From the IMG/VR virus record IMGVR_UViG_3300027793_000052, positions 1 to 64,000 of that record: a stretch of 64,000 nt of DNA; one strand, written 5' to 3'. Shown piece after piece: positions 1 through 64,000 of this stretch. The position numbers were made by a program, and so were the translations under genes. The stretch's first letter is position 1, and the number at the start of each line of letters is the position of its first letter. A model generated the notes under the pieces. That model was not told the DNA's origin. It did no database searches and worked only from the letters and a program-made list of their open reading frames with translations.

Positions 1-884
1 CTTATAGAAACCCATCCGAAGATGCCACAACCAAGATACAAGAAATAAATGAAGCCTATGAAATTTTAATAGGTAAAAAACAACCACCAAGAGAAGAAAT
101 ACCTAATAAAGGTGGTTTTGGTGGTAACCCATTTAATAATCCTTTTAATAACCCTTTTGCTGGGTTTAGAATGAAATCTAGACCCATTAGTATACTGGTT
201 AATGTAACATTAGAAGATATTTTTCACGGTGTTAACAAAAATATAAAATTTAATGTTAATAAAACTTGTAAAACATGTCAGGGTAATGGTGGTAACACCA
301 CAACATGTACACATTGTAATGGAAGAGGTGGTAAAATAGAATACCACCAAGCTATGGGTATGCAAACAATGATAATGTGTAGTCATTGTGGTGGTTCTGG
401 ACAAATGAGGGTTGATACTTGTGGTACATGTCACGGTGCTGGCATTATAAACCATATAGAAAGTTTTGATTTAAAAATACCCAAAGGACTAACCGAAGGT
501 GGTAGATTAATTATACAAGGTTTGGGGGCTGAAGGTCCTAACTTGGAAAGGGGCGACGTAGTTGTCAATTTTAATATACAACCCCACCCAAAATTCCAAT
601 TGGAAGGTTTAAATTTACATAAAACAGAAGAATTACCTTTTGTTGATATGATATTAGGTAAAGAAATTGAAATAGAAAGTTTTAGTGGTAAGTTTAAAGT
701 TAATATACCTGAATATTGTGAAAGTAACAAAGTCATAAGATTAAAAGGCCAGGGTTTAATTGACGAGGATACAGGTATTACAGGAGACTTATATGTTAAA
801 TTAACACCAAAAGTACCAAAAAATATAACAGATAGAGAAAAAGAATTGTTACAAGAACTTAGGAGCTCAATCAATTTTTCGTGA
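1..884 (+). CDS. dnaJ: DnaJ-type co-chaperone, 5'-truncated by the window edge
   Basis: Frame open from nt 3: YRNPSEDATTKIQEINEAYEIL (end of J-domain), G/F-rich linker, four CxxCxGxG zinc-finger repeats, C-terminal substrate-binding domain. Confidence 0.92.
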   Translation, partial: YRNPSEDATTKIQEINEAYEILIGKKQPPREEIPNKGGFGGNPFNNPFNNPFAGFRMKSRPISILVNVTLEDIFHGVNKNIKFNVNKTCKTCQGNGGNTTTCTHCNGRGGKIEYHQAMGMQTMIMCSHCGGSGQMRVDTCGTCHGAGIINHIESFDLKIPKGLTEGGRLIIQGLGAEGPNLERGDVVVNFNIQPHPKFQLEGLNLHKTEELPFVDMILGKEIEIESFSGKFKVNIPEYCESNKVIRLKGQGLIDEDTGITGDLYVKLTPKVPKNITDREKELLQELRSSINFS

Positions 885-896
885 TATTTATAAAAT

Positions 897-2036
897 ATGA
901 AAAAGAAAGAGTTACTTAAAGAAATCATGGGTGTACCCAAAGCTTTAAATTTTTGGGTTGATTATTTTAGTATTATATTAGCTGGTATGGCCAAATCAAT
1001 TTCACAATCAGATGAGATGGAAGAAGCTGAAGTAACCTATAAAAATCCAAATAACCCTGAAGAAATTGTTGAGGATTTAGCAAATCGTGGTTATAAAACC
1101 ATGGATGGTAAAACAGTGATGGATTGGGTACAAAAAATAGGTGGTTATTCAGACTTAGGGCAATTAATAAAAAATCCAACATATAAAGAATTTCCATTAT
1201 ACAAACCAACAATTGGTTTGATGGTAACATTTGTACCTGATGAATTATATGAAAGTGAAATTAGTGGTGATTATACAAAATCGATTCATGCCTATCATAT
1301 TTGGGATCCAAATACAATAAAACTGTCTAAAATGGGTGGTGACAATTTTGTTTTTCTTGGACAAAGTTTTAATTTTGAAGTTATGGTACCATTTTCATGG
1401 ATTGAGAATTTTGATACGGATCAGTTTAGAAAAATGTTAAAACCTGTTATTGGTCATGAGTTGACACATGCTTATGAAACATATAAAAGATTTCTTGGAA
1501 CAGGTGATCCTCTAAAAGGTCGTGAAACTTTTTTAAATGTCGCTTCTGAAACGGCTAAAAAATCCGATAACCCTTATTGGGGAAAATTTTTGTATTTGAT
1601 ATATCTATCATTATCCTATGAAATAAATGCCAGAATAGTAGAATTATATTCTTTTATTAAAAACAATGACATTAAAAACCAAGAGGAATTTATGAATGTT
1701 TTACAAAAAAGTTCTATATGGGATAAGATTAAAAAATTACAATCTTTTAATGCTGAAAACTATATTAATAATTTTAGTGACGATGAAATTAAATCTTTAA
1801 TAGATAATTGGGACCGAACATTACAGGATTTAAACATAGAAATGACAAATAAATTAGGTCACATATATAAGGGAAAATTAATGGACAAGGTACCACAATC
1901 GGCCAAAGAAAACCCAATTAAATTTTTTAAATTTTTTGAAAAAATATTCCATAAAAAAGGTGAAGATTTTAGAAGAAAGGCATTAAGATTATCTTCTTTA
2001 TTAATAAATGGTGAACAAGAAAAAATAGTGAAATGA
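897..2036 (+). CDS. HExxH (zincin-like) putative metallopeptidase, late-type gene
   Basis: GHELTHAYE motif with downstream EINAR; ATATTTAT motif at 884-891. Confidence 0.6.
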   Translation: MKKKELLKEIMGVPKALNFWVDYFSIILAGMAKSISQSDEMEEAEVTYKNPNNPEEIVEDLANRGYKTMDGKTVMDWVQKIGGYSDLGQLIKNPTYKEFPLYKPTIGLMVTFVPDELYESEISGDYTKSIHAYHIWDPNTIKLSKMGGDNFVFLGQSFNFEVMVPFSWIENFDTDQFRKMLKPVIGHELTHAYETYKRFLGTGDPLKGRETFLNVASETAKKSDNPYWGKFLYLIYLSLSYEINARIVELYSFIKNNDIKNQEEFMNVLQKSSIWDKIKKLQSFNAENYINNFSDDEIKSLIDNWDRTLQDLNIEMTNKLGHIYKGKLMDKVPQSAKENPIKFFKFFEKIFHKKGEDFRRKALRLSSLLINGEQEKIVK

Positions 2037-2139
2037 TGGAAAATTATAAAATTAATAGTGATTTAATTTCACAAGAAGAGATGGCAAAAAGGTGGGAAGA
2101 AAAAATAATTGGGTTACTACCTAAATTAAAAAAAATAAT

Positions 2140-2181
2140 TTGACATTTAAATAAACTTTTGTATATTTGTATCATATTTAT
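2140..2181 (+). promoter_or_regulatory. Composite promoter of tRNA operon 1 (TTGACA / TAnnTTTG / ATATTTAT)
   Basis: TTGACA 2140, TATATTTG 2162, ATATTTAT 2174; near-identical blocks precede tRNA operons 2 and 3. Confidence 0.7.
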
Positions 2182-2212
2182 TAAACACAAAAAATTATAT
2201 AGTAAACTCACC

Positions 2213-2302
2213 ATGACAAAGGCGACAACATACATTGTTTTAACTCACAGAGAGGAGAGAGAACGTTATCTGACTAACAGTCGGAGTGGATGTCGTATAT
2301 AG
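2213..2302 (+). CDS. Leader peptide 1 (MTKATTYIVLTHREERERYLTNSRSGCRI), putative attenuator uORF
   Basis: ATG..TAG between promoter and terminator; AGA GAG GAG AGA GAA CGT run matches downstream tRNA-Glu and tRNA-Arg. Confidence 0.7.
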   Translation: MTKATTYIVLTHREERERYLTNSRSGCRI

Positions 2303-2326
2303 TCATGTCTCTATATATCAAGATAT

Positions 2327-2358
2327 AAACCCCGATTAAGAGTCGGGGTTTTTTATTT
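2327..2358 (+). terminator. Attenuator-type intrinsic terminator, tRNA operon 1
   Basis: AAACCCCGAT/GTCGGGGTTT hairpin plus T run. Confidence 0.8.
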
Positions 2359-2409
2359 TGGCCAATAAATAAAAAATTTATACTTTTGTAAAAGTTCTTT
2401 GATAAACAA

Positions 2410-2481
2410 GCTCCCGTCGTCTAAAGGCAAGGACACATCTCTTTCACAGATGAAATACGGTTTCAAGATCCGTCGGGAGTA
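2410..2481 (+). tRNA. tRNA-Glu(UUC)
   Basis: GCTCCCG/CGGGAGT acceptor; CATCT-CTTTCAC-AGATG anticodon arm. Confidence 0.85.
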
Positions 2482-2486
2482 CAAAT

Positions 2487-2560
2487 GGTTCCGTAACTCA
2501 ATAGGATAGAGTAACTACCTTCTAAGTAGTAAGTTACAGGTTCGATCCCTGTCGGAATCA
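2487..2560 (+). tRNA. tRNA-Arg(UCU)
   Basis: GGTTCCG/CGGAATC acceptor; ACTAC-CTTCTAA-GTAGT; GGTTCGA T-loop. Confidence 0.9.
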
Positions 2561-2650
2561 CAAAAAAAGTGATAAAAAATTTATAAAGCGTATTGACAGA
2601 AGAGGTTTTTATCACTAGTATTAACAAACAAAAACGATATAGTTCTTTAA

Positions 2651-2972
2651 AATACTGATACTTGAATATTTGAAGCGGTTGGAATGATTACATCAAACAA
2701 CTATGATTCAGAAAAAGGACATTTTACCTAAGTATTGTCCAAGGTTTAATTAAAAGATGGGTATTAAGTTATCGTCCTGTTAAACTTAAAAAAACAATGG
2801 GAGTTTGTTAGCAACTCTAAAATCTAACAAGTTAGGAAGGGACTTTAAAACCCCCGAGTTTATTAGTGTCTGTAAAACCTAGTCAGGGTCACTCCTGGTC
2901 TTCCCCGAGATGGGGAACACGAAAAGTAACCATTATTCTGAAACATTCTCAGATATCAAGTTATCTAGTATT
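2651..2972 (+). ncRNA. Candidate Ro60-associated (Y-like) RNA, long form
   Basis: Ends pair (AATACT-GATA-CTTGA with TCAAG-T-TATC-T-AGTATT); carries GAAGCGGT-N8-TTACATC motif; lies upstream of Ro60. Confidence 0.5.
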
Positions 2973-2974
2973 TA

Positions 2975-3063
2975 AAAATATTCTATTGAAGCGGTGAAGA
3001 AAGTTACATCATTATTATTGAAAACGAAAAACACTTTCATCTAAAATACTCAATAGGTACTTT
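2975..3063 (+). ncRNA. Candidate Ro60-associated (Y-like) RNA, short form
   Basis: TATTCTATTGA/TCAATAGGTA closing stem, GAAAG/CTTTC inner stem, same GAAGCGGT-N8-TTACATC motif. Confidence 0.5.
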
Positions 3064-3105
3064 ATTTGTCCACGTTAACTGTAAGAGTTAATTGTGAGAC
3101 CTTAC

Positions 3106-3139
3106 AGTCCCTACGAGTAAAATTGTGGGGACTTTTTTT
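3106..3139 (+). terminator. Terminator hairpin immediately upstream of the Ro60 start
   Basis: AGTCCCTAC/GTGGGGACT plus T run; overlaps alternative hairpin CTGTAAG/CTTACAG. Confidence 0.6.
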
Positions 3140-3169
3140 ATTTTATTAAACAATATTAAATTTTAAGTT

Positions 3170-4780
3170 ATGACAAAGTTCAAATCAAAAGCAGTGGAAA
3201 ATTTTGACGGTGGTATTTCTTATACCTTAAACCCATTGGATACATTACGTATCGTGGCAGCATCATCTATCTTTGGTGAACCATCTTATTACAGAGGTTC
3301 TCACGACAAACCATCTAACTTATCTACGTTAAAGACGTATGACGTGTTAGGTTTGTACAAAGACCCAAGTGATACAACTACTGATGTTTTCACTAAGGCT
3401 ATCGACGAGGCTTTAGACTATGACTTCAAGGCAACCCTTGAGTTAGCTAAGACTCTTCGTCACGAACACTTCATGAGGTTAAACCCAGCGGTTATCTTCA
3501 TTAGAGCGTCTCAACACCCAAAGAGGGTTGAATTTAACGAAGCAAACCCAGGTTTGATGAAACAATACGGTTTGGACATTGTTGGTCGTCCTGATGACAT
3601 CACCAACCAATTTGATTACTACATGTTCTTAAACGGTTCTAAGAATGGTTTACCATCTATCGTTAAGAGGACATGGGCTGAGAAGTTGGCGTCTTTCACC
3701 AAGTACCAAATCAAGAAATATAAGTCAAAGTCATTAATTGACTTGGTTCGTATTTCTCACGCACACTCTGAAGTTATCGATGAGTTAATGAAGACTGGTG
3801 ACGTGGCTGTTTCTGAAACTGAAACAACTTGGGAATCACTTAGGTCTCAAGGTAAGACTTGGAAGGAAATTCTTAACACAATTAAGGTTTCACACATGGC
3901 TTTACTTAGGAACTTAAGGGGTATTTTCACTGAGGTGAATGATACTGAAGTGGCTAAGAAGGTTTTAACTGACCTTAAGGCAGGTGTTAAGTTTGGTAAG
4001 CAATTCCCATTCCGTTACTACACAGCTTACAAGGAAATCGATAAGGTTTCTATAAACCACAAGGGTATGATACTTGACGCTTTACAAGAGTGTCTTGACA
4101 TCTCTATCGAAAACTTCCCTAAGTTAAAGGGTAAGGTGGCTTGTTTATCAGATAACTCTGGTTCAGCTTGGGGTACAATGACCTCTGAGTATGGTACAAC
4201 CCATATTGCTGAAATTGCTAACTTATCATCTATCATCACAGCTTTATGTTCTGATGAAGGATATGTCGGTGTCTTTGGTGAAAGATTGAGTTTAAAACCT
4301 GTTTCTAAAAGAGACGGTATTATTACTCAGTTGGAAGAAACTTGTAAGAGAGGTAAGTCTCAAGGACAATCTTGTGAACACGGTATTTGGTTATTCTTAC
4401 GTGAAGCAATCGACACTAAAACTCACTATGATACTATCTTTATTTATAGTGACATGCAGGCAGGACACGGTGGTCTTTACGGTACAAGTGTAAGCCGTGG
4501 TGACGTTCACTCTAGAGGTGGAAGTTATGTAGACGTACTTAAAATGGTACAAGAATACCGTAAGAAGGTTAACCCAAAGGTTAACGTATTCACAGTCCAA
4601 GTGGCTGGATACAACAACTCTGTTGTACCTGAAAACCTTTACAGGGGTTCAGTACTTGGGGGTTGGACTGGTAAGGAAGCCTTATACGCTAGTGAGGTAA
4701 TCAAGACTTGGGATGAAATTGAGTCTAACGACAAGGTTACATCTGAGGTTGAAGTTACTGAACAAGTAGTACAATCTTAA
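3170..4780 (+). CDS. Ro60/TROVE-domain RNA-binding protein (Rsr-like) with vWA domain
   Basis: MALLRNLR, KQFPFRYYTAY, vWA DNSGS and YSDMQ motifs; 536 aa; codon usage (AAC, TTC, CGT) suggests high expression. Confidence 0.9.
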   Translation: MTKFKSKAVENFDGGISYTLNPLDTLRIVAASSIFGEPSYYRGSHDKPSNLSTLKTYDVLGLYKDPSDTTTDVFTKAIDEALDYDFKATLELAKTLRHEHFMRLNPAVIFIRASQHPKRVEFNEANPGLMKQYGLDIVGRPDDITNQFDYYMFLNGSKNGLPSIVKRTWAEKLASFTKYQIKKYKSKSLIDLVRISHAHSEVIDELMKTGDVAVSETETTWESLRSQGKTWKEILNTIKVSHMALLRNLRGIFTEVNDTEVAKKVLTDLKAGVKFGKQFPFRYYTAYKEIDKVSINHKGMILDALQECLDISIENFPKLKGKVACLSDNSGSAWGTMTSEYGTTHIAEIANLSSIITALCSDEGYVGVFGERLSLKPVSKRDGIITQLEETCKRGKSQGQSCEHGIWLFLREAIDTKTHYDTIFIYSDMQAGHGGLYGTSVSRGDVHSRGGSYVDVLKMVQEYRKKVNPKVNVFTVQVAGYNNSVVPENLYRGSVLGGWTGKEALYASEVIKTWDEIESNDKVTSEVEVTEQVVQS

Positions 4781-4785
4781 AAAAT

Positions 4786-5256
4786 ATGGGGGACTTAATG
4801 TCCCCCTATTTATTTTATAGTGATATTATATTATTATTATATTCCGTGGTAAAGACGGAATATTTTTCATTTCTCAAGTACAACCGATTCAAATTTGGTA
4901 AACAGGAGGTTTCACAATTTGTAATTTTTGAGTTTAAGTGGTTGTTTTCAATAATAATTTTTTATTTTCATAAGTGTGATGATTCACAAGATAGGTTTCA
5001 TACTCACGCTTTTAATGCCCTATCATTTAAACTATTTGGTCAATATGATGAACATATATTAGATGATGAATCTAATGGTTCCTATCATACAGAACGTAGA
5101 ACACAAGTGGTAAAATATTTCCCTAGGGATTCTTATCATCGTATAGCAAACAGTAATGGTTGTTGTACTTTGTTGTTATCAGGCCCATGGAAAAAACATT
5201 GGAAGGAGTATGTTGACGGTAATGTAATACATTATACTTGGGGTAGAAAGAAATAG
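4786..5256 (+). CDS. Cupin-like hypothetical protein
   Basis: RFHTHAFNALSF ... YHRI ... TLLLSGPW pattern. Confidence 0.45.
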   Translation: MGDLMSPYLFYSDIILLLYSVVKTEYFSFLKYNRFKFGKQEVSQFVIFEFKWLFSIIIFYFHKCDDSQDRFHTHAFNALSFKLFGQYDEHILDDESNGSYHTERRTQVVKYFPRDSYHRIANSNGCCTLLLSGPWKKHWKEYVDGNVIHYTWGRKK

Positions 5257-5309
5257 TTTGATTTTAATTTTTTATACACTATATTTGTGGTTAATAAAAA
5301 CAAACAGTC

Positions 5310-5993
5310 ATGGAAAAAGTAACATTAGAAATTCGAGCCGCTGAGGGTGGTGAAGATTCGAAACTCCTTGTGGAGGACATGGCTGCAGTCTATCTGAAAG
5401 CAGCCAAGAATAAAGGTTTTACCGTAGAGTCCGAACATTGAAGAGACGGACTTGTTAGTATTTAGCTGACAGGTAAAGGGGTTAAGAAATACTTCCAAAA
5501 CGAAGTTGGTTGTCATAGATGGCAAAGAATTCCACCCACTGAAAAACGTGGTAGAGTACATACAAGTACAATTACAGTAGCTTTATTAGATTCCCAAAAT
5601 TATCAGGAGATAGACATCAATATGGATGAATTACGTATTGAAACAACTCGTGGTACAGGTAATGGTGGTCAACATAAGAACACAACAGATTCTTGTGTGG
5701 TTATAACCCATATACCAACAGGGATAAAAGTGGTTAGAGATGGTAGAAGTCAACATAAGAATAAGGACGAGGCTTTAAACGAAATAAAACAACGTCTAAA
5801 TGATTTATACCAACAAAACCATATGGATAAAGTTTCTAAAGAAAGAAAGGGTCAAATCGGTAGTGGTAATAGGGGTTCTGAAAAGAAACGTACCTACAAC
5901 CAAAAAATGGATTTGGTTATCGATCATGAAAGTGATAAGTCTACAAGTCTTAAACAATTCATGAAAGGTAAATTAGAACTATTAATGTGTTAA
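5310..5993 (+). CDS. Class I peptide release factor homolog (RF1/PrfH-like, no N-terminal domain) with in-frame UGA and UAG
   Basis: EIRAAEGGED, HRWQRIPPTEKRGRVHTS (PxT) and GGQ all in one frame; stops at 5439 (TGA) and 5463 (TAG). Confidence 0.8.
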
Positions 5994-6068
5994 TATTAAA
6001 GGTGGGAATTACCCACCTTTTTTGTTTTAAAGAATATTTATAAGTGTGAGACATTTAGTAGGTGAAAT

Positions 6069-6260
6069 ATGGAAACTTATGAAAGAGAAAAAATAGATAA
6101 AATATTAGAACTAATTAAGGAGTTAAACATTAAACACAATGATAAGGATTTTGTTATTAGAGAGGTTTTAAATAACGAATTAAGGGCTAACTTAACAATT
6201 AATGGACTATTTGTTTCAGACGAATTCATATCAAATTATATAAAATATGTTATCGATTGA
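6069..6260 (+). CDS. Hypothetical protein
   Basis: ORF track; co-directional in gene run. Confidence 0.5.
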   Translation: METYEREKIDKILELIKELNIKHNDKDFVIREVLNNELRANLTINGLFVSDEFISNYIKYVID

Positions 6261-6263
6261 AAT

Positions 6264-8063
6264 ATGAGACATTTAATCAAGAAAATATTAAAAGAAGACA
6301 TCTTTCAAATGGATAGATTAAGGCAATTGGAAGAAGGTGACTTGTTCATCATCACAAAAGTTAATCAAAATCTAGAAGATTGTGATCCAGATGCTCTTAG
6401 TGTTCTAAACCCACTTATCGGTAAAGTTTGTAAAGTTATAACCACAGATTGGGATGTTAATTTATATGACGGTATGTGTGAAGAACATTATGGTTGGGGT
6501 GCTTATATAATGTCAGAAGATATGGTTGGTGGCCACGATTTATACGAAAAGAATGGTGAATGTAAAAAGGATAAATGTTATTGGGTTAATGACTACTATA
6601 TAGATTATGATATAATAGATGATGTAAATACTGATGAATTTTTTACACAACTAGACGAACAAGAAGAAGATTTTGGATGGATGGATGATATTATAGATAT
6701 ATCTATAAAAATAGGTGATGTTTTTTATATAGTAGATTATAATTACGGTTATGACATGCAACCTATAAATTATAGACCAAATGTAGTAAGATATATTTTT
6801 TATGTTACAGATATTTTTGAAGAAGGCGGTAAACTTCATTTAAATTACAAATATTGTGAACCTGTAAATGTCACATATAACCCAAAAGACTATATTAAAT
6901 CCAAATGTCGTTCCACGCAAGATGAGGTTATTGAATATGAAAGAGCTTTAGAGTTGGTAGATAAACAATATTGGCGATTTATGGGTAATAACAATATGAG
7001 TAATAATATAAACGAACAAGAAGAAGATTTTGGTTGGGCTGAAGAATCCATCTCAGGTGATTTAAATTTGGGTAAATATTTTGAAAATTCTGATATTTGT
7101 TTTGATGATGAAGTTAATGTTGATAACAACTGTAAAATTACCGTAACAAAAGATAGTTTTGTTTTTAAACTAAATTATAGTTGGTGGTTGAATAAATTTG
7201 GTGAAGACAATTGGATGTTGGATAGACTTATCAGATATGGAAGTATGGGATATGACAGTTATTATGTTGATTATGAGTTGGATGATGAGGAGTTTAATTA
7301 TATTTATTATATGATTAATGAAGAAAATAGATATAAACTAGCTGATTGTTTAAGTGTATTAAATGAAGATGTAAGTGAAAATGATTTAAAAAATAATCTA
7401 TATGATGTTTTTGAAAATTTTAATGGTATCTTACCGGTAGAAGGAATGGCCTCAGATGTTGTTTATGAACTATCAAGAGCTTTAGAAAAAAATCGAAATC
7501 AACAAATAAATTTGGAGTTTGAAGATTTAATGTCAAAGACTGTCGCTAAATTTGAACATGTTGGAGGTTGGAAAGAAGACTACATTTTAATAAAAATACC
7601 AAAAGAATTGGTTTTAGAAGCTTTAGAGCAAAATAAGGATGAAAATTTAACTGATATTGTGAAAAAATACAGTTACGTTTTTGATATAAATTGGGATGAT
7701 TTTTATTATGGTACTTTTGATTTAAGTGGTTCTGAGGATCAAATTAACGATATTATGGCCGATTATTTGGATAAATTAATTGATATATTAAATAATGATG
7801 ATACGATACAGACATTAAATAATTTTACATCTTCATTAAAAAAATTAGGTTTTAAAAAAGAAAATAATAAATGGTATAAAACAATTAAAAAAGATAATTT
7901 AGATTATGTTTTTATTGTTAGTGATATAAATGGTGAAGACATGAATTTAATTCTAACTATAACCGTTTTTTATGATACACAAACCAAATATAAAAATTAT
8001 AAATATAAAATAAGTTTTGACGAGTTGGGTTATTACATTAATAATTATATTTTAGACATATAA
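6264..8063 (+). CDS. Modular protein with MRHLIKKILKE leader and two EQEEDFGW junctions
   Basis: Leader plus repeated junction motif. Confidence 0.7.
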   Translation: MRHLIKKILKEDIFQMDRLRQLEEGDLFIITKVNQNLEDCDPDALSVLNPLIGKVCKVITTDWDVNLYDGMCEEHYGWGAYIMSEDMVGGHDLYEKNGECKKDKCYWVNDYYIDYDIIDDVNTDEFFTQLDEQEEDFGWMDDIIDISIKIGDVFYIVDYNYGYDMQPINYRPNVVRYIFYVTDIFEEGGKLHLNYKYCEPVNVTYNPKDYIKSKCRSTQDEVIEYERALELVDKQYWRFMGNNNMSNNINEQEEDFGWAEESISGDLNLGKYFENSDICFDDEVNVDNNCKITVTKDSFVFKLNYSWWLNKFGEDNWMLDRLIRYGSMGYDSYYVDYELDDEEFNYIYYMINEENRYKLADCLSVLNEDVSENDLKNNLYDVFENFNGILPVEGMASDVVYELSRALEKNRNQQINLEFEDLMSKTVAKFEHVGGWKEDYILIKIPKELVLEALEQNKDENLTDIVKKYSYVFDINWDDFYYGTFDLSGSEDQINDIMADYLDKLIDILNNDDTIQTLNNFTSSLKKLGFKKENNKWYKTIKKDNLDYVFIVSDINGEDMNLILTITVFYDTQTKYKNYKYKISFDELGYYINNYILDI

Positions 8064-8488
8064 TGAAAAATTTAATTAAAAAGATATTAAAAGAAAACGA
8101 AGAAGATTTTGGTTGGGCCGAAAATATTATAAGTTCTGATGATTTATTTATAAAAAGAGGGGATAATTATATTATAGATATGTGTAAAGATATGGTTGAT
8201 CCCAATTTGTTTAAAAAAAAATTTTACGAATTTTATGGTGAAAAAATAGTTGATGATTTAACTTCAAGAATGGATATTAACATCTTTAACAACCCCAACA
8301 TTGATGGTTATCTCAGAGAAAAAAAACCATTTCAAATATTAGTCGAATATGATGGAATAAAAATAAGTAGGACAGGATGGAATCCTTGTTATAGTGACTA
8401 TCAAGGTGAAAAATCCAAATTTACCAAAAAATTTCCTAAATTAAAATCTTTTACACCTTCAGACTTTCTATCGCTTATAATGGTTTAA
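8063..8488 (+). CDS. Single-module protein with MKNLIKKILKENEEDFGW leader
   Basis: Same motif family. Confidence 0.7.
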   Translation: MKNLIKKILKENEEDFGWAENIISSDDLFIKRGDNYIIDMCKDMVDPNLFKKKFYEFYGEKIVDDLTSRMDINIFNNPNIDGYLREKKPFQILVEYDGIKISRTGWNPCYSDYQGEKSKFTKKFPKLKSFTPSDFLSLIMV

Positions 8489-8614
8489 ATTTTTTAACAA
8501 ACTATTGATACTAATTTACTGTTTGTTTTTTATTGGTTATATTTTAATTGTAGGTAACAAAAAATAATACATTACGTATTAAAATGTAGATATTTATTAT
8601 GAAAGGGTGTATCA

Positions 8615-10249
8615 GTGAAAATAAAATTATCCATATTATTTTTTTTATTCAGTTTAATCAATTCGGTTAAGTCACAAGTATCTACATGGTATACATTTTC
8701 TGAAACGGTTGGTACTTATACGGCCATAACAGGTGGTACTCAATTAGTTACCACAACTGCCGGTGCTATAACATATGATACTGACGGTAATAATATCGTT
8801 CTTCCTACCACATCAAGATTTGTCGTAAATGGTATTATCATTACAAATGTAAATATGACTGCGGATGGTTCACTATGGTGTAATCCAGTTACACCGACAT
8901 CTGGTTTTGGTACTACGGGTCCATTACAATCAGGTCAAGATGCGGCTGGTATAATATCAGTTATGGGAATGGATTTACGTAGTACTGCATTAGCTACACA
9001 AGTTTATGAAAGAAGATGGCAAGATGTGGGGACTGAAGTTGTATTTCAATGGCAGAATTGTGCGAGATATCTACAAAGTGGTACGGAAAGATTTTCATTT
9101 CAAATTAGAATAAACAAAACAAATAATCAGATTAGAATGGTATATGGTAATATGACAACCATAGCCAACAGTACCACTTATCAACCACAAGTTGGAATAC
9201 GAGGTCTTACCAATGCTGATTACATAGCCAGACGATTAACTAATTCAGTACCCGATGCATCTCCTAATTGGGGCGCACCTAATGGGACGACTAACGCCAC
9301 TACAAACGCACATACAGTTAGGTTTACATCTAATGGTTCTTGTTTTCCTGTTTCAGGATTAACATTTATATGGTCATATAGCGGTCCTTTATTCAATAAC
9401 GATTTGTGTGAGAATGCAACTCTTGTTACATTACCATATAATAGTGGAGTTGTAACAACGATAGGTTCAAGTACAGATGTTCCGAATGTCGCATCACCCT
9501 GTGACGATTATATTACTCAATCAAATAACTTATGGTATAGAGTAGTTGGTACGGGTAATGATATGACTTTTAATACATGTAACGCCTCTACTAATTTTGA
9601 TTCTGAAATAAGAGTTTATACAGGTGATTGTTCTTCATTAAATAGTATGGTTGAAGTTGTATGTAGTGATGATGATCCAAATTGTACTTCAGGTGGTGTG
9701 TTAGATCCTTCCGTTACGTGGTGTTCATCATTAGGTGTTAATTATTTTATATCTGTCGGATATTACACAGTTACAAGTACATTAAGTACTGGTAATTACG
9801 TATTAAGTGGTGTAGAAGGAGGTTCTTGTTCATCACTACCAGTAGAACTAATTCATTTTTCCGGTAAAGGATTTGAACATTATAATTTATTAAGGTGGAA
9901 AACCGCCACAGAAATAAATAATGACCATTTCACACTTGAAAGAAGTTTAGATGGAATTAGATTTCAAGAAATACAACAAATTGATGGTATGGGTAATTCT
10001 AATGTAATTCAAGAATACTCGACACGTGATTTTGAACTAAATACAGGGTTAATATATTACAGACTTATACAAACAGATTATGATGGTACACGTACCTATT
10101 CAGATATAATTGTAATTAATAGAGACCCTTACAAATCACTTAAGGTTGTTAGAATTACAAATGTATTAGGTCAAGACATAAATGAATGGAGTCCAGGTAT
10201 TAAACTCTATCATTATAGTGATGGTAGTATTGAAAAGAGAATAGAATAA
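8615..10249 (+). CDS. Secreted beta-rich protein with T9SS-type C-terminal region
   Basis: GTG start, signal peptide, LPVELIHF...WKTATEINNDHFTLERS...YYRLIQTDYDG and terminal NVLGQ..G..YSDG..EK typical of Bacteroidota T9SS cargo. Confidence 0.7.
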   Translation: MKIKLSILFFLFSLINSVKSQVSTWYTFSETVGTYTAITGGTQLVTTTAGAITYDTDGNNIVLPTTSRFVVNGIIITNVNMTADGSLWCNPVTPTSGFGTTGPLQSGQDAAGIISVMGMDLRSTALATQVYERRWQDVGTEVVFQWQNCARYLQSGTERFSFQIRINKTNNQIRMVYGNMTTIANSTTYQPQVGIRGLTNADYIARRLTNSVPDASPNWGAPNGTTNATTNAHTVRFTSNGSCFPVSGLTFIWSYSGPLFNNDLCENATLVTLPYNSGVVTTIGSSTDVPNVASPCDDYITQSNNLWYRVVGTGNDMTFNTCNASTNFDSEIRVYTGDCSSLNSMVEVVCSDDDPNCTSGGVLDPSVTWCSSLGVNYFISVGYYTVTSTLSTGNYVLSGVEGGSCSSLPVELIHFSGKGFEHYNLLRWKTATEINNDHFTLERSLDGIRFQEIQQIDGMGNSNVIQEYSTRDFELNTGLIYYRLIQTDYDGTRTYSDIIVINRDPYKSLKVVRITNVLGQDINEWSPGIKLYHYSDGSIEKRIE

Positions 10250-10289
10250 TTATGTTTACGTTGTTGTTTTTATTCTTTATATTTTAACT

Positions 10290-11033
10290 ATGGAAAATAG
10301 TGAGGATATACGTAAGTTTATAAACAGAGAAATTAAGGCAAATTCAATTTTTATCATCAAACAAATAGATAAAAAAGTTGCTTATGAATTTGTTAGGGTT
10401 TACCATTATTTGGGTGATGCTAAGTTCTTTGCTAAGTTTTCCTTTGGTTTATACCATAAAGAAACCGATGAATTATTAGGGATTACCGCCTTCTCAAACC
10501 CACAAGGTAATGTGGCTTTAAAAGGTTGGTTCGGATTACCTAATACAGACCAAACAGTATTAGAACTTAGTAGACTATGTGTTAAACCATACTTAAACGG
10601 AACCAACGCAACATCTTATTTATTGGGTAACAGTATAAAACTTCTTAAGAAAGAAGGGGTTAGAGCTGTTATAACATTAGCAGATGACAGTAGACACAAT
10701 GGTAGTATATACCAAGTATGTAATTTCAAATACTACGGTCTAACAGATAAAAAATCAGACTTCTTTCATTTGAACGATAAAGGCGAATGGAAAGTCAATC
10801 CAAGAGGACCCACAAAAGATAAAAACGGTGTATGGATTAATAGAACACAAAAACACAGATATGCCTACATCATAGACGAAAACCTAAAATGTCTATACGA
10901 ACAACTTTCATATCCTAAAAAAGACGATACAAAACAATATGATTGTTGTGCTGGTACTAAAATTGTAAAAGATAAACGCTTCAATATTGACTATCCGTGC
11001 CCCAAATGTACACTTTCTGTATTGGTCGAGTGA
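10290..11033 (+). CDS. Mom-like (GNAT-fold) DNA-modification protein
   Basis: HYLG, ELSRLC, LGNSIKLL, AVITLADD, HNGSIYQVCNFKYYG pattern. Confidence 0.65.
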   Translation: MENSEDIRKFINREIKANSIFIIKQIDKKVAYEFVRVYHYLGDAKFFAKFSFGLYHKETDELLGITAFSNPQGNVALKGWFGLPNTDQTVLELSRLCVKPYLNGTNATSYLLGNSIKLLKKEGVRAVITLADDSRHNGSIYQVCNFKYYGLTDKKSDFFHLNDKGEWKVNPRGPTKDKNGVWINRTQKHRYAYIIDENLKCLYEQLSYPKKDDTKQYDCCAGTKIVKDKRFNIDYPCPKCTLSVLVE

Positions 11034-11046
11034 TATTTATTAATAT

Positions 11047-11262
11047 ATGAATATCCATAAATTTATAAGAAGACATGATTTCATAAGTGGTAAACCATTT
11101 TATTCATTGTCAATGATTGAGGTTGTACCGAGAATTATATTTGATTTTGTACCAAACCGAATACCAACAAGATATTCAACAACAATGATTGATAGTAGGT
11201 ATTATTCTACGATAACATATAATAACCCAATGCCAATGGTCAACGGTACGGTACTATTTTAA
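11047..11262 (+). CDS. Hypothetical protein
   Basis: ORF track; ATATTTAT upstream. Confidence 0.45.
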   Translation: MNIHKFIRRHDFISGKPFYSLSMIEVVPRIIFDFVPNRIPTRYSTTMIDSRYYSTITYNNPMPMVNGTVLF

Positions 11263-11816
11263 TGATAACCAAATCTTTACCAATATTTTCTTTTATCAAT
11301 CCATCATTTAAATGGAGTTGTGTTCAATCTCGTATTGTAGTTGGTGAAACTAGGGCTATAAGAGCTATATGGACACCAGAACTCGCTCAAGATTTACAGG
11401 CTTTCCACAATATAGATGCTGAAGCTGAATTAACAGCTTTATTGACGGAAAATCTTAGACAAGAAATTGATACACAAATATTAAACGATTTACGTGTACG
11501 TGGTTGGGATAATTTATTTGATGTTAACAGAGGTTTAATTAATAACAGACCTGTAAATGATTTTGATAATATACAGTTACCTTTAATTAGACAAGTATCT
11601 GCAAGAACATTAGGTATGGATTTAGTAGGGGTACAATCATTGGAACTACCTGATGGGTTAATGAATTACCTAGATTATAATTATAGAACTTTACCTAATG
11701 AGGAAGGTTGGTACACAAACGATACTTGGGAATCTATATTCATTAATATGTATTTAAAACCACATAAATTTTTACCACCGAAACGTAGAAGTAGAAGGGA
11801 TATAAGAAATTTTTAA
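11262..11816 (+). CDS. Short protein built from T4 gp23-like major capsid segments
   Basis: WTPELAQDLQAFHNIDAEAELTALL..EID and LPLIRQV..DLVGVQSLELPDGLMNYLDY. Confidence 0.7.
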   Translation: MITKSLPIFSFINPSFKWSCVQSRIVVGETRAIRAIWTPELAQDLQAFHNIDAEAELTALLTENLRQEIDTQILNDLRVRGWDNLFDVNRGLINNRPVNDFDNIQLPLIRQVSARTLGMDLVGVQSLELPDGLMNYLDYNYRTLPNEEGWYTNDTWESIFINMYLKPHKFLPPKRRSRRDIRNF

Positions 11817-11852
11817 AATTTCATGGATAAATATTTATATGAAACATAGATT

Positions 11853-12524
11853 ATGAGAAACTTAATTAAAAAAATCATAAAAGAAGAAATAATTAATGAA
11901 TTTAATTTAAAAGAAACATTTACAAGACCATTGAAAAATATTTCTAAATTAGATGATTTCACCTACATTGGTTATGAAGACAATGTTAAGGCCATATATA
12001 ATTTCAGATTAGAAACTGTGGATGATAATATACCGAAAAGGTATTTTGGGGATTTGATTGATTATTTTTATGAATTTTCATGGAAATTCGACATGGAAAT
12101 GGATGTAGAATTAAAAAACGATTGGTCTTGGGTTAAAGCCACAACAACATCTATAAAAATAATAGATGATTTTATTAGAACAATAAACCCAAAACTTATA
12201 AAATTTAGTGGTAGAAGTGAAGGTACCAAATCTATGTATAATAACGACATTTTTGTTGATAAATTAAGATCAATATTTGGTCAAACACATAATATTATAT
12301 TAGATGATGACGATCCTGAAAATAGAAAAATCTACATATCAAAAAGAGAATACAATATTTTAAGTGAAGATACCATCCGTAAAAACATGGATTGTATGAC
12401 TTATGAAGAGGCTTATAGAATTGTGAAATTCCCTAAAAAAAACCAATTTAAAGGTATAGTAAGGAATAAATTTAAAAAAGAACAAATACAAAGAATATTA
12501 AACAAAGAAAAATATTTATTTTAA
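11853..12524 (+). CDS. Hypothetical protein with MRNLIKKIIKE leader
   Basis: Leader motif; ATATTTAT at 11832. Confidence 0.65.
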   Translation: MRNLIKKIIKEEIINEFNLKETFTRPLKNISKLDDFTYIGYEDNVKAIYNFRLETVDDNIPKRYFGDLIDYFYEFSWKFDMEMDVELKNDWSWVKATTTSIKIIDDFIRTINPKLIKFSGRSEGTKSMYNNDIFVDKLRSIFGQTHNIILDDDDPENRKIYISKREYNILSEDTIRKNMDCMTYEEAYRIVKFPKKNQFKGIVRNKFKKEQIQRILNKEKYLF

Positions 12525-12531
12525 AAAAAAC

Positions 12532-12578
12532 TTGACAAGTAATAAACTTTTACTATCTTTGTATCATATTTATTAACA
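12532..12578 (+). promoter_or_regulatory. Composite promoter of tRNA operon 2
   Basis: 47 nt identical to 17274-17320; TTGACA, TATCTTTG, ATATTTAT. Confidence 0.75.
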
Positions 12579-12595
12579 GTAACAGAATTAAACAA

Positions 12596-12688
12596 ATGAA
12601 GACTTTAACAAACATATTATTCGTGATGACACTAACGGTGTTATTTCAGTTTACACAAACTGAACTCGGGTTCTTATGTCTAAGTTAA
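12596..12688 (+). CDS. Leader peptide 2 (MKTLTNILFVMTLTVLFQFTQTELGFLCLS)
   Basis: 22 of 29 non-start codons are Q/F/M/T/V/L, the amino acids of the downstream tRNAs. Confidence 0.8.
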   Translation: MKTLTNILFVMTLTVLFQFTQTELGFLCLS

Positions 12689-12713
12689 TCATTTAATATA
12701 TTAACAAATTTAG

Positions 12714-12748
12714 AAGAACCCGAGAAAAACTCTCGGGTTTTTTTATTT
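12714..12748 (+). terminator. Attenuator terminator, tRNA operon 2
   Basis: AACCCGAGA/TCTCGGGTT plus T run; left arm also pairs perfectly (11 bp) with 12665-12675. Confidence 0.85.
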
Positions 12749-12753
12749 TATAT

Positions 12754-12827
12754 TATCCCGTCGCCTAATTGGCATGGCACTAGATTTTGACTCTAGCATA
12801 GTACAGGTTCGAACCCTGTCGGGATAA
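12754..12827 (+). tRNA. tRNA-Gln(UUG)
   Basis: CTAGA-TTTTGAC-TCTAG; TATCCCG/CGGGATA. Confidence 0.88.
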
Positions 12828-12857
12828 CCGAAGAAGTTATTTGACATATTATATTTT

Positions 12858-12930
12858 GTGGAAGTTACCAAGTTGGTCAAGGTGTTGGTCTGAAAAACCA
12901 ATTATATGAGTTCGATTCTCATCTTCCACA
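12858..12930 (+). tRNA. tRNA-Phe(GAA)
   Basis: TTGGT-CTGAAAA-ACCAA; GTGGAAG/CTTCCAC. Confidence 0.88.
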
Positions 12931-13061
12931 CAACAAGCCGTAGGTATGAATAAGTATATATATATATATATAATATTATTTTAATAACTTATTTAATCAT
13001 TAATTAAAATAATCATCTAAAGTTCGATAATTTTTATCGATATATAATGATATTTATTACT

Positions 13062-13895
13062 ATGAAATGGTATAAAAAAGATATTGAAACATTGATTGAA
13101 TTAATTCGTCAAGGTAACACCTATGATGAAATAGGTGTTATAATGAAAAGAAGTAGATCTTCTATTAAAGCTAAATTATTAAAATTGGGTGAGACATATA
13201 GAAAGTATTCTGAAAACAATTATTATGAAAAGGTTAATTGTAAAAATTGTGGTATAGAATTTAAATCTTTAATGTCTAATAAACAAAAATTTTGTAACCA
13301 TACATGTGCTGCAAGTTATAATAATGTAATTAGAGGTAAAAGAAGTCAAGAAACAAAAAATAAAATAAGTAAATCATTAAAAAGTAAAAAAAAGGAGAAA
13401 TATGATTTAAATCCTAAAAAATGTATGAAATGTGGTGAACATATACCATATAGTAAATGGTGTAATTATAGAAAAAATTGTGACGAATGTAACATTATTA
13501 TTCGTAAAAATATGGGTAGGATTTTAGGTCAAAAAACCTCACAAACCAAAATAAAAAGATCGAAAGACGAGATAAATTTATATGAGTTATGTAAGATGAG
13601 TTTTAACGATGTTGAACATAATAAAATAATAAGTTCTGGATGGGATGCTGATATTGTTATAAATGATTATAAAATACTTATACTATGGAATGGTCCTTGG
13701 CATTATAAACAGTTACCATTAAAAAACCATAGTTTAAATCAAGTACAAACTAGAGATAAAATAAAACAAAAATTGTTTGAAAGTTTAGGTTGGAGAGTTA
13801 TAATATTTGAAGATAGATATTACACACCATATACAGCTTTTGATTATTTAAAAAATATAATTCGGGATATATCTCCCCACTCTCATAAGGTGTAG
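13062..13895 (+). mobile_element. Putative free-standing homing endonuclease (Cys-rich DNA-binding repeats plus Vsr/PD-(D/E)xK-like C-terminus)
   Basis: CKNC...FCNHTC, WDADIV..ILILWNGPWHY, RDKIK..GWRV; inserted inside a tRNA cluster. Confidence 0.6.
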
Positions 13896-13941
13896 AAAGA
13901 GTAATTGGCAACATGTGAGTTCAACTCTCACTATCCCGACA
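13862..13941 (+). ncRNA. Atypical tRNA-like RNA with CAU anticodon loop and no normal D-arm
   Basis: 8-bp TCGGGATA/TATCCCGA stem, CTCATAA loop, GTGAG-TTCAACT-CTCAC T-arm; only ~7 nt between acceptor and anticodon arm. Confidence 0.55.
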
Positions 13942-13985
13942 AAATAATGGTTCGATCTGTTCAAATCAGATATACGGTACTATAT

Positions 13986-14059
13986 TCCGGTGATACTCTG
14001 AAGGTAAGGGTGCTCGCCTTGTAAGCGAGATTTAGTCGGTTCGATCCCGACCACCGGAT
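13986..14059 (+). tRNA. tRNA-Thr(UGU)
   Basis: CTCGC-CTTGTAA-GCGAG; TCCGGTG/CACCGGA. Confidence 0.88.
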
Positions 14060-14064
14060 CAAAA

Positions 14065-14135
14065 GCCCTGATGACGTAATGGTAGCGTACTAATTTTACA
14101 TGTTAGCAGCAAAGGTTCAATTCCTTTTCAGGGCA
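14065..14135 (+). tRNA. tRNA-Val(UAC)
   Basis: CTAAT-TTTACAT-GTTAG; GCCCTGA/TCAGGGC. Confidence 0.8.
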
Positions 14136-14141
14136 CAAAAA

Positions 14142-14218
14142 GCCTTCGTGACGTAATTGGTAACCGTGTTAGTTTTAGAAACTAAATTTTGTGAGTTCAA
14201 ATCTCACCGAAGGCACCA
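14142..14218 (+). tRNA. tRNA-Leu(UAG), short variable loop, CCA encoded
   Basis: TTAGT-TTTAGAA-ACTAA; GCCTTCG/CGAAGGC. Confidence 0.85.
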
Positions 14219-14266
14219 AAAATTTTGATAATAAATAAACTTTTACTATATTTGTATCAACAAAAT

Positions 14267-14340
14267 GTTCCCATGGCGAAATTGGTAAACGCAACGAGTT
14301 TAAGCCTCGTATGTTCTCGGTTCAAATCCGGGTGGGAATA
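14267..14340 (+). tRNA. tRNA-Leu(UAA), short variable loop
   Basis: ACGAG-TTTAAGC-CTCGT; has its own TATATTTG promoter just upstream. Confidence 0.82.
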
Positions 14341-14556
14341 CAAAACATTGACGATATGGCGTGTAGGTGTAACTCGTTATAACACCGAGGGGAACATATG
14401 GTATACGAGAAACCATTGTGGTGTGTCTGAAGGGTCAATGTTGATATGGGGTGAGAATCTTAGTTGGCCACTAAGAAAATATGGAAGGGTGTCGCGTTAC
14501 CCAATCGGCTCAAATCCGATCCACTCCACTTTGGGTTATTTTTTGACCAAAAAATA

Positions 14557-14830
14557 ATGAGTAAGAGATACTCAAGAGTTGGGCTACTGGTCTATATCGC
14601 GTGGCAGTCTAGATGAGTGATGAGACTTTAAACTTCACCCCTTGGGTTAAAGGAGAAACATCGAACTCCTCCATTGTACGGTTGACAGGTTTTTATGTGG
14701 TAAGACACTAATGTAAACTCATAGAATTACCGATTAGAGACAAAGGGCTCTTCTGCAGGTGTTATGAGATGGTTCTCGAAACAGTCAGAGAAACCCGTTA
14801 AAATCTAATCCTCAAAGTAATCTCATTTGG
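14557..14830 (+). ncRNA. Unidentified structured RNA
   Basis: Non-coding and GC-enriched; nested stems AATGAG/CTCATT, GATTAGA/TCTAATC, GGG-CTCT/AGAG-CCC. Confidence 0.4.
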
Positions 14831-14839
14831 GGTAAAAAT

Positions 14840-14941
14840 AGTCAGGTGGCGTAATTGGTAACCGCTATAGGGTTGAGGCGTGCTAACTACCTATATAAAT
14901 TGTTTTTAAACAATGCAGGTTCGAGTCCTGTCCTGACTACA
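14840..14941 (+). ncRNA. tRNA-like RNA, AGTCAGG family copy 1 (aberrant anticodon arm)
   Basis: AGTCAGG/CCTGACT acceptor, CAGGTTCGAGTCCTG T-arm, no 7-nt anticodon loop. Confidence 0.65.
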
Positions 14942-15057
14942 AAAATAAAGACATATGGAATATATATTAGGATTTTTAATTGGTATAAGTATTTTTATTA
15001 TTTTTCATAAACCTATTATTAGAGCTTTAGAAAAATTAATCGACATTATCCAAGAAT

Positions 15058-15160
15058 AGTCAGGTGGTGAAATTGGTAGCCACAGCATATAAGACCATGG
15101 GCGTTGTGTTGAAACCTACTGGGGATTAGATTTACAGGTTCGAGTCCTGTCCTGACTACA
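15058..15160 (+). ncRNA. tRNA-like RNA, AGTCAGG family copy 2
   Basis: Same acceptor and T-arm, unrelated central region. Confidence 0.65.
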
Positions 15161-15384
15161 CGAGTCGAGTTGTGTTCGACTAATGTGCTCCCGCATGATG
15201 GAAGTGGTGTCACACCCACAGGGACCTGAGCCGATTACTTGAATCTAAGTCGGTTGGTTGGTGTACCAGTAACAGGAGGAAGTTAACACACAAGTCCTAA
15301 CCCCTCACGTAAGTGGGTTGCCGCTGAAGCCTCGAGAAGCTATTCGGTATTGGGGACAGTCAGAAATGATTGGGCGAAAATTAT

Positions 15385-15461
15385 AGTCAGGTGGTAGAAT
15401 TGTGATTACACCTTGGGACGAATGTCTAGGAGATACAGGTTCGAATCCTGTCCTGACTACA
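15385..15461 (+). ncRNA. tRNA-like RNA, AGTCAGG family copy 3
   Basis: Same acceptor and T-arm; central hairpin with 4-nt loop. Confidence 0.6.
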
Positions 15462-15492
15462 AGATATTTATAAAAGAGATAGGAGGGATTAC

Positions 15493-15975
15493 ATGGTACT
15501 AATACTTAACGCTGACTACACACCATTAACTGTGGCTAACTTTAAAAGAGCCTACAGATTAGTGTATAAAGGTAAGGCAGAAATAGTGGTTTCTCATGGT
15601 AAAGTTGATGCTGGTATAATATTGGATAAGCCTTCCATAATTAGATTAATTAAATATGTTTACTTTCCATATAAAAAAGTAACCTTATCAAGGTATAACA
15701 TTTATAGAAGGGATGAACATAAGTGTTTATATTGTGGATCCAAAGATAATTTAACGTTAGACCATGTTATACCAAGAAGTAAGGGTGGGCCAAACAGTTG
15801 GACAAACTTGGTGACATGTTGTATGAGATGTAATATGTTAAAGGGTGATAGAACACCTGATGAGGCAGGAATGGTATTATCACATAAACCATTTACACCT
15901 AATTATTTATATTTTATAAACAAAATGCATAAAATACATGAAGAATGGAAACCTTATTTAATGGATGATAAATAA
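15493..15975 (+). CDS. HNH endonuclease (McrA-like)
   Basis: CLYCG..LTLDHVIPRSKGG..WTNLVTCCMRCN; AGGAGG upstream. Confidence 0.85.
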   Translation: MVLILNADYTPLTVANFKRAYRLVYKGKAEIVVSHGKVDAGIILDKPSIIRLIKYVYFPYKKVTLSRYNIYRRDEHKCLYCGSKDNLTLDHVIPRSKGGPNSWTNLVTCCMRCNMLKGDRTPDEAGMVLSHKPFTPNYLYFINKMHKIHEEWKPYLMDDK

Positions 15976-16163
15976 TGGAAGGAAAAGAATTTAAATTTGT
16001 TGAGGGTATAGATTATTACCTAGATAAAGGTAGTATTGTACTTACTGAAGAATATTTAACACGTAGAAAAAAATGCTGTGGCTCTGGTTGCCGACATTGT
16101 CCATTTTGGCCTAGACATACTAAAGGTAATACAGAGTTAAGAGAAAAACCTAAAGAAAATTAA
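15975..16163 (+). CDS. Small Cys-rich protein
   Basis: CCGSGCRHCPF motif. Confidence 0.6.
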   Translation: MEGKEFKFVEGIDYYLDKGSIVLTEEYLTRRKKCCGSGCRHCPFWPRHTKGNTELREKPKEN

Positions 16164-16213
16164 AAAATACTTGACAGGAGATAAAAATTAATATATAATT
16201 GTATCATTAATAT

Positions 16214-16285
16214 CGCGATGAGGGTGTTGGTTCCCCACCGGTCTCATAAACCAGGTCCACGGCCGTTCGATTCGGCCCGTCGCCA
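16214..16285 (+). tRNA. tRNA-Met(CAU), possibly initiator type
   Basis: CTCATAA loop; C1:C72 mismatch in acceptor stem; anticodon stem lacks the usual three G-C pairs. Confidence 0.75.
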
Positions 16286-16382
16286 CTAAGTCCCCTATAG
16301 TATTATAGGGGATTTTTTTTAACATTAAAGACAACTTGACAAATTTAACAATCATAACGATATTTATATAAAAAGATATACC

Positions 16383-16961
16383 ATGAGAAATTTTAACGAA
16401 GACGATTTTAACAATGAATTTGGTGATGACTTTTTTGGTCGTTGGGAACGATTTAATGAACGTATGAAAAACGATAGAGATTTTAGACGTGAAATTAATA
16501 GATTCCAAAAAGATTTTGAAGAAATGATGCGTATGATGTCTAAAAATAAAAAAAATGGCATAAATTTATTTGGTTTAAATGATGATATGAGGTTTATACC
16601 TTTAAACGATTTTAGGACAAATAATTTTGATGGAATGGATATTCCTGAAGATGAAATGGATATTGAAAAAGGTGAGGATGAAAATGGTGAATGGGAAAAA
16701 AGAAATTGGGCATCACCTGACGGTTCTGTTTCTTATACTTCTTTCACACGTTCATCAGGTATTGAGGATTTTGGTGATAAAATATTTGATAGAGATAAAA
16801 ACAGAAATATTTTTGACCCTGAAAAAGAAAAATATTTAAAGTTGGCTAAATTAAAAAAGGCTTTGGATTATTGTGTTGAACAAGAAAAGTATGAAAAAGC
16901 CGCTGAACTTAAAAAAGAAATTGATAAAATAACAGCTTCTTTAAAAAAGAAAGAGGAATAA
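16383..16961 (+). CDS. Hypothetical protein with C-terminal UvrB/UvrC (UVR) motif
   Basis: LKKALDYCVEQEKYEKAAELKKEI. Confidence 0.6.
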   Translation: MRNFNEDDFNNEFGDDFFGRWERFNERMKNDRDFRREINRFQKDFEEMMRMMSKNKKNGINLFGLNDDMRFIPLNDFRTNNFDGMDIPEDEMDIEKGEDENGEWEKRNWASPDGSVSYTSFTRSSGIEDFGDKIFDRDKNRNIFDPEKEKYLKLAKLKKALDYCVEQEKYEKAAELKKEIDKITASLKKKEE

Positions 16962-17030
16962 AAACTATAAGTAATATTTTTTTACTGTTTTTTCTTATAG
17001 TTAATTTTAAATAATCATACATGGACAGTA

Positions 17031-17261
17031 GTGATGAACCGTATAAACAAAGAAAGACTCGCAACCATAAGCTTAATTTTGGCAATGTTCTTCAACCCTC
17101 TAGGGTTCGACGCACTATTCAACGCTGTAATGACATTGACAGGTTCTTATTGGATTACGGATATAATATTTTACCTTATATCACTATCGTTTCTTGGGTT
17201 ATATTTCTTATTACAAGGTATTAACCCAATAAAACACGTAAAAGAAAAAATAAAAAAATAA
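17031..17261 (+). CDS. Small membrane protein
   Basis: Two hydrophobic segments. Confidence 0.5.
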   Translation: MMNRINKERLATISLILAMFFNPLGFDALFNAVMTLTGSYWITDIIFYLISLSFLGLYFLLQGINPIKHVKEKIKK

Positions 17262-17273
17262 TTTAAAAAATAG

Positions 17274-17320
17274 TTGACAAGTAATAAACTTTTACTATCT
17301 TTGTATCATATTTATTAACA
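17274..17320 (+). promoter_or_regulatory. Composite promoter of tRNA operon 3
   Basis: 47 nt identical to 12532-12578. Confidence 0.75.
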
Positions 17321-17338
17321 AACAAAACAATTAAAGAA

Positions 17339-17434
17339 ATGAAAAATTGGCATAACATATCGAGTATACATAGTAATCGAATTAATAGTTCGGTGTACAC
17401 ATGGTGTGTTTTGTCCAATCAAGATAATACTTAA
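17339..17434 (+). CDS. Leader peptide 3 (MKNWHNISSIHSNRINSSVYTWCVLSNQDNT)
   Basis: Codons 3-18 are 16 consecutive N/W/H/I/S/R, the amino acids of the downstream tRNAs. Confidence 0.82.
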   Translation: MKNWHNISSIHSNRINSSVYTWCVLSNQDNT

Positions 17435-17459
17435 TGGGAATTAAGTTTTTTGTACAAGG

Positions 17460-17496
17460 AAAACCCACCACATGAAAATGTCGGTGGGTTTTTTGT
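17460..17496 (+). terminator. Attenuator terminator, tRNA operon 3
   Basis: AAAACCCACC/GGTGGGTTTT plus T run; competing strand at 17401-17412. Confidence 0.8.
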
Positions 17497-17522
17497 TATT
17501 TGACATATTGGTAAATTAAAAT

Positions 17523-17611
17523 GGAGAGTTAAGCAGATGCATTGGAGCGTCGACCAGCTTTGAAACCTGGGTCTCGTTAAGTCGGGTGGGGGTCGGGTCC
17601 TCAGCTCTCCG
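17523..17611 (+). tRNA. tRNA-Ser(UGA)
   Basis: TTTGAAA loop, long variable arm, GGAGAGT/GCTCTCC. Confidence 0.75.
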
Positions 17612-17617
17612 CAAAAT

Positions 17618-17706
17618 GGTGTTAGAGTCGGATATTGGTTAGCCGAGCTTGTCTGTGAAACAAGTGTTCTTTAGTGAACGTGCGGGTTCAATCCCCGTCT
17701 ATCACC
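17618..17706 (+). tRNA. tRNA-His(GUG)
   Basis: CTTGT-CTGTGAA-ACAAG; G-1:C73 pair; enlarged variable region. Confidence 0.8.
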
Positions 17707-17713
17707 CAAATAC

Positions 17714-17788
17714 GGGTCTGTAGTACTAATTGGATAAAACTTTCGGCTGTTAACCGAGATGATGTGAGTTCGAGTCTCACTGGACCCG
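17714..17788 (+). tRNA. tRNA-Asn(GUU) copy 1
   Basis: TTCGG-CTGTTAA-CCGAG. Confidence 0.85.
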
Positions 17789-17795
17789 CTGATTT

Positions 17796-17871
17796 GGACT
17801 GTAAGCTGACAAGGGGTAGCTGTGGCCTGTTAAGCCAAGGGTGGTGGGTTCGATTCCCACACAGTCCGCCA
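17796..17871 (+). tRNA. tRNA-Asn(GUU) copy 2, CCA encoded
   Basis: TGGC-CTGTTAA-GCCA; GGACTGT/ACAGTCC. Confidence 0.85.
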
Positions 17872-17874
17872 AAC

Positions 17875-17946
17875 GGGGGTATAGCTCAGTGGTAGAGCAG
17901 AGAGCTGTTAACTCTAAGGTCGTAGGTTCAATCCCTTCTACCCCCG
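17875..17946 (+). tRNA. tRNA-Asn(GUU) copy 3
   Basis: AGAG-CTGTTAA-CTCT; canonical D-arm. Confidence 0.9.
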
Positions 17947-17953
17947 CAAATAT

Positions 17954-18026
17954 AGTATCGTGTCTGAACGGTTTAGGAACTATCCTGATAAGATAGGAAA
18001 AGTGGGTTCAACTCCCACCGATACTA
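17954..18026 (+). tRNA. tRNA-Ile(GAU)
   Basis: CTATC-CTGATAA-GATAG. Confidence 0.85.
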
Positions 18027-18033
18027 CTAAAAT

Positions 18034-18107
18034 ACATCTGAGACCATATAGGAATTGGTACTGGCTTCCAAACCCAGTTGTTGCAGGTTCGAATCCTGTC
18101 AGATGTG
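18034..18107 (+). tRNA. tRNA-Trp(CCA)
   Basis: TTCCAAA loop; ACATCTG/CAGATGT. Confidence 0.8.
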
Positions 18108-18112
18108 CAAAA

Positions 18113-18202
18113 GGAAGATAGGTAAATATTGGTTTGTTACAGCATCCTGCTAAGATGTCCCGGGTAATACCGGTGAGGGTTCAATTCCCTTGTCTTCCGC
18201 CA
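18113..18202 (+). tRNA. tRNA-Ser(GCU), CCA encoded
   Basis: GCATC-CTGCTAA-GATGT; long variable arm. Confidence 0.88.
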
Positions 18203-18205
18203 AAT

Positions 18206-18293
18206 GGAGAGTTAAGGAAGGGAGTGGTTCCCTCGCTTGTTTGGAAAACAAGAACCCATTAAGTTGGGCACAGTTCGACTCTGTATCTCTCCG
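18206..18293 (+). tRNA. tRNA-Ser(GGA)
   Basis: CTTGT-TTGGAAA-ACAAG; long variable arm. Confidence 0.85.
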
Positions 18294-18303
18294 CTAATAA
18301 CAT

Positions 18304-18375
18304 GGGCGTGTCATATAAGGGTTATTATGCGAAGCTTATACCTTCGTCAAGGTGGCTCAACTCCACCCACGCCTA
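18304..18375 (+). tRNA. tRNA-Ile(UAU)
   Basis: CGAAG-CTTATAC-CTTCG; GGGCGTG/CACGCCT. Confidence 0.78.
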
Positions 18376-18380
18376 CAAAT

Positions 18381-18455
18381 GGTTCCATAGTGTAATTGGA
18401 TAACACGCAAAGCTACGAACTTTGAGACTTGAGGGTTCAAATCCTTCTGGAACTA
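18381..18455 (+). tRNA. tRNA-Arg(ACG)
   Basis: CAAAG-CTACGAA-CTTTG. Confidence 0.88.
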
Positions 18456-18460
18456 CTAAC

Positions 18461-18487
18461 AAACCCACCCCATGGTGGGTTTTTTTA
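18461..18487 (+). terminator. Terminator ending tRNA operon 3
   Basis: AAACCCACC/GGTGGGTTT plus T run. Confidence 0.8.
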
Positions 18488-18522
18488 TTTACATATGCCC
18501 CTAGTTTAAGTATAATTTATAT

Positions 18523-19041
18523 ATGATTAAAAATAGTATTCCTGAACATAGAATGGGTGTACATGTTTCTGTACCGATAGAAGATATTAGACAGAACATG
18601 GATTTTGGTAATATAATCCAACCTAGATGGTTATTAACAATACCACACAATCATGGTTTATATCAGTATTTAGTAAAAACAGATGGTCCATCAGTGGTAA
18701 CAGTTGGTAATATTGATTTTGGTGTACCAAGATTGGAATGGCAACCATTAAAATTAACCGTTGTAAGATGTGATGATTATGACACCACAAATACTATAAC
18801 TTATACCAGTGGTACAATTACATTAGGTGATAGTCCTTTAGATGTAATCAGAAATTGGATGATGAGTTATGAAAAGAAAAATATTAGGTTGGAAAAAATA
18901 AACCATAATGGTTTATGGCATGAAAGGTTTGATATAAGAGGTTCATTTATAACAGAAATGAATCATGAGGTAATTATGGATAGGGAGATCAGTCAAATGG
19001 AGATAACAATAAATTTTGACCATTTACAGTATATATTATGA
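18523..19041 (+). CDS. Divergent T4 gp19-like tail tube paralog
   Basis: EWQPLKLT..VIRNWM..KKNIRLEKINHNG..ERFDIRGSFITE..EITINFD resembles the gp19-type pattern. Confidence 0.45.
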   Translation: MIKNSIPEHRMGVHVSVPIEDIRQNMDFGNIIQPRWLLTIPHNHGLYQYLVKTDGPSVVTVGNIDFGVPRLEWQPLKLTVVRCDDYDTTNTITYTSGTITLGDSPLDVIRNWMMSYEKKNIRLEKINHNGLWHERFDIRGSFITEMNHEVIMDREISQMEITINFDHLQYIL

Positions 19042-19508
19042 AAGAAAAAATTATGAGCAAGGTGTTGAAAAAGATAATAAAAGAATCGTTATTGTTAGAA
19101 TCTATAGATATTTTTGATATAAATAACATACCTTGTGAGTTTAATATACATACTGAAAATAATAATAACATAACAGTAATATTCACACCAAATTCAGAAG
19201 ACTTTTACCAATTAAGTATTGAAATAAAAGATGACGGTTGTTATTATGTTATATTCGGTGTTATTATTGATGATGTAGTTAGAACATCTTTGACTTTAAA
19301 TAGTGATTACAGACTTAAAGTTTTATCTACTGTGTTCTCTTTAATTAAATACTATACAGATAAGTATAACGTTGAATGTTTGGAAATGGATATAGATGAT
19401 GAAATGAGATTAAAATTATATAATCTTTATTTTAGTAAACATTTTAAAAATTTCCAAGTAGATAAGTTAGGTAACAAAGTGAGATTAGTAAAAAATGATA
19501 AACTTTAA
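19038..19508 (+). CDS. Hypothetical protein with KVLKKIIKE leader
   Basis: ORF track; leader motif. Confidence 0.55.
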   Translation: MKEKIMSKVLKKIIKESLLLESIDIFDINNIPCEFNIHTENNNNITVIFTPNSEDFYQLSIEIKDDGCYYVIFGVIIDDVVRTSLTLNSDYRLKVLSTVFSLIKYYTDKYNVECLEMDIDDEMRLKLYNLYFSKHFKNFQVDKLGNKVRLVKNDKL

Positions 19509-19812
19509 TCAATATTTTAAAGAAATTGTTAGACCAATAATTGGTGGGGATATGATAAAGGATGTTATATTGGTTAATAACGCTAAAATTAAAAATATAA
19601 CAATAACGGAAGAAATTGAGTTACAAAAAAATAGTGTAGGTATTGATTTAATTGAGGATTGGACTTTTGATTTTATAGACCTTATTCAAAAAATAGAAAA
19701 AGATTATGGAATCACAATAAAAGATGATGAATATTGTTGTGATAATAACGGTTATTTCACTGTTAAAACTTTTGATGAATTAAATGATATTATAAAAAAT
19801 AAAACATTATGA
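19495..19812 (+). CDS. Acyl-carrier-protein-like protein lacking the DSL serine
   Basis: WTFDFIDLIQKIEKDYGITIKDDE...TFDELNDII aligns to the ACP helix II-IV pattern. Confidence 0.4.
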   Translation: MINFNQYFKEIVRPIIGGDMIKDVILVNNAKIKNITITEEIELQKNSVGIDLIEDWTFDFIDLIQKIEKDYGITIKDDEYCCDNNGYFTVKTFDELNDIIKNKTL

Positions 19813-20081
19813 AAGAAAAAATTATGAGCAAGGTTTTTATAACCTTATTGGTTGTATGGGTGTTTTCGGCAGTTTATTTGTCGATTAATTCAATTTTTGG
19901 TATCTTTATGGATACAAATCCAAATATATCTAAAGCCATATTAGGTTTTAGTTTTTTAGGTATGGTTGGTTCTGGTATCGTTAACAAATTTATTGGTAAC
20001 GATTTAAATAAAATCGGTGAAGATTTAAAACAAAAAGGTTGTAAAACTTGTAAACAAAAGAATAAGAATGGGAATGTTTGA
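19809..20081 (+). CDS. Membrane protein
   Basis: Two TM segments; C-terminal CKTC. Confidence 0.55.
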   Translation: MKEKIMSKVFITLLVVWVFSAVYLSINSIFGIFMDTNPNISKAILGFSFLGMVGSGIVNKFIGNDLNKIGEDLKQKGCKTCKQKNKNGNV

Positions 20082-20541
20082 TTATCTTAATGTTGACATC
20101 AATATTCTACCTGATTTAACAGAAGAAGAAAGGGTTAAATTAGGTGGTAATAATATTGATTGGCAAACAAAACATTTTGAATGTGAAATGACCCATGTTT
20201 ATATTGTTGAGGATACAGAAAATAAATTTAGACATTCATTCTTAAAAAACAGAACACCTTATAAATTACAAATAAAAAGATTTGATTGGGAAGAGGTACC
20301 AAAAGAAGAAAGACCGTACCCAAATGCTGATGAAAATTCTTTTGAACACCTTCTAGGTTCTTTTAGGGAAATTAATGTAAGAGTTGAAGATTTAGATTAT
20401 ACAGGAACTTTTACTTTCTATACTTATATAAAACCAGAAGATGAGGGGATTGGTGATGTTAAAAAGTTAAAATGGGTTGAGTTTATTTGTGAAGTTGAAA
20501 ATGGTAAAATAATTTCAATAAAGCGGTTGACAGATGAATAA
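20068..20541 (+). CDS. Hypothetical phage protein
   Basis: ORF track. Confidence 0.55.
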   Translation: MGMFDYLNVDINILPDLTEEERVKLGGNNIDWQTKHFECEMTHVYIVEDTENKFRHSFLKNRTPYKLQIKRFDWEEVPKEERPYPNADENSFEHLLGSFREINVRVEDLDYTGTFTFYTYIKPEDEGIGDVKKLKWVEFICEVENGKIISIKRLTDE

Positions 20542-20760
20542 TAATCCTTATATTTGTATAAGAAATAAAAATACATAACATAAATTTAACATAAGCGTTG
20601 ACAAATAAATAAAACTTTATTAATTTTGTCCATATTTATTTATAGAAGTTGTGGTTCTGATGGGTTTCAGGAACCACCCCAAAAAAGACAGATACAGAAC
20701 GGGGACTGTTTACAACGAAAACCCCACAAAAAAAACTATAAACAAATTAAAACTAAAAAA

Positions 20761-20868
20761 ATGAGAAAGAATTACACATATCAACCGAGTACACCGAAAG
20801 CAGGGAAAGTAGCCGATAAAGGCTGTGATACCTTGAATGGTTGTGGTATGTACAATTCTGTCTCATAA
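20761..20868 (+). CDS. Leader peptide 4 (MRKNYTYQPSTPKAGKVADKGCDTLNGCGMYNSVS)
   Basis: 11 of 12 codons in PKAGKVADKGCD are from the Y/P/D/G/A/C/K set of downstream tRNAs. Confidence 0.78.
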   Translation: MRKNYTYQPSTPKAGKVADKGCDTLNGCGMYNSVS

Positions 20869-20892
20869 GAATATATAGAGAAGAGTTTAAAT

Positions 20893-20930
20893 AACCCCCA
20901 CAACCGATAAAAAAGTTGTGGGGGTTTTTG
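20893..20930 (+). terminator. Attenuator terminator, tRNA operon 4
   Basis: AACCCCCACAAC/GTTGTGGGGGTT plus T run; competing GGTTGTGG at 20839-20846. Confidence 0.85.
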
Positions 20931-20943
20931 TTTATAGTTATAC

Positions 20944-21025
20944 CCGTAAGTTGAACAGGTGGTGAGTTCCGTTGACTGTAGATCAACCGTTTTAAACTGT
21001 GGGGGTTCGATTCCCTCCTTACGGA
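20944..21025 (+). tRNA. tRNA-Tyr(GUA)
   Basis: GTTGA-CTGTAGA-TCAAC; variable arm. Confidence 0.85.
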
Positions 21026-21045
21026 CAAAAACGTTCATTGAAAAT

Positions 21046-21169
21046 AAAAAGAATAGAAGCGGTGGTATTGGTTACATCGATAATGGATATCAATTTGACA
21101 GCAAATCAAACGTTGTGGGTTCGAGTCCCATGATAAAAAACACCGATATTTTTATTCTCTGTTCTTTTT
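21046..21169 (+). ncRNA. tRNA-Cys-like body closed by a Y-like stem
   Basis: GAAGCGGT-N8-TTACATC motif, D-like hairpin, TTTGA-CAGCAAA-TCAAA, GTGGG-TTCGAGT-CCCAT; no normal acceptor stem. Confidence 0.55.
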
Positions 21170-21175
21170 AAATAT

Positions 21176-21254
21176 ATGGGGTTGGAGGAGTCAGGTTTTC
21201 CTCGCTTGGTTTGGGACCAAGAGACTTGCGTGGGTTCAAATCCCACACCCCATA
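21176..21254 (+). tRNA. tRNA-Pro(UGG)
   Basis: CTTGG-TTTGGGA-CCAAG. Confidence 0.82.
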
Positions 21255-21260
21255 CAAAAC

Positions 21261-21338
21261 GGATACGGCGCATAACGGCTGGTGTACCTGACTGTCTATC
21301 AGGTTTTAAGAGGGTTCGACTCCCTTCGTATCCGCCAA
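21261..21338 (+). tRNA. tRNA-Asp(GUC), CCA encoded
   Basis: CCTGA-CTGTCTA-TCAGG. Confidence 0.88.
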
Positions 21339-21340
21339 TG

Positions 21341-21410
21341 CGGGATTAGCATAAAGTTAATGTACTAGTCTTCCAAACTAGTGAAGTCGGATAGTTACCG
21401 GCATCCCGCT
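21341..21410 (+). tRNA. tRNA-Gly(UCC)
   Basis: CTAGT-CTTCCAA-ACTAG; GCGGGAT/ATCCCGC, U73; non-canonical T-loop. Confidence 0.78.
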
Positions 21411-21420
21411 CTAAAATTAT

Positions 21421-21495
21421 GGGCTACATCCCGAAGGCAGGGCACTTGATTTGCACTCAAGTGAAAACGGTAGGGTTCGATTCCCTCGTGGTCCA
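21421..21495 (+). tRNA. tRNA-Ala(UGC)
   Basis: CTTGA-TTTGCAC-TCAAG; G3-U70. Confidence 0.85.
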
Positions 21496-21509
21496 CAAAT
21501 ATAATAAAA

Positions 21510-21600
21510 GGGTCTGTGGTGTGAGTGGTTTAAACCACCTGTCTGCAAAACAGGGATGACAATTAATTTTGTTACGTCAGTTCGAATCTGACCAGACCCT
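21510..21600 (+). tRNA. tRNA-Cys(GCA) with long variable arm
   Basis: CCTGT-CTGCAAA-ACAGG; U73. Confidence 0.82.
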
Positions 21601-21612
21601 CTAAAAAATAAA

Positions 21613-21687
21613 GACCTCGTAACTTAGTTGGTTTAAAGTGCTAATCTTTTAAATTAGAAATCGTGAGTTCGAATCTCACCGGGGTCA
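21613..21687 (+). tRNA. tRNA-Lys(UUU)
   Basis: CTAAT-CTTTTAA-ATTAG. Confidence 0.88.
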
Positions 21688-21688
21688 C

Positions 21689-22141
21689 TTAACCACCATA
21701 ACAATCAATACCTTTTATGGTTATTGTTGTATCGTTTTTAATTGTAATTTCTGTTTTTTCAGGGAAATATTCCTCATGGGTTAAATCATTACTACACTCA
21801 ACCCTAGGATTGTCCAATTTTATAATAAGTTTATCATCTGATATCACACCTCTAATTGGTGTGTCTAACTTATAATAAACATTACCACCATCATAATCTT
21901 TATGTACTGTTCTTTCGTAAAATATTGAACCAAATATTGAATCTGAAAATACTGATTTTGTGTAATCTATAGTACAATAATAAGAAGTGTTACCACTCAT
22001 AGTACTACGAATTTGACCTTCATATCTATAACTCGAACTAAACAATCCACAAATCAAGGCAATTATAATCACCAAAAATACTAATCCACCGCCTCCACCA
22101 CTAGGTGTTGATGGTACCCATACCCAAAAACCTTTTGACAT
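21689..22141 (-). CDS. Membrane-anchored hypothetical protein
   Basis: N-terminal hydrophobic segment. Confidence 0.5.
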   Translation of the reverse strand: MSKGFWVWVPSTPSGGGGGLVFLVIIIALICGLFSSSYRYEGQIRSTMSGNTSYYCTIDYTKSVFSDSIFGSIFYERTVHKDYDGGNVYYKLDTPIRGVISDDKLIIKLDNPRVECSNDLTHEEYFPEKTEITIKNDTTITIKGIDCYGG

Positions 22142-22152
22142 AATCTTTATTT

Positions 22153-22341
22153 TTAATTAAAAACCTCACTACTTAATTTTAAATATTTAATATGTTTTAT
22201 TGGTAATAAATTACCCTCGTAACGTAATTCCAAACAAAGTTCACCTTTGTTATTTGTTACAACAATCCCTGTTGAAAATACATCCATTGGTACATCCAGT
22301 TCATCACCAATTTTAATTTCGTTACCGTTTAAATCTTTCAT
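22153..22341 (-). CDS. Small hypothetical protein
   Basis: MKDLNGNEIKIGD start pattern. Confidence 0.5.
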   Translation of the reverse strand: MKDLNGNEIKIGDELDVPMDVFSTGIVVTNNKGELCLELRYEGNLLPIKHIKYLKLSSEVFN

Positions 22342-22342
22342 T

Positions 22343-23311
22343 TTAAGTTGTTTTTGGAAAATAAAAATTTGAGTTTGTTATTCTAACACCTTCTAACATT
22401 AATTTTATATTTAAATCATTAATGATAGCCTGTGCTTCTTTTTCATCATACAAGTCTAAATCTACGGTAAAAGAATTATATTTTCCACCGCCACCTTTAA
22501 CTGAATTGTATTTTACGTTCATGGAATCTAGTCTATCCATTAGTCTAAATTTATTGTAAGTTGGTTCCGAAACCTCAAAACTCATAATACAATTTACGTC
22601 TGGTTTTTTATACCTAAAACCCATAACTCTTTGACTATCTTCGTTTAAATTTTCAATCACGTTATTATCTACAATATAACCCCATTTTCTATATGGTGTT
22701 TGTATTAAATGTCTTTTAGCATAATCTCGCCAAGTATTTAAAACAGTTTTAATTTCATCAGGGTGTATGTTAATACTTTCCAAATAATTACCAAACTCAT
22801 CAATTAAAATATTTAATGGTTCTTTCATAGTTTTAGCCTTTTTATATAAACCTCTAACATACGCTTCAACCTCATAAGGTTCCGTAAGGTATTCATAATA
22901 TTCTAAATCCTCTGGATATCTTCTTTTTGTTGAAAAAAAGCTTCCACGTTCTTTTACTTTAAATCTATCTTGTGCTATGTGTTCAATTTCGTGCCTAATT
23001 ATATTTTTTAGTTCAGCAACCAATTTATTTAAATCGGTATAAAAATCTTGTTCATTACTAGATACGGTTATATCTAATATCATTTTTTTATATTTACCTC
23101 TATTTGGAGACAATTCCATATGGCCACCAACCAAAGGTTCTTTTAAATTATCCATTTCTTTTATCTTAACGATTACGTCAATAAAAGTTCTACTAAATAA
23201 CCTTATTCTTGTTCTATATTTTTTTACACCTTTTTTAACAGCATAGATAATTTCTTTTGTTAATTCATTAGTTACATTATCGTACCTACCTTCGTTTAAT
23301 AAATTACTCAT
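22343..23311 (-). CDS. HExxH putative metallopeptidase
   Basis: IRHEIEHIAQ...EVEAYVRG; paralog of the C-terminal module of 40204-42819. Confidence 0.6.
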   Translation of the reverse strand: MSNLLNEGRYDNVTNELTKEIIYAVKKGVKKYRTRIRLFSRTFIDVIVKIKEMDNLKEPLVGGHMELSPNRGKYKKMILDITVSSNEQDFYTDLNKLVAELKNIIRHEIEHIAQDRFKVKERGSFFSTKRRYPEDLEYYEYLTEPYEVEAYVRGLYKKAKTMKEPLNILIDEFGNYLESINIHPDEIKTVLNTWRDYAKRHLIQTPYRKWGYIVDNNVIENLNEDSQRVMGFRYKKPDVNCIMSFEVSEPTYNKFRLMDRLDSMNVKYNSVKGGGGKYNSFTVDLDLYDEKEAQAIINDLNIKLMLEGVRITNSNFYFPKTT

Positions 23312-23381
23312 TGATTTTGCTATATGATATAAATATCATATATTTGGTGTTATGAATATATTATTTTATAAAAATTGATGT

Positions 23382-24170
23382 ATGCCAGAAATTAGTGAAG
23401 TTAGAATAATGTCAGAATACATTAATGAAGTTAGTCAGGATAAAACTTTTATTAACATTAAAAAATCTGAGGTAAGTAAGATAAAAACTAACTTGGATTA
23501 TGACTGGTCTGTTGGTTTTAAGTTAAAATCAGAAAGCAGGGGTAAAGAATTAATTTTAAAGTTAGAAAGTTTAAATAAATCTTTATTAACCAACATGGGA
23601 ATGTCTGGTAATTGGGTTTTTATTAAAAATAAAATAACCCCAAAACACGCACATTTGATATTTGAAACCACAGATGGTGGGTTATTGTGTTTGGTTGATG
23701 TTAGAAGGTTTGCCAAATGGAAATGGTCAGAAACTTGGTCTGAAAATAGGGGACCTGATCCTATAAAAGAACATTTAAAATTTAAAGAAAATATTCTTGA
23801 TAACTTAAATAAAAAAGATTTTCAAAAACCAATTTATGAACTGATGATGAACCAAAAATATTTTAATGGTATTGGGAATTATTTAAGGTCGGAAATAATC
23901 AACAGAATAAACGATAACCCTTTTTTAACTTCAAAAGAATTTATCACAAAAAACCCAAATTTTTTTGATGTTTGTAAAGACGTTATATTGGAATCTTATG
24001 TTTTAGGTGGGGGTCAACTTAAAGAATGGGTAAATCCTTTTAATGAGGATAAAATAACATTTTCAGAATGGTTAAAATGTTATGGCAAAAAAAATATGTC
24101 CACAATTATAGATAAAAATGGTAGAAAGTTTTGGTATAACCCAAAATTTGATTTATCTTTGGTTAGTTAA
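23382..24170 (+). CDS. Fpg/Nei-family DNA glycosylase
   Basis: N-terminal MPE, GMSG, H2TH GIGNYLRSEI. Confidence 0.85.
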   Translation: MPEISEVRIMSEYINEVSQDKTFINIKKSEVSKIKTNLDYDWSVGFKLKSESRGKELILKLESLNKSLLTNMGMSGNWVFIKNKITPKHAHLIFETTDGGLLCLVDVRRFAKWKWSETWSENRGPDPIKEHLKFKENILDNLNKKDFQKPIYELMMNQKYFNGIGNYLRSEIINRINDNPFLTSKEFITKNPNFFDVCKDVILESYVLGGGQLKEWVNPFNEDKITFSEWLKCYGKKNMSTIIDKNGRKFWYNPKFDLSLVS

Positions 24171-24186
24171 TTTTAAAAGAAAAAAT

Positions 24187-24384
24187 ATGAGTAAGATTAA
24201 AGATGAAAATTTTGACGAAATAATTTTTCGTAAAGAATTACTTAAAGTTTATAAAGAATTGGAAAATCATCCAACATTTGAAGAATTTAGTCCTATAGTT
24301 TTGGCTAAAAGTCTTTATGGTAAGTTTCATTTAAATGATGAAGATGTTTTGATGGCTGTTAAAATGTATTATAATTTTGAGTAA
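24187..24384 (+). CDS. Hypothetical protein
   Basis: ORF track (ATG at 24187). Confidence 0.45.
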   Translation: MSKIKDENFDEIIFRKELLKVYKELENHPTFEEFSPIVLAKSLYGKFHLNDEDVLMAVKMYYNFE

Positions 24385-24661
24385 GTTTAGTAAATATAGG
24401 GAAAAACCTAATTGGAAACCTAAGGAAGGTAACCTTATTCTAATAAATACTAATGGTTGTTTGATGGAGGTTGGTGGTACTGAAGATATTGACGGGGAAA
24501 GAAAAGTTTCTTTAAATATGGATTGTGGTGATTATAACTTAGGGGTTGAAATGGTGCCTATCAGAGATTTAATTCAAAAAGTTAGAAATGGTGAATGGAA
24601 AATTGTTAAAGATGGACCGATAGAACCCGAAAAAATATTAAAGCAATATAAATTTATTTGA
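24377..24661 (+). CDS. Hypothetical protein
   Basis: ORF track. Confidence 0.45.
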   Translation: MSKFSKYREKPNWKPKEGNLILINTNGCLMEVGGTEDIDGERKVSLNMDCGDYNLGVEMVPIRDLIQKVRNGEWKIVKDGPIEPEKILKQYKFI

Positions 24662-24704
24662 TATTTTCTTGACTGTTAATAATTTTTTTTGTAATTTTAC
24701 TTTG

Positions 24705-24836
24705 TGACGAGTGGCGGAGGGTATACGCGGTTCATCGACGGATGGATTGGTTCAAAACACTAAGGTTACATATTGGTACCTTTAAATATTTGACACGAAA
24801 TAGAACATCGAAAGGTTTAAATCCTTTCCTCGTCAA
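24705..24836 (+). ncRNA. tRNA-like RNA with expanded anticodon region
   Basis: TGACGAG/CTCGTCA acceptor, GTGGCGGA-type D-arm, GAAAGG-TTTAAAT-CCTTTC T-arm; followed by a terminator. Confidence 0.5.
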
Positions 24837-25068
24837 AAAATTCCCCCGATTGATTGAGATTTATCTCTCTCGGGGGGTTTTTAATTTAAAAACTTTTTAC
24901 TATATTTGTAATAAACCTTAGAATAATGAAAGAATATAAATTAGTGTCTAAAGGGGGTGAAAAAATTTCTAAATACTCCACATATAGTTTAGAATTAGCT
25001 ATTGAGTATTTTGCTAAAGTCAAAAAGTTAAAAGTTTCACAATTATTAAAAATTTATAACGTAGAAGA

Positions 25069-25842
25069 ATGTTAATCACACTGGGCGATATACACGGTAA
25101 TTTTAACTACGTTAAGTGGTATATAAAGGCACACAAGATTAAAGATTGTACTATATATCAGGTAGGTGACTTTGGTATTGGGTTTACCAATGAATTCAAC
25201 GATATGAATACATTGGGTGATTTGAATAAGTTTTTAAACGAATATAACATTCAAATGTATGCTATACGTGGTAACCACGATAACCCAAAATACTTTGACG
25301 GGCATTTAAGAAACTACTTTACCAACTTACATTTACTACCTGATTATACAGTAATAAACGTAGATGGTGTTAACATATTAGGTGTTGGTGGTGCTGTGAG
25401 TGTTGACCGTAGACCACATATGAGAGAACAACTTCAATATGCCAGAAATGGTGTTGAGAGAGAGTTATATTGGTACGATGAGGTTTTCGTGTTGGATGAG
25501 GAAAAACTAAAAGGTTTTAGGGATATAGATATTGTTGTAACACATACAGCACCTGATTTCTGTCACCCTGTAAATACAAACGGGTTTGGATATTTGGTTA
25601 ATCAATTTGCCATGGATGATGAAAAACTAAAAGATGACCTTTTAGAAGAGAGAAAATTGGTTACTAAGATGTGGGAGATATTAAAAGAGAATAATAAACC
25701 TTTTATGTATTTTTATGGCCATTTTCACAATGTATGGCTTGAAGATATTGATGGATGTGAATTCAGATTATTAGGTATTAACGAATTCTACGACCCAAAA
25801 ATCGATTACATGAATTATTTAAACAAAAAATATGGGGATTAA
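25069..25842 (+). CDS. Calcineurin-like metallophosphoesterase
   Basis: GDIHG, GDFG, RGNHD, THTAP, GHFH. Confidence 0.88.
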   Translation: MLITLGDIHGNFNYVKWYIKAHKIKDCTIYQVGDFGIGFTNEFNDMNTLGDLNKFLNEYNIQMYAIRGNHDNPKYFDGHLRNYFTNLHLLPDYTVINVDGVNILGVGGAVSVDRRPHMREQLQYARNGVERELYWYDEVFVLDEEKLKGFRDIDIVVTHTAPDFCHPVNTNGFGYLVNQFAMDDEKLKDDLLEERKLVTKMWEILKENNKPFMYFYGHFHNVWLEDIDGCEFRLLGINEFYDPKIDYMNYLNKKYGD

Positions 25843-25887
25843 TGGTTTTCAGTCCCTTTACATATATTTATATGTAAAGGGGTTTTT

Positions 25888-26697
25888 ATGCAAAAATGGT
25901 CAACATATGAAATAAATTATTTAAAAGAAAATTATGAAAATAAAGGTAGTGAATATTGTTCAAAACAATTAAATAGAAGTTTAAACTCTGTTAGGAATAA
26001 AGTTAGAAAACTTAAACTATCCATTAATAAAGAACTTAAATCTGAAATACAATCTAAAAACGGGTCAAAATATGAAAAAATGGTATTCTCCTTTGAAAAC
26101 CCCCAAGATTTATATATAATGGGATTTTTATGGGCGGACGGTTATCTTCACGATACATTTAATAGATTGGAGTTATATACCACTACTGAAGATTTTAAAA
26201 CCATAGAATGGTTATTTGATGATAATAAATGGTCTATTTCACATAGAGAAAGGGTGAATAAAAAACCATCAACAACATTAGGATTGTATCAAAAAAATGT
26301 TTGTGAAAATTTTAGAGAGTATGGTTATACAGGGAAAAGTTTATATTCCCCTAATTTTTTACACAAAATACCAGAAAACATAATACATTATTTTTTTAGG
26401 GGTTTTTTTGACGGTGATGGATGTTTTTATGTTAGTAAAGATAATAAACAAAAACAATGTTATTTGGCCGGTAGTTATGAACAAGATTGGTCATGGGTTG
26501 AAGATAGGCTTAAAAAATTGAATATTGATTATACCATAAAAAGAAAAACACAAAAAGGTGGTAAGGAAAAATATTCTATTGTTTACATTAAAAAATCATA
26601 TATAAAGAATTTCGGTTTTTTTATATATGAAAATTATGATATAGATAATATTGGTTTACCTAGAAAATATAATAAATTTTTACAAATAATAAATTAA
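25888..26697 (+). mobile_element. Free-standing LAGLIDADG homing endonuclease
   Basis: YIMGFLWADG and FFRGFFDGDG motifs. Confidence 0.85.
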
Positions 26698-26701
26698 TTT
26701 T

Positions 26702-26797
26702 GAAGGTACTAACTTTAGATTGTTAGGGATAAACGAACATTATATGTATCAAAACCATAATGATTATACACCTGAATGGGAGAAGGAATTAAAATAA
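26702..26797 (+). pseudogene. Orphan alternative 3' end of the phosphoesterase gene
   Basis: EGTNFRLLGINEHY... versus DGCEFRLLGINEFY at the end of 25069-25842. Confidence 0.7.
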
Positions 26798-26842
26798 AAA
26801 AGGGACAATTAAGTCCCTTTTTTTATTATTTGTTATTTTAAT

Positions 26843-27751
26843 TTATTTTAAAGCTGGTACGGCATCCTTAGTATAACCCAAGAACTCACAAATAACTTGA
26901 CCGCCTTGTCCTTGTCGGTTAGTTTGTGATGTATTTATTTGACCATATTTTGTAGAACACTCCACTGGGTAAGATGGGTCAGAACATGGTGTAGGTGGCT
27001 CAAACTGTTTATAACCCCAATCACAACCGTAAGGAAAAACACCTGGAATATCTACACAACTTTTAAATGATACACCATTAGTTGCTGTAGTAAATTTGGC
27101 TAATTGACCAGTACTGTCAGTATATCCAAAATCCCAAAACGCACCGAAGTTAGGGTTTAATCCGTTAGTGTTTCTAGGCCCAAAAGAAGTAACACTTTCT
27201 CTAAGTACGGAATGTAAACCATCAACACAAGAAATATCGAAAGATTCGACATCACCTAATACTTTACCGTTTTGCCACCAAGTATTTACTGAAAATTCAA
27301 ATATATTTAAACCATACGGATAAACTTGTTTTTCATTTGAATCCAATATACTTTGAGCTGCAGTGCAAGCTTGATTATCAATACCCCAAGTAATAACAAC
27401 TGAATTTATAGCTAAAGTATCACCCAAATGATATTGTACACCTTTTTTTGCCCAAAATATACCTTTACATTTTACTGGTGTACCATCAGGGTTTTTAGCT
27501 TCAGGGTTAAAGTTAGTAGAATCCATACCAAACTTACCTACAATTGATTGTGTACTTGGTAATGTAACAAATACTTGTACGGAATCCAAATTTGAATTAT
27601 TTATTAATACAACATCAGTGTATTTAGTTGTATCTACCGTGTTAGTTGATGGTGGAGTTACGGGTTTAGAATTTTTCCAATTCCAAAGAACACCACCCGC
27701 AATTATAGAACCTATTCCTATTGCGATTAAAATTTTAGCGATTTTTTTCAT
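26843..27751 (-). CDS. Membrane-anchored Cys-rich protein, possibly thaumatin/GH64-like
   Basis: N-terminal TM; IFEFSVN...ESFDISCVDG resembles thaumatin DFYDVSLVDG. Confidence 0.4.
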   Translation of the reverse strand: MKKIAKILIAIGIGSIIAGGVLWNWKNSKPVTPPSTNTVDTTKYTDVVLINNSNLDSVQVFVTLPSTQSIVGKFGMDSTNFNPEAKNPDGTPVKCKGIFWAKKGVQYHLGDTLAINSVVITWGIDNQACTAAQSILDSNEKQVYPYGLNIFEFSVNTWWQNGKVLGDVESFDISCVDGLHSVLRESVTSFGPRNTNGLNPNFGAFWDFGYTDSTGQLAKFTTATNGVSFKSCVDIPGVFPYGCDWGYKQFEPPTPCSDPSYPVECSTKYGQINTSQTNRQGQGGQVICEFLGYTKDAVPALK

Positions 27752-27860
27752 TTTGTTTATTGTTTATTACTAAATATCTCTTAATAATAAAAAAATGTCA
27801 CATTAAAAAAAGCGTTAACTATTTAAATATTTTTCTTATTTTTATATTAAATAATTAATT

Positions 27861-28328
27861 ATGTACTTTTCAGCAATAGTAGCTCACGATAAAAACAAAT
27901 TAATAGGTGGTAACAATAAACTTTTGTGGCACATACCTGAAGATTTAAAAAGGTTTAAGAAAATAACCACCAATTCGGTTGTGGTTATGGGTAGAAAAAC
28001 TTATGAAAGTATAGGAAAACCATTGTCAAATAGGATAAATGTTATATTGACTAAAAATAAAAACTATAAGGTAGATGGTTGTATTGTGTTAAATTCTGTT
28101 GATGAGATTATTATGGAATTTAAAAACACACCAGAAGTTTTTATCATAGGCGGTGGTGAAATTTATAAACAATTTTTATCATATATTGATAGAATTTATG
28201 TAACTTTGGTGGAAGGAAATTATGAAGGTGATTCTTATTTCCCTGAATATTCAGAATATGATTGGAAATGTTTTTATGAAGAAAAGGGCGAAGGTTTTAC
28301 GTATAAAACTTATATTAGAAAAAAATGA
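27861..28328 (+). CDS. folA: Dihydrofolate reductase
   Basis: LLWHIPEDLKRFK, VVMGRKTYESIGKPL, FIIGGGEIY. Confidence 0.95.
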   Translation: MYFSAIVAHDKNKLIGGNNKLLWHIPEDLKRFKKITTNSVVVMGRKTYESIGKPLSNRINVILTKNKNYKVDGCIVLNSVDEIIMEFKNTPEVFIIGGGEIYKQFLSYIDRIYVTLVEGNYEGDSYFPEYSEYDWKCFYEEKGEGFTYKTYIRKK

Positions 28329-28705
28329 AACTATTCTTAGATGATGTACGTACTTTAGATATGATATACCCTAAGGAAAACCATAAAGATTGGGTTATCG
28401 TTAGAAGTTACCATGAATTTGTTAACTACATTAAAAAATTTGGGTTGCCAACTTTTATTAGTTTCGACCATGATTTAGGTTTTGAACATACTAGATGGTA
28501 TTTTGAAAACGGTGGTCATGAAAATCCACCCGATCCTTTTGATACTGATTTTAAAGAAAAAACTGGTTATGATTGTGCAAAATTTTTAGTTGATTATTGT
28601 CTTAGTAATAAAAAATCATTACCTATTTGGCAAGTACATTCACATAACCCTGTAGGGTCAAAAAACATTAGAAGTTACTTAAAAAATTTTGAAAAATTTT
28701 ATTAA
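28325..28705 (+). CDS. Cyclic-phosphate-processing receiver-like domain protein
   Basis: LFLDDVR, ISFDHDLG, TGYDCAKFL, VHSHNPVG. Confidence 0.7.
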   Translation: MKLFLDDVRTLDMIYPKENHKDWVIVRSYHEFVNYIKKFGLPTFISFDHDLGFEHTRWYFENGGHENPPDPFDTDFKEKTGYDCAKFLVDYCLSNKKSLPIWQVHSHNPVGSKNIRSYLKNFEKFY

Positions 28706-28724
28706 ACAATATAAATTTATAAAC

Positions 28725-28955
28725 ATGAGAATTAATATCCAAAACCTATTGGTACAACAAGACTTATTTGAAATACTAAACTCTAATTCTATGGAGTTGG
28801 GGGTTCAGGAAGATGACAACAAAGTATATTTAATCAAAACAATTACAGACGGAGAATATTGGTTGGGTGAATCCAGATATATTTACGACAACAAAGAAGA
28901 AGCTTTAAAAGATTTAGAAACCTTAAAAAACATCATGAAAAGTATTGATGTCTAA
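28725..28955 (+). CDS. Hypothetical protein
   Basis: ORF track. Confidence 0.45.
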   Translation: MRINIQNLLVQQDLFEILNSNSMELGVQEDDNKVYLIKTITDGEYWLGESRYIYDNKEEALKDLETLKNIMKSIDV

Positions 28956-28957
28956 AT

Positions 28958-29557
28958 ATGAAATACGAAAAACAAAATATATTTTTTATTAGTGATTTAC
29001 ACATAGGACACACCAACGTAATAAGATACGATGGTAGACCTTTTGCGGATGTAAATGAAATGCATATAGAATTAATTAAACGATGGAACAATGTTGTGGG
29101 TGAAAACGATATTGTCTATTATTTAGGTGATTTGTCTTTTACTAGAGATGATATCACTAAATGGTTTATAAACTCTATTAAGGGTAAAATACATTTTATT
29201 ATGGGTAATCACGATAAAATGAAACATATTATAAAATTTAATAGATGGGAAAATATCTATGAATATGGTACTGAAATTTTTGTTAAAGATGAAAATAACA
29301 ATAAAACAAGAGGTTCAAACGGTTACCAACAAATTATTCTATCACATTACCCCATATTAAGTTGGAATAAAGCACATTACGGGAGTGTACATTTGCATGG
29401 CCATTGCCACGGTAGTTTGTTAAAATCAAACCAAGAATATTACAAAAGGAGAGTAATGGATGTAGGTGCTAATTGTATTGACTATACACCTATATCGTAC
29501 CCACAAGTTATGGATGTTATGAGTAAAAAAATTATATCTAGTGTTGACCATCATTGA
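28958..29557 (+). CDS. Calcineurin-like metallophosphoesterase
   Basis: SDLHIGH, YYLGD, GNHD, LSHYP, LHGHCH. Confidence 0.88.
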   Translation: MKYEKQNIFFISDLHIGHTNVIRYDGRPFADVNEMHIELIKRWNNVVGENDIVYYLGDLSFTRDDITKWFINSIKGKIHFIMGNHDKMKHIIKFNRWENIYEYGTEIFVKDENNNKTRGSNGYQQIILSHYPILSWNKAHYGSVHLHGHCHGSLLKSNQEYYKRRVMDVGANCIDYTPISYPQVMDVMSKKIISSVDHH

Positions 29558-29563
29558 TAGTGA

Positions 29564-30199
29564 TTATTTAAAAAACATTTTATTATTATATTTTTTTAAT
29601 ATTTCATTTAAGTAAATAATATTAATGTTTATAACACTCCCATTTAAATTAGAACCTAACCAAACAAAGGTTTTATTTTTTATTGAAACTATCTTATAAT
29701 AATAAATCGGTATTTTTATCCTAGATTTACCTAAGTAAGTTTTTTTATTGTTATCATAAACAACACCAGTTATTATTCTAACATCAGACTTGTATTTTGA
29801 TATGGTGTCTTCAACACCCAACTCCATCATTTTCCATTTACCTCTGTTAAAATCTGCCAACTGTGGTGCTTGGTTAAACATTGAGAACGAATGATATTGT
29901 AATGTGTCATCATATGATGTTATGTGTGCCGGAGTTAAATGACCCAAATCATAACCTGAATTATGATAATATTCTTTTTTGTAAGGCCCATTCGGTTTTT
30001 CATTATGCCACCTATCTTTCCTATCAGAATCCAATTTCTGAAAATCAGCCCATTTTATATTATGTTCTGATATAAAAGTACACGTATCATTATCTAGTGA
30101 TAGTTTTATATCACCATGATTTATAGTAAATTTAGTTTTTTGATATGTAATTGGTTTAACTAATAAAACAATTAAAATAATGTAAGATATGATTTTCAT
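29564..30199 (-). CDS. DNA/RNA non-specific endonuclease (NucA/EndA-like), signal peptide
   Basis: YDLGHLTPA, FNQAPQLADFNRGKW, IPIYYYKI. Confidence 0.85.
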   Translation of the reverse strand: MKIISYIILIVLLVKPITYQKTKFTINHGDIKLSLDNDTCTFISEHNIKWADFQKLDSDRKDRWHNEKPNGPYKKEYYHNSGYDLGHLTPAHITSYDDTLQYHSFSMFNQAPQLADFNRGKWKMMELGVEDTISKYKSDVRIITGVVYDNNKKTYLGKSRIKIPIYYYKIVSIKNKTFVWLGSNLNGSVININIIYLNEILKKYNNKMFFK

Positions 30200-30585
30200 T
30201 TTTTTCTTTTGATTTTTCTTAAAACTTTATGTGATTCCGTTGTTAACTTATGACCCTTCCTCATGTTAATTGTGGACCTAATAAATCTTAAATTAGATAT
30301 ATGCCCTATTTTTTCTGGTGGTATGTTGTTATAAAATCCGTAAGAAATAGGTACGATGTGGTCTAAATGCCAGCAATTAACCCCTCTAAAACAACGGCGT
30401 TCGTGATTTTTTAATAAATGTAATGGTTGAGATTCGGTAATAGACCACACCTTTAAGTAGAAAAGGCGCCTATCCAAATCCTTTATTGTATTTAACTTAC
30501 GTTTTTTAAGGTTTGGGTGTTCTTTTAATATCTTCTTACACTCTGTTATTAATAATTTTTCTCTTTCTGTTAAAACTTTCTTCAT
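30196..30585 (-). CDS. Small HNH-like protein
   Basis: WHLDHIVPI...NLRFI...N. Confidence 0.55.
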   Translation of the reverse strand: MKKVLTEREKLLITECKKILKEHPNLKKRKLNTIKDLDRRLFYLKVWSITESQPLHLLKNHERRCFRGVNCWHLDHIVPISYGFYNNIPPEKIGHISNLRFIRSTINMRKGHKLTTESHKVLRKIKRKK

Positions 30586-30624
30586 TTCTATAAATATTAG
30601 ATTATATTTATAAAAAATAAAATT

Positions 30625-30810
30625 ATGACAAGAGAAGAAAAAGCTAAAAAATTTGATGCATTATTACTTGAACACGATAAACTAAGTCGTGAAGTTAGTG
30701 TAATACAATCTAAATTTGATTTAACAGTTGAGGATAATAAAAAAATCAAGGAGTTAAAGATAAAAATGGATGATTTACAAAGACAGGCAACAAGTTTAGG
30801 TAGTTATTAA
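30625..30810 (+). CDS. Small coiled-coil protein
   Basis: ORF track. Confidence 0.45.
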   Translation: MTREEKAKKFDALLLEHDKLSREVSVIQSKFDLTVEDNKKIKELKIKMDDLQRQATSLGSY

Positions 30811-30868
30811 TTTTTATATTGACAGAATACTAATTATTACCTATCTTTATATTGTTCTTTGAAATTAT

Positions 30869-31259
30869 GGGGGTGACTTGGAATTGATTGGCTACATTAG
30901 TTATTGTAAAAGCATGTCGAGACTTGTTTGTAGGCTCGTTAAACCAACAATCAAAATTTTAAATGGCGACATTTTCGCAGACGCTACTGTAGGTCACTTT
31001 GTGACTGAAGGTGCAGAGGTTGTAGCCTAATTAGATTAGGGTACACAACGGGGTTGGATTACCTAGGAACAGAAGTCCAAAAAAGGGTGTTACCACTACC
31101 ACAAAAGGGTAAAGTCAAACATGGAATGTGTCAACTAAGTCCATGGGAGAACTAAAAGATGAAGTTGTATATTTTGGGTGGTTAGAAAACCACATCCTAA
31201 ACATGTAGAAGACTTTAATTCATTAGAACAAGACGGCGGTTCGACCCCGCTCACCTCCA
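30869..31259 (+). ncRNA. ssrA: tmRNA
   Basis: GGGGGTG/CACCTCC-A acceptor with G3-U70, GCATGTCGAG after helix 2, GACGGCGGTTCGACCCCGC T-arm; tag ORF 30965-31030. Confidence 0.92.
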
Positions 31260-31292
31260 CTTTAGAAATTTATTAACCTAAAAATCGAAAAA

Positions 31293-31586
31293 ATGGACAT
31301 TACTAAAAAGAAAGAGAAATTCTTAAAAAGACTGAGAAATGCTAAATCTGGTGAAACAGTTAAAGTTGTTGAATTTAAAAGAAAACATTTTAAATCAGAA
31401 CTTTCTACTGAGTTTGGTTTTGGAATTCAAGATATGAAAAAGAAGTCTAGAGAGTTTTATAATTGGTTAATTACCAGTGGTTATGATATTAACGTAACAC
31501 CTACAAGTATGGAACCATCTAATTTTGGTGTCTTAGTTACAGTTAAGAAGGAAAAAATTGATGAGGTTTATTTTGTTGGTGACTAA
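31293..31586 (+). CDS. Hypothetical protein
   Basis: ORF track. Confidence 0.5.
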   Translation: MDITKKKEKFLKRLRNAKSGETVKVVEFKRKHFKSELSTEFGFGIQDMKKKSREFYNWLITSGYDINVTPTSMEPSNFGVLVTVKKEKIDEVYFVGD

Positions 31587-31744
31587 ACATTTGTTTCTTG
31601 GTTCGTAAACCAAGTGGTGGATTCCGAAAAAGATAAAATCTTGTCGGCCCTAACCTCTGATTTTCAGGGGTTTTTTATTGCCTAAAAATTTGATAAATTA
31701 GTATTTACTTTTTATATTTGTACGTGGTATTAAATTTAATCACT

Positions 31745-33655
31745 ATGAAAATAACGGATTTTTTAAACTCAAAAGAAACATTAAATAAAGTTTTGGATGT
31801 ATTGGTTGAGAGAGGTTTGGATTTTGCCAAACTACCCCAAGATTGCTTTATCGCAGGTGGTTCAGTTTCTAATGTACTAATATCAATGTTACACGGTGGT
31901 GAACCTATCGTTAATGATATTGATGTGTATGTTAAAACCGACGATAAAAATGCTAAGGTTGGTAATAGTTGGTACCCTTCTATGTACACAACTGAAGACT
32001 CTATTGAGGTGTTGGATGATGATTATGGTCGTATATACATTTCAGAAGGTGGTGATAGAATGAGAGTAGTTGCACATCGTAGAGACGGTGTTTTAAATAT
32101 TATACAATATGCATACGAAAAAGGTTACCAAAGAATGAACGGTAAACCTAGTACTAAGACTGAATGTGAATTAACCATTGAGGGTTTTGATTTGAATTGT
32201 TGTATGGCAGGTATTGACCTATCCAATCGTAAGATAGTTTATAACGAAAACTTTGTGGATTTTTTGAAAACCAAACAATTAAAGGTTGTGAATCCAATGG
32301 CACCAATTCAGACAACCATCCGTATCTATAAAAAATTAAAAGATTTGGATTGTTACTGTAATGTAGAACATGAAATACGTTTTTTAACTGTTGCTTTTAG
32401 AAAGTTAACCAATAATCAGTTATGTAAGTATATAGGACCTGAAACTGAGGCTAAGTATAGAAAGTATTTTGACTTTGTTTCTAAGTATTTTACAATTCGT
32501 GAACCAAAAAATTCTGATGAAATACCCCATAATATGAAGGATAAATATTTCATCGATACTCCCATAAATCCTAACTGTAAAATTTGGTTATATGAACCTG
32601 TGATGGATTTTGATATAATAGAAGAGGTTACTTCGGCCATAAGACTAAAACGTATTTGGTATTTGAATTACACGCCAAAGAAAAAATCTGAACAAGATAA
32701 GATTAATAAAGTTTTTTATAAAAATGTATTCACAGGTAATCTTAGTGAAGATGCTTGGGAATACAAAGAGGGTTGGCCTGTATCTGTCGTAAAACCCATT
32801 TACGCGTCAAGTAGATATAGTTATATGATGGTATTAGCTAAGAAAGATTACCACAAGTGTGATTTTACTATTAAACATTTAAATGTTATAGACGAGTTTA
32901 CAAAGAAACATTACTACATTAGAAGGGTTTTATCTAAACTTGATACTGTTAGTGAACAGTATAAAATGGTTAAATTTATAAAATCTTTAGCTAAAAAAGA
33001 GGGTGAATGGATTATTGGTTTGTTGGAAAATGTTGACAATAAAGAACTACCTAATAATTTTACAAATGAACAATTAGTAAAGTTTATTGAAGAGGAAAAA
33101 TCTAAGGATAGTCAAGCACTTGTTGAACCTTTAAATTTGAATGATTTTATATTTAATAAAAACATCAAAGAGTTAATATCAAACCTTCAATTAAAAATGG
33201 AAGGTACTATGATGGGTCATTGTGTAGGTGGTTACGGTTCTCAAGTGGAAAGAGGGTACTCACGTATTTTTCACGTTGAACATAATGGCATCGGGTCTAC
33301 TTTAGAACTATCCTTACCTAATCTTGTTAAACCTAATTATAATGTTTTCATAGACCGTGGTGACGGACCAAAAATAGAGGAGATTATTAGGTCTACAAAA
33401 TATGAAGATAAATTTATTGTTAGATATAGTGATGATAGCACAGCTGTGTTATCAGAAAAGGACCTAGGTTATAAAGTTAGACAACATCAAGGAAGATACC
33501 CTGAAAAAGGTAATCTTACACCAACAGAAAGAAATACTTATGTTGCTACAGAATTAGTTAAATTTTTAAACCAAAAATACTTTTTGGAAAAGTTCAATAT
33601 TGATTTAACAGAAAATTTTGCCATCAAAAAAAATAATCTTACATTTGTTGAGTGA
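31745..33655 (+). CDS. Nucleotidyltransferase-like N-terminal domain fused to a PcfJ-like C-terminal domain
   Basis: FIAGGSV...NDIDVY, FDLNCC; EGTMMGHCVGGY. Confidence 0.55.
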   Translation: MKITDFLNSKETLNKVLDVLVERGLDFAKLPQDCFIAGGSVSNVLISMLHGGEPIVNDIDVYVKTDDKNAKVGNSWYPSMYTTEDSIEVLDDDYGRIYISEGGDRMRVVAHRRDGVLNIIQYAYEKGYQRMNGKPSTKTECELTIEGFDLNCCMAGIDLSNRKIVYNENFVDFLKTKQLKVVNPMAPIQTTIRIYKKLKDLDCYCNVEHEIRFLTVAFRKLTNNQLCKYIGPETEAKYRKYFDFVSKYFTIREPKNSDEIPHNMKDKYFIDTPINPNCKIWLYEPVMDFDIIEEVTSAIRLKRIWYLNYTPKKKSEQDKINKVFYKNVFTGNLSEDAWEYKEGWPVSVVKPIYASSRYSYMMVLAKKDYHKCDFTIKHLNVIDEFTKKHYYIRRVLSKLDTVSEQYKMVKFIKSLAKKEGEWIIGLLENVDNKELPNNFTNEQLVKFIEEEKSKDSQALVEPLNLNDFIFNKNIKELISNLQLKMEGTMMGHCVGGYGSQVERGYSRIFHVEHNGIGSTLELSLPNLVKPNYNVFIDRGDGPKIEEIIRSTKYEDKFIVRYSDDSTAVLSEKDLGYKVRQHQGRYPEKGNLTPTERNTYVATELVKFLNQKYFLEKFNIDLTENFAIKKNNLTFVE

Positions 33656-34176
33656 TGACTAAAATATTAATAAATTTTTTTCTAATTATAACTTTGTTTG
33701 TAGGTGTAACTTCTTGTAAGAAAGAAAAACCACAAGCAAAGTATAATTTTATTGTCGGTAAATGGTCATACAGTCCTTTATACCCGATACCTGGTAGACC
33801 TAAAAGTAAAGAAGAAAGTTTAGAACAATGTACATTACTTTTCAATGAAAAAGGTATTGTAACAATCACAATTGGTGACGACTATTCAAGTGATAATCCA
33901 ATCAAAAATTATAAAGCAAGGTATTACATTACAGAAAGTAAGGATACTTTTTTTACATACCAAATAAAAATTGATTTTAAATTAAATTTTGACCATAACC
34001 AAAAATACGGTGACATTATAAGAAAAGATTTTTCCCTTTTTCAAAACAAAACCATAAATTTTAAACACTATTTAAAGGGTGATTATATCGTTGATTTTGG
34101 TGAAGGACCAAAGGATAATAATGAATTGATAATATTTAATGAGGTAAGTGATAGAACTTTTGTCAGAAATTTTTAA
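33652..34176 (+). CDS. Lipoprotein
   Basis: Lipobox VTSC followed by KK. Confidence 0.65.
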   Translation: MMTKILINFFLIITLFVGVTSCKKEKPQAKYNFIVGKWSYSPLYPIPGRPKSKEESLEQCTLLFNEKGIVTITIGDDYSSDNPIKNYKARYYITESKDTFFTYQIKIDFKLNFDHNQKYGDIIRKDFSLFQNKTINFKHYLKGDYIVDFGEGPKDNNELIIFNEVSDRTFVRNF

Positions 34177-34235
34177 ATAAAAATATTTTGTAAAGTCAAG
34201 TTTATTTATTACTTTTACATAGTCAAAAAAATCAT

Positions 34236-35195
34236 ATGAAAAATATTTTATACCTTTTATTTTTATTTAACATATTTCTTACTTCTTGTGAGAAAGAAGA
34301 AAAATATATACCCAGTACACTTACTGTGGTAGAAAAAGACCCTTACGTAAATCCTATTGGGTATAAATGGGAGTTGATTGATGCTAAAGTTTTTGTTACC
34401 AAAAGTTTATCAGGTGGTAATGGACAAGTTGTGAGTAAAAAATATTACGACCATTTTGATGTGAATAAAAATACATCCAACATGGACATATTTGTACCAT
34501 CTTGGTTACCAATTGATAATGTAATTAAAAATGTAACTACCTTTCAATTAAGTACTTCAGGTTTTTTCACTCTAAATGATAATCAACAATATGATTATAC
34601 TTACACCGAAGTTAAAGGTTTAAACCCCACTATAAGGGTAAACGGTTTAGAAAATGGTAGTGCTAGGGTTTTTAGTATATTAAAAGCCACCGAAAGTTAC
34701 ATGCATGTTGAGGCTTATCTTAGTCACGCTAGTGATAGTCAATATGATTATGACTATTACTCTATTTTAGAGTTTGTTAAGGTTGGGGGTAGTGGAAATT
34801 ATGAAAATTATAAAACACCATATGATTTTGTTTATAGTGGTGTTTGGAACGTAACGCCACAACCAAATACAAACGATATGACAGGTCAGAAGTGGGTTGT
34901 AACTAGATACAATAACGGTTTAAGTGGTAACGTATACCCAAATGACACTTTAGAGTTTACCTCTCAAACTGAATATAAAATAAATAATGGTTTATTAAGA
35001 AATTATACATTAAGTAATGTTACAGGTAATAATATGAAAAGTTTAAGTTTGTATTCATTTACAACTTTGGGTGGTGATTACAGTGGTCAGGTAATATCTA
35101 CATTCATAACTGACGGTGTTATAAACAATAATAATTTTGTGGATATATTCAACGTTAATAACACTGTGACAGTTTGGATGAAACGTGTACAATAA
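34236..35195 (+). CDS. Lipoprotein with two lipocalin-like beta domains
   Basis: Lipobox LTSC-EKE; GYKWELI and GQKWVVT starts. Confidence 0.65.
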   Translation: MKNILYLLFLFNIFLTSCEKEEKYIPSTLTVVEKDPYVNPIGYKWELIDAKVFVTKSLSGGNGQVVSKKYYDHFDVNKNTSNMDIFVPSWLPIDNVIKNVTTFQLSTSGFFTLNDNQQYDYTYTEVKGLNPTIRVNGLENGSARVFSILKATESYMHVEAYLSHASDSQYDYDYYSILEFVKVGGSGNYENYKTPYDFVYSGVWNVTPQPNTNDMTGQKWVVTRYNNGLSGNVYPNDTLEFTSQTEYKINNGLLRNYTLSNVTGNNMKSLSLYSFTTLGGDYSGQVISTFITDGVINNNNFVDIFNVNNTVTVWMKRVQ

Positions 35196-35221
35196 AAAAA
35201 TGGGGGTCATGACCCCCATTT

Positions 35222-35419
35222 TTATTCGTTATTATTTTTATATTTTTTATTAACGTAAATAGCTTTCTTTTTTTGTTTTCTTCTTTTAACTGAACCTTTT
35301 TCGTATACACGACGATCGTTCAATTCAGACATTTGACGCGTCTTAATCACTTTGGAACGATAGTTTTTTAAGGCTTTTTCGATACTACCTTTACCTTCTT
35401 TTACCTTTACTTTTAACAT
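35222..35419 (-). CDS. rpsU: Ribosomal protein bS21
   Basis: SIEKALKNYRSKV..ELNDRRVYEKGSVKRRKQKKKA. Confidence 0.85.
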   Translation of the reverse strand: MLKVKVKEGKGSIEKALKNYRSKVIKTRQMSELNDRRVYEKGSVKRRKQKKKAIYVNKKYKNNNE

Positions 35420-35546
35420 ATATTAATAAATATATCTTTTTTAATTAAAATTAAAGATTATGTTAAAAAATAGTGTGGAGGATATATAGTACAGATGTTA
35501 CAAGATATTTATTGAAACAATAAGTCTCAATTAAAACTGATTGATT

Positions 35547-36149
35547 ATGGATATCGTAAAAATTATGTTACTTGGTAGCGGTTACGATGTAACGAGAGGC
35601 ATTGTCACAAAGAAGAATTACAAAAAAATTAAAAATTCTTCAACTCTCGATAATGTATGGATTAAAAAGTTAGGAAAAAAAATAGAAAAAAATTTTACAG
35701 GATTTAAAACAGAATTTAATGATTATGGAATATCAAAAGGTGATTTAATAATAGAAGTAAACGGCGAAGAATTTGTAAATATACCAATAAGTGTTTTAGA
35801 AGATTATACATTTAATAATGTTGAACTAATGGAATTGGAAGGGTATCAATATCCTTCAACAGATGGTGTTGTTGTAACGTCTGTACAAGAATTATATGGT
35901 GTTTTTATGGATGTAATATTTGTAACTTCTGAAAAATTTGATGTCACAAAGTTTAAATTTATTAAAAAAGAAATACAAGACGAAAAAGAAGAAACTTTAT
36001 TTAATTTAATTTCTGAAGTTTACTATGATGAAGAGTTAATTAAATTTGAGGGTGATAACACAGATTTACGTATGTCAAATGTTAACTTTGATATAGGTAA
36101 AAAAGAAAAAGTTTCAAAAAATGAAAAAGACGATAATAGACAACTTTAG
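35547..36149 (+). CDS. Hypothetical protein
   Basis: ORF track. Confidence 0.5.
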   Translation: MDIVKIMLLGSGYDVTRGIVTKKNYKKIKNSSTLDNVWIKKLGKKIEKNFTGFKTEFNDYGISKGDLIIEVNGEEFVNIPISVLEDYTFNNVELMELEGYQYPSTDGVVVTSVQELYGVFMDVIFVTSEKFDVTKFKFIKKEIQDEKEETLFNLISEVYYDEELIKFEGDNTDLRMSNVNFDIGKKEKVSKNEKDDNRQL

Positions 36150-36348
36150 GATTAACGATAACGTTTTAATAACAAGTTTTAACCCACCTTTGGAGGGTAG
36201 AATAGCTGACATGTATGAAATGGAACCAAATATGATTGGTGATCCTACTTTAACAAAAATGTATCCTAAAATGGTACCAATTATTGAGGTGATATTGAAA
36301 GACGGTAAGTTACGTTCTTTTGTGAAAGATGTTGTAAAAAAGGTTTAA
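36121..36348 (+). CDS. Hypothetical protein
   Basis: ORF track. Confidence 0.45.
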   Translation: MKKTIIDNFRINDNVLITSFNPPLEGRIADMYEMEPNMIGDPTLTKMYPKMVPIIEVILKDGKLRSFVKDVVKKV

Positions 36349-36350
36349 AT

Positions 36351-36442
36351 CTTTCGTTTATGGGTTTCATACAACTTCAATATATTCGTTTAGTGTTACT
36401 TTAACCGCTGTAGATACCTTTCGTTTATGGGTTTCATACAAC
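36351..36442. CRISPR. CRISPR-like mini-array A (1 full and 1 truncated 36-nt repeat, 31-nt spacer) overlapping an ORF 3' end
   Basis: GCTGTAGATACCTTTCGTTTATGGGTTTCATACAAC at 36407-36442; identical 25-nt part at 36351-36375; 32/36 identical to the array B repeat. Confidence 0.5.
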
Positions 36443-37347
36443 ATACGCACGCAGATTTTCTGAAATTCTGGGTATTCTACCCCCATTTCTTTACATTTTA
36501 ACCATATTTTATCATAATCTGCATATAAAACCGGTTTCTGATCACCAGTATCTATGTTATCTAAAAATAAAAAATCCCCATTTTTATCAATATATTTTGT
36601 CCATCCTGGTTGTTTTTCTGATTCTACCAATTCACAATCCATTAATTTTTCCATAATAAACCCCTCACATGGGGATAATTCCGGAACATCATTAACCCAA
36701 TCAAATTCTTCTTCGTTTTCTTTTAACCCTTTTTTACTTTTCATTAAGTTCTTTAAAACGTAAGAACCGGCTGATAATGATATACCCATCATAAGTTCAT
36801 CTAAGTTATCAACACTAAAACCTTTTTCTGATGCAATATCTTTTAAAGTATTTAAAATCGGAACTGACATAAAAGTAAAAGACAACACATCAATTAAAGT
36901 TGTTATAGTAACACCAATCTTCATACCTATAGTTTTAAATAAATTAATACTGGCATTCATAAATTTGACAACGCCCTTTAACTCTTCATTTAGTTTACGT
37001 TTTTTTAATTCAGAAATTAATTTTTTTAAATCTTCTTTGGACTTAGATGTCAAAATGTAAACTGCTGTCATAACCAAAAGTGTTGCATCATATTCGGTTA
37101 TGTTTATGTTTTTATTATGTAATAATTCTATAACAGGCCCAGAAAAAGCACTAATACCTAAACCATAAGTTAACATAAAGTCAGCATTGATTTTCATATC
37201 GTTAATAACTTTTTTAATTATAGGTTTACTACTTGGTATACCACCACTACCTTCATTAATTATTTTTTCATACATCATGTGAACTTGACCTTCCATGTAC
37301 ACACGTTCAGTTAATAAGTTTAACGATAATTTTGATAAGTTACTCAT
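36367..37347 (-). CDS. Two-module protein: membrane module plus array-associated module ending in repeat/spacer-coded peptide
   Basis: LKENEEEFDW junction; C-terminal module paralogous to 48217-48675. Confidence 0.65.
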   Translation of the reverse strand: MSNLSKLSLNLLTERVYMEGQVHMMYEKIINEGSGGIPSSKPIIKKVINDMKINADFMLTYGLGISAFSGPVIELLHNKNINITEYDATLLVMTAVYILTSKSKEDLKKLISELKKRKLNEELKGVVKFMNASINLFKTIGMKIGVTITTLIDVLSFTFMSVPILNTLKDIASEKGFSVDNLDELMMGISLSAGSYVLKNLMKSKKGLKENEEEFDWVNDVPELSPCEGFIMEKLMDCELVESEKQPGWTKYIDKNGDFLFLDNIDTGDQKPVLYADYDKIWLKCKEMGVEYPEFQKICVRMLYETHKRKVSTAVKVTLNEYIEVV

Positions 37348-37415
37348 ACAATAATAAATATGCTTTACCTTTCTTTAAAGATAATTTAGAATATTTATAT
37401 AATAAAATATTTAAC

Positions 37416-38078
37416 ATGAAAAAAGTCATAAGATTAAATGAAAATGATATTGAAAAATTGGTTAAAAAAATCATCAGAGAAGGTGAAACCAGTTACATGA
37501 ATGATCACGAAGCTAATACATATATGTTTTGGCAAAACCTTGAAACCATTAAACATGCCGCAGAGGAAATTTTGGAGATGGACAGGGAAAAAATAAATGA
37601 AATTTTAGCAGATGGTCATGCTTGGGCCATGGACCATATTGCGACTTCAGCTGATGATGTTGAAGAAGTATATCATTTTTTGGAAGGTCGTGAAGATGAT
37701 TATGAAAAACATGAACACAAGGAAGAAGAAGAGGAGGAGGAAGAATATGGGCAATATATGGAATCCATCAAAGGTAGAATAATTCATGCTGACGAATTTG
37801 GCTTCACAGAGTTATTACCAATAAATGAAGGTAAAGGTAAAGGGGCTTGTGCAAACAGAGATTTAAATAAACCTTGGTTAACACCTGATGGACCTAAAAA
37901 ACGTTCTGTTTGTGTTAAAAACGCTTCAGGAAATGTGGTTAAAGTTAATTTTGGTGACCCTAATATGAGAATTAAAAAATCAAACCCTGAAAGAAGAAAA
38001 TCTTTTAGAGCTAGACATAAATGTGAGAATCCAGGACCAAAGTGGCGTGCACGCTATTGGTCGTGTAAGTTTTGGTGA
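37416..38078 (+). CDS. Conserved phage protein with leader motif
   Basis: LVKKIIRE; VNFGDPNMRIKKSNPERRKSFRARHKC..RYWSC. Confidence 0.6.
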   Translation: MKKVIRLNENDIEKLVKKIIREGETSYMNDHEANTYMFWQNLETIKHAAEEILEMDREKINEILADGHAWAMDHIATSADDVEEVYHFLEGREDDYEKHEHKEEEEEEEEYGQYMESIKGRIIHADEFGFTELLPINEGKGKGACANRDLNKPWLTPDGPKKRSVCVKNASGNVVKVNFGDPNMRIKKSNPERRKSFRARHKCENPGPKWRARYWSCKFW

Positions 38079-38959
38079 TACAACCCAATACCCCTATAAG
38101 ATTTTAACTTACCCTTAATAACTTTAGTTATATTTGACCTATCTAGATTATTTTCTTTACAAAATTTAGATAGGTCATTTTTTAATATATCTATGACTAA
38201 TTTTTTACCCATATCATAAAGTTTCACCATTTCAACATTTAAAACATCGTATTCTTGACATTTTGTTAAAATTTCATCATCAGTTTGTTGGGTGTCTAAA
38301 AAACAATAATAACCATTATGTCTTTTAATATTTTTAGTATGACCTCTTAGTGTGTTAACAAAAAAATGTATTTTCAAATTATTTTGTTGACAAAAATCCC
38401 CCAAATTTTTAATCCTCAAAATATTATTTTTTCCATCAACTAAAATCCAACTTTTTGATTTGTTTTTATTTTGTTCAATTAATCTGGGCCCGTTTTTTTG
38501 ACTTATCTTATTTTTATGTTCTTCGGTAAATTTTTTACCTTTGTTGTATCCTATGAATTTGACTTTAATTTTTTCCTTATAATCATTACTGTTTAAAGTT
38601 TTTTGCCATTTTTCAGATTTTTTTAAACCTTCAGAAATTCTATTAGATAAATCTTCAGATATTATTCTATTTTTCTGACCACCTCCTAAAACATTATACC
38701 CATTAGGTGTTAGTGAGTTATGTTCATTTATCCAATAGATTTCCTTTTTATCTAACTCATCAATCGATGAAGCCTCATCAATCACTTCCCATTCAAAATT
38801 ATCTATACCATATTTTTTTATTGCATTTAAAAATGGTCTATCATTTTTATCATTTTTCGATTCTTTTAGGTGTCCACTAATTCTTTTATCTAAACCCCTT
38901 ATGGTCTGACCTATGTAAACTTTCCCATTTATTTTATTTTTAACCATATAAATTACCAT
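38054..38959 (-). mobile_element. GIY-YIG homing endonuclease with NUMOD-like repeats
   Basis: VIYMVKNKINGKVYIGQT...GYNV; KGKKFTEEHKNKIS. Confidence 0.88.
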
Positions 38960-39024
38960 AACTACTGACTATTTATTATATAAATATCTATAACTTTTAA
39001 TGGAGTTGTAAATTTTGGTAAAAT

Positions 39025-39471
39025 ATGAAACATATAATCAAAGAAGTTCTCTTACAAGAGGCTAAAAAAAAGAAATCGAATGACCGTTGTACACGTATTG
39101 CTAAACGTAAATACGACGTATGGCCATCTGCTTACGCATCAGGTGCTGTAGTTAAGTGCCGTCAAGGTAAAATTTGGAAAAATGAAGATTTGGAATATGA
39201 TTTGGATACTTTGATGGAAAATACTGAGTATGAAGATTTACTTAGTGAAGAACCTAAGAGAGATTTTTCAAAAGAAAAAGAAAAGGGGTTACACGGATGG
39301 TTTGAACGTAGAGGTGGAACAGGTAAGGCTAAAGGATGGGTAGATTGTAACACTTGTCGTGACGGTAAATGTAAACCGTGCGGTAGACAAGAGGGTGAGA
39401 AAAGAAAGAAACCTAGATGTAGGCCAACACCATCACAATGTAAGGGGTATAAAAGACCGGATCAAAGATAA
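39025..39471 (+). CDS. Cys/basic-rich phage protein
   Basis: WPSAYASGAVVKCR, GLHGWF, WVDC, PRCRP. Confidence 0.6.
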   Translation: MKHIIKEVLLQEAKKKKSNDRCTRIAKRKYDVWPSAYASGAVVKCRQGKIWKNEDLEYDLDTLMENTEYEDLLSEEPKRDFSKEKEKGLHGWFERRGGTGKAKGWVDCNTCRDGKCKPCGRQEGEKRKKPRCRPTPSQCKGYKRPDQR

Positions 39472-40197
39472 ATGAAAAATTTAATTCGTAAAATATTAAA
39501 AGAAGAATTAAAGACTAAAAAATATAAGTCTTTAAAACCTGGCGTTGCTGAACTACATGGTAAAAAGATTGTTGTGGTTTTAGATGAGAACGATAGAATA
39601 GTTGCACATGGACCTTACATAACTGACACTACAGATAAAAGGTATATATGTCATATTGCTGAAGGTTTAATAGAAGAACTATTCGATGAAGGTGAAATAC
39701 AAATGGAAAGTTTGTTAAAAGAACTAGATACAAAAGATTTTACTAATATTCAAAAAATAAACTATTGTGACAACATTAGAGAATCCGAAGAAATAGATTC
39801 TGAAAATGTTTTATTAAGTGGTCATAAAGGTCACACAGGTAAAGTGTTTGTACATAGAAATTTAAATAAACCACCTTATTGGACAATAAAGGCTAGAAGT
39901 GGTGAAAACGCTGGGATTGTTATTGGTTATGATAAAACAGTTTGTTTAACAAATGTTGTATTCTCAGTTAGTGAAAAATCACGTCAAAGGGTTTTAGTGA
40001 CAAAACAAAAAAACGTACATGCTGGGGTGGTTGGGTATTTAAAAGAAAATTGTTCTACGAACACAAGCGGTTGGATTCCTGTCACATATAATCCTTACAA
40101 ATATAGTACTTTTATTAGATTAGATAATGGTCAACCTATATATGAAGCTAGTGAGGCCATATTAAAAAATGAAAAAGAAATTTGGGTAAAAATTTAA
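39472..40197 (+). CDS. Hypothetical protein with MKNLIRKILKE leader
   Basis: Leader; C-terminal HRNLN..KNVHAGVVG..VTYNPYKY domain. Confidence 0.6.
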   Translation: MKNLIRKILKEELKTKKYKSLKPGVAELHGKKIVVVLDENDRIVAHGPYITDTTDKRYICHIAEGLIEELFDEGEIQMESLLKELDTKDFTNIQKINYCDNIRESEEIDSENVLLSGHKGHTGKVFVHRNLNKPPYWTIKARSGENAGIVIGYDKTVCLTNVVFSVSEKSRQRVLVTKQKNVHAGVVGYLKENCSTNTSGWIPVTYNPYKYSTFIRLDNGQPIYEASEAILKNEKEIWVKI

Positions 40198-40203
40198 TTT
40201 ATT

Positions 40204-42819
40204 ATGCCTTACGAAATAGATCCTAAAAATAAAAAATGTGTCAGAAAGGCCGATAGCAAAAAACGTGTCGGTTGTACAAAAGGTTCTGTAAAGAAGTACC
40301 TTACAGCATTACGTATGAATGTTAGTGAATCTGAAATGGGTGATTTTGAATGGGCGGAAGAAACTATAAGTGGTGGAGTGGATTTAAACAACCCTGAAGT
40401 TTTATTTACAGTTTTAGAAGATACATTTAAAAACAGTAATTTTAAAATAGTAAAAAACGGTGGTATCTATCATATCGAAGACCAATACGGTGATATATAT
40501 TCCTACATAAGTAAAAATGACTTCAACCTACCTTTTATTTATCATGATATTAAAGATAATATAACATTTTTAACTGGTGAAGGTGATAATGATTTATTAC
40601 CTTATTATAGGAGATTACTTAACTTAATAAGACATTTATATAAAAACAACATAAACCAATTATTCAAACCCATCAATGAAACAGAAGATGATTTTAGTTG
40701 GTTTGATTTGGATAGTGGGGTAAGATTAGGTGACTTATGGCAAAGTGGTACCTTAAAAGTTGGTGATGTTATTTTTATCTCTGGTGATGTTTATGATGGT
40801 GAAGGTAAGTTATTAACAACATTTAATAAAGAATTATTCGAAGTCACTCAAATAATCGTACATGGTGATGACCATAGAATGAAATTTAAATGGGTTGATA
40901 ACACAAAAGAAAAACCTAATGATTGGAAGGATGTTTTGAGTTATGAAAATACTATAATAGTAGACGGTTTAATTGATTCTGATTTTAAATGGATAATAGA
41001 ACCTGTAACAAAATCAATTAATGAATCTGAAGAAGGTGAATTTGGTTGGGTTGAAGATATCTTAGATAACCCAATTAATATGTTAGTAAAGGGTGGTGTT
41101 TATTTAGTTAATCACAGAGATAAGGATGAATGGGGGTTAAATGTTAAAGTTTTAGATTTTACAAGTGATACTGTGTCTTACATAAGAAGAGTAACTGATA
41201 ATGGTGATCAAACCTTAAATAATAGTGAAAACATAATAGGTAGAAGTAGGGTTGATAAGTTAATAACCCGTAATTATTGGCAATTAATACCAACCAAAAC
41301 CTCTTTATTTAGTGATACTATAAAAGAATCCGAAGATAATTTTGGATGGGCTGAAGATATAATTGAAAAACCATTTTTAGATTTTACAGGTAAGGAACTT
41401 TTAATAGATGTTAGAGGTTTTACAGAGGAAGAACGTGAAGAATTGTACCAAGTCTTAAAAGGTTATATAGATTTTGATTATGGTAGAGAACATAGAGGTG
41501 ATTGGAACCCCAAATGTATTATAGATAATTATAATCTTAAATCGGTTTGTCTTCATTGTGGTACTGAGGATTTTGATTATGAACCACAAAGAGGTCATAT
41601 ATGTTGTTTATCTAACACATATGACGAACAACCGGCTTACACCAAAGCAAATATCATACCAATTGACGGTAAAATTTTATTGGGTAAAAATAATTTAAAT
41701 GAGGCTGAAAAAATTAGTTCTGATGATTTTGGATGGGCTGAAGATATAATACACGGTGAAGCTATCGGAATTAACATACAAGGTAAAGACGATTTTATAA
41801 GAAACCTAAAACCAGGTTCCGTTTTAAAGATAAGTGGTGACCAAGACGGATTGTTTTTTTATGATGAAATGGTTGAGGTTGTGTCTAATTTTCCTAGTTC
41901 CGATGATAGAGCGACAAATTTAAAATTAATAAAATTTAGTGGTTTTTTAGCAACTGATGATGCTGATGCTGATATGGAAGGTACACATTGTGGTGGTATT
42001 TCAACTAATGATGAAATTAAATCTAAATGTGGGTGTGAAAATTATGGTGAAGGTATAAATCAAGATATGGGTATTGGTAGATGCTGGTGGGTTGATTTGA
42101 AAAACTCAGTAGACGAAATATCTTTCTATCCATCCAAAAGTAATATAATGGAAAATAAAAATAAAAAACCTTTATTAAAAGAAGGTCGTTATGACCGTAT
42201 AACAAGTAGTGTTGTAAGGGACATTATGGAATTGGTGAAAACTAATAAAGAAGGTTATTTTCATTTACCCGATGATGTTAGGGATGAATTATATTATGAA
42301 CAAGAAGGTTTATCTTTTAGTGTTGAAATAACGATAAAAAAAACAGAAGATCCTATAACATTTGAAGTTGGTACTATTACGGTTGGTGATGAAGAATATG
42401 ATGAAGAATACGATGAAAACGTGTTAGAAATGTCAATCTTATTGGGTACAAATTTTAATAGACAAAATTTTGAAAGTTTATTTTATAAACTACAAGAAGA
42501 TGTGAGACATGAAATAGAACACTTTACTCAAGAAGGTCCTGATAGAATAAAAGATAAACCTAAATCTAAAGAAAAAACATCAGAATTACCACCATTCGAA
42601 CATCATACACATATAACTGAAATACCAGCTTTGGTACATGGTTTTTATCGTCGAGCTAAATTGGAAAGAAGACCATTAGATGAAATAATGGTTGAAGATT
42701 TAGATGAAGATATATCCAAAGGTAATTTAACCAAAGAACAGGCTAGTCAAATACTCACATTATGGATTGATTACGCCAAAAAACATTTACCACATGCTCA
42801 ATATAGTGGTGAATATTAA
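40204..42819 (+). CDS. Large modular polyprotein-like protein: five E-x-DFGW-type junctions plus C-terminal HExxH module
   Basis: VSESEMGDFEW, INETEDDFSW, INESEEGEFGW, IKESEDNFGW, LNEAEKISSDDFGW; VRHEIEHFTQ. Confidence 0.7.
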   Translation: MPYEIDPKNKKCVRKADSKKRVGCTKGSVKKYLTALRMNVSESEMGDFEWAEETISGGVDLNNPEVLFTVLEDTFKNSNFKIVKNGGIYHIEDQYGDIYSYISKNDFNLPFIYHDIKDNITFLTGEGDNDLLPYYRRLLNLIRHLYKNNINQLFKPINETEDDFSWFDLDSGVRLGDLWQSGTLKVGDVIFISGDVYDGEGKLLTTFNKELFEVTQIIVHGDDHRMKFKWVDNTKEKPNDWKDVLSYENTIIVDGLIDSDFKWIIEPVTKSINESEEGEFGWVEDILDNPINMLVKGGVYLVNHRDKDEWGLNVKVLDFTSDTVSYIRRVTDNGDQTLNNSENIIGRSRVDKLITRNYWQLIPTKTSLFSDTIKESEDNFGWAEDIIEKPFLDFTGKELLIDVRGFTEEEREELYQVLKGYIDFDYGREHRGDWNPKCIIDNYNLKSVCLHCGTEDFDYEPQRGHICCLSNTYDEQPAYTKANIIPIDGKILLGKNNLNEAEKISSDDFGWAEDIIHGEAIGINIQGKDDFIRNLKPGSVLKISGDQDGLFFYDEMVEVVSNFPSSDDRATNLKLIKFSGFLATDDADADMEGTHCGGISTNDEIKSKCGCENYGEGINQDMGIGRCWWVDLKNSVDEISFYPSKSNIMENKNKKPLLKEGRYDRITSSVVRDIMELVKTNKEGYFHLPDDVRDELYYEQEGLSFSVEITIKKTEDPITFEVGTITVGDEEYDEEYDENVLEMSILLGTNFNRQNFESLFYKLQEDVRHEIEHFTQEGPDRIKDKPKSKEKTSELPPFEHHTHITEIPALVHGFYRRAKLERRPLDEIMVEDLDEDISKGNLTKEQASQILTLWIDYAKKHLPHAQYSGEY

Positions 42820-42894
42820 TTTACTGTACCAATTATTTAACCTATATTTGTAATAATAAAGAATTTAATTAAATAAATTTTAAGTTTACAAAAA

Positions 42895-43149
42895 ATGGGT
42901 AAAGCAAAAAAAGAACACAGAAAAAGAGTTGAAGCACGTAATCGTAGAATTGAACAGGCTAGAAAAAGTTTTAGAGACAAGTTCAGAGAAGAACTTTTAA
43001 AAGAAATTGAATTGGAAAAGGCAAGAAGAATTGCTGAAAACCCTGAACTAATGGCAGAATTAGAAAAGAAAGTTAGGGAAGAAGGGGAAAAAATTGTCGA
43101 GACAAACCCGAATGACACTGAAACTATTATAACAAAATCTATAGAATAA
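42895..43149 (+). CDS. Charged helical hypothetical protein
   Basis: ORF track. Confidence 0.5.
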   Translation: MGKAKKEHRKRVEARNRRIEQARKSFRDKFREELLKEIELEKARRIAENPELMAELEKKVREEGEKIVETNPNDTETIITKSIE

Positions 43150-43153
43150 CCAT

Positions 43154-43777
43154 ATGAACAGTGAAGTTTTAGAATACGAAATTATAAACCGCGAAACCAA
43201 GTACAAAGGATTTTCCAAATTAGAAGAAGTTACAGTAAAACACGGTGATACTGAATTTAAACGTGAAGTTTTTGATAGAGGTAATGCTGCGGCAGCTTTA
43301 GTTTATAACACAGAAACTAATAAATTTCTTTTTGTGGAACAGTATCGTCCAGGTGCCGACGGAGTAACAGTTGAAATTGTGGCCGGTGGTATTGATGACG
43401 GTGAAAAACCACAAGATACGGTTAAAAGAGAAATTGCTGAAGAGTTGGGGTATAAAGTTGATAAGTTGACCCATATTACAGATTGTTACGTATCACCTGG
43501 AGCTAACACAGAAGTTACCGCTATATTCTACGCTGAAGTAAGTGAAAAAATAGGTGAAGGTGGTGGTATTGATAATGAAAATATTAAAATAGTTGAAGTG
43601 GACGAGTTGGGTTTAAACGGGAATTTATTTTTTAGTATACCTGAAGATGGTAATATAGTTCCACCATATAAACTTATTGATGCTAAATCCATAATTGCGG
43701 TTAGTTGGTTTATGACTTCTAAATTGATGAAATCCCTTTGGGAAACTATTTCTGATTATAAAATGAAATCTTTATAA
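43154..43777 (+). CDS. NUDIX hydrolase (ADP-ribose pyrophosphatase/NudK-like)
   Basis: EIVAGGIDDGEKPQDTVKREIAEELG; SPGANTE. Confidence 0.88.
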   Translation: MNSEVLEYEIINRETKYKGFSKLEEVTVKHGDTEFKREVFDRGNAAAALVYNTETNKFLFVEQYRPGADGVTVEIVAGGIDDGEKPQDTVKREIAEELGYKVDKLTHITDCYVSPGANTEVTAIFYAEVSEKIGEGGGIDNENIKIVEVDELGLNGNLFFSIPEDGNIVPPYKLIDAKSIIAVSWFMTSKLMKSLWETISDYKMKSL

Positions 43778-44394
43778 TGAAAACAATATTCGTAAACGTA
43801 AACACACAAGAAGATTTCTTTGGTGAGGATAGTAAAGTTAAAGTTCCAAATGTGGAATCAATACGTCCTAAATTAAAAGCTTTAACATCATTCGCTAAAG
43901 AAAATAAAATAAAGGTGGTCAATGTTATTAGTTGGTATGATCCTAAAAATGAAATGTTTAAACCACCACATGATTTTAATAAAACATTTCCTGAACACTG
44001 TGTCGCAAACACAAATGGAACCAACTTTATCAAAGAAACTTTACCTGAAGATGATTATTTTTTAATCAAATGGGATGCACCTTATATTGTCTTTCCTGAA
44101 ATACATAAACATCGTAATTTGATTGTTTTCAAAAACAACATCAACCTTATTGAAGGTAACAAATTTGCTGACAGTGTATTAAACAATTTAGGTACCGTAT
44201 TAATGGATAGACCTTTGTATGTTGTTTACGGTGTTGGTGCGGGATTGGTCGCCAAAGATTTAACACGTAGAGGTTACAATGTTAAAGTTATAACTGATGC
44301 TACCATAGAATTTAATAACATACCTTTAAGTTACGAAGAGGTAGGTGTTGAACCAATAACTACTGAGTATTTATTTTCTTCTGAATTGGCATAA
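43777..44394 (+). CDS. Isochorismatase/nicotinamidase-fold protein, catalytic residues degenerate
   Basis: VNTQEDF, FPEHCV retained; catalytic Asp and Cys not evident. Confidence 0.6.
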   Translation: MKTIFVNVNTQEDFFGEDSKVKVPNVESIRPKLKALTSFAKENKIKVVNVISWYDPKNEMFKPPHDFNKTFPEHCVANTNGTNFIKETLPEDDYFLIKWDAPYIVFPEIHKHRNLIVFKNNINLIEGNKFADSVLNNLGTVLMDRPLYVVYGVGAGLVAKDLTRRGYNVKVITDATIEFNNIPLSYEEVGVEPITTEYLFSSELA

Positions 44395-44415
44395 TATTTA
44401 ATAAAATAATTTAAA

Positions 44416-45033
44416 ATGGAATATACTGAAGATGAAATATTAGAAGTTGTATCTCGTTGGGAAAATTCGGGATTATTATACGGTTTACCTTTATATGAAA
44501 AACAAGAGTTAGCACCAATATACGATAACGTTGCCAGACTTGCCATCTCTAAATTAGACAAAGGTTTAATAAGTCGTGAAGTATCAGACTTATTGGATAA
44601 CGTAATGTTTCCTATATGTAGAAGACTTTATCGTAGGGTTGGTTCAGACTTTGAAATAGAAAGAATGATAGAAAATCTAATCAAAGAAGTTAATGAAAAT
44701 AAAGATAAATTAAACAGTTTTGTGGTTGACAAAACTACAAATCCTATTGTTGAATTTTGTGTTACATTCGCGGACGGGTATGAAGATGAAACAATAAGTA
44801 ATAAGCAATTTAGTGATGAAGAATATATAGAAAGAGTTGATAAAGTATTAGATACACTACGTCACATACTCCTCAACAAAGATATGGTATCATTTGTGGA
44901 TAGAACAAATTCTGATTGGAAGATTATGTTATCTGACGCTAAAAAATCTTCCAAACAAGTAAGATATTGGAACCAAAAAATATGTAAAGAATTTCTTAGT
45001 CAAATTATGTCAGATACAAACAAAGCTATATAA
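44416..45033 (+). CDS. Protein whose N-terminus resembles the N-terminal region of T4-like major capsid proteins
   Basis: RWENSGLLYGL..LAPIYDN..VMFPICRRL. Confidence 0.45.
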   Translation: MEYTEDEILEVVSRWENSGLLYGLPLYEKQELAPIYDNVARLAISKLDKGLISREVSDLLDNVMFPICRRLYRRVGSDFEIERMIENLIKEVNENKDKLNSFVVDKTTNPIVEFCVTFADGYEDETISNKQFSDEEYIERVDKVLDTLRHILLNKDMVSFVDRTNSDWKIMLSDAKKSSKQVRYWNQKICKEFLSQIMSDTNKAI

Positions 45034-45089
45034 GTATATTAAACCATTTTTTCAAACTAATTAATATTTATTGTTAGTAAATAATTTTA

Positions 45090-45614
45090 ATGAGTAAATA
45101 CAACAAATCCTATCTTATTAATTATGAGATAAAAGCAAATAAAGTTCGTATTATAGGTGACAATATAGAACCAAGAATATGTAACATCAAAGAAGCTATC
45201 AGTATAGCGGAATCCATGGAAATGGATTTGGTTGAAATAAATTCAAATTCAGAACCACCAATATGTAGAATTGTCAGGTATGACAAATTTTTATATGAGG
45301 AAAAACGTAAACAAAGGGATGTAGAAAAAAGAAACCGTGAAAATCGTATAGAAGTTAAAGAAATACAATTATCACCAAACATTGATATTCATGATGTGGA
45401 ATTTAAATCAAAACATGCCATCAAATTTTTAAAAGAAAATAACAAAGTAAAGTTAGTGGTCAAGTTCGGCGGTCGTGAAATTATGTTTAAAGAGCGGGGT
45501 GAAAAACTTTTATTAGAATTTGTTCAAAATTTGGAATCCTTTGGGGTACCTGAGTATTTACCAAAATTAGAAGGTAAAAGAATGCATTTAATTTTAAAAC
45601 CTAAAAAACAATAA
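45090..45614 (+). CDS. infC: Translation initiation factor IF3
   Basis: INYEIKANKVRII, DLVEI, PPICRIVRYDKFLYE, KVKLVVKFGGRE. Confidence 0.95.
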   Translation: MSKYNKSYLINYEIKANKVRIIGDNIEPRICNIKEAISIAESMEMDLVEINSNSEPPICRIVRYDKFLYEEKRKQRDVEKRNRENRIEVKEIQLSPNIDIHDVEFKSKHAIKFLKENNKVKLVVKFGGREIMFKERGEKLLLEFVQNLESFGVPEYLPKLEGKRMHLILKPKKQ

Positions 45615-45624
45615 AAAAAGGGAC

Positions 45625-45819
45625 TTATGTCCCTTTTTCTGTATTTTGTATTTTTTTATGTGTTTCCATCAGTTCCCTCATGTCAGCATATATTTGTTCA
45701 ACAGCTAATTTGAGGTATCCGGTTTTTTCTTCATCATTAGATTTATCCATTTCAGACTTTAACCCTTTTACCTTATCAACCAAATTTTGTAATTTTATAT
45801 AATATATTTCCTTATCCAT
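45625..45819 (-). CDS. Small helical protein
   Basis: ORF track. Confidence 0.45.
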   Translation of the reverse strand: MDKEIYYIKLQNLVDKVKGLKSEMDKSNDEEKTGYLKLAVEQIYADMRELMETHKKIQNTEKGT

Positions 45820-47282
45820 CTTTGTTCTCTTATTCTATCATCCACAAGTTTTGGTGGGGGTAGTATTTTAAGCATTGTATTTTTTTCATTTCTAGCTGTT
45901 TTTTTATCGTTACTTAAAAAAACAAACTTATCTGTTAATCTTACCACTGTTACATTAGTACCTGGACCCCACTTTCTACCCCTTTCTTTATACACAACAG
46001 TATCACCAATAGATAAATTTTTGGTGGATTGATTTATTTTGGTACCTTCTTCACCCATTATTTTATAAAAATTTAAAACTAATCTATACGCAATTTCTTC
46101 TTTTGCCTCACTATTTAAATCCTTAGTTACCCCATCTTCATCTAGTGATTTAATAATTTCTGATAATTTAACAATTTGATTTTTATCTTTTAAATTATTT
46201 AAAAAATAATAACCAAAATCATCTTGACTAAAATAATCCGACATATCTTCAAAGTTAGAGGTCAAAAGTAAAGAAATATCTAATGTTAAAAAAGGTATAT
46301 CGTAACCGTTATAGTTATTAAAATAACTATTCATCGGTAAACCCCTATAATTTATTATTATATCATTTAAAAAAGGAACATCTTGAATGACACCATTTAA
46401 CATTTTAGGGAAAATATGTATGTAACCACGGTTAGTTGTAATACCTGCGACATAAGGTTTTAATTTATCAAGAAAGGTATTAATTTTATTTTTTTTATTT
46501 TTTACAATATCACCTACATATTTTTTACAAGCCTCGATACCATCTTTAGGTAAGATAGTTATCATAAAAGAAGATTCCATTCTTTGGTCCTCCATCGAAT
46601 ACCATTCCCAATCAATTGGTTTTTCAAAAAAAGGAAACTTTATATGGACGGCTATTTTGTAATTTCCAACTTCCTGACCTCTAGTTGGGTGTAATTCTTT
46701 TTTATCTAACCAAAATATCAAAGAACCTTCTTTAGAGTATCTATTCCAATAATTTGAATTAGATGTTGACACACACCAACTTGAGTGTATTCCGTATTTA
46801 CATGAAGCCTCATGTGTTAAAGGTGAAATAAGTAACCATCTATCATCCTCCCAAATTTTAACCCTATTAGCTGTGGCCGGTTTTAATTCTTCAAAGTACT
46901 CACACATTGGTTTTATCCAAAGGTGTGAAACATAAGAGTTAATATCTTTTGGTGCTTTTTTAATCCTATCAAATTCTTTTTTTTGTTCTTCACTTGGATT
47001 TTGGAAGTTTTGTTCACTATATATTGCGGCAACAGTTTTGTCATTTAAACGATTAGTATTTGTATGAAAACATTTAACCGCATCAATTATTTCATTACCA
47101 CTTTCCGGTGAAATAATAATATTTTTAACCATCCACTCAAGGTATTTGTTATTACCTGAGGGGTCGTTTCCAGATAAAGAACGTATGGTTTCTTCATCTA
47201 CATTATTATATTTTTTAATGACATCCTCTAAACGCCCTTCATTTATAATCTGCTCTAATATAATGTATTTAATATTTGTCAT
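45795..47282 (-). CDS. DPSGNNKYL-family protein
   Basis: DPSGNNKYLEW and PLTHEASCKYG..WCV shared with 50324 and 55049 ORFs. Confidence 0.6.
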   Translation of the reverse strand: MTNIKYIILEQIINEGRLEDVIKKYNNVDEETIRSLSGNDPSGNNKYLEWMVKNIIISPESGNEIIDAVKCFHTNTNRLNDKTVAAIYSEQNFQNPSEEQKKEFDRIKKAPKDINSYVSHLWIKPMCEYFEELKPATANRVKIWEDDRWLLISPLTHEASCKYGIHSSWCVSTSNSNYWNRYSKEGSLIFWLDKKELHPTRGQEVGNYKIAVHIKFPFFEKPIDWEWYSMEDQRMESSFMITILPKDGIEACKKYVGDIVKNKKNKINTFLDKLKPYVAGITTNRGYIHIFPKMLNGVIQDVPFLNDIIINYRGLPMNSYFNNYNGYDIPFLTLDISLLLTSNFEDMSDYFSQDDFGYYFLNNLKDKNQIVKLSEIIKSLDEDGVTKDLNSEAKEEIAYRLVLNFYKIMGEEGTKINQSTKNLSIGDTVVYKERGRKWGPGTNVTVVRLTDKFVFLSNDKKTARNEKNTMLKILPPPKLVDDRIREQRWIRKYII

Positions 47283-47521
47283 GGTATTAATTTAATTATT
47301 TATTCTAATAAATAAATATCAATTTATTTGTAATAATATCTTGACAGTAATATAAAAAATAAGTAATATTAACTTGTAATCGAAACGGTGAGACCGACAA
47401 CAAAACTCAGACAGTAAGGTTAAGGAAAGATTCGAGTGAATCATGGAAATAATCGAGGACTGTAATTATAAGAAAGGGTCTCTATTGATTAATAGGAGGT
47501 AACCCGAAAGTTACCACATAC

Positions 47522-47594
47522 GCGGAAGTAGTTTAACTATTAGAACACAACACATCCTGTGTTGGGGTAACAGTGAAAATCTGATTCTTCTGCT
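47522..47594 (+). ncRNA. tRNA-Gly-like RNA with non-canonical loop, copy 1
   Basis: GCGGAAG/CTTCTGC, U73; CAACA-CATCCTG-TGTTG; T-loop TGAAAAT. Confidence 0.55.
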
Positions 47595-47603
47595 CTAATA
47601 AAC

Positions 47604-47673
47604 GCGGAGGTCGTATAATGTTAATATGTCGTACATCCTGTATGAAGATTGTGGACGAACCCACACTTCCGCT
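47604..47673 (+). ncRNA. tRNA-Gly-like RNA with non-canonical loop, copy 2
   Basis: GCGGAGG/CTTCCGC, U73; TCGTA-CATCCTG-TATGA; T-loop ACGAAC. Confidence 0.55.
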
Positions 47674-47715
47674 CAACCCATAACCCGATAATAAAATATC
47701 GGGTTTTTTTATACG

Positions 47716-48138
47716 ATGGAAAAATTAAAAGTAGGTGATTTCGTTTCTTGTTTCTATAGTTTTAGAACTGGTACCGCTTACGGTAAAGTTTTAAAAATAC
47801 ATGATTTAAAAAATAATATAGATTGTGATGAATACGGTCCTATTATTACAGGTATGGGTGATGAGAATAGTAAACTTAAAGTAACCGTAAAAATATTAGG
47901 TTATGATATGGGTGAAGATTACGGTATTAACAGTTTAGGTGAAATTGTTGAAGATGTTGAAGAGACTAGGGAGTTGGATGTACATAAAATTTTCTACATT
48001 ATAGATGAGAAACTAATTCGTGAAATGAGAATTGAGTGGGAGAATTTAATGAAAAAGAAGTTAGATTTCTTATATAAAAACATTAATAGGGATGTTTTGT
48101 CAGGCAGAAAAACCATCAAAGGGTTAAATATGACTTAA
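47716..48138 (+). CDS. Hypothetical protein
   Basis: ORF track. Confidence 0.5.
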   Translation: MEKLKVGDFVSCFYSFRTGTAYGKVLKIHDLKNNIDCDEYGPIITGMGDENSKLKVTVKILGYDMGEDYGINSLGEIVEDVEETRELDVHKIFYIIDEKLIREMRIEWENLMKKKLDFLYKNINRDVLSGRKTIKGLNMT

Positions 48139-48141
48139 TAA

Positions 48142-48367
48142 ACCTTTCGTTTATGGGTCTCCCACAACCAAGGTTTAAAAAGGGATCTTAAAAAATGGAC
48201 TGTAGACACCTTTCGTTTATGGGTCTCCCACAACAAACTTGCGGTGGAGTGGGGAGTTAAATTTAGCTGTAGACACCTTTCGTTTATGGGTCTCCCACAA
48301 CAGTTCATCAACCGTACCGTCAATTGGTGAAGCTGTAGACACCTTTCGTTTATGGGTCTCCCACAAC
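48142..48367. CRISPR. CRISPR-like mini-array B: 3 full and 1 truncated 36-nt repeats, spacers of 30/31/30 nt
   Basis: GCTGTAGACACCTTTCGTTTATGGGTCTCCCACAAC at 48199, 48266, 48332 and partial at 48142; unique spacers; repeat can fold into a hairpin; no cas gene seen. Confidence 0.65.
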
Positions 48368-48675
48368 ATATTAACACATATTTTCTGAAATTCTGGGTAA
48401 GAAACCCCCATTTTTTGACATTTTTTCCAGATTTTACCATAATCAACATATAAAACCGGTTTCTGATCACCAGTATCTATATTATCTAAAAATAAAAAAT
48501 CCCCATTTTTATCAATATATTTTGTCCATCCTGGTTGTTTTTTTGATCCTACCAAGTTACATTCTGATAATTTATCATAAATAAATTTTTCTGCCTCAGA
48601 TAATTCTGGAATATCATCAAACCAATCTAAATTTTCTATGGATTCTTTTAATATTTTTTTAATTAAATTCCTCAT
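48217..48675 (-). CDS. Leader-bearing protein reading in frame into array B
   Basis: MRNLIKKILKE; LWETHKRKVSTA occurs twice, encoded by the repeats. Confidence 0.65.
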   Translation of the reverse strand: MRNLIKKILKESIENLDWFDDIPELSEAEKFIYDKLSECNLVGSKKQPGWTKYIDKNGDFLFLDNIDTGDQKPVLYVDYGKIWKKCQKMGVSYPEFQKICVNMLWETHKRKVSTASPIDGTVDELLWETHKRKVSTAKFNSPLHRKFVVGDP

Positions 48676-48732
48676 ATCATATAAATATTTTGTATATTTG
48701 TAAAAATTAAAATAAATAGACCTCTCTAAGAG

Positions 48733-49251
48733 ATGGAAAATTTAGTATTAAAAGGTAAAATAATATTTGATCCTGAAAACAGAACCAGGAAACACAACCG
48801 TCAGGCTGATTGGAAACGTATTGCCATGGTTCATTTTGATGGTGAGATGTGTGATTATTATGCTTGGTTTATTGAACGTAGATATAATATAAAACTAAAT
48901 AAACCACTTAGAGGTTCACACATTACCTTTATTAATGATAGTACTAAGGACCTGACTAAGAATTTTACAATACCCGTCAAAGTTATTAATGACAATTGGT
49001 CTAAACTTAAAGATAAGTGGGATGGTAAAGAAATAGAAGTTACTTTAAACCTAGATTTACGTTCCAACGGGGAACATTGGTGGATGAAAGTTCATTCACA
49101 ATCATTCGAGGATATTAGAACCGAAATAGAATTAGGTAGACCTTTCTTTAACTATCACATGACTATTGGTTATGCTAATGAACGTAATATAGAACATTCT
49201 GAATATATTGTTGGTCTCATAGATAAATTTGGTAATAATTATGGTATATAA
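48733..49251 (+). CDS. 2H phosphoesterase-family protein
   Basis: Two HxT motifs: SHITF and YHMTI. Confidence 0.65.
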   Translation: MENLVLKGKIIFDPENRTRKHNRQADWKRIAMVHFDGEMCDYYAWFIERRYNIKLNKPLRGSHITFINDSTKDLTKNFTIPVKVINDNWSKLKDKWDGKEIEVTLNLDLRSNGEHWWMKVHSQSFEDIRTEIELGRPFFNYHMTIGYANERNIEHSEYIVGLIDKFGNNYGI

Positions 49252-49278
49252 TACCAACAAATTGATTATAATTGTAAA

Positions 49279-49830
49279 ATGAAAATTATAGAAACTAAAA
49301 TAAAAGATTTGGTTATCATTAAACCAAAAGTTTTTAAAGATGACAGAGGTCATTTTCTTGAAACTTATAATCAAACCGTGTTTGAAAAATTGGGCATAAA
49401 TTTCGGTGACTTTCACCAAGACAATCAATCTTTATCTAAAAAAGGTGTATTAAGAGGTTTACACTTTCAAAAGGGTGAACACGCCCAAGCCAAATTGGTT
49501 AGAGTTATAAAAGGTTCAGTTTTAGATGTGGCGGTTGACCTGAGAGAAGGTTCACCAACTTACGGTGAATGGAAATCTGTTTTGTTAACTAGTGATAATA
49601 ATGTTATGTTTTTTATACCGGAAGGTTTTGCACATGGATTTATTACACTAGAAGATGATACAATATTTAGTTACAAATGTAATAAACCTTACAACAAAGA
49701 ATTTGAATCCGGTATTTTGTGGAATGATCCTGATTTAAACATAGATTGGATGTTATACGGTGATGAACCAATAATGTCAGGAAAAGACCTAACTTTACCA
49801 ACCCTTGAGGAATTAAATCAAAACTTATAA
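49279..49830 (+). CDS. rfbC: dTDP-4-dehydrorhamnose 3,5-epimerase
   Basis: VFKDDRGHF, QDNQSLS..GVLRGLHFQ, QAKLVRV, PEGFAHGF. Confidence 0.95.
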   Translation: MKIIETKIKDLVIIKPKVFKDDRGHFLETYNQTVFEKLGINFGDFHQDNQSLSKKGVLRGLHFQKGEHAQAKLVRVIKGSVLDVAVDLREGSPTYGEWKSVLLTSDNNVMFFIPEGFAHGFITLEDDTIFSYKCNKPYNKEFESGILWNDPDLNIDWMLYGDEPIMSGKDLTLPTLEELNQNL

Positions 49831-49844
49831 AATTTTAAAATTGA

Positions 49845-50249
49845 ATGGAAAAATTTAAAGTGGGTGATGTCGTTAGATTGACCAATGGTTTGACTGCAAA
49901 GGTTTTAAATAAACCTGGTACTTTTATGTCAAACGGTTCTTATGAAATAATGTTGGTGGAGTATACTATGAACGGTAGGATTTTACCTATAAAAGACAGT
50001 AAAAAATGGATTAAACCTGACGAAATTGCCTATAGTTTAACACAAACTGACACACATGAACCTCTTGAAAATTACATGGAAATTATCTATAACGGTCAAG
50101 AAATAGTCTTCATACCAAAAGATATTAGTAAAGTAGAATTGGTTAAAGATGAAAACGGTTTTCAAACAATCAGACTCCATTATGAAGGTCACATACATGG
50201 TAGTATAAACATTCTAATTGGTGATAATAAAATAGAAAATAATGGGTAA
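49845..50249 (+). CDS. Hypothetical protein
   Basis: ORF track. Confidence 0.5.
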   Translation: MEKFKVGDVVRLTNGLTAKVLNKPGTFMSNGSYEIMLVEYTMNGRILPIKDSKKWIKPDEIAYSLTQTDTHEPLENYMEIIYNGQEIVFIPKDISKVELVKDENGFQTIRLHYEGHIHGSINILIGDNKIENNG

Positions 50250-50323
50250 GATTTTGTCAAAATGACCAAACAAACATGGAAAATCTAAGTTTAATTTATT
50301 AATGTTAGATAAAAGTTTTAAAT

Positions 50324-51265
50324 ATGAATAAGAAAGAATTAAAAAACCTAAATAAAGATTTGGAAATACATTTGGTTGACATAATCAACATGTTTGACCC
50401 TTCTAAGACAAATAAATACACTAAATTCTTAGTTGATATGTTTAAAAATTATATTTCTGAAAAAAATGAAAAAATTTCAAATAGGGACATACCATTAATT
50501 GGTAAAATAACTGGGGTGAAAGATGATAATGAGTTTTTATATAAAATACCACAATCTAAAAATGAACTAGAAGAAGTATTAGTTGATTATATTCACGATG
50601 TTTTTAGTTATGAAAGATTAGAATCCTTACACAAATTTGACTACCATTTAAAGTTTGGTAGAATACCTCTTGAATATCGTGATATAAACAAATGTAATAG
50701 TTGGGACGATATTGTTCGTCTTAGTTCTTTAGCTACAATTAAAGAAAAAGAAAAATCACTAGAAAAAGAAATTTTAAAAGTTTACGAAGATAATTCTTGG
50801 CTCGCAATTAAACCATTAACTTTTAAAGCTTCATTGGCATATGGTTCTGGCACAAAATGGTGTACAGCCTCAAAAAACAACAAAGATTATTTTTATAGAT
50901 ATTCTAGAAATGGTGTTTTGATTTATGTAATTAGTAAGGAAAGTGGTAGAAAATTTGGTGTGTATTATACTGATTATGATGTGTTAACACCAGAATTTTC
51001 TGTATGGAATGAAATTGATAATAGAATTGACACTATTCAAACGGGTATACCTTCTGATGTGATGTCTGAAATTTATAAAAATTGTGTATCAGATATGAAA
51101 AACGTAAAATATTTTTCTGAAGAAGAATACCTAAAAAGTGAAAAGTATTATATACCAGAAGTAGTACCGATACAACAAATTGACGAAGAAGAAGCTAATA
51201 TCATATATAATTATGGTGTTGATTACGAGACACCAGACACACCCCCAAGAGAAACCGATTTTTAA
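50324..51265 (+). CDS. DPS-family protein (PLT..AS..YG..WC motif)
   Basis: FDPSKTNKY, KPLTFKASLAYGSGTKWCTAS. Confidence 0.6.
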   Translation: MNKKELKNLNKDLEIHLVDIINMFDPSKTNKYTKFLVDMFKNYISEKNEKISNRDIPLIGKITGVKDDNEFLYKIPQSKNELEEVLVDYIHDVFSYERLESLHKFDYHLKFGRIPLEYRDINKCNSWDDIVRLSSLATIKEKEKSLEKEILKVYEDNSWLAIKPLTFKASLAYGSGTKWCTASKNNKDYFYRYSRNGVLIYVISKESGRKFGVYYTDYDVLTPEFSVWNEIDNRIDTIQTGIPSDVMSEIYKNCVSDMKNVKYFSEEEYLKSEKYYIPEVVPIQQIDEEEANIIYNYGVDYETPDTPPRETDF

Positions 51266-51290
51266 TAATTAAAAAAATAAAAAATATAAT

Positions 51291-51527
51291 ATGTTATTTG
51301 TAATTGAAGAAAATAAAACAAAAATGGCTCCACTAAAAAGCGGAGCTTTGATTGAATTAGACACATTTGGAAATGTGTGGTATAAATCTGATATAGATGT
51401 TGTGTTAGGTAAAGTTGTCAAGGATAAGTTTATACCTTTAACCAATAAAGAATTTAATTCAGATATGTTATTAGCGATAGCTAAAGTAGTCAACCAAGAA
51501 AGTATTGTTGATGAAATAAAAAAGTAA
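51291..51527 (+). CDS. Hypothetical protein
   Basis: ORF track. Confidence 0.45.
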   Translation: MLFVIEENKTKMAPLKSGALIELDTFGNVWYKSDIDVVLGKVVKDKFIPLTNKEFNSDMLLAIAKVVNQESIVDEIKK

Positions 51528-51582
51528 TTCTTTATGAAACCCCTTTACCGAGGGGTTTTTTATTTTAAGATGATATTTATTA

Positions 51583-52779
51583 ATGATGAATACTATCCGT
51601 AAAATTATTAAAGAACAATTACTCACTGAAAAGGCTGGAATATCGGAAATTGTTAGAAAATGGGCTACAATATTAAAAAATGAAGTAGACGAAAATTTAA
51701 AAATTCATAGAGAAGAACAACACAAAAAATATTCCCAAAAAACAAAGGGTATTTCATACCCATCCATGAGTGATATTTTTGATGTAAATTTAGATAAGCC
51801 TGTAAACCCTGAAGATGATCCTTTTTATTGGGAGGATGACACTAGTAAAGGAAAAAATTATTATAAGAAAGGTTATGATGATTATATGAGAGAGGATTAT
51901 AGGTCTAGACAGAGTTACAGTCAAATGTACGAACCTTTAGCCGAGGTTGTGGTATACGGTGAGGATTACCCCAAAGAATACGAAGAATTTTCAGTAGATG
52001 TTTGGGTTCTAACAAATAGTAATCGTATTGAGTATGACCATTATGAATCTGGTTATGATGAAGATGGTTATTATATTGTTTACCTTAATATACCTTTAGC
52101 TGCCATGAGTATGTCCACTTTTATTCATGAAATTAAACATGCTTACGATGATTGGAATAGGATGCGAACCGGTGGTAAACCAATAAGAGATAGTTGGGAA
52201 ATTAAAAATATATACACAAAAGATTTTGAAAAGTTAATACTAGGTGCTTCGGTAAACTTTCCACAATTGGGTCCTATAATTCGTAATTATTATATGGGTT
52301 CTAAATTGGAAACACCTGCTTACTTGGAAAACGAATATGACAACGCAATGGTAAACTATCAAGATATTGGTAAAAAATTGATGAATTTTAAAGCATCTAC
52401 TTTTATGACCAAGGAAGGTGAACCGGCTAGAGGTTTGGGGGATGAGTTTAAAAAACTACAAAGTTACGATATACCTTTATTCAAAAAATTTGATAATGTT
52501 TTAGATTTTTTAAGGTATACAGAAAAATATTTCAACCAAAGAGGTGAAGACATTTTTAGACGAGTTAACAAAATGAGATACGTTCACGGTTTACCGGCTA
52601 AACAAGAACCTAAAAAATGGGAACCAAGTACAAAAACACAAAAAACAACAAGTACGAAGGGTACACAACAAGACCTTTTTAGTTCAAGTGAAGATTTTGA
52701 TGATTGGAAATATTCTAGAGAAAGGGGTTGGTATTATGCTGGTAAAGGTGGTGAAGATTTTAATGATTATTATTACTAA
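51583..52779 (+). CDS. HExxH putative metallopeptidase with leader motif
   Basis: MNTIRKIIKE; FIHEIKHAYDDW. Confidence 0.62.
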   Translation: MMNTIRKIIKEQLLTEKAGISEIVRKWATILKNEVDENLKIHREEQHKKYSQKTKGISYPSMSDIFDVNLDKPVNPEDDPFYWEDDTSKGKNYYKKGYDDYMREDYRSRQSYSQMYEPLAEVVVYGEDYPKEYEEFSVDVWVLTNSNRIEYDHYESGYDEDGYYIVYLNIPLAAMSMSTFIHEIKHAYDDWNRMRTGGKPIRDSWEIKNIYTKDFEKLILGASVNFPQLGPIIRNYYMGSKLETPAYLENEYDNAMVNYQDIGKKLMNFKASTFMTKEGEPARGLGDEFKKLQSYDIPLFKKFDNVLDFLRYTEKYFNQRGEDIFRRVNKMRYVHGLPAKQEPKKWEPSTKTQKTTSTKGTQQDLFSSSEDFDDWKYSRERGWYYAGKGGEDFNDYYY

Positions 52780-52789
52780 ATTAAATTAA

Positions 52790-53419
52790 ATGAACATTAG
52801 AAAAATAATAAAAGAAACTTTATTATTGGAAATAGGTGAAGCCAATGTAGAACCATTCATGTGGAAGTTGGCTAACAAGACAGACGATTTTTATATCTAT
52901 GAATTTAAAACGGCTGGAGGTTCAAACTTAAACATAAATGTTACGTTTTATAAATTAAGTCCCAAGATGATGTCTAACTTAGTTGATAGAGACAGAAGAT
53001 TACCAGAGGAGGCAATTAATTTAATTAAAAAAAATCCTACGGGTTATTGGGATGTTGAGTTTACTGTTGAAGAAGACAGAGGTAGTGCACTTGATAATCC
53101 TTATCTTACAATTAGTAAATCAGAGTTTAAATCAGATAAAATAGAGTTATTTAAAATATTATCCACCTTAAACAAAATTGTTAATGATTTTTTGTATAAA
53201 GAAAAAAATGTCAGAGGACTTACTTTTAAACCAGTAAATAGAAAAAGGGGGATGTTGTTTTTAACTTATTTTAAAAAACTTTTACCTGATGCACAAAAAA
53301 TGGTAACACATTATGGTGTTCATATTATTGTTTTGGATAAAAATTTAAATAAAGTGGATACAAGATTAAAAAAACAATCTTATCTGGATAGAAAAACGTT
53401 TGGTGATGATGAATATTAA
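52790..53419 (+). CDS. Hypothetical protein with MNIRKIIKE leader
   Basis: Leader motif. Confidence 0.6.
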   Translation: MNIRKIIKETLLLEIGEANVEPFMWKLANKTDDFYIYEFKTAGGSNLNINVTFYKLSPKMMSNLVDRDRRLPEEAINLIKKNPTGYWDVEFTVEEDRGSALDNPYLTISKSEFKSDKIELFKILSTLNKIVNDFLYKEKNVRGLTFKPVNRKRGMLFLTYFKKLLPDAQKMVTHYGVHIIVLDKNLNKVDTRLKKQSYLDRKTFGDDEY

Positions 53420-54191
53420 AAAAATAATAAAAAATATTCTAACAGAAAGTGCTGGTATCTCTTTTGAAGTAAGAGCTTGGTCTGATATTATTTATAACCT
53501 GTTGATAAATAACTCTGGTGATGAATTAATAGTTGATGGTCAAGAATATCCAGAAATATTTGAAAAATTTTCTGTTGATTATTTTGTTATTGATTTTAAT
53601 AAAAGATTAAATGGTTATTTAAATGAAACTTCTGGTTATGATAAAGACGGTAATTATGTGGTTCATATTTTAATTTTAGACAAACTTAAAGGTCACCCTT
53701 ATTTAAAAACCGTTTTAAATCACGAAATCAAACACGCATACCAAGATTGGCAAAGAATAAGTAAAGGTTATCCAAACATTAATTCAACAAAGGAATCCAT
53801 AAACATGTATACTCGTGATTTTATCAAAGTTTTAAATAATGAAACCCAAGTTAGTCAGATTTTTAAAGATGTATTAAAAGGTTATTACTTATTGTCAGAC
53901 TTAGAGTTAGACGCTTTTATGGAAAATGTTTATGACCGAGACATGATGAATGATTACAGAGGAATGGTTTCGGAGTTAAAAAATTTATATGTGTTCAAAG
54001 ACCTTCGTCATATAAGCCCAAAAATTTTAAAAAACGATTGGTCTCTTTTGATAAACATGGACATACCTTTTTTAAAAAAATATAAAAATTACAATTCATT
54101 TTTGAAAAAATCTAACGAATATTTTAAAACAAGAAGTGAGGAAATAATTCGTAAATTAAATAAAATGGAATATGTTCACAGAGGAAGATAA
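53409..54191 (+). CDS. HExxH putative metallopeptidase, paralog of 51583-52779
   Basis: LTESAGISFEVRAW versus LTEKAGISEIVRKW; LNHEIKHAYQDW. Confidence 0.62.
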   Translation: MNIKKIIKNILTESAGISFEVRAWSDIIYNLLINNSGDELIVDGQEYPEIFEKFSVDYFVIDFNKRLNGYLNETSGYDKDGNYVVHILILDKLKGHPYLKTVLNHEIKHAYQDWQRISKGYPNINSTKESINMYTRDFIKVLNNETQVSQIFKDVLKGYYLLSDLELDAFMENVYDRDMMNDYRGMVSELKNLYVFKDLRHISPKILKNDWSLLINMDIPFLKKYKNYNSFLKKSNEYFKTRSEEIIRKLNKMEYVHRGR

Positions 54192-54301
54192 ACATCCCGA
54201 TATTATTTTATTAGAAAATAAATTAATTAAAGTTGTTGGTGAAGAAGAGTATGAAAGAGCTGCTATATTGAAAAAGTGGATTGACTTGTTAGAAGAATAC
54301 C

Positions 54302-54598
54302 ATGAAAAGAAAAATATTAAGAAAAATAATAAAAGAAGAACTTCTTAGAGAACAAATTGTTTGTCACTTAGTAGCACCCAAAGGTAAAGGTAAGGGTGGT
54401 TACATGAGTAATGAAGAGGCTTTGGATTTAATAGATAAAATACAAATAGGGGGTCGAAAAGAAATTCATGACCCACAACTTTGGGCAAAATTTGTTGAGA
54501 CATTATCCGAATTTAGACAAAACATTAAAAATATTGACACCAACAACGATACTGTAGACACTTATTTACACAAATTGAGAGATTTGATTGGTTGTTAG
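54302..54598 (+). CDS. Small protein with ILRKIIKE leader
   Basis: Leader motif. Confidence 0.55.
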   Translation: MKRKILRKIIKEELLREQIVCHLVAPKGKGKGGYMSNEEALDLIDKIQIGGRKEIHDPQLWAKFVETLSEFRQNIKNIDTNNDTVDTYLHKLRDLIGC

Positions 54599-54635
54599 TC
54601 TTTTTAATTTCACAAATTTTTCATACTATTGTTTT

Positions 54636-54995
54636 ATGAAACTATTAGATAAATTTTATTACGAACCTATTTTGGGTTTATTTCACCTATCAGGTATTGA
54701 AAGAATTATTAATGTATTTGTTATTTTATCGATTGGGGCTTTTGTTGGTGCCAACAATGTAGATTTACTAAATAAAGTTAACCCCATTGAACAAATTGGT
54801 ATTTGGTATATAGTACCTTTTTTAGTTTTAAGTTATATAATAATGGAACCTATGATAAACTTAACACCAAAAACAGAAAAAAAAAGTTTTTCTTATTTTG
54901 TGATAAATGTTTTATCAATTTTGGTTACCATGTTAGTATTTGAGTTTATTTACAAATTGTTGTTAATCGTTTTTTTAGACTATTTTTTCAAATAA
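54636..54995 (+). CDS. Membrane protein
   Basis: Three hydrophobic segments. Confidence 0.5.
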   Translation: MKLLDKFYYEPILGLFHLSGIERIINVFVILSIGAFVGANNVDLLNKVNPIEQIGIWYIVPFLVLSYIIMEPMINLTPKTEKKSFSYFVINVLSILVTMLVFEFIYKLLLIVFLDYFFK

Positions 54996-55048
54996 CATGT
55001 GACTTTTTATGAATTTTTAATATTTATATAAAGATAAATTATATTAAT

Positions 55049-56590
55049 ATGAATTCATTATATAAACTACTAGAAGAAACAGTACTACTAGAAGGTCGTA
55101 AAGAACAAGTTATGGCCAAATACCCTGATGTGGATAAAGAAGTTATAGAATTTATTTCACAAAATGACCCTTCAGGTAATAATAAATATTTAGATTGGGC
55201 TGTCAAACAAGTTAAAGAAGGTGGAGACAAAGCTGATGTGGTATATTTGGTAAACAAATATCACCAAAACTTAAGTCTGATAAACACTGACCTAATAAAA
55301 GATTATCTTGAAACTTATGACACACCTATTGAAGACAAATTAAAAAAATCAGCAAAAGATATTAATATATTTCCGGATCTTGATGAATTAAGGGTTTTTG
55401 CCGAATTTTTAGGAAGATACTCTGCCAAATCCAAAGAAGAAAAAGAAATAAAAAGTGAAGGTGATAAAGTTTTTGAAAATAAAGATTTAACTGTTGTATC
55501 ACCAAGAACTCACAGAGCTTCTTGTAAATATGGTGTACACAGTGCATGGTGTGTTGCTACAGCAAACACAAGTCATTTTGCTAATTATACAAAAGACGGT
55601 ACTTTATATTTCTTCATTAGTAGAAAAGATTACCCTTATACGGAATATTGGAAGGATAAAGACGGTGGTAACCCACCTTACAAAACAGCTTTATTATTGA
55701 AAGACAATGGTCAGGCTTCATGGTGGTCCAAGGGTGATAGTAATTACGCTAATGGTTTAGACACTAATGATCCTAAATTATCACCTTTTTTCACTGAAAA
55801 AATTAAAAATGCGGTATTAGCTCACAACAGAGACGCGATAAAAAATCGTAAACAAAGACAAATAGAAGATACTTTAAAAGCTAAAGGCTTTTATAAACCA
55901 GGTTATGGAGATAATAGTTTGAAGGACAATTTTGGTGGATTTGTTCAATCTGGGATTTATTCAAAAGAACAATTGGTTTCAATAATAAAAAATGATAATT
56001 GGTTGGCTTTATATGAGAACTCAAATACTGGTAAAATCGTTCGTGAACAATTAGGTGGTGAAACTGTGTTTGGTTTGATAATTGAAATGTTAAGTTCTTT
56101 GGGTGTAGAAGATGTTCGTACAAAACTTAAAGACATGGAGGCACAAGATTTTTTCAGATCGGCAGTAACAAAACTAAGTGATGATGAAAATCGTCAAATA
56201 GCAAAACTTATTATCCAAAAACTTGGTGCAAAACCAACATCAAAAGACGTTGGTAATGATATTAAAATTTATGTTGACAAATGGACATTATCACCTGAAG
56301 GTTGGCGTACATATAACACAACTTCTAACTATTTTGTGGTAGGTGATATTGTTGGTGAAACAATAAAACCAATTCAAATGATAAAAGTTGATAGATTTAA
56401 TCCAGCAGACCACAGTCAATTACAAGTTTCTTCTTGGGTAGCTAAAAACTCTAATTCTAAAATGTACGCTGTCACAACAGAAAAAGATTTATTAGACGAT
56501 TATATTGGTAAAAACGTAGAATTACCTCCAGCAATACAAAAACTAGTATCCCAAAAAGCTAGTCAGGTGTGGCCAAAGGTAGATAAATAA
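55049..56590 (+). CDS. DPSGNNKYL-family protein
   Basis: LEGRKEQV..DPSGNNKYLDW; PRTHRASCKYGVHSAWCV. Confidence 0.6.
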   Translation: MNSLYKLLEETVLLEGRKEQVMAKYPDVDKEVIEFISQNDPSGNNKYLDWAVKQVKEGGDKADVVYLVNKYHQNLSLINTDLIKDYLETYDTPIEDKLKKSAKDINIFPDLDELRVFAEFLGRYSAKSKEEKEIKSEGDKVFENKDLTVVSPRTHRASCKYGVHSAWCVATANTSHFANYTKDGTLYFFISRKDYPYTEYWKDKDGGNPPYKTALLLKDNGQASWWSKGDSNYANGLDTNDPKLSPFFTEKIKNAVLAHNRDAIKNRKQRQIEDTLKAKGFYKPGYGDNSLKDNFGGFVQSGIYSKEQLVSIIKNDNWLALYENSNTGKIVREQLGGETVFGLIIEMLSSLGVEDVRTKLKDMEAQDFFRSAVTKLSDDENRQIAKLIIQKLGAKPTSKDVGNDIKIYVDKWTLSPEGWRTYNTTSNYFVVGDIVGETIKPIQMIKVDRFNPADHSQLQVSSWVAKNSNSKMYAVTTEKDLLDDYIGKNVELPPAIQKLVSQKASQVWPKVDK

Positions 56591-56664
56591 TTGAGGGGGG
56601 TTGTAAAACCCCTTTTTTATTTTTATATTTGTTATAATTAAAAAATTAATATAACATTGTAAAA

Positions 56665-57150
56665 ATGAAAATTGTAGAAGTCATTCTGTTATTGTCTTTA
56701 TTACACGTTTTAATTTCGATGTTTTGTTGTATATCTACAATTGAGATTGGAAAAAAATGGTATGAAAAAATATATTTGTTAATACCAGGTCTTAATTTTA
56801 TTTGGACCTTATACACCTTAGATAGTGAAATTTCATTATTAAAATTGGACAAATCTTATTTTGAATTAAAGTCTCAAATACACCAAAGACAAATAGTAGA
56901 ATTACGTAATATCAACAAATCACCTAGAAAAATAAAGATTGGTGATGGTATTGTTTACCCAAATAACGAAACTGTAAAAAATGAGGTCAGAGGTAAAATT
57001 GGTGTCATAGTGGAAATAAATGATGAAGGTGTTGTAGCTGAGATAGTTGATAGTGATACATATTGGACTACAAGTTGGGATGTTATATACGGTGATAACA
57101 TTGTAATTATAGGTAATGATGTTTTAAAACCTTTTAAATTTGTAAATTAA
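56665..57150 (+). CDS. Membrane-anchored hypothetical protein
   Basis: N-terminal hydrophobic segments. Confidence 0.5.
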   Translation: MKIVEVILLLSLLHVLISMFCCISTIEIGKKWYEKIYLLIPGLNFIWTLYTLDSEISLLKLDKSYFELKSQIHQRQIVELRNINKSPRKIKIGDGIVYPNNETVKNEVRGKIGVIVEINDEGVVAEIVDSDTYWTTSWDVIYGDNIVIIGNDVLKPFKFVN

Positions 57151-57269
57151 ATGAACCCAAAAACAACTTTAAATCTTAAATTAACTTTTAAAATCATCAA
57201 AAAATTTTTAAAATTTGTTTGTAAACCTTTTTATTCTTATATTTGTAACCGTATAGAAAAAAGGAAGTC

Positions 57270-57692
57270 ATGGTGAACAGGAAAGTTAGGTTTAATTACG
57301 ATATATTAGAAGAATATAAGGCAGGTATTGTTTTAATAGGTTCTGAGGTTAAGTCTATTAAATCGGGTGATGTCAGTGTCGACGGGTCTTATTGCTTCTT
57401 CAAGGACGGTGAGTTGTTTATTAAAAATATGTACGTCAAACCATATGAAAGTTCAAGAAATGATTTAGACCCAAGACGTGATAGAAAATTACTTCTTAAA
57501 AAAAAAGAAATTAAAAAGTTACAAATAGCTCTTAGTGAAAAAGGTTTAACTATAATACCTTTGGCTTTAAAAAATGAAGGTAGAATAAAAGTTATAATTG
57601 GTGTTGGTAGAGGTAAAAAAATATACGATAAAAAAGAAACAATAAAAGAACGTGATATAAAAAAACAATTAAAGAAAAATTATGAAATTTAA
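57270..57692 (+). CDS. smpB: SsrA-binding protein SmpB
   Basis: NRKVRFNY..AGIVLIGSEVKSI, DPRRDRKLLL, GRGKKIYDKKETIKERD. Confidence 0.95.
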   Translation: MVNRKVRFNYDILEEYKAGIVLIGSEVKSIKSGDVSVDGSYCFFKDGELFIKNMYVKPYESSRNDLDPRRDRKLLLKKKEIKKLQIALSEKGLTIIPLALKNEGRIKVIIGVGRGKKIYDKKETIKERDIKKQLKKNYEI

Positions 57693-57990
57693 CTTTACCG
57701 AAAAAAAATCAAAAGTAATACCTTTAGAAATGGTACCTAACATCACTTCAGTCTATAGTGAAGAAAATGAAAATGGTGATTTTTATGATTTTAGTGATGG
57801 TGCTTATATATCTGATAATGAAAAACAAAAATGGATTGAAGAAGTTATTGATTACTTAAATGAAAATCCTGATGAGGCATACTGTAACATATCTTGTGGT
57901 GGTTCTATGGTTATAGGTCTTAGAAGTATTGATAGTATAGAAATAATTGTTATAAATTCTTATATGACAGCAACAATTGTAGAGGATTAA
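57682..57990 (+). CDS. Hypothetical protein
   Basis: ORF track. Confidence 0.45.
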   Translation: MKFNFTEKKSKVIPLEMVPNITSVYSEENENGDFYDFSDGAYISDNEKQKWIEEVIDYLNENPDEAYCNISCGGSMVIGLRSIDSIEIIVINSYMTATIVED

Positions 57991-58000
57991 AACTATTTAT

Positions 58001-58219
58001 ATGGAAAAAAGTAAAATGGAAAATTATAAAATTAAAGTTCAAATAACTTCTTTGGGTGATGATGTTGTTGGTGAATTTGAGGTCACAACCAAAGAATATG
58101 AAATGGTCAAAGAAACCACAGGTAGGGATTTGGTTAGTCAAGGAGTGGATTTGGTTTTAAATGATTTTAGAGAAATGAGAAAATCTAATCCACATCACCA
58201 CACAAATAGGTTAGATTGA
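58001..58219 (+). CDS. Hypothetical protein
   Basis: ORF track. Confidence 0.45.
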   Translation: MEKSKMENYKIKVQITSLGDDVVGEFEVTTKEYEMVKETTGRDLVSQGVDLVLNDFREMRKSNPHHHTNRLD

Positions 58220-58256
58220 AATTTATAAAAATTTTATTTACAATTAATAATAAAAA

Positions 58257-58478
58257 ATGTATACAATAAAATATGAAAAAGGTAATTTTTATCTTTACAT
58301 TGACAACCTTAAAATGTATAGGGTAAAATACGATGAAAGATTAATAAGTATGTTGGAGGGTACATACGACAATTCTTTTCCAATTAAAAAAGATATGGTT
58401 GAGTTGAATACATTTGCTTTTGGTGATAAAAATTGGTTTGGTACGGAAAAAAGAGAAACACTTTATATATTAAAATAA
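58257..58478 (+). CDS. Hypothetical protein
   Basis: ORF track. Confidence 0.4.
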   Translation: MYTIKYEKGNFYLYIDNLKMYRVKYDERLISMLEGTYDNSFPIKKDMVELNTFAFGDKNWFGTEKRETLYILK

Positions 58479-58780
58479 TGGAAAAACAAGTTGAAATCAG
58501 GTTGAAAAAATCTACAAGAAAAAAAGCCAAATGGGTGGTTATTTTTTTAAACAGTTTATTGACCATAGTTGGTGCATTCACTGGTAGTGTAGCATTACTA
58601 GTATTACCCGCGTTATTATTTTGGGTGTACGTTTTGTTAGATAAATTTAACCCACTAACAAAAAATACTGATATCAGTAAGATAGTAAGAAAAGATGTAA
58701 AAGTTAAAAACAAAAAAACAAAGCTGGTTGAAACAAAAGAAAATAATTTTTATGATAATTCACACGAAAGTGGGTATTAA
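58478..58780 (+). CDS. Membrane protein
   Basis: Two TM segments. Confidence 0.5.
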   Translation: MEKQVEIRLKKSTRKKAKWVVIFLNSLLTIVGAFTGSVALLVLPALLFWVYVLLDKFNPLTKNTDISKIVRKDVKVKNKKTKLVETKENNFYDNSHESGY

Positions 58781-58796
58781 TTAGTATATTTGTGAT

Positions 58797-59429
58797 ATGA
58801 AATTAAGTATAACAAACAAATTTATCAAATCATTTGCTGAAATGATTAATCGTCAAACAGTTTTATGGAAAACTTGGGATTTTTTACGTTATGAAATGCC
58901 AAACTTTTTCAAAAACGTTTGGTTATTTAGAAAAGCATTATTCCAATATCGTTGGTATGGATATAATGGTGTTCTTATGTTTATGGAAACATCAATTGGT
59001 GACATGGCAAAAAACATAGACATAAAAGGTAATGAAGTTGATAGTTCCAGAAAGAAAAAAGTGGACAAAATGATTACCGCTCAATATATTTTAGATAGAT
59101 TTATCAAAGATGATTTTGTTGAGTTGGCAGAAAAAGAATTAGGGGTTTTACCTGATAGACCTTTACAATTTAAACCTTGTGAAGATAGACCTGGTTATTA
59201 CGAAATGGTTGATGATGATACTCCTGAAGAAAAAGAACTTAGAAAAAAAGTTTATGAAAGGTCACGTCAAATTGAAAAACAAATGTGGGAACAACTATGG
59301 GAAATTTTTAAAGGACAGGATTTTGATAAGTTTAAAGATGCACCCGAAAATATCACCGATTGGGATGAACAATACAAATATTGGGATGAACAATTTGATG
59401 GTTCTGGTCTAAAAGGATGGTGGGATTAA
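58797..59429 (+). CDS. Conserved phage hypothetical protein
   Basis: Ends FDGSGLKGWWD. Confidence 0.55.
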   Translation: MKLSITNKFIKSFAEMINRQTVLWKTWDFLRYEMPNFFKNVWLFRKALFQYRWYGYNGVLMFMETSIGDMAKNIDIKGNEVDSSRKKKVDKMITAQYILDRFIKDDFVELAEKELGVLPDRPLQFKPCEDRPGYYEMVDDDTPEEKELRKKVYERSRQIEKQMWEQLWEIFKGQDFDKFKDAPENITDWDEQYKYWDEQFDGSGLKGWWD

Positions 59430-59477
59430 TGGTGATTTTTATCACCATTAATTTTTTAAAATTTTTAATTTTGTGAT

Positions 59478-60020
59478 ATGAAAAAATTATTATTATCTTT
59501 ATTATTACCCCTGAATTTATTCGCCACTGATTTTGTATATTTAGTCGGACAAGAATGGCCCAATAATAATATATCCGGAAATTACAGTTCAGATACAGTT
59601 CAGATAAGTGTTACAAATTTTGACAAATTAATTGTACGTAATGTCGCCACGTATGGTATTGGGTGTAGTATAAATGGGTTTATAGTAGATGGTATGGCAC
59701 AGTCAGAGGCAAGATTATTTGATTTTACTAATGATAACCTAAGTGACACCAAACAATTTGTATTTTTTGATGGTAATAATGTATTTGTTGTAAACGTATT
59801 AATTATTGACGTTATTACAAACGTTAGATATGTAAGATTATTTAACCATCCAAACTTTAAGTCAGAACTACAAAACTCAAATGTATATGTCGTTGATATA
59901 TTTGGTAATATTATCTACATGGGTGATGGAAATAAATTAGATATCATCAACATATCTGACTATGGTATTGGTATGTATATATTGATGATTAACAATAAAA
60001 AAATTAAAATTATAAAATAA
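59478..60020 (+). CDS. Secreted protein with T9SS type-A-like CTD
   Basis: Signal peptide; VYVVDIFGNII..ISDYGIGMYILMI..KIKIIK. Confidence 0.55.
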   Translation: MKKLLLSLLLPLNLFATDFVYLVGQEWPNNNISGNYSSDTVQISVTNFDKLIVRNVATYGIGCSINGFIVDGMAQSEARLFDFTNDNLSDTKQFVFFDGNNVFVVNVLIIDVITNVRYVRLFNHPNFKSELQNSNVYVVDIFGNIIYMGDGNKLDIINISDYGIGMYILMINNKKIKIIK

Positions 60021-60102
60021 CGGTTGATGATAAACAATCGTTTTAATGTTGTTTATCATTTGTTATATTCAGTTTTTATTAGTATATTTGTAAAAAAATA
60101 AA

Positions 60103-60402
60103 ATGATTAAAGAAATTAAAAAATGGGTATTGTTTAATATTTTGAAAGGTAAAGCACATCTTTTAAGATTCAAACATTTTTTAAAAACAGGAAGAGACAT
60201 TGAAATGTTACCACCACCACAAAAAGATTATGCTAGAGCTTATTTTTTTGAAATAGAAAATGGTGATTATGTTTTAAAACATCATGAAATTCCGTCAAAT
60301 TTCATAGAAAAGTTCCACGAAGACTTCAATAACAAAAATGGTAAGTTAATGGGTTTAACAAGGGAACAAGTGGTTAGATGGGTTGTAGAAAATAAAAATT
60401 GA
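60103..60402 (+). CDS. Cassette ORF 1, hypothetical
   Basis: Bounded by GTTATATTC (60062) and GAATATAAC (60401). Confidence 0.55.
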   Translation: MIKEIKKWVLFNILKGKAHLLRFKHFLKTGRDIEMLPPPQKDYARAYFFEIENGDYVLKHHEIPSNFIEKFHEDFNNKNGKLMGLTREQVVRWVVENKN

Positions 60403-60459
60403 ATATAACGATACTCAGATATATTTCAGGTTTCTGATATTTATATATAAAACAAAATT

Positions 60460-60708
60460 ATGAGCAAAGAAATGAGAAAATACATAGACACTTTCAAACA
60501 GAGACTAACTGAATCAGAAAACTTGAATATATCTGATGTTAGTGATAGTGAGTTATTCACTTTACAAGATATAAAAGACGCTATTACAATAGCGTTCAGA
60601 TGGGGAAAACCTATTGGTTGGGGCGAAGGTCCTGAAAAATTTGATGAGGAGGAAAAGAATGTCTTTAACGAGATTATCAAGGAATTAAGAATTAGGAAAA
60701 GTGAATAA
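60460..60708 (+). CDS. Cassette ORF 2, hypothetical; start lies inside the attC-like site
   Basis: GTTAGTGATA (60538) with TATCACTAAC (60715). Confidence 0.5.
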   Translation: MSKEMRKYIDTFKQRLTESENLNISDVSDSELFTLQDIKDAITIAFRWGKPIGWGEGPEKFDEEEKNVFNEIIKELRIRKSE

Positions 60709-60962
60709 ACTAATTATCACTAACGTTTGCAAATATGAGAAGTAAATTTTTCCTCTAAGATTTGGTAATCTAAAATTTATTTCTTATATTTGTTGTTATA
60801 AGTAGTGTGTGGGTGATTAACCCCGCATCGGAAGATTAACTAATAGTGGTGAAAATCCACAGCGGGGTCAATGTCATCTACACACATTACTTATAACGGT
60901 TTCGGGCTTTGCGTTCGGCAGGGCTTATGGAAACGGATTTATCAACTTAAAAATAAATAACA

Positions 60963-61250
60963 ATGGAAAACGAAAACTTAAATTTGAACGAAACCCCTGC
61001 TGACGCAAAACCCGTGTTAGGCGATGTTTTCCCTTCGGGTGGAATTGACCTTGTTGGGTACAATGTAGAATATTGGGTAAGAAGTCCAAAAGCAACTTTT
61101 TTAGCTAAAGGCTTAATTGTGTCTTACAGCAAAAAGGGCAAACATGGGAAAGGGTCTTATTCGGGTGGTGTTTATGTAATTAGATGCGGTAAAAGGACGT
61201 TTTCAAAGAGAAGATGTGAATTTACGGTGGTGTCTAAAAATATCGCCTAA
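60963..61250 (+). CDS. Cassette ORF 4, hypothetical; start lies inside the attC-like site
   Basis: GTTAGGCGAT (61016) with ATCGCCTAAC (61242). Confidence 0.5.
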   Translation: MENENLNLNETPADAKPVLGDVFPSGGIDLVGYNVEYWVRSPKATFLAKGLIVSYSKKGKHGKGSYSGGVYVIRCGKRTFSKRRCEFTVVSKNIA

Positions 61251-61297
61251 CTATTATATATAAACAAGTATAGGTTAAACCATTTAAAATCAATTAA

Positions 61298-62099
61298 ATG
61301 AACCAAAAAATTATAAAGATTTGCGAAGAAAAGTTTATATACTTAAATTACTCTCCTCGAACAAAAGATAATTATTTAAGTCACATTAAAGACTTCCTAA
61401 AATCTCTGGGAGATAAACAAGTCATTCATTGTAATTCAAAAGATTTCCAATCTTACTTAGATAACTACAAATTTACCTCTATTTCACAACAAAACCAAGT
61501 TATTAACTCAATCAGATTTCTCTACAAATTCGGTCTAAATAAGAAATACGATAAAGTATCTTTCAAACGACCCAAGTCAGAAAAGAAGTTACCAAAAGTA
61601 ATTGATAATGATTACATTATAGAGTGTCTATCGAAGATAAATAATTTGAAGCATAAATCAATATTATCTTTGTCGTATTCGGTTGGTTTGAGGGTTTTCA
61701 GAAGTTGTTAATCTTAAGATAGAAGACATTGATTCTAAAAGAATGATAATCCATATCAAAAACGCTAAAGGTAGAAAAGATAGGGTAGTCCCCCTTTCTC
61801 AGAACATCTTAGAATTATTAAGAAGTTATTACAAAGAGTTTAGGCCAATTGATTTTTTATTTAATGGTCAAAATAACTTAAAATATAGTACTGGCAGTTG
61901 TAACCAAATTGTTAAAAAATACTTAGGTGAAAAATATCACATTCACCAATTAAGACATAGTTGTGCAACAAACCTATTGGAGAATGGTACAGACCTAAAA
62001 TTAATTCAAAAAATATTAGGTCATTATTCAGTTAAAACTACAGAAATATATACACATGTCTCAAATCAATTATTGTCAAAGGTAAATCTTCCTATTTAA
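61298..62099 (+). pseudogene. Tyrosine recombinase (IntI/XerD-like) split by a 1-nt frameshift
   Basis: YSVGLRV then, after an extra T at about 61694-61697, SEVVNLKIEDID..KGRKDR..HQLRHSCAT..LGHYSVKTTEIYTHV. Confidence 0.85.
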
Positions 62100-62135
62100 T
62101 TTTGCCACCAAATAGATAATCACTATATTTGTTAT

Positions 62136-62384
62136 ATGAAAAATACATTATTAGTTTTATTAGGTTTATTTCTGATGTCAACCACGGTTGTGACTGTAAA
62201 TAAAATGTCAGACAGAAGTAAGGAACAAAAGGTTATTCTAGGAAGAAATCTTAACCAATTAAAGGTTGAAATACAAGATAACTTTAAATTAGGTTATCGT
62301 GTTGTGGCTATGGTTAATCAAAACCAAGACACTTATAGCAATTCATCACCAAACGATGAGATAATGGTTGTAATGGAAAAATAA
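62136..62384 (+). CDS. Secreted small protein
   Basis: Signal peptide. Confidence 0.45.
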   Translation: MKNTLLVLLGLFLMSTTVVTVNKMSDRSKEQKVILGRNLNQLKVEIQDNFKLGYRVVAMVNQNQDTYSNSSPNDEIMVVMEK

Positions 62385-62389
62385 TTATC

Positions 62390-62701
62390 ATGTCAACAAA
62401 ATTCAAATTCAATAACGGTAATATGGCATTAGTATGTTCTTCTTGTGGGAGGATACTAAAAACAGGCGGTGAGTTTACAGAACAAGAATGGAGGTGTTTA
62501 AACGGTGAGGTAGATTTAGGTGATAAGTATTGTTCTGATTGTGAAGATAATGTTAAACCTGAAGATAAAACTGGTGATAACATGATGTCAAATTTAGAAC
62601 ATATAAAAAATATTTTACCACATATTAGGAATGATGAAAATTTTCAGTTAAATTTGTTAAATAGTTTAATGAAAAAAATCAAAAATGATAAACAATCGTA
62701 A
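62390..62701 (+). CDS. Zn-ribbon hypothetical protein
   Basis: CSSC...CSDC. Confidence 0.5.
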   Translation: MSTKFKFNNGNMALVCSSCGRILKTGGEFTEQEWRCLNGEVDLGDKYCSDCEDNVKPEDKTGDNMMSNLEHIKNILPHIRNDENFQLNLLNSLMKKIKNDKQS

Positions 62702-63098
62702 ATTTAAAACAAACTTATTAATAACAATTTTTAATTTCTTATTTGGAATAAGTTTGTTTGGTCAAAATAGTTATGTTGTACTAAAATATAGTAATATTAA
62801 AATAGTAACTCCTACCGATACAACAATACACAAGATACAAAATTATTTTTATTTTAACGAATGTTCTTTTGTTATATCTTCACAATCAACAAGGGTTTAT
62901 GATATTCTAATACCTTCTGTAAATGAATTTGATGTTACAGGTGTTAGGGTATTACAAGATACTGGTGTGAAGTTGGAGGATGGTGGTGTGATTTATGAGG
63001 CACCAATGCATAAGAGACAAGTTGCAGTTTATTTTAGTGAAGGTTTAACCGAATTAAAAATAATGAGAAAAGATAAAACAGGTGTTATATTTTATTAA
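62685..63098 (+). CDS. Secreted hypothetical protein
   Basis: Hydrophobic N-terminus. Confidence 0.45.
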   Translation: MINNRKFKTNLLITIFNFLFGISLFGQNSYVVLKYSNIKIVTPTDTTIHKIQNYFYFNECSFVISSQSTRVYDILIPSVNEFDVTGVRVLQDTGVKLEDGGVIYEAPMHKRQVAVYFSEGLTELKIMRKDKTGVIFY

Positions 63099-63100
63099 TT

Positions 63101-63370
63101 ATGACGTTAGAGGCACAATACAAAGAATTTAAAACAAAAAACCCAGATTCTGCTTTGACATTTGAAGAATGGTATGAAAGTAAGTTTTACAGGATTAATG
63201 AATTAATTGTTGAAAAATTAAAAGAGAAAAAACATGGTTTTAACATAGAACATATGTATCATTTTTTTTGTGGTGATTGTAAAGAATTATGGTCATTAAG
63301 TGAGTATAAACCAAGTAAAGATAAAATGTTAACTTGTCCACATTGTGGGTTTAAATCAAATATTATTTAA
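63101..63370 (+). CDS. Zn-ribbon hypothetical protein
   Basis: CGDC...CPHC. Confidence 0.5.
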   Translation: MTLEAQYKEFKTKNPDSALTFEEWYESKFYRINELIVEKLKEKKHGFNIEHMYHFFCGDCKELWSLSEYKPSKDKMLTCPHCGFKSNII

Positions 63371-63520
63371 ATTTATGAAAGAAGTTATTGGAAAATCAAA
63401 GGTTAGTACTGCCTTAATATTAATGGGACCTATAGCTAAGGGATATAATCTTAGACTTAATCGTGTCAAAGAATTTAAAAAGGTACGTGAAATTGTGGAA
63501 AGTAAGTATAAAATCATAAA

Positions 63521-63808
63521 ATGGAATTAAAAAAGAATATATTACCTATAATTTTTAAGACCAAAGTTGGTGAGTTATACAAACCAATAGATAATTCTTG
63601 GGCTTATTGTTTAGATGATGGTTATAATCACTTTTTGGCCGGTACAGGATTTCCTAATGATGAACCACCACAAACTGTTATTATAGTTAAAGGTCCTTAT
63701 TATTTAAAAAAGAAATGGATAGGCGATGTAATTTATGATTTAAAATTTGTTACAGTTAAATGTCAAAAAGGATTATTACACGAAGTATTATATCATGGAG
63801 AAGATTAG
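63521..63808 (+). CDS. Hypothetical protein
   Basis: ORF track. Confidence 0.4.
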   Translation: MELKKNILPIIFKTKVGELYKPIDNSWAYCLDDGYNHFLAGTGFPNDEPPQTVIIVKGPYYLKKKWIGDVIYDLKFVTVKCQKGLLHEVLYHGED

Positions 63809-64000
63809 AAAAGGTGATTATGTTTTTATCACAGACGGACAAACTTGGATATCAAAAAACTTATTCGATAGAAAATTTTTATGTATGAAACCCAATAAGT
63901 TTTATAGGGTTCTAGGTTTGAATGATAAATCTGTTTTTTTAACTTGTGAACCAAATGCGGGTAAATTCACTAGAATTAAACTAGAAAGTCCAATACTTGA
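63795..64000 (+). CDS. Hypothetical protein, 3'-truncated by window edge
   Basis: ATG at 63795; frame open to the end of the window. Confidence 0.35.
   Translation, partial: MEKIRKGDYVFITDGQTWISKNLFDRKFLCMKPNKFYRVLGLNDKSVFLTCEPNAGKFTRIKLESPIL

What the first reader, a model, noticed from the sequence alone, without database searches (positions are those of the whole stretch)
6264..54598. MKNLIKKILKE-type N-terminal leader on at least ten unrelated proteins: candidate capsid-targeting and cleavage signal
Seen: variants at 6264, 8063, 11853, 19053, 37416, 39472, 48675(-), 51583, 52790, 53409 and 54302, many with ATATTTAT just upstream. Established: T4 internal proteins carry a ~10-aa capsid-targeting sequence removed by prohead protease gp21 after (I/L)-x-E. 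Inference: the leader ending I/L-K-E directs packaging of a large injected-protein arsenal.
Basis: partly seen in the sequence, partly recalled or inferred. Interest (0 to 1): 0.65.

Follow-up and report, generated by a model that had tools for sequence, protein, structure and literature searches.

The report
Shared capsid-targeting-like leader on phage proteins
About 27 otherwise unrelated late proteins of an uncultured 318-kb T4-like freshwater phage begin with the same 11-residue peptide (M-x-x-LIKKILKE), which most likely addresses them to the assembling head and is then cut off, as in phage T4 but on a much larger scale; no proteomic evidence exists yet.

Summary
All 11 reported genes start with the motif, I add one more at 39025, and the whole 318-kb genome has about 27 carriers. 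The strict motif lies in the first 12 residues in 19 of 24 occurrences (p about 7e-21). Beyond the leader only 2 carrier pairs are homologous.

The phage is T4-like:
- It has a gp21-family (S77) prohead protease with its catalytic motifs intact.
- Its gp23-like capsid protein has an invariant L-[IL]-x-E site at T4's maturation position.
- It has a gp22-like scaffold.

ATATTTAT is the late-promoter box, and 23 of 27 leader genes sit in operons headed by it. Small genes beside the protease in many relatives carry leader variants.

The identical leader heads at least 101 distinct proteins on IMG/VR contigs of one clade of roughly 300-kb phages. It is absent from cellular genomes and from cultured relatives, and no paper in the searched library contains the peptide.

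Best reading (confidence 0.58): a T4-type capsid-targeting and cleavage propeptide with a new sequence and many more cargoes. Cargoes include a CCA-adding enzyme and an HExxH protein. Packaging, cleavage and injection are all inferred. An unexplained uniformity of codons 7-9 and a linked DF-x-W motif remain.

The parts
6264..8063 (+). Leader-bearing gene, 599 aa, MRHLIKKILKE; cargo of unknown function
   Evidence: lies in an operon behind the late box at 6034-6041
8063..8488 (+). Leader-bearing gene, 141 aa, MKNLIKKILKE followed by the DFGW motif; near-orphan cargo
   Evidence: (only 2 homologs)
11853..12524 (+). Leader-bearing gene, 223 aa, MRNLIKKIIKE; paralog at genome 224619
   Evidence: late box at 11831-11838
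19053..19508 (+). Leader-bearing gene, 151 aa from this start (a longer frame starts at 19038), MSKVLKKIIKE-SLLLE; weak DUF6934 hit
37416..38078 (+). Gene with the long leader form, MKKVIRLNENDIEKLVKKIIRE, 220 aa. The same form heads the gene just after the prohead protease (genome 138865)
   Evidence: late box at 37391-37398
39025..39471 (+).
39472..40197 (+). Leader-bearing gene, 241 aa, MKNLIRKILKE plus a C-terminal Phage_L5_gp82 domain
   Evidence: (E 1.9e-31)
48217..48675 (-). Leader-bearing gene, 152 aa, MRNLIKKILKE followed by NLDW
   Evidence: late box on the minus strand at 48681-48688, 5 nt from the ATG
51583..52779 (+). Leader-bearing gene, 398 aa, MMNTIRKIIKEQLLTE then AGIS; invariant HExxH; first gene of a four-gene leader operon
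   Evidence: late box at 51573-51580
52790..53419 (+). Leader-bearing gene, 209 aa, MNIRKIIKETLLLE
53409..54191 (+). Leader-bearing gene, 260 aa, MNIKKIIKNILTE then SAGIS; paralog of 51583
54302..54598 (+). Leader-bearing gene, 98 aa, MKRKILRKIIKEELLRE
6034..6041 (+). ATATTTAT late-promoter-like box heading the operon 6069/6264/8063
51573..51580 (+). ATATTTAT late-promoter-like box 2 nt before the ATG of 51583

Best explanation
The leader is a T4-type capsid-targeting propeptide with a new sequence. It is a basic amphipathic helix (hydrophobic L4, I5, I8, L9; net charge usually +3). Attached to the N-terminus of late-expressed proteins, it gives them affinity for the scaffolding core of the prohead. 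The gp21-family prohead protease then removes it, cutting after the Glu of the aliphatic-x-Glu ending (I-L-K-E). In some families the cut would be at a second L-x-E about five residues further on. The freed cargoes stay in the head and enter the host with the DNA. Shown here: the motif, its position, its phage specificity, the unrelatedness of the cargoes, the late-promoter context, the T4-type protease, and matching sites in the capsid and scaffold proteins. Inferred: binding to the core (perhaps to the scaffold's hyper-acidic segment), cleavage, retention in virions, and injection.
For: (1) The genome has a Peptidase_S77 protease (E 7e-31) that keeps the GELNHP and SRG motifs when aligned with T4 gp21 structure 5JBL. 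It also has Portal_T4 and a gp23-like capsid protein. (2) The capsid propeptide aligns with T4 gp23. The site L-[IL]-x-E, followed by a variable linker, is invariant in all the distinct clade capsid sequences with an intact N-terminus, about 36. It also persists in cultured relatives. The scaffold N-terminus, ALLE-AQEIDA, mirrors T4 gp22's LIAE-AQKIDA. (3) The leader has the length and ending of T4 propeptides: gp24 is MAKINELLRE, and IPII/IPIII are MKTYQEFIAE. In T4, 10-19-residue CTS propeptides target diverse proteins to the core and are removed after Glu (PMC9026906, PMC5694885, PMC3012670). (4) 23 of 27 leader genes lie in operons headed by the ATATTTAT box, against 188 of 377 other genes (p 5e-4). 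None has the TAnnTTTG box. The ATATTTAT box precedes the portal, protease, scaffold, sheath and tube genes. (5) In relatives, the small genes between protease and scaffold, where T4 keeps its core genes, carry leader variants. (6) Amino-acid entropy jumps right after E11/E12. In the AF2 model of the 51583 protein the leader is a separate low-confidence helix that breaks at the conserved E16/AGIS boundary. (7) K-to-R and L-to-I swaps through multi-nucleotide codon changes show selection on the peptide. (8) The leader is phage-specific: more than 116 viral stretches against 37 chance-like hits in 596 Gb of cellular genomes.
Against: There are no proteomic or biochemical data. The complex prediction for protease plus leader gave no verdict. 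The mature cargoes are mostly acidic (median pI 5.5), unlike T4 internal proteins. One cargo is a CCA-adding enzyme, which would also be useful in the cytoplasm. Aliphatic-x-Glu is a short, common motif. Codons 7-9 (AAA-ATA-TTA) are far more uniform than background codon usage predicts (ATA 90 of 101 against 37 expected), so some constraint acts on the nucleic acid too. A second linked motif, DF-x-W, lies downstream of the proposed cut and is unexplained.
Confidence: 0.58

Rival explanations
1. The conserved start is a nucleic-acid signal. Many late boxes end only 2-8 nt before the ATG, so late mRNAs may be nearly leaderless. The A/U-rich first 33 nt would then serve initiation or bind a phage translational regulator, and the peptide would be a by-product.
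For: The box-to-ATG spacing peaks at 5-8 nt. Codons 7-9 are much more uniform than codon usage predicts. The sequence is extremely A/T-rich.
Against: K is replaced by R through CGT or AGA, and L by I, while non-conservative changes are rare. The fixed residue order is not needed for A/U richness. Most box-headed genes, including the portal, protease, scaffold, sheath and tube genes, lack the leader. In-frame internal copies exist in the 80025 and 148836 proteins. Leader genes inside operons, without their own box, keep the leader.
Confidence: 0.12
2. The leader is an uncleaved amphipathic interaction helix. It recruits late proteins to some other shared partner, such as a chaperone, a membrane, or another assembly or replication site, rather than to the prohead.
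For: It has amphipathic basic character. The linked DF-x-W motif suggests a longer linear binding module. Enzymatic cargoes such as the CCA-adding enzyme could act in the cytoplasm.
Against: No candidate partner is known. The ending matches the protease site type conserved in this phage's capsid and scaffold proteins. Leader variants sit on genes in the prohead-core position. Conservation stops sharply at the Glu.
Confidence: 0.17
3. The promoter-plus-leader unit is mainly a recombination cassette. Its DNA identity lets genes be shuffled or captured, as proposed for the T-even internal-protein locus, and the peptide itself has little function.
For: Codon uniformity. Identical 18-mers in the two leaders of the 80025 gene. 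Tandem arrays of leader genes in relatives. T4 IPII and IPIII have a CTS that is identical at DNA level.
Against: This does not explain the conservative amino-acid substitutions, the strict reading frame, or retention over a clade whose proteases differ by up to 48%. It is compatible with the best explanation rather than an alternative to it.
Confidence: 0.08
4. The motif is a chance or compositional artefact of an A/T-rich genome rich in K, I, L and E.
For: The genome is about 30% G+C.
Against: N-terminal concentration has p about 7e-21. Reversed-pattern controls give 0-3 hits per genome. There are no matches in two A/T-rich cultured relatives.
Confidence: 0.01

Closest known systems
Capsid targeting sequences (CTS) of phage T4 internal proteins IPI/IPII/IPIII, and the propeptides of gp24 and Alt
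   Same: A short N-terminal propeptide (10-19 residues in T4, 11 here) on otherwise unrelated proteins. It ends in aliphatic-x-Glu. The genome encodes a gp21-family protease, a gp22-like scaffold and a gp23-like capsid protein. Carrier genes lie in variable regions. The DNA of the leader is near-identical between copies (T4 IPII and IPIII).
   Different: The sequence is unrelated to MKTYQEFIAE; it is nearest to the end of the gp24 propeptide, LLRE. It is basic rather than neutral or acidic. There are about 27 carriers per genome against roughly 5 in T4. Cargoes reach 769 aa, are mostly acidic and include enzymes. Some carry a second L-x-E and a linked DF-x-W motif. Nothing has been shown experimentally.
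Propeptides of ejection and inner-body proteins in phiKZ-like giant phages (phiKZ, 201phi2-1, SPN3US)
   Same: Many head-internal proteins are processed after Glu by a diverged gp21-like protease. Redundant cleavage sites occur within propeptides. Paralogs share N-termini (SPN3US gp53 and gp54; PMC5694885).
   Different: Those propeptides are mostly longer than 100 residues, the motif is A/S/G-x-E, and there is no single leader shared by dozens of unrelated proteins. This phage is T4-like, not phiKZ-like.
Phage P1 Dar system (DarA/Hdf-dependent packaging of DarB, Ulx and others)
   Same: Head-internal anti-defence proteins are incorporated during assembly.
   Different: P1 uses an ordered protein-dependent pathway and does not have a T4-type head-assembly system. 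I did not compare it here; this rests on prior knowledge and the abstracts of PMC9024508 and PMC12810830.

Membership tests
T4-type capsid targeting sequence (CTS) propeptide | Short N-terminal segment (about 10-19 residues) at the very start of the protein | tested here: met
   11 residues in the canonical form and 14-22 in the variants. 19 of 24 strict motifs lie in the first 12 residues.
T4-type capsid targeting sequence (CTS) propeptide | Shared by proteins that are otherwise unrelated | tested here: met
   Only 2 homologous pairs among 23 carriers. The N-terminal cluster of 30 has 4 paralog links out of 109.
T4-type capsid targeting sequence (CTS) propeptide | Ends in the prohead-protease site (aliphatic-x-Glu) also used in the capsid and scaffold proteins of the same phage | tested here: met
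   The leader ends in I-[LI]-[KR]-E. The capsid protein has an invariant L-[IL]-x-E at the T4-equivalent place. The scaffold has ALLE-AQEIDA, matching T4 LIAE-AQKIDA. This is a sequence match only.
T4-type capsid targeting sequence (CTS) propeptide | Genome encodes a gp21-family (Peptidase_S77) prohead protease with catalytic residues | tested here: met
   PF03420, E 7e-31. GELNHP and SRG are conserved against 5JBL and T4 gp21.
T4-type capsid targeting sequence (CTS) propeptide | Carrier proteins are made late, together with head proteins | tested here: inconclusive
   23 of 27 lie in operons headed by the ATATTTAT box, which also precedes the portal, protease, scaffold, sheath and tube genes. 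Timing is inferred from the motif, not measured. RNA-library contigs show presence only.
T4-type capsid targeting sequence (CTS) propeptide | The leader is sufficient or necessary for incorporation into proheads | not testable with these tools
   Needs virion proteomics or reporter fusions. There is no cultured host or phage.
T4-type capsid targeting sequence (CTS) propeptide | The leader is removed by the protease in mature virions | not testable with these tools
   The complex prediction gave no verdict. Needs N-terminomics or an in vitro cleavage assay.
T4-type capsid targeting sequence (CTS) propeptide | Sequence similarity to the T4 CTS MKTYQEFIAE | tested here: not met
   The T4 sequences were read from NC_000866. 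There is no similarity beyond M-K at the start and aliphatic-x-E at the end.
T4 internal proteins (IPI/IPII/IPIII class) | Small, basic, DNA-associated mature proteins | tested here: not met
   Mature parts have median pI 5.5 (range 4.2-9.5) and sizes of 92-769 aa.
phiKZ/SPN3US-type ejection-protein propeptides | Long (over 100 aa) propeptides cut at A/S/G-x-E | tested here: not met
   The leader is 11-22 aa with an aliphatic residue at P3. The comparison data come from PMC5694885.
Sec/Tat/lipoprotein signal peptides | Hydrophobic core of at least 7 residues after a short basic N-region | tested here: not met
   The leader alternates K/R with I/L and ends in E, followed by acidic residues, with no hydrophobic run.

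The most novel reading that the evidence does not exclude
A whole clade of roughly 300-kb T4-like phages runs a plug-in cargo system. A late promoter plus an 11-codon leader, kept near-identical at both peptide and DNA level, converts any captured gene into a head-packaged, host-injected protein. This would give ejectomes of up to about 30 proteins per phage, including enzymes (a CCA-adding enzyme serving the phage's large tRNA set, and an HExxH metalloenzyme). The basic leader would dock on the scaffold's hyper-acidic LDLDL-rich segment.
Probability: 0.3. Interest if true: 0.75.

Novelty: new variant of a known kind. Interest (0 to 1): 0.6.

Why it matters
If correct, one short and easily recognised peptide would let the injected-protein repertoire of an abundant uncultured phage clade be read directly from sequence. 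That repertoire amounts to hundreds of diverse and mostly unknown proteins, which are likely early-acting host-takeover or anti-defence factors. It would also show that T4's CTS principle scales to dozens of cargoes, and it would provide a second, orthogonal packaging tag for phage-capsid protein delivery. The finding makes a testable prediction for viral-fraction metaproteomics: peptides that begin right after ...LKE.

Tried and rejected
- **Complex prediction.** The protease catalytic domain with the first 40 residues of the 8063 protein gave no verdict (score 0.21, mark 0.34). This is not evidence either way.
- **Family scans of the cargoes.** Pfam and PHROGs scans of about 30 leader proteins were mostly empty. 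The only hits were L5_gp82, PolyA_pol, and weak DUF6934, SprT and HMUD2 matches.
- **Other cargo searches.** The ESM Atlas features search for the 599-aa cargo gave only sub-threshold hypothetical clusters.
- **Fold of the 51583 cargo.** The AF2 model (pLDDT 78.8) found no significant match with Foldseek (best E 0.13). VIA-align gave Z of 5 or less, all generic helical hits. The HExxH 'metalloprotease' idea therefore rests on the motif alone.
- **Searches of GenBank phages.** tblastn with the 871-aa and 141-aa window proteins gave no match.
- **Cultured relatives.** The nearest ones (Microcystis phage Mel-JY01, Flavobacterium phage immuto) lack the motif entirely. The 484-kb LR756508 has at most one short variant. 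No experimental model is at hand.
- **Literature.** Full-text search for the peptide strings found 0 papers.
- **Host-type signal idea.** Rejected, because cellular genome hits are internal Met codons, tiny ORFs or F-for-L variants.
- **Fold of the 8063 protein.** Abandoned, because it has only 2 homologs.
- **RNA-run contigs.** They show that the operon is present in metatranscriptome libraries, but they cannot define transcript starts.
Full report
**What the window is.** The window is the first 64 kb of a 317,983-bp IMG/VR virus record that CheckV estimates as 96% complete. It has about 30% G+C. Runs holding it come from freshwater metagenomes and metatranscriptomes. It is a T4-like jumbo phage:
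- a Peptidase_S77 (gp21) prohead protease at genome 138056-138868 (E 7e-31), aligned to T4 gp21 structure 5JBL with GELNHP and SRG conserved;
- a T4-type portal (E 1e-74);
- a gp23-like capsid protein at 142300-144069;
- a scaffold whose N-terminus (…ALLE-AQEIDA) mirrors T4 gp22 (…LIAE-AQKIDA).

No close cultured relative exists. Capsid-protein identity is at most 43%, to uncultured huge phages, Microcystis phage Mel-JY01 and Flavobacterium phage immuto.

**The observation.**
- A six-frame scan of the window finds the loose motif 13 times. Nine are within 6 residues of a start Met.
- Genome-wide, 19 of 24 strict-motif occurrences are in the first 12 residues, where 5% is expected (p 6.5e-21).
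- A position matrix finds 30 hits, 25 of them N-terminal.
- An unbiased all-against-all comparison of the first 28 residues of all 404 ORFs gives one dominant cluster of 30 proteins. It has 109 links, only 4 of them between proteins that are homologous further on.
- Beyond the leader only 11853~224619 and 51583~53406 are similar.

There are three forms:
- Canonical: M-[KR]-x-L-I-[KR]-K-I-[LI]-[KR]-E.
- Short: MNIRKIIKE-xLLxE.
- Long: MKKVI[KR]L[NT]ENDIEKLVKKII[KR]E, seen at 37416 and 138865.

**Promoter context.** ATATTTAT is 21-fold enriched within 45 nt upstream of starts, and 80 genes have it.
- It precedes the portal, protease, scaffold/capsid operon, sheath, tube and tail-repeat genes, so I read it as the late promoter. 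That reading is an inference.
- 23 of 27 leader genes lie in operons headed by it, against 188 of 377 other genes (p 5e-4). No leader gene has the TAnnTTTG box that 51 other genes have.
- The box often ends only 2-8 nt before the ATG, which suggests nearly leaderless late mRNAs.

**Distribution.**
These give 101 dereplicated, very diverse ORFs, often in tandem arrays and often behind the same box.
- The contigs are CheckV fragments (10-76%) of genomes of roughly 300 kb. S77 proteases were found in 16 of 40 records, more often in the more complete ones.
- The protease has 417 relatives in IMG/VR. In head loci of the closer subclade, 83 of 913 ORFs start with a leader. In the sister subclade only a rare variant, LIKKLLRE-GLLxE, occurs.
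- Strict-motif copies per genome range from 2 to 12, with reversed-pattern controls at 0-3.
- In 596 Gb of cellular genomes there are 37 hits, all chance-like except one. That one is a Prochlorococcus single-cell genome contig whose matched stretch (6.5 kb) is 100% identical to an IMG/VR phage contig of the same length.
- The cultured relatives lack the motif. No paper contains the peptide.

**Link to head maturation.**
- The capsid propeptide is homologous to that of T4 gp23: LYENQ…LISE-TSTAGGG here, IFENQ…FLTE-AEIGG in T4.
- Across the distinct clade capsid sequences with an intact N-terminus (about 36), L-[IL]-x-E is invariant. It is followed by a length-variable linker and then the conserved FETVVFPIVRR core. 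The site also persists in Mel-JY01 and immuto.
- The protease of this lineage therefore very probably cuts after aliphatic-x-Glu, as T4 gp21 does (PMC9026906, PMC5694885).
- The leader ends in exactly that type of site, and it has the length of T4 propeptides (gp24 MAKINELLRE; IPII/III MKTYQEFIAE).
- In relatives, the small genes between protease and scaffold, the place of T4's core genes 67, 68 and 22, begin with the long or short leader form.
- In-frame internal copies occur in head-module protein 148836 and in the 80025 protein. The latter looks like a fusion of two different leader genes.

**Peptide or nucleic acid?**
- Amino-acid entropy is low through E11, intermediate at position 12 (E in 56 of 101) and high from position 13 on.
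- K-to-R changes use CGT, AGA and AGG, and L-to-I changes are frequent. Non-conservative changes are rare. This argues for selection on the peptide.
- However, in the 101 independent ORFs, where my pattern allowed every synonymous codon, codons 7-9 are much more uniform than background. AAA occurs 99 times out of 101, ATA 90 (37 expected) and TTA 87 (53 expected).
- This points to an extra nucleic-acid constraint or to concerted evolution and recombination of leaders. T4's IPII and IPIII CTS are likewise identical at DNA level. I leave this unexplained.

**Cargoes.**
- Most have no family.
- Exceptions are a 769-aa protein with a PolyA_pol/CCA-adding head domain next to the protease (E 2e-35), whose orthologs mostly keep the leader; a Phage_L5_gp82 domain protein at 39472; and a weak SprT-like hit on a neighbouring head-module gene (140170) whose N-terminus is only leader-like.
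- The 51583 family has 174 homologs, all 'hypothetical'. It has an invariant HExxH, and an N-terminal helix that always ends in L-[LI]-x-E followed by (A/V)AGISF.
- In its AF2 model (pLDDT 78.8) the leader is a separate low-confidence helix (residues 2-17) that breaks at that boundary. No fold match was found.
- The 8063 cargo is nearly an orphan.
- Mature parts are mostly acidic (median pI 5.5).
- A second motif, [DEN][FWY]-x-W at residues 12-17, follows 6 of 24 leaders here and 32 of 101 in IMG/VR. Only 1 of 379 non-leader proteins has it at that position. Its role is unknown.

**Mechanism proposed.** The basic amphipathic leader (net +3 in 13 of 24) docks late proteins onto the prohead core. 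The docking site may be the scaffold's hyper-acidic segment, which reaches net -25 per 40 residues with EEEELDLDL repeats; this is inference only. The S77 protease then cuts after the Glu, and the cargo stays in the head and is delivered with the DNA. My probabilities: about 0.6 for head targeting, about 0.5 for cleavage at E11 or the second L-x-E, and lower for an anti-defence 'arsenal' role.

**Limits.** The complex prediction gave no verdict. RNA-library contigs tile the 51583 operon in four independent metatranscriptomes, but they cannot show transcript starts and may include DNA. The reads call used 4,701 letters, and only the standard bacterial code was used.

**Verdict.** I class it as a new variant of a known kind: the T4 CTS principle with a new, clade-wide leader and a many-fold larger and more diverse set of carriers.

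Noticed in passing
window 45795-47282(-), 55049-56590; genome 89474, 99389, 123707: A second shared N-terminus, …LL-x-EGR-[LK]-EDV-x-KKYP…DPSGN, sits on four or five large late proteins (319-923 aa). Each is preceded by the ATATTTAT box. It links to the short leader form through IIKEQLIxEGR.
   Followed up: partly
window 11262-11816: A 184-aa ORF directly upstream of leader gene 11853 matches the Gp23 capsid family in two pieces in scrambled order (profile positions 143-196, then 2-48). It may be a capsid-protein fragment or a derived small protein.
   Followed up: no
window 2410-21688 and 30869-31262: The window holds at least 22 tRNA genes in several clusters and a full-length tmRNA (82 bits). 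Elsewhere the phage encodes a CCA-adding enzyme that carries the leader (genome 135696-138005, minus strand).
   Followed up: partly
window 3170-4780: A 536-aa protein has a TROVE (Ro60-like) domain (E 5e-9). No Y-RNA-like family reached the Rfam gathering score in the window.
   Followed up: partly
leader codons 7-9 in 101 IMG/VR ORFs and in this genome: The synonymous codons AAA-ATA-TTA are nearly fixed (ATA 90 of 101 against 37 expected), while neighbouring leader codons vary. The cause is unexplained: nucleic-acid constraint, gene conversion, or a specific decoding effect.
   Followed up: partly
genome 80025-80831: One ORF carries two leaders, at residue 1 and residue 145. Both use identical rare-codon 18-mers and both are followed by an [FW]-x-W motif, but the two halves are otherwise unrelated. 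It looks like a fusion of two leader genes.
   Followed up: partly
L242 (QCKH01000009.1) = L056 (IMGVR_UViG_2716884754_000003): A 63,985-bp contig of a clade member, carrying the leader, the late box and an S77 protease, is filed under a Prochlorococcus single-cell genome. This is a possible host clue for marine members, whereas this window's phage is from fresh water.
   Followed up: partly
genome-wide; e.g. window 48681-48688(-), 51573-51580: The ATATTTAT box often ends only 2-8 nt before the ATG, which implies nearly leaderless late mRNAs. On the coding strand the core TATTTATA is the reverse complement of T4's late promoter TATAAATA.
   Followed up: partly
genome 126549-129707: A 1052-aa late gene just upstream of the portal contains an intein splicing domain with a LAGLIDADG endonuclease. 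GIY-YIG-like homing endonuclease paralogs sit at window 38054-38959(-) and at genome 206343 and 265759.
   Followed up: no
genome 140787-142268: The gp22-like scaffold has an extreme acidic segment at about residues 55-140, with net charge down to -25 per 40 residues and EEEELDLDL repeats. Its C-terminal part contains LISE, the same site as in the capsid protein.
   Followed up: partly
window 19038-19508 and 19809-20081: Two nearby ORFs share the identical first nine residues, MKEKIMSKV. Only the first continues into the leader; the second continues into a hydrophobic segment.
   Followed up: no

Follow-up and report, generated by a model that had tools for sequence, protein, structure and literature searches.

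Conserved mini-proteins composed of reordered major capsid protein segments in an uncultured freshwater jumbo phage

The region analyzed here (the window) covers the first 64,000 nucleotides of the 317,983-bp IMG/VR virus record IMGVR_UViG_3300027793_000052 (G000 hereafter; 96% complete, 30% G+C), which represents an uncultured freshwater T4-type jumbo phage. An ORF on the + strand at positions 11262–11816, opening with ATG, encodes a protein of 184 aa (the mini-protein, P0001). It is preceded by a 71-aa ORF at 11047–11262 (+), the stop codon of which overlaps the start of the mini-protein gene (TAATG), the two genes being translationally coupled. Further upstream, at 10290–11033 (+), lies a gene for a 247-aa Mom-like GNAT-fold protein with a C-terminal Cys4 ribbon (Pfam Mom, E 1.9e-26; PHROG 1384), which is the conserved upstream neighbor of the cassette. 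The downstream 223-aa ORF at 11853–12524 (+), of unknown function, is not conserved as a neighbor in other loci. The window also includes, at 8615–10249, a 544-aa ORF with a signal-peptide-like start, the C-terminal end of which resembles by eye a type IX secretion sorting domain; this would hint at a Bacteroidota host, although Pfam gave no hit for this ORF, and a neighboring gene in locus L009 has a weak Por_Secre_tail hit.

The mini-protein matched the Pfam family Gp23 (PF07068) with an E value of 9e-21 (75 bits against a cut-off of 24.4) and PHROG 138 “major head protein” with an E value of 1.2e-18, in two separate stretches. Residues 26–79 matched profile positions 143–196 whereas nt 11556–11696 matched positions 2–48 of the 376-position profile, so that the order of the two blocks is reversed and the fold is not covered collinearly. 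The major capsid protein (MCP) of the phage itself is a 589-aa protein encoded at G000:C1:142300–144069, and BLASTP aligned mini-protein residues 21–79 to MCP residues 351–409 (E 1e-22 over the extended HSP) and residues 101–137 to MCP residues 72–108 (E 7e-7). This was further confirmed by profile-profile comparison of 39 members of the mini-protein family with 22 MCPs, giving probabilities of 99.8% (E 2.8e-30) for the middle segment and 97% (E 1e-10) for the N segment, with no match found by hhalign for the axial (A) domain. Against T4 gp23 (PDB 6uzc numbering), residues 21–75 aligned to 254–308 and residues 106–135 to 96–125. The latter alignment is weak on its own but is supported through the profile and through the alignment of MCP residues 64–107 of the phage to chain positions 15–61 of mature T4 gp23 (gp23*). 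The initial annotation had described this ORF as two major-capsid segments in reversed order, one of them equivalent to the T4 Gol region, and this observation is confirmed. Equivalence to Gol, however, holds as positional homology and not as shown function, with 7 of 30 residues identical to T4 over a stretch for which 13 critical residues are reported (PMC3014915). The initial annotation had not included the third capsid piece in the adjacent ORF, the propeptide remnant retained in some relatives, or the membership of the gene in a large conserved family, all of which are described below.

Within the mini-protein, the first 18 residues (11262–11315) form a family-specific N-terminal motif in which P7, F9, F11 and P14 are conserved and which has no MCP counterpart (hhalign probability of 0.3% for this slice against MCPs). 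The middle segment (aa 21–79; 11322–11498) corresponds in the capsid fold to the return strand of the E-loop-equivalent linker, the short acidic P-domain helix and the first part of the spine helix. It is followed by a variable linker (aa 80–95; 11499–11546) that is absent in the short subfamily and that in long-linker relatives holds a remnant of the MCP propeptide (family alignment positions 90–161 to MCP 24–116, hhalign probability 96%). The N segment (aa 96–140; 11547–11681) matches MCP residues 65–117 and T4 gp23 residues about 86–130, and is the Gol-equivalent region. The C-terminal block (aa 141–170; 11682–11771) is again family-specific, with W150 and I161 invariant. Its apparent homology to MCP residues 417–436 is only marginal, with a shuffle test giving p 0.0055 for the window protein but 0.13–0.16 for two relatives and hhalign finding nothing, and is not claimed here. 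A basic C-terminal tail (aa 171–184; 11772–11813) is present in the long subfamily and absent in the short one. In all, only about 100 of the 184 residues are MCP-derived.

A word-index search restricted to proteins of 101–322 aa returned 134 hits to the mini-protein, of which more than 60 were clusters covering over 90% of the query at 33–79% aa identity and with lengths of 134–237 aa. All came from metagenomes (freshwater, GOS, Tara) and were named “hypothetical” at best, and none of the cultured phages in INPHARED carried the gene. The middle segment is conserved in this family at almost the same residues as in MCPs, the residues invariant in 22 MCPs (W, P-E, D, D-A-E-A-E-L-T, E-I-D) also being the conserved ones in the mini-proteins. 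The dN/dS ratio was 0.15–0.30 for unsaturated pairs, in agreement with purifying selection. The initial annotation had named two findings that would count against it, a similarity that is not significant in profile searches and a decaying fragment, and neither applies. Compared with the MCP gene of the phage, the middle segment is 63% identical in protein but only 65% identical in DNA, with a third-position identity of 53% and a longest exact match of 23 nt, showing that the duplication is old and without recent gene conversion. The scrambled segment order and the propeptide remnant in long-linker members point to an origin by tandem duplication and deletion. The locus occurred at 100% identity in runs of many independent studies and was covered by contigs from four freshwater metatranscriptome runs, although DNA carry-over in RNA libraries cannot be excluded. 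Contig depth in the metatranscriptomes increased 10–40 fold at 11315–11495 only, but the loose ends read as capsid-gene sequence of related phages, so that this spike reflects cross-mapping of abundant capsid transcripts on the conserved block and not expression of the mini-protein.

The upstream 71-aa ORF is a third MCP piece. Its family matched the C-terminal segment of the MCP, about the last 65 residues (MCP of this phage about 517–582), with an hhalign probability of 99.0% (E 2e-18), and the window copy matched MCP residues 550–575 by BLASTP (E 1e-5). A profile search found 268 relatives of 49–134 aa, and the family aligned to T4 gp23 residues 432–478. Across the two ORFs the capsid pieces therefore run C segment, middle segment and N segment, the full reverse of their order in the MCP. 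Many members of the small family end in a short copy of the start of the N segment, while the window copy lacks the stretch that holds the P loop in relatives, and some lineages have the mini-protein without this ORF. A shared N-terminal motif between the mini-protein and the 71-aa family was not significant. A fourth stand-alone capsid piece lies outside the window at G000:C1:77634–77807 (L094:4635–4808), where a 57-aa ORF copies the N-terminal propeptide of the capsid protein (profile positions 9–62, E 4e-8). In one lineage (locus L135:6659–6997) a 112-aa mini-protein has a degenerate middle-segment helix while both ends stay conserved, suggesting that the family-specific ends may carry function of their own.

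Published structures of the T4 head (PMC9546572) place the head-length mutations of gp23 in three clusters, all near the quasi-threefold axes: A268V, A275T, D285V and D287V/N beside the short acidic P-domain helix that contacts neighboring capsomers; T457A, R460C and G461S in the P loop; and A66D, A94V and G97S in the N-terminal region that faces the scaffold before expansion. Through the alignments described above, the positions of A268, A275, D285 and D287 correspond to A35, A42, D52 and E54 in the middle segment of the mini-protein, those of A94 and G97 fall in its N segment, and the P-loop cluster falls in the region covered by the 71-aa family. The cassette thus holds the sequence blocks that build the P-domain periphery around the quasi-threefold axes and nothing of the axial or insertion (I) domains. 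It is worth noting that these are also simply the most conserved parts of gp23, so that the overlap with the length-mutation clusters may reflect the same cause rather than a shared function.

The cassette lies 130 kb from the head module, in which a T4-type prohead protease at 138.2 kb is found 4 kb from the MCP gene, with a scaffold-like ORF next to the latter (141.7–144.1 kb for the scaffold-like ORF and the MCP). Instead it is part of a translation, RNA-repair and RNA-quality island that also holds DNA modification (window 1–22000) and that includes DnaJ (171–884), 22 tRNA genes, a TROVE (Ro60-like) protein (3170–4780), a 123-aa RF-1-domain protein (5622–5993), the Mom-like gene and HNH endonucleases. 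In every mini-protein locus with enough upstream sequence (10 of 10), a Mom-like gene lies upstream, within about 3 kb, while the other neighbors vary; the Mom orthologues share 69–90% aa identity across loci where the mini-proteins share 33–79%. The reverse association is weaker, since of 54 Mom loci with at least 3 kb of downstream sequence 29 carry the mini-protein and 25 do not have it within 5 kb on either side. Some phages have a second, divergent Mom paralogue (264 aa, Pfam Mom E 1.9e-54) directly after the first, between it and the mini-protein (loci L124:4197–4991, L125:2626–3420 and L146:637–1431). Eleven related jumbo-phage records, six of them at least 90% complete, have the capsid gene but neither small ORF, and also lack this stand-alone Mom orthologue, showing that the cassette is accessory. 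A large ORF with a Mom domain at its C-terminus lies immediately downstream of the real capsid gene (approximately G000:C1:144111–145820; L001:2361 onward), and similar Mom-domain ORFs flank the capsid gene in the related records G004, G006 and G011, so that Mom-type genes neighbor both the capsid gene and its fragments, which may bear on how the cassette arose. A search for Mom fusions with capsid pieces showed that the N-terminal extensions of two Mom orthologues are unrelated to MCP.

In addition to the cassette, other small proteins carry the same capsid middle segment joined to unrelated N-terminal domains. These include P0115 and P0104 (131 and 120 aa), P0070 and P0064 (166 aa) and P0101 and P0071 (226 and 211 aa), with loci L091, L092 and L093, while P0065 (278 aa) joins the middle segment to a long propeptide plus the N segment. 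The first two classes are found next to RNA-ligase and PARP genes without Mom, and middle-segment-only classes also sit beside GIY-YIG genes. The middle segment thus behaves as a portable module and is the common denominator of the capsid-derived small proteins found, which the Gol-equivalent is not. Fourteen otherwise unrelated ORFs of the genome start with nearly the same 11-residue leader, M-(K/R)-x-L-I-(K/R)-K-I-(L/I)-K-E, at window positions 6264, 8063, 11853 (the downstream neighbor of the mini-protein), 39472, 48217 (− strand) and 54302 and at G000:C1 positions 75850, 78712, 80025, 81175, 145827, 149811 (− strand), 235363 and 235808. The same leader heads the roughly 300-aa ORF just upstream of the mini-protein in other phages. 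It ends in I/L-K-E, which fits the L/I-x-E site of T4-type prohead proteases (PMC9026906) such as that encoded by this genome, and could be a head-targeting propeptide, as inferred from sequence alone. The N-terminus of the mini-protein differs from this leader, and a reading of its sequence identified a single L/I-x-E site, an L-T-E inside the spine-helix homologue. The mini-protein thus has neither the multiple L/I-x-E protease sites nor the N-terminal targeting leader that would mark a prohead core or internal head protein of the T4 gp67/gp68/IP type.

Structure prediction and further database searches were of limited help. AlphaFold2 models of the window protein and of a short-subfamily member gave pLDDT values of 54 and 55, respectively, with only the short helix and the spine helix modeled at modest confidence and no confident fold, and a complex prediction of the mini-protein with the 71-aa protein scored 0.00, which is not used here for or against binding. 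A structural search of the ESM Atlas returned only proteins of its own kind and a capsid-fragment cluster at TM 0.40. Neither small ORF matched a PADLOC defense-system model at E 0.1 or an NCBIfam model. The T4 late-promoter word TATAAATA was not enriched, with 22 matches against 20 expected. A scan of GTDB genomes returned only capsid genes on phage contigs binned into assorted MAGs, with no clue to the host, and hits in Stenotrophomonas phages were full capsid genes annotated as hypothetical.

Among characterized systems, the T4 gp23-type major capsid protein (HK97 fold) shares three conserved blocks with the cassette, including the same invariant residues, but here the order is permuted and split over two ORFs, the A and insertion domains are missing, and the genes lie outside the head module and are dispensable in relatives. 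The T4 vertex protein gp24 is likewise an MCP paralogue kept for a distinct function, but it is a complete, collinear HK97-fold protein that forms pentamers, whereas the mini-protein is a fragment mosaic that cannot form capsomers; no gp24-like second full copy was found in G000. The Gol peptide of gp23, which triggers the Lit protease through EF-Tu, is positionally homologous to the N segment, but sequence identity is low, the host would be of a different phylum in which no Lit is known, and EF-Tu binding by the mini-protein would be an inference from position alone. The T4 prohead core proteins gp67 and gp68 are also small phage proteins proposed to influence head geometry through contacts with the shell protein (PMC9026906); their genes lie in the head cluster and their products are built into the core and degraded by gp21, whereas the present gene lies elsewhere and its product has only one L/I-x-E site. 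Satellite capsid-size redirectors such as the PICI Ccm protein, an MCP homologue, also use a capsid-protein relative to interfere with or redirect capsid assembly, but Ccm is a full-length fold encoded by a satellite and acting against its helper, while the mini-protein is a fragment encoded by the phage itself.

The analysis establishes that the ORF is a real gene that descends from an old partial duplication of the gp23-type MCP of the phage, that it keeps the middle and N-terminal P-domain segments on either side of a variable linker, and that the upstream ORF adds the C-terminal segment, whereas everything concerning function, including docking on MCP, association with proheads or virions, binding to EF-Tu and activation of a Lit-type protease, is inferred at most. 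By inference, the family probably docks on the capsid protein or on something that recognizes it. The reading tentatively favored here is that of an interface mimic: the protein cannot form capsomers yet would still present the surfaces by which MCP subunits contact each other and the scaffold, and would fold on binding and dock by capsid-like contacts onto MCP subunits, capsomer edges or the procapsid. As the cassette is dispensable in relatives, the effect would be accessory, such as tuning head assembly or geometry or tethering itself and possibly other proteins to the head, and would not be an essential structural role. This reading is in line with the highly significant segment homologies, with the conservation of the MCP-invariant residues, so that the same contacts are probably kept, with the location of the head-length mutation clusters, with wide conservation under purifying selection, with the low-confidence structure models, which are compatible with folding on a partner, with the recurrence of the middle segment joined to unrelated domains, as expected of a portable docking module, and with the stand-alone copy of the propeptide; the prohead protease and scaffold next to the MCP further indicate that T4 assembly logic applies. 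However, it rests on no binding evidence, the gene lies far from the head module, the absence of the cassette from 11 related records shows that it is not needed for assembly, and the absence of the 71-aa partner in some lineages together with the missing P-loop stretch in the window copy indicates that a rebuilt P domain is not obligatory.

The initial annotation had proposed a decoy or sponge for capsid-sensing immunity or, alternatively, an assembly modulator, and this interpretation is only partly supported, the function being neither shown nor excluded, with the assembly-modulator alternative fitting the anatomy better, the retained pieces being exactly the T4 head-length-determining regions (PMC9546572). 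In the decoy reading, which is possible but less likely than the interface mimic, the mini-proteins would display the most conserved, and so most “sensable”, MCP epitopes and would occupy or neutralize a host immune sensor that recognizes the capsid protein. It is supported by the accessory and patchy distribution of the cassette, by its faster evolution compared with the neighboring Mom-like gene, by its position beside this Mom-like DNA-modification gene of anti-restriction type, in an island of tRNA, Ro60-like, RF-1-domain and HNH genes far from the head module, and that of the middle-segment-only classes beside RNA ligase, PARP and GIY-YIG genes, by the sharing of the same conserved epitope among several independent architectures, and by the positional match of the N segment to Gol, a known trigger (PMC3014915). 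On the other hand, known capsid sensors are switched on by binding their trigger, as for Lit with Gol and EF-Tu (PMC3014915), so that a faithful mimic should trigger rather than blunt them. In addition, no defense-system model was matched, no host or defense system is known, the Gol-equivalent is missing from the middle-segment-only proteins, and strict conservation of residues that are structural in MCP is not required of a decoy.

A partnership with the Mom-like enzyme is more doubtful. The capsid-derived proteins would in this view regulate the enzyme, for example by holding it inactive until free MCP titrates them away late in infection, or would tether it to the head for packaging, as phage P1 packages its Dar anti-restriction proteins. 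The upstream Mom-like gene in 10 of 10 loci, the tight or overlapping gene junctions, the joint absence of cassette and stand-alone Mom orthologue from the 11 relatives, and the Mom-domain genes next to the real MCP gene in G000, G004, G006 and G011 are in favor of such a link, but the association is one-directional, unrelated ORFs are inserted between Mom and the cassette in the short subfamily, no fusion proteins were seen and shared ancestry of the locus could explain the synteny. A translation-linked role, in which the mini-protein would bind EF-Tu through the Gol-equivalent segment, as T4 gp23 does, and modulate translation or capsid-protein folding, appears unlikely: Gol binds EF-Tu domains II-III, is the most conserved part of gp23 and was proposed to matter for translation and folding of gp23 (PMC3014915), and the gene lies in an island rich in tRNA and translation-related genes, but identity to T4 over the Gol stretch is low, the reading does not explain conservation of the middle segment, the 71-aa ORF or the middle-segment-only proteins, and there is no binding evidence. 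A functionless relic of a rearranged duplication or an assembly artifact, to which the scrambled segment order, the propeptide remnant and the degenerate L135 lineage might point, is essentially excluded by the intact ORF in more than 60 clusters, the dN/dS values, the conserved non-MCP ends, the age of the duplication and the recurrence of the locus at 100% identity in independent metagenomes and in four metatranscriptome runs.

The gp23 domain itself is known, but literature searches within the paper library found no description of capsid-fragment mini-proteins, and the permuted, truncated, two-ORF architecture is not known as a conserved family, with a sizeable chance that it represents a new functional class. 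A more speculative and on balance unlikely possibility is that jumbo phages carry a class of “self-mimic” proteins, portable copies of the interface elements of their own capsid protein used as bait, either to disarm host sensors that recognize the capsid protein or to load cargo into the very large head, for example the neighboring Mom-like enzyme or the ORFs with the recurrent leader; the middle segment joined to unrelated domains in other phages would then be the same device with different payloads. Capsid proteins are both the central building block of phages and a major trigger of bacterial immunity, and the family described here, widespread in freshwater and marine samples, consists of inter-capsomer and scaffold-facing pieces of the capsid protein that have been cut out, reordered and kept under selection. 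If these proteins dock on the shell, they give a natural handle on how very large heads are sized or loaded, and if they act as bait for host sensors, they would be a new counter-defense principle; either way they mark which capsid surfaces matter.

What the first reader, a model, noticed from the sequence alone, without database searches (positions are those of the whole stretch)
12596..14340. Attenuator 2: perfect 11-bp antiterminator, in an operon interrupted by an endonuclease gene
Seen: CTCGGGTTCTT (12665-12675, inside the uORF) is the exact complement of AAGAACCCGAG (12714-12724). The leader also covers Met, Thr, Val and Leu, whose tRNAs lie beyond an ~850-bp endonuclease ORF. Inference: the operon predates the insertion, and the endonuclease may now be co-induced by tRNA starvation.
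Basis: partly seen in the sequence, partly recalled or inferred. Interest (0 to 1): 0.7.

Follow-up and report, generated by a model that had tools for sequence, protein, structure and literature searches.

The report
Leader-peptide attenuator controlling phage tRNA genes
A giant freshwater phage appears to switch on its own tRNA genes with a short "test" reading frame built from the codons those tRNAs read; this classic bacterial control device has not, as far as I could find, been described for tRNA genes, and the same design recurs in many related phages.

Summary
12665-12675 is the exact reverse complement of 12714-12724, and the pairing extends to about 18 bp (12664-12687 with 12707-12725). 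It competes with a strong intrinsic terminator (12711-12745 plus a U-tract) that ends 5 nt before tRNA-Gln.

The 30-codon leader ORF (12596-12688) is made mostly of codons read by the tRNAs downstream: Gln, Phe, Thr, Val, Leu.

This is not a one-off. All four main tRNA operons of this 318-kb phage have the same promoter, leader ORF, antiterminator and terminator layout, and each leader matches its own operon. Related metagenomic phages carry at least 25 distinct leaders whose amino-acid and isoacceptor content tracks the local tRNA set (own operon is the best match in 11 of 11 types; permutation P<5e-6; the signal is frame-specific).

The 282-aa ORF has a Vsr-like homing-endonuclease fold (best match I-Bth0305I). 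It sits in a roughly 985-bp insertion that split a tRNA-Met gene. Relatives keep Phe-Met-Thr intact with no ORF.

No promoter box or terminator separates the ORF from the leader, so co-regulation is plausible but unproven. tRNA-Leu(UAA) has its own promoter copy.

Nine literature searches found no prior description.

The parts
12532..12561 (+). Operon-2 promoter: TTGACA (12532-12537) and a Bacteroidetes-type -7 box TATCTTTG (12554-12561).
   Evidence: The same 23-nt core is repeated at 14237 and 17286, with similar copies at 2140-2169 and 20596-20628. It is conserved in relatives. The promoter consensus itself is from my own knowledge of Bacteroidetes promoters.
12596..12688 (+). Leader ORF of 30 codons. 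The sensor run, codons 4-21 (12605-12658), is made of Leu, Thr, Phe, Val, Met and Gln codons, apart from two (AAC, ATA) at codons 6-7.
   Evidence: Searches give 19/29 to 22/29 codons cognate to the operon's tRNAs (binomial P=8e-7). Among relatives the substitutions are synonymous or stay within the sensor set, for example Thr to Leu in L041.
12664..12687 (+). Antiterminator 5' arm (segment 2).
12707..12725 (+). Shared arm (segment 3). It pairs either with segment 2, forming the antiterminator, or with segment 4, forming the terminator.
12731..12749 (+). Terminator 3' arm and U-tract (segment 4). The whole hairpin is 12711-12745.
   Evidence: 15 pairs, 5-nt loop, T-run; fold z-score -5.2.
12754..12931 (+). 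tRNA-Gln(UUG) at 12754-12829 and tRNA-Phe(GAA) at 12858-12931.
12936..12946 (+). 5' stub of a disrupted tRNA-Met gene, followed by a (TA)n tract at 12955-12970.
   Evidence: It matches the first 11 nt of the intact tRNA-Met of L030 and L041.
13047..13895 (+). Homing-endonuclease-like ORF of 282 aa: N-terminal HTH, two Cys4 zinc modules, and a C-terminal Vsr/RAP-like nuclease domain.
   Evidence: Pfam RAP match at E=5e-4, below the cut-off. PHROG matches to an HTH and to an 'HNH endonuclease' DNA-binding region. The AF2 model has pLDDT 80; its best PDB matches are I-Bth0305I (3r3p, TM 0.66 over the target) and then Vsr. Homologues at 40-57% identity sit in tRNA arrays of unrelated phages, often next to tRNA-Met.
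13862..13941 (+). tRNA-like hairpin with a CUCAUAA loop that overlaps the 3' end of the ORF. It is not an accepted tRNA.
   Evidence: Read. Neither ARAGORN nor the Rfam tRNA model calls it. The only match is a weak antisense Plastid-ycf2 hit.
13931..13981 (+). 3' remnant of the disrupted tRNA-Met gene: anticodon arm with a mutated loop, T arm and 3' acceptor strand.
   Evidence: Local alignment to the L030 tRNA-Met, positions 23-76.
13986..14218 (+). tRNA-Thr(UGU), tRNA-Val(UAC) and tRNA-Leu(UAG).
14225..14341 (+). A leaderless second copy of the promoter (14225-14254), followed by tRNA-Leu(UAA) at 14267-14341.
   Evidence: In L030, Leu(UAA) follows directly in the operon with no such promoter.
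2140..2561 (+). Sister attenuator 1: promoter, leader 2213-2302 with the run AGA GAG GAG AGA GAA, terminator 2322-2358, then tRNA-Glu(UUC) and tRNA-Arg(UCU).
17270..18456 (+). Sister attenuator 3: promoter, leader 17339-17434 (rich in Trp, His, Asn, Ile, Ser and Arg), terminator 17461-17491, then tRNAs Ser, His, Asn x3, Ile, Trp, Ser, Ser, Ile, Arg.
20527..21688 (+). Sister attenuator 4: promoters, leader 20761-20868 (rich in Tyr, Pro, Lys, Ala, Gly, Asp and Cys), terminator 20893-20927, then tRNAs Tyr, Pro, Asp, Gly, Ala, Cys, Lys.

Best explanation
This is a ribosome-mediated transcription attenuator of the trp/his/ilv mechanical type, but the genes it controls are tRNA genes.

Proposed sequence of events:
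1. Transcription starts at the 12532-12561 promoter.
2. A ribosome translates the 30-codon leader while RNA polymerase transcribes 12700-12750.
3. If codons 4-21 are decoded quickly, the ribosome reaches codon 21 or the stop and covers segment 2 (12664-12687). Most of these codons are TTA, ACA, TTC/TTT, GTG, CTA, CAG/CAA and ATG, the codons read by the operon's own tRNAs.
4. Segment 3 (12707-12725) then pairs with segment 4, and transcription stops 5 nt before tRNA-Gln.
5. If any of those codons is decoded slowly because the matching charged tRNA is scarce, the ribosome stalls upstream. Segment 2 pairs with segment 3 in an 18-bp antiterminator.
6. The polymerase then reads on through tRNA-Gln, tRNA-Phe, the endonuclease insertion, tRNA-Thr, tRNA-Val and tRNA-Leu(UAG).
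7. The new tRNAs speed up leader translation, which closes a negative-feedback loop.

What is shown: the sequence parts, their geometry, the codon-to-tRNA match, conservation and co-variation across phages, and RNA coverage across the terminators.

What is inferred: the stalling, the switch itself, and the physiological trigger. The trigger could be codon-usage mismatch with the host, loss of host tRNA during infection, or tRNA-cleaving host defences.
For: Structure in the window:
- Exact 11-bp pairing, extended to 18 bp, that competes with the terminator.
- Masked folding places the permissive window at codons 5-20, which coincides with the sensor run.
- The terminator ends 5 nt before tRNA-Gln, leaving no room for another promoter.

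Repetition within the genome:
- All four main tRNA operons carry the same layout, and each leader fits its own operon best of the 24 possible assignments.

Evidence across phages:
- 42 distinct candidate leaders; 25 have z>=2, in 32 loci.
- Among 11 independent leader types, the own operon is the best-scoring amino-acid set in 11 of 11. In 200,000 permutations none reached the observed sum.
- 61% of in-frame codons are cognate, against 31% and 29% in the shifted frames, P about 1e-15.
- For Arg, Leu, Ser and Ile, 112 of 138 leader codons fit the isoacceptors actually present. Examples are AGA with Arg-UCU, CGN with Arg-ACG, TTA with Leu-UAA, CTN with Leu-UAG and ATA with Ile-UAU.
- In 18 of 20 cases a segment at the 3' end of the ORF is complementary to the terminator's 5' arm beyond shuffles. 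The arm sequences differ between types, which amounts to three-way co-variation.
- The L082 variant lacks tRNA-Pro, and its leader lacks Pro codons.

RNA evidence:
- Metatranscriptome contigs span leader, terminator and tRNAs at 3-10 times the depth of flanking protein genes.
Against: - There is no experiment, and no 3'-end mapping at the terminator.
- The RNA evidence is assembled contigs only. It shows co-transcription at best, not regulation.
- The full-length transcript's minimum-energy fold always keeps the terminator, so the switch has to be kinetic, as in classic attenuators.
- Without a ribosome, the truncated transcript also forms the antiterminator. Untranslated transcripts might therefore read through rather than terminate.
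- Leader 1 is weak on codon count alone (5/28, P=0.1), although its five cognate codons form one uninterrupted run.
- The leader 4 antiterminator is weak (P=0.2).
- A possible secondary -7 box lies between the terminator and tRNA-Glu in operon 1 (2381).
- Transcription-translation coupling in the unknown, probably Bacteroidota, host is assumed.
Confidence: 0.82

Rival explanations
1. The attenuator hardware is the same, but the signal is amino-acid starvation (uncharged tRNA) rather than a shortage of tRNA molecules. On this view the phage tRNA operons are simply tied to the host's amino-acid status.
For: Every known leader-peptide attenuator reads charged-tRNA availability, and that depends on amino acids too (general knowledge; PMC1183508 abstract). 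The sequence cannot separate the two signals.
Against: Making more tRNA does not relieve amino-acid starvation, so the response would be useless. The leaders also follow the isoacceptor, not just the amino acid: 112 of 138 split-box codons fit, for example AGA versus CGN and TTA versus CTN according to which anticodon the operon encodes.
Confidence: 0.12
2. The terminator is relieved by a trans-acting factor, such as a phage antiterminator protein or a T-box-like direct tRNA contact, and the short ORF is incidental.
For: Phages often use protein antiterminators (general knowledge). No data here show that the ORF is translated.
Against: The codon match is frame-specific, 61% against about 30% in the other frames. 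The ORF is kept open in every relative, with synonymous or within-set substitutions. No T-box or other Rfam leader family reaches its threshold. The alternative pairing always sits at the stop codon.
Confidence: 0.04
3. It is coincidence. 12596-12688 encodes a small hydrophobic membrane peptide with its own terminator, its Leu/Phe/Val/Thr-rich make-up only happens to resemble the tRNA list, and the tRNAs are made by constant leak-through.
For: Taken alone, this leader peptide looks like a transmembrane helix, and hydrophobic residues dominate the match.
Against: The other leaders are not hydrophobic (Arg/Glu-rich; Trp/His/Asn/Ser-rich; Tyr/Pro/Lys/Gly-rich), yet each matches its own operon. 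There is 11-of-11 specificity across types, and the antiterminator is conserved at the stop codon.
Confidence: 0.02

Closest known systems
Leader-peptide (ribosome-mediated) transcription attenuators of amino-acid operons and of pheST: trp, his, leu, thr, ilvGMEDA, pheA.
   Same: Both have a promoter-proximal short ORF with regulatory codons, an intrinsic terminator, and an antiterminator that shares the terminator's 5' arm and is blocked by a ribosome at the stop codon. Multivalent leaders also exist (thr: Thr and Ile; ilv: Leu, Val, Ile). This is from my own knowledge; the general definition is in PMC1183508.
   Different: Here the controlled genes are tRNA genes, so the product acts back on the sensor directly. 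The leaders sample 2 to about 15 different amino acids, at isoacceptor resolution. The sensor content is re-tailored from operon to operon and from phage to phage. The setting is a phage, with Bacteroidetes-type promoters and no Shine-Dalgarno sequence. No Rfam leader family matches: Trp_leader scores 27 bits against a cut-off of 41, and at a different leader.
T-box riboswitches.
   Same: The regulatory logic is the same: the supply side of translation is switched on by a terminator/antiterminator choice when a particular tRNA is not available in charged form.
   Different: A T-box binds uncharged tRNA directly through a specifier loop and needs no ORF or ribosome. It controls synthetase, transporter or biosynthesis genes, not tRNA genes. 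No T-box match was found in the window.
I-Bth0305I / Vsr-like homing endonucleases, and free-standing homing endonuclease genes in phage tRNA clusters such as T4 segB (the latter from memory).
   Same: The C-terminal domain of the ORF 13047-13895 superposes best on the I-Bth0305I catalytic domain and then on Vsr. Homologues are scattered through tRNA arrays of unrelated phages. The gene lies in the sense orientation inside a tRNA operon.
   Different: The DNA-binding N-terminus differs (an HTH plus two Cys4 modules). The gene is not inside an intron: no group I intron match was found. Here it split a tRNA-Met gene. Cleavage activity and target site are unknown.

Membership tests
Ribosome-mediated (leader-peptide) transcription attenuator | A short ORF lies close behind the promoter, with codons cognate to the regulated pathway. 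| tested here: met
   ORF 12596-12688. Between 19/29 and 22/29 codons are cognate to the operon's tRNAs. The signal is frame-specific.
Ribosome-mediated (leader-peptide) transcription attenuator | An intrinsic terminator lies between the leader ORF and the first regulated gene. | tested here: met
   Hairpin 12711-12745 plus a U-tract, ending 5 nt before tRNA-Gln.
Ribosome-mediated (leader-peptide) transcription attenuator | A mutually exclusive antiterminator uses the terminator's 5' arm, and its other arm is covered by a ribosome at the stop codon. | tested here: met
   12664-12687 pairs with 12707-12725 at dG -23.3. The pairing forms only with the A site on codons 5-20. The same geometry holds in 18 of 20 leaders.
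Ribosome-mediated (leader-peptide) transcription attenuator | The regulated genes are amino-acid biosynthesis or aminoacyl-tRNA synthetase genes. | tested here: not met
   The downstream genes are tRNAs plus an inserted endonuclease gene. This is the point of novelty.
Ribosome-mediated (leader-peptide) transcription attenuator | Read-through responds to the availability of the cognate charged tRNA. | not testable with these tools
   Only metatranscriptome contigs that span the terminators are available.
T-box riboswitch | Stem I with a specifier loop and the conserved T-box sequence (Rfam model). | tested here: not met
   No T-box match at the gathering score or at E<=1.
Vsr-like (I-Bth0305I-type) homing endonuclease | A Vsr/PD-(D/E)xK-like catalytic fold. 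| tested here: met
   Foldseek best match 3r3p (probability 1.0, TM 0.66 over the target), and 1vsr at rank 5. Pfam RAP match at E=5e-4, below the cut-off.
Vsr-like (I-Bth0305I-type) homing endonuclease | Catalytic residues are conserved and site-specific cleavage occurs. | tested here: inconclusive
   D200, D202, N215, H219, H228 and D237 are invariant among 27 homologues. They were not mapped onto the published active site, and no activity data exist.
Vsr-like (I-Bth0305I-type) homing endonuclease | Mobility: presence or absence at a conserved site among relatives. | tested here: met
   The ORF is absent between Phe and Thr in L030, L045 and L041, where tRNA-Met is intact. In the window it is present and flanked by the two ends of that tRNA. 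Homologues occur in unrelated phages' tRNA arrays.

The most novel reading that the evidence does not exclude
This would be a previously undescribed regulatory class: tRNA operons that regulate themselves through programmable multi-codon leader peptides. Each leader is an evolvable checklist of the codons served by the tRNAs behind it, and it acts as an OR gate that turns the operon on when any one of them runs short. The design is widespread in a large clade of uncultured freshwater jumbo phages, most of them with Bacteroidetes-type promoters, and may extend to other lineages whose leaders are preceded by Shine-Dalgarno-like sequences (L100, L105, L108). It could let a phage sense and repair tRNA loss, including loss caused by host anticodon nucleases. 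It also drives the mobile endonuclease genes that have settled inside these operons.
Probability: 0.6. Interest if true: 0.92.

Novelty: new variant of a known kind. Interest (0 to 1): 0.88.

Why it matters
Why phages carry tRNA genes, and how they time and dose them, is an old open question. The usual answers are codon compensation or escape from tRNA-targeting defences (for example PMC10264068).

A leader that reads exactly the codons served by the downstream tRNAs would mean the phage measures decoding capacity codon by codon and makes tRNA on demand. That makes the question directly testable with reporters.

It also extends leader-peptide attenuation to a new class of target genes, and to leaders that monitor up to about 15 amino acids at isoacceptor resolution.

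Comparing leaders with their operons gives a natural data set on how such sensors are rewired when tRNA genes are gained or lost.

Finally, it suggests that homing-endonuclease genes lodged in these operons are expressed under the same signal.

Tried and rejected
- Close relatives by short peptide or DNA patterns. These found only a 100% identical IMG/VR contig, which adds nothing. Relatives were reached instead through the neighbouring Ro60/TROVE gene.
- The genome search. It could not draw relatives for a virus record, nor open the ENA/JGI metagenome records.
- Unrelated phages carrying homologues of the endonuclease (L007-L027). A simple scan found no comparable attenuators.
- Cultured phages. 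Bacillus phage G (Ro60 52% identical) and Flavobacterium phage immuto (capsid 41% identical) have no such leaders. No culturable model was found.
- Equilibrium folding of the full leader. It always keeps the terminator, so it cannot show the switch. Folding the transcript cut before segment 4 was used instead.
- Reading the ORF as intron-encoded. Rejected because no group I or II intron match was found, and the flanks are too short and AT-rich for an intron core.
- Reading 13862-13941 as a working tRNA-Met. Rejected because ARAGORN and the Rfam tRNA model do not call it.
- Aligning the tRNA-Met genes next to homologous endonucleases in other phages. This gave nothing useful.
- Metatranscriptome depth as a measure of attenuation. 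Rejected because contigs carry only one mean depth each and break at the repeated promoter.
- Literature. Nine full-text searches found no description of leader-peptide control of tRNA genes. Older subscription papers are not in the library, and I could not open a 1985 paper on the E. coli tRNA-Phe gene pheV. An old single-gene precedent therefore cannot be excluded.
Full report
CONTEXT. The window is the first 64 kb of a 317,983-bp IMG/VR virus record with 30% G+C, estimated 96% complete. All of its tRNA genes lie in the first 22 kb. The window also holds a tmRNA, a Ro60/TROVE protein and a T4-type capsid gene elsewhere in the genome. No cultured phage is close. Promoter-like sequences carry the TTG...TAnnTTTG pattern that I know from Bacteroidetes (own knowledge), and the start codons are preceded by A-rich tracts rather than Shine-Dalgarno sequences. 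The host is therefore probably a freshwater member of Bacteroidota. That is an inference.

THE OBSERVATION. CTCGGGTTCTT at 12665-12675 is the exact reverse complement of AAGAACCCGAG at 12714-12724. The first copy lies in codons 24-27 of a 30-codon ORF, 12596-12688. The second copy is the 5' arm of a textbook intrinsic terminator, 12711-12745, with 15 pairs, a 5-nt loop and a U-tract. The region's fold z-score is -5.2. A perfect inverted repeat of 11 or more anywhere in the leader arises in 1.3% of dinucleotide shuffles. None of 500 shuffles reaches the duplex energy against the terminator arm. The terminator ends 5 nt before tRNA-Gln.

GEOMETRY. I folded the transcript as it exists just before the terminator's 3' arm is made, and masked a 30-nt ribosome footprint. 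The antiterminator forms when the A site is on codons 5-19, partly at codon 20. It is lost from codon 21 to the stop. The run of codons cognate to the operon's tRNAs occupies codons 4-21. Sensor and switch are therefore in register, as in classic attenuators. The full-length transcript prefers the terminator at equilibrium, so the choice must be kinetic. One difference from the trp model is that naked RNA, with no ribosome, also forms the antiterminator in the truncated transcript.

CODON MATCH IN THIS GENOME. The leader uses Leu (TTA x4, CTA x2, CTC), Thr (x6), Phe (x4), Val (x2), Gln (x2) and Met (x1). The operon encodes Gln-UUG, Phe-GAA, Thr-UGU, Val-UAC and Leu-UAG, and further on Leu-UAA. 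That makes 19 of 29 codons cognate with two-way wobble (binomial P=8e-7 against the phage's own codon usage), or 22 of 29 if U34 reads whole family boxes.

The same layout stands in front of the three other main operons:
- Leader 2213-2302 carries the run AGA GAG GAG AGA GAA, ahead of tRNA-Glu(UUC) and tRNA-Arg(UCU).
- Leader 17339-17434 is rich in Trp, His, Asn, Ile, Ser and Arg, ahead of Ser, His, Asn x3, Ile, Trp, Ser, Ser, Ile and Arg(ACG). It has 20 of 30 cognate codons (P=1e-5).
- Leader 20761-20868 is rich in Tyr, Pro, Lys, Ala, Gly, Asp and Cys, ahead of Tyr, Pro, Asp, Gly, Ala, Cys and Lys.

Of the 24 ways to pair the four leaders with the four operons, the true pairing scores highest. 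Two units have no leader. One is tRNA-Met at 16214-16286, which has its own promoter and terminator. The other is the unit that starts with tRNA-Leu(UAA).

RELATIVES. Peptide and DNA patterns found only an identical contig. The neighbouring Ro60 gene has hundreds of homologues at 52-95% identity. Through it I fetched 89 syntenic loci. A simple scan for terminator, then short ORF, then tRNAs found 42 distinct candidate leaders. Of these, 25 have z>=2, in 32 loci.

The leaders fall into types whose content follows the local tRNA set:
- Arg/Glu leaders stand before Glu plus Arg-UCU.
- Thr/Leu/Phe/Val/Gln/Met leaders stand before Gln-Phe-Met-Thr-Val-Leu.
- Leu/Pro/Ser/Ile/Arg leaders stand before Ser-Arg-Pro-Ile-Met-Leu.
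- Leu/Asp/Glu leaders stand before Glu-Asp-Met-Leu.
- One leader samples about 15 amino acids before a 16-tRNA operon.
- Four further types occur in L074, L089, L105 and L108.

The statistics across these types are as follows:
- For 11 independent types, each leader scores best on its own operon (11 of 11). No permutation out of 200,000 reaches the observed total.
- The signal is frame-specific: 61% cognate codons in frame, against 31% and 29% in the shifted frames, P about 1e-15.
- The signal reaches isoacceptor level. Of 138 Arg, Leu, Ser and Ile codons, 112 fit the anticodons actually present. The mismatches cluster in the 3' arm region.
- In 18 of 20 leaders, a segment at the stop codon is complementary to the terminator's 5' arm beyond shuffles. 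The arm sequences differ between types. This is three-way co-variation.
- L082 lacks tRNA-Pro and tRNA-Ser, and its leader lacks Pro codons.

Most leaders have the TAnnTTTG box about 35 nt upstream. L100, L105 and L108 instead have Shine-Dalgarno-like sequences, so the design may not be limited to one host phylum.

THE ENDONUCLEASE AND THE SPLIT tRNA. The ORF 13047-13895 has an N-terminal HTH and two Cys4 modules. Its C-terminal domain gives a confident model (pLDDT 80) whose best PDB match is the catalytic domain of the homing endonuclease I-Bth0305I, followed by RAP-domain proteins and Vsr. Homologues at 40-57% identity lie in tRNA arrays of unrelated phages, often touching a tRNA-Met(CAU) gene.

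L030, L045 and L041 have a leader 87% identical in DNA, followed by Gln-Phe-Met-Thr-Val with no ORF. In the window, the first 11 nt of that tRNA-Met remain at 12936-12946. Its last 50 nt or so remain at 13931-13981, with the anticodon loop mutated. A roughly 985-bp insertion has therefore split the gene, and the operon predates the insertion.

No TAnnTTTG box lies on the + strand between 12562 and 14247, and no terminator lies on the + strand there. The ORF and tRNAs Thr, Val and Leu(UAG) therefore most likely depend on the leader promoter. Sense-strand endonuclease-like ORFs sit inside attenuator-led tRNA operons in L030 (HNH, GIY-YIG) and in L082, so this arrangement recurs. tRNA-Leu(UAA) has gained its own leaderless promoter copy at 14225-14254. 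In L030 it is simply part of the operon.

RNA EVIDENCE. Four freshwater metatranscriptomes hold the phage.
- Contigs span 12549-13991, which covers the leader, terminator, Gln, Phe and the whole ORF.
- Contigs span 17291-18414 and about 20579-21753/22036, which cover leader, terminator and tRNAs.
- Their depth is 3-10 times that of the neighbouring protein genes.

This argues for RNA rather than contaminating DNA, and for transcripts that pass the terminators. Contigs carry one mean depth each and break at the repeated promoter, so they say nothing about regulation.

WHAT IT IS AND HOW IT COMPARES. Mechanically it meets every structural criterion of a ribosome-mediated attenuator. It differs in what it controls, which is tRNA genes, so the product feeds back on the sensor. 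It also differs in the breadth and isoacceptor resolution of the sensor, and in how freely the sensor is re-tailored between operons. It is not a T-box or any Rfam leader family. Nine full-text searches found no description of such control of tRNA genes. The library lacks many older papers, so an isolated precedent cannot be excluded.

VERDICT. It is one instance of a family-wide and apparently undescribed use of attenuation. The main open points are experimental proof of the switch, the physiological trigger, and whether the endonuclease is really co-induced.

Noticed in passing
window 2560-3140 and 3170-4780; also 21050-21135: A Ro60/TROVE protein gene (phrog_850, Pfam TROVE in homologues) lies next to about 550 nt of non-coding sequence. 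That sequence carries repeated GAAGCGGT...GTTACATC modules and a terminator, and may encode Y-RNA-like partners. A third copy of the module sits between tRNA-Tyr and tRNA-Pro. No Rfam family reaches its threshold.
   Followed up: partly
window 14840-14940, 15058-15158, 15385-15460: Three paralogous tRNA-like genes share the same acceptor and T arms but have unusual or enlarged anticodon regions; ARAGORN proposes a 4-base anticodon for the third. Metatranscriptome contigs join 14860 to 15435 through 103 other letters at depth up to 415, so related variants are highly expressed somewhere.
   Followed up: no
window 14341-14830 and 15160-15380: These stretches are richer in G+C than the rest of the genome, look structured, and have no convincing ORF and no Rfam match. 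RNA depth is very high, with 60-nt contigs at 14629-14688 reaching depth 402 in run X6. They may be unknown non-coding RNAs transcribed from the leaderless promoter at 14225-14254.
   Followed up: no
window 2381-2409; L036:8820-8850; L038:14150-14170 and 17500-17530: A conserved motif, (G)TTCTTTGA(A/T)A, lies between the attenuator's terminator and the first tRNA in several operons. In operon 1 it comes with a TAnnTTTG box at 2381. It could be a weak secondary promoter that gives basal expression, or a processing signal.
   Followed up: no
window 16163-16320: tRNA-Met(CAU) at 16214-16286 has its own promoter and terminator and no leader. The 1:72 position looks mismatched by eye, which suggests an initiator tRNA. 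That would fit the idea that an initiator cannot be sensed by an elongation-based leader.
   Followed up: no
window 30869-31262: A phage-encoded tmRNA (Rfam 82 bits). Together with the Ro60 protein and a near-complete tRNA set, it shows a large investment in translation upkeep.
   Followed up: no
window 11262-11816 (also 10290-11033): A 184-aa ORF matches only parts of the T4 Gp23 capsid family, while the real 589-aa capsid gene lies at about 142.3-144.1 kb. The fragment is conserved in relatives, next to a Mom-like gene.
   Followed up: partly
window 17444-17488 (run X12): One metatranscriptome contig skips 43 nt that contain most of the leader-3 terminator hairpin. Nine letters are shared at the joint, so this looks like reverse transcriptase jumping across the stem. 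It would imply an RNA that spanned the terminator.
   Followed up: no
leaders at 12596, 17339; L037:4028; L038:14022 and 17376; L058:17120: Leaders of different sensor types share their promoter, 5' UTR and first six or seven codons, often ending in ...Asn-Ile. This suggests one ancestral cassette that was duplicated and then had its sensor codons rewritten for each operon.
   Followed up: partly
L030:8123-8536, 17290-17742, 18121-18762; L082:12774-13424: Several other endonuclease-like ORFs (HNH/NUMOD4, GIY-YIG, PD-(D/E)xK-like) lie in the sense orientation inside attenuator-led tRNA operons of relatives. These operons appear to be hot spots for mobile endonuclease genes.
   Followed up: partly

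Follow-up and report, generated by a model that had tools for sequence, protein, structure and literature searches.

Three tRNA-like RNAs with a common leucine-tRNA-type body and unrelated, anticodon-less centres in a contig of an uncultured phage

Mimicry of tRNA by non-coding RNAs is already known from tmRNA, the Y RNAs and a few bacterial motifs, in each of which the family consists of one conserved RNA. The bacterial Ro60 protein works with Y RNAs that contain a tRNA-like module, and a YrlA-type RNA of M. smegmatis is cut by RNase P and gains CCA (PMC4201824). In YrlA, a true tRNA-like module with T arm, D arm and Levitt pair is joined to a specific module at the place of the anticodon stem; its arms are circularly permuted (V-T-AS-D), with both ends in the Ro-binding stem and a loop closing the acceptor stem. 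Some jumbo phages carry TROVE proteins, the cellular counterparts of which work with a tRNA-like RNA (PMC7824862). Species 1 RNA (rnaC) of phage T4 is a stable RNA of unknown function that is encoded among the phage tRNA genes, beside a homing endonuclease gene, and has a T arm and an acceptor-like stem at its end and a long structured interior. In the engineered tRNA scaffold, the RNA of interest is put in the place of the anticodon arm, with the tRNA body providing processing and nuclease resistance and the insert being the payload. In tmRNA, an acceptor stem and a T arm are kept while the anticodon is missing, and a large insert separates the D region from the T arm; its identity is that of alanine (G3:U70), its D region is reduced, and it contains a tag reading frame and four pseudoknots.

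The window analysed here, 64,000 nucleotides long, comes from a giant freshwater phage; it is the first 64 kb of a 318-kb IMG/VR contig and is AT-rich (30% G+C) and phage-like. ARAGORN called 22 tRNAs in it, two more were found with Rfam, and a tmRNA lies at 30869-31262. A Shine-Dalgarno sequence was found in 3 of its 46 genes, and this near-absence fits a host of the Bacteroidota type. Three tRNA-like units, each followed at its 3' end by CA, lie downstream of two ordinary leucine tRNA genes (Table 1), and the kind represented by these two genes is likely to be the ancestral kind of the units.

Table 1. Features in and around the block with the three tRNA-like units; positions are those of the window.
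Feature	Position	Strand	Description
TROVE (Ro60-like) protein gene	3170-4777		Pfam E 5e-9; PDB TROVE chains E 1e-8
tRNA-Leu(UAG) and short tRNA-Leu(UAA)	14142-14340	+	ordinary; Leu-type D arms; A73-C-A-rich trailer as in the copies
tRNA-Leu(UAA)	14267-14340	+	upstream bound of the block with the three copies
Gap A	14341-14839	+	non-coding, from tRNA-Leu(UAA) to copy 1; part 14363-14530 conserved in a relative (L257)
Copy 1	14840-14939	+	100 nt; acceptor AGTCAGG/CCTGACT, A73, D stem GCG/CGC
Copy 1 centre			stem ATAGG/CCTAT around 18 nt, and a second hairpin ATTGTTT..AAACAAT
Copy 1 T arm			GCAGG-TTCGAGT-CCTGT
34-codon ORF	14955-15059	+	hydrophobic; between copies 1 and 2; without Pfam family
Copy 2	15058-15158	+	101 nt; acceptor and T arm as copy 1; D stem GTG/CAC
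Copy 2 centre			50 nt, two weak hairpins
gapC RNA	15169-15378	+	~205 nt, no ORF, multi-helix fold; bracketed by copies 2 and 3
Copy 3	15385-15459	+	75 nt, tRNA-sized; D stem GTA/TAC; D loop without GG pair
Copy 3 centre			CCTTGGGACGAATGTCTAGG and AGAT; 8-10-nt loop containing GACGAATG
HNH endonuclease gene	15493-15975	+	immediately downstream of copy 3

All three copies start with AGTCAGGTGG and end with CAGGTTCGA(G/A)TCCTGTCCTGACTA, and they have in common the 7-bp acceptor stem AGTCAGG/CCTGACT, A73, the T arm and a D arm of the leucine type. Changes between the D stems are compensatory, the acceptor and T stems are identical, and the centres, of 25-50 nt, are mutually unrelated and lack an anticodon loop. 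The window contains the 24-mer CAGGTTCGARTCCTGTCCTGACTA exactly three times, and 100 shuffles do not contain it at all. The initial annotation, made from sequence alone, had described three tRNA-like RNAs with identical acceptor and T-arm sequences and differing, anticodon-less centres within 14840-15461, and both the description and the range held as written. Its proposed check with tRNA finders gave no ARAGORN call at any of the three copies, whereas the Rfam tRNA model (RF00005) scored all of them, at 41.3, 34.5 and 48.3 bits for copies 1, 2 and 3, above its gathering score of 29; the alignments cover the acceptor, D and T arms and leave 16, 41 and 14 nt, respectively, unaligned at the anticodon loop or arm. 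Of the features expected of a canonical tRNA, the 7-bp acceptor stem, D arm, TTCRANY T loop and discriminator are present, but the 5-bp anticodon stem and the 7-nt loop with U33 and an anticodon are not.

A covariance model built from 40 relatives and copy 3 (R1) scored copies 1, 2 and 3 at 59.7, 58.6 and 73.8 bits, and none of the ordinary tRNAs of the window exceeded 41.7. We defined membership of the scaffold family by an acceptor AGTCAGG/CCTGACT or a compensated variant of it, a Leu-type D arm, a T arm of the form (A/G)CAGG-TTCGARU-CCUG(U/C), a centre that is not that of a tRNA and a high R1 score, and the three copies meet these criteria, the R1 score included. Folding of the single copies by minimum free energy was uninformative (z of -1.3, +0.3 and -0.9), and complementarity of the three centres in antisense to the 64 kb showed no excess over shuffles. 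Searches of the locus with Rfam at gathering and permissive thresholds, and of 20 family loci, recognised the units as tRNA only and the centres as nothing; weak matches of skipping-rope and SpF41 on copy 3 were set aside, reflecting the tRNA-like shape only.

Canonical introns that splice to give normal tRNAs had been named by the initial annotation as the observation that would refute it, and this was not borne out. An intron would be expected to restore a normal anticodon arm with a consistent anticodon upon removal of an insert at the fixed site 37/38. With introns allowed, ARAGORN distributed the family over 24 anticodon classes with insertion sites from 29 to 41, without a common anticodon or site, and gave the window copies implausible anticodons with A34, reading them as Val(AAC), Leu(AAG) and Ile(AAT) with 'introns' of 11, 10 and 2 nt. 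Bacterial machinery for short protein-spliced tRNA introns is, to our knowledge, not described.

Of the described systems, we rank the YrlA Y RNAs as the closest in logic. The family shares with YrlA the combination of a tRNA-like module and a second module at the place of the anticodon stem, and both occur in phages encoding TROVE proteins. The order of the arms is, however, that of a normal tRNA rather than permuted, and the second module is hypervariable whereas that of YrlA is conserved; the YrlA model of Rfam gave nothing on the three units, its sole weak match, at 19.5 bits, spanning two ordinary tRNAs. T4 rnaC is the closest in setting, with its place among phage tRNA genes and its structured interior. 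Unlike the units, rnaC has no recognisable D arm and stays below the Rfam tRNA threshold (a 17.5-bit tRNA-Sec match is its only one); it shares no sequence with them, and it is one conserved RNA, not a frame that accepts hundreds of different inserts. The engineered tRNA scaffold is the closest in design, the role of the body and the payload being presumed for the family, but it is a laboratory construct, whereas the family would be its equivalent in nature, uses a Leu-type class II frame and has the variable arm replaced too. tmRNA is set apart by the U3:A70 pair of the family, its full Leu-type D arm and its inserts of down to 20 nt; the three copies carry this U3:A70 pair, and neither ARAGORN nor Rfam calls a tmRNA at them. 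With canonical class II tRNA-Leu the family shares the D arm GGCGGAAU(U)GGUAGACGC, A73, A15:U48, the flanks and the genomic slot, but it has no 5-bp anticodon stem with 7-nt loop, no common anticodon, and a distinct and nearly fixed acceptor stem and T arm.

The slot is apparent from the relatives of the window phage, where the gene order is Gln-Phe-Thr-Val-Leu(UAG)-Leu-HNH and the HNH gene is immediately preceded by a canonical class II tRNA-Leu. In the window, the same slot holds a non-coding block of ~930 bp with the 3' part of gap A, copy 1, the 34-codon ORF, copy 2, gapC and copy 3, so that it is copy 3 that stands directly 5' of the HNH gene. Two segments of gap A, 14682-14832 and 14790-14839, have matches in two other contigs (L230 and L105), where they lie upstream of family members. 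A homologue of copy 2 with 90% identity lies in another contig (L135); its flanks are unrelated, and its second hairpin differs by one compensatory change. The relatives of the window phage have expanded sets of tRNA-Leu paralogues adjoining homing endonuclease genes, and the homing endonuclease genes around the tRNA clusters of the window are of the HNH, GIY-YIG and LAGLIDADG types. The HNH gene was considered as a partner of the units and rejected, its relatives (67-76% identity) adjoining canonical tRNA-Leu genes with no family member nearby.

The survey of relatives suggested by the initial annotation revealed a large family in uncultured viral contigs, with more than 330 occurrences in more than 250 contigs, both of them lower bounds. 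At least 120 viral contigs carry the exact 3' 24-mer, with at least 163 copies and up to 6 per locus; full units measure 70 to 191 nt. In these matches the 5' half AGTCAGGTGGCGGAATGGTAGACGC, in the form AGTCAGG-TG-GCGGAAT(T)GGTAGACGC, is conserved, though it was absent from the search pattern. A pattern of D and T arms gave 120 matches, most of them with the AGTCAGG/CCTGACT acceptor, and a pattern of the Leu-type D arm only yielded 161 unique genes: the AGTCAGG acceptor is present in 112, another 20 are canonical tRNA-Leu genes of 81-85 nt with other acceptors and T arms, and ~29 are further non-canonical genes. Acceptors changed on both strands were recovered with the D and T or the D-arm patterns (AGTCCTG/CAGGACT, TGTGTGG/CCACACA, GGTGTAG/CTACACC and GACAAGG/CCTTGTC). 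All searches were anchored on conserved sequence, and the invariance of the acceptor and the T arm is therefore partly built in. Members from the D-arm-only search for which ARAGORN gave no usable call all have CAGGTTCGAATCCTG as their T arm, or a variant that differs from it by one base, together with varied, compensated acceptors. Since members have this T arm in common despite their compensated acceptors, and canonical tRNA-Leu genes differ in it, the non-canonical genes form one lineage and are not the product of repeated decay of tRNA-Leu genes. That the units belong to a large family of phage non-coding RNAs, monophyletic and descended from a class II leucine tRNA, is one part of our main reading, to which we would give a probability of about 0.5.

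In 252 family loci we counted 333 members and 585 ordinary tRNAs; at a distance of no more than 500 nt, 120 of the members have another member and 93 have an ordinary tRNA. A recurrent protein neighbour was not found: when the ORFs within 4 kb were clustered, the largest cluster was present at 12 of 120 loci. No member was found among the cultured phages of INPHARED with copy 3 and one 70-nt member as queries, and only 20 matches were found in 185,579 species genomes, every one of them on contigs of metagenome-assembled genomes (MAGs), mostly labelled Chitinophagia, Flavobacterium, Saprospirales or similar and coming from lakes and streams. These matches are likely to be mis-binned phage DNA, and the AGTCAGG acceptor stem was found in no host tRNA of these 185,579 genomes. 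Most of the sources are probably freshwater phages of Bacteroidota-like hosts. The family was not found described in the literature searched, with the sequence itself included among the queries.

The constant part retains the tertiary framework of a tRNA. In 244 unique members, U8 is present in 236, A14 in 220 and A73 in 228, the other 16 having G73, and the G13-A22 pair, G18G19 and a standard T loop are also kept. The Levitt pair A15:U48 is found in 202 of the 244, and G15 is paired with C48 in 6 of the 9 cases in which it occurs. This covariation of 15 with 48 only makes sense for a folded L-shape. The D arm is the near-universal D arm of bacterial tRNA-Leu. Bacterial LeuRS, that of E. coli included, relies on A73 and the D-arm/elbow region and ignores the anticodon, and a minimal tRNA-Leu without anticodon and variable arms can be charged. 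We used as the tRNA-Leu identity set A73, G10-C25, G13-A22, A14, A15:U48 and G18G19, with no anticodon required. All three copies have A73, and copies 1 and 2 share the Leu-type D arm with the family consensus, whereas the missing D-loop GG of copy 3 and the G73 of the 16 members weaken a strict leucine identity. Leucylation is plausible because what LeuRS needs, A73 and the D-arm/elbow, is retained, but this is inferred and there are no charging data.

The flanks are also those of tRNAs, with T at -1 in 82% of the members, A at -2 in 74% and C at +1 (position 74) in 98%, followed by an A-rich trailer. The same pattern is seen at the 585 ordinary tRNAs of the family loci and at the tRNAs of the window, and no promoter-like signal was found at a fixed distance from the members. 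The units therefore sit in a tRNA processing context, from which cleavage, trimming and CCA completion are inferred. In light of these data it is very likely that the units are tRNA-Leu-derived, tRNA-shaped non-coding RNAs under selection at the RNA level.

The 244 unique elements fall into ~200 centre classes of 20-130 nt, and in a fixed cloverleaf frame 47% of the centres form one helix, 40% two and 10% three, these helices beginning 0-2 nt past the D stem and stopping ~2 nt short of the T stem. As a group, they fold better than dinucleotide shuffles (mean z -0.60, p 6e-16). No conserved anticodon arm was apparent in an alignment of the 41 tRNA-sized members, and short motifs common to several centre classes were at best weakly supported, one example being GAGGTA, present in 14 of 157 classes where 2.4 would be expected. 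Among 68 pairs of homologous centres from different contigs, the median identity is 92%, compared with an identity of 0.55 and 0.52 in their 54-nt flanks and 0.54 at random. In classes found in several contigs, the stems covary, with no change in loops and linkers: in one class, three compensatory pairs enclose a 9-nt loop that is invariant, as is an adjacent single strand of 11 nt; another has a compensated long-range helix pointing to a pseudoknot; and in a third CACCUCCCCAAGGUUGAG is unchanged while the D arm is replaced. Near-identical centres in unrelated flanks, with covarying stems, indicate that the units are discrete and constrained in unrelated surroundings. The centres are likely to be functional modules, although no target was found for any of them. 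The simplest mechanism for their spread, which we infer, would be exchange by recombination within the two constant halves of ~25 nt, and such exchange would also keep the halves uniform between phages.

These results bear on the remaining claims of the initial annotation. That the top half is under selection held, given its conservation across hundreds of phage contigs and the covariation of a tertiary pair, but which partner of the top half matters, whether RNase P, the CCA enzyme, LeuRS or EF-Tu, was conjecture and there are still no data on it. That the bottom half is variable also held, with the qualification that it appears to be constrained cargo rather than free filler, its loops being fixed and its stems covarying; the suggestion that it serves as a decoy is kept below as a rival reading which we do not favour. 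A third suggestion, that the units act as processing punctuation for the intervening RNAs, has received indirect support from the gapC RNA, which was found in three independent contigs at 10-40 nt 3' of a member, each time of a member with a different centre. gapC is ~90% identical in the two other contigs (L161 and L407), shows two compensatory pairs among the three sequences and has no match in Rfam. Its position directly 3' of members fits tRNA-like units that set the ends of neighbouring RNAs.

The reading that we favour is that of a tRNA-Leu-derived scaffold, matured like a tRNA and possibly leucylated, which presents exchangeable structured modules to specific targets. It is inferred, in the absence of data on expression, processing or charging and of any known target, and we hold it with no more confidence than a probability of roughly 0.35-0.5 conveys. 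The units would be transcribed along with the tRNA cluster of the + strand and excised in a tRNA-like manner, with RNase P cutting at U-1/A+1, trimming of the 3' end and completion of CCA on the encoded C74, as predicted from the flanks. That the product adopts the L-shape of a tRNA, with its acceptor, T arm, Leu-type D arm and A15:U48 Levitt pair, is shown by conservation and covariation, and it may be leucylated, as A73 and the D-arm/elbow are kept and LeuRS does not need the anticodon. In the place of the anticodon and variable arms it carries an idiosyncratic module of one to three helices, sometimes with a predicted pseudoknot or extra T-loop hairpin, and this module is taken as the specific functional part because its loops are conserved and its stems covary. 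The constant halves would provide stability and processing and may also serve as homology arms of ~25 nt for module swaps between co-infecting phages, such swapping being inferred because identical centres occur in unrelated flanks. The modules would most likely bind particular macromolecules of the host or the phage as aptamer, decoy or tether, with no target known. Besides the lack of a regular protein neighbour and of an antisense excess within the window, two further points count against the favoured reading: ~200 module classes are hard to square with as many specific targets, and a near-invariant helix sequence is unusual if shape alone matters.

The main rival, which we consider unlikely, is that the units are decoys or sponges for tRNA-directed defences or toxins of the host. 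A nuclease or modifying toxin directed at class II tRNAs would bind the conserved tRNA-Leu body, but with its altered lower half the unit could not be cleaved or would be a dead-end competitor; the centres would owe their diversity to an arms race. This reading draws on the D arm, which copies that of nearly all bacterial tRNA-Leu, and on the expanded tRNA-Leu paralogues beside homing endonuclease genes in the relatives of the window phage. It has been reported that defences cut the variable loop of class II tRNA-Tyr, which is relieved by overexpression of phage tRNA, and that phage tRNA loci are amplified in response to defences, the amplification being due to a homing endonuclease (PMC13096335). 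However, a pure decoy needs merely an uncleavable centre, yet loops and linkers are conserved, stems covary and identical centres are present in unrelated genomes, and the sequence-specific conservation of the centre loops is left unexplained. The AGTCAGG acceptor was, moreover, found in no host tRNA, all 20 matches in the species genomes being on MAG contigs, and these hosts are not known to have a tRNA-Leu-specific defence, which also counts against a decoy.

A minor rival, also unlikely, is that the units are Y-RNA-like partners of Ro60/TROVE, the tRNA-like half corresponding to the YrlA module and the centre docking on the Ro60 ring of the phage or the host. The window encodes a TROVE-domain protein, and in five other contigs (L273, L066, L180, L266 and L275) family members and a TROVE gene share a strand and are within 1-5.4 kb of each other; three of these (L273, L066 and L180) meet the location criterion of YrlA, within 4 kb of the Ro60 gene and on the same strand. 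The loop of copy 3 also contains GACGAATG, which fits the proposed Ro-binding motif GNCGAAN0-1G (PMC4201824). This motif is, however, not enriched in the family (6 of 244 members against 5 expected), and copy 3 is the only one of the window copies to have it. At most of 53 other TROVE loci no family member lies closer than 10 kb, a TROVE gene is present at just 2 of ~250 family loci, and the window copies are 10 kb away from theirs. The co-location is confounded because both features are found in tRNA-rich regions. The topology of YrlA, which ends in the position of the anticodon stem, is the opposite of that of the units, and its Rfam model does not match them.

It is very unlikely that the units act as DNA; in that case the constant halves would be attachment sites, or sites that a homing endonuclease or recombinase recognises or uses as homology, and their likeness to tRNA would be a relic. 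The sharp boundaries of the units, identical units in unrelated flanks and the frequency of homing endonuclease genes around these tRNA clusters would agree with such an element. Against it stand the signs of selection on RNA, namely compensated acceptor and D stems and the covarying 15:48 pair, as well as the flanks, which are like those of tRNA processing sites, the lack of a consistent endonuclease or integrase neighbour, and the relatives of the HNH gene, which occur without the element. An attachment site would in addition require a host tRNA with the sequence, and none was found in the species genomes.

Decoding tRNAs with short introns or expanded anticodon loops, or decaying tRNA-Leu pseudogenes, are all but excluded: Rfam scores above the tRNA threshold, a nearly canonical class with a CUUAAGU loop and a variable-arm hairpin (L075, L085 and L118) and Leu as the commonest ARAGORN call (30 of 187) speak for them, but the intron analysis given above does not, and pseudogenes would not keep an invariant top half or centres of 92% identity with covarying stems in unrelated genomes.

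The scaffold reading, which we continue to prefer, also has a bolder form that remains possible, in which a constant tRNA-shaped handle for a host machine, be it RNase P, the CCA-adding enzyme, LeuRS/EF-Tu or Ro60-PNPase, would be combined with a library of exchangeable specificity domains. These domains would dock on diverse targets in the host or in rival phages, and the cassettes would be moved by recombination in the constant halves. If this were true, the family would resemble in its logic, at the level of RNA, repeat-plus-spacer or handle-plus-guide systems, and it would serve host takeover or counter-defence.

What is new compared with the known tRNA mimics is one tRNA-Leu-derived frame with hundreds of individually conserved structured inserts and a hypervariable, cassette-like centre, spread over very different uncultured phages and often present as several members per genome. 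Standard tRNA finders skip the members or mislabel them as tRNAs with odd anticodons or introns. If they are expressed, phages have a large layer of small RNAs that is still unannotated. The family would also be a natural forerunner of the tRNA scaffolds used in RNA engineering, supply a ready collection of small autonomous RNA folds and offer a tractable route to the decades-old question of the 'extra' stable RNAs of phage tRNA clusters.

Next to the family members, tRNA-Leu-derived RNAs with constant acceptor, D and T arms, we identified another RNA, gapC, which in three contigs (the window, L161 and L407) immediately follows a family member on its 3' side and for which no ORF and no Rfam match was found. 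A T-run is present at the gapC end in two of the three contigs, whereas in the window gapC instead adjoins copy 3, a further family member. Some of the family centres, the variable inserts between D and T arms, contain a second T-arm-like hairpin, formed by a stem and a GTTCGAnTC loop; the centres from L273 and L024 are homologous and the stem of this hairpin is fully swapped between them, GGG/CCC versus CCC/GGG.

Positions of RNA and protein features in the window and in other viral contigs (L numbers)
Feature	Contig	Position	Strand	Remark
gapC RNA, ~205 nt	window	15169-15378	+	conserved, structured
gapC RNA	L161	2915-3125		conserved
gapC RNA	L407	about 5870-6090	-	conserved
Centre with second T-arm-like hairpin	L273	9010-9135
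Same	L024	about 484-643
Same	L034, L042, L063, L090, L096
Expanded tRNA-like genes, type I D arm	L286	54-181, 307-436
Same	L295	20323-20461
Same	L297	14077-14208
Same	L311	11788-11918
Same	L314	7648-7789
Element, 77 nt	window	13863-13939	+	7-bp acceptor-like stem, T arm
tRNA-Leu paralogue array	L255	808-1202
Same	L257	3121-3965
tRNA-His, 89 nt	window	17620-17708	+	long hairpin-forming variable arm
tRNA-Cys, 92 nt	window	21510-21601	+	long hairpin-forming variable arm
tmRNA, phage-encoded	window	30869-31262	+	Rfam 82 bits
TROVE/Ro60-like protein, 536 aa	window	3170-4780	+
DnaJ-like protein	window	171-884	+	DnaJ_C and zinc-finger domain; J domain region absent from ORF
Mom-family protein	window	10290-11033	+	DNA modification family
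Likely homing endonuclease (282-aa ORF)	window	13047-13895	+
Likely homing endonuclease (HNH gene)	window	15493-15975	+
Likely homing endonuclease	window	25888-26697	+
Likely homing endonuclease	window	38054-38959	-

Further expanded tRNA-like genes were observed, with ordinary type I D arms, differing acceptor stems and inserts of ~60 nt in the anticodon region. Those of L295, L297 and L314 have in common the insert motif ..TTATAATTATTCTCA..AATGAAGC..TTACTTCATA.., which points to another class of inserts carried by tRNAs, distinct from the family centres. The 77-nt element of the window has neither D arm nor anticodon arm and was called by neither ARAGORN nor Rfam; the 282-aa ORF ends within it. 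Long variable arms are unusual for tRNA-His and tRNA-Cys identities. A near-threshold match to the Rfam 'freshwater-1' RNA (70.1 bits against a gathering threshold of 72) was seen at 4124-4186 (+) of L016, in a tRNA cluster also holding four family members.

The TROVE protein has 55 relatives in the viral collection (38-100% identity), nearly all within tRNA-rich regions of large phage contigs; its nearest solved chains are 9l5y and 9kop, whose sole annotation is 'TROVE domain-containing protein'. The DnaJ-like and Mom-family proteins are ordinary jumbo-phage accessories.

The likely homing endonucleases, in or near the window tRNA regions, comprise HNH, LAGLIDADG and GIY-YIG genes and a zinc-finger ORF without Pfam assignment. 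Of the 46 ORFs checked, just three have a Shine-Dalgarno-like sequence; two of these are the HNH and LAGLIDADG genes, which suggests that both are of foreign origin. In relatives of the window phage (L255 and L257), the HNH gene is immediately preceded by four to six tRNA-Leu paralogues, which differ widely in length (70-85 nt) and have anticodons UAA, UAG, CAA, GAG and AAG. The locus upstream of the HNH gene appears to be a hot spot of tRNA-Leu duplication.
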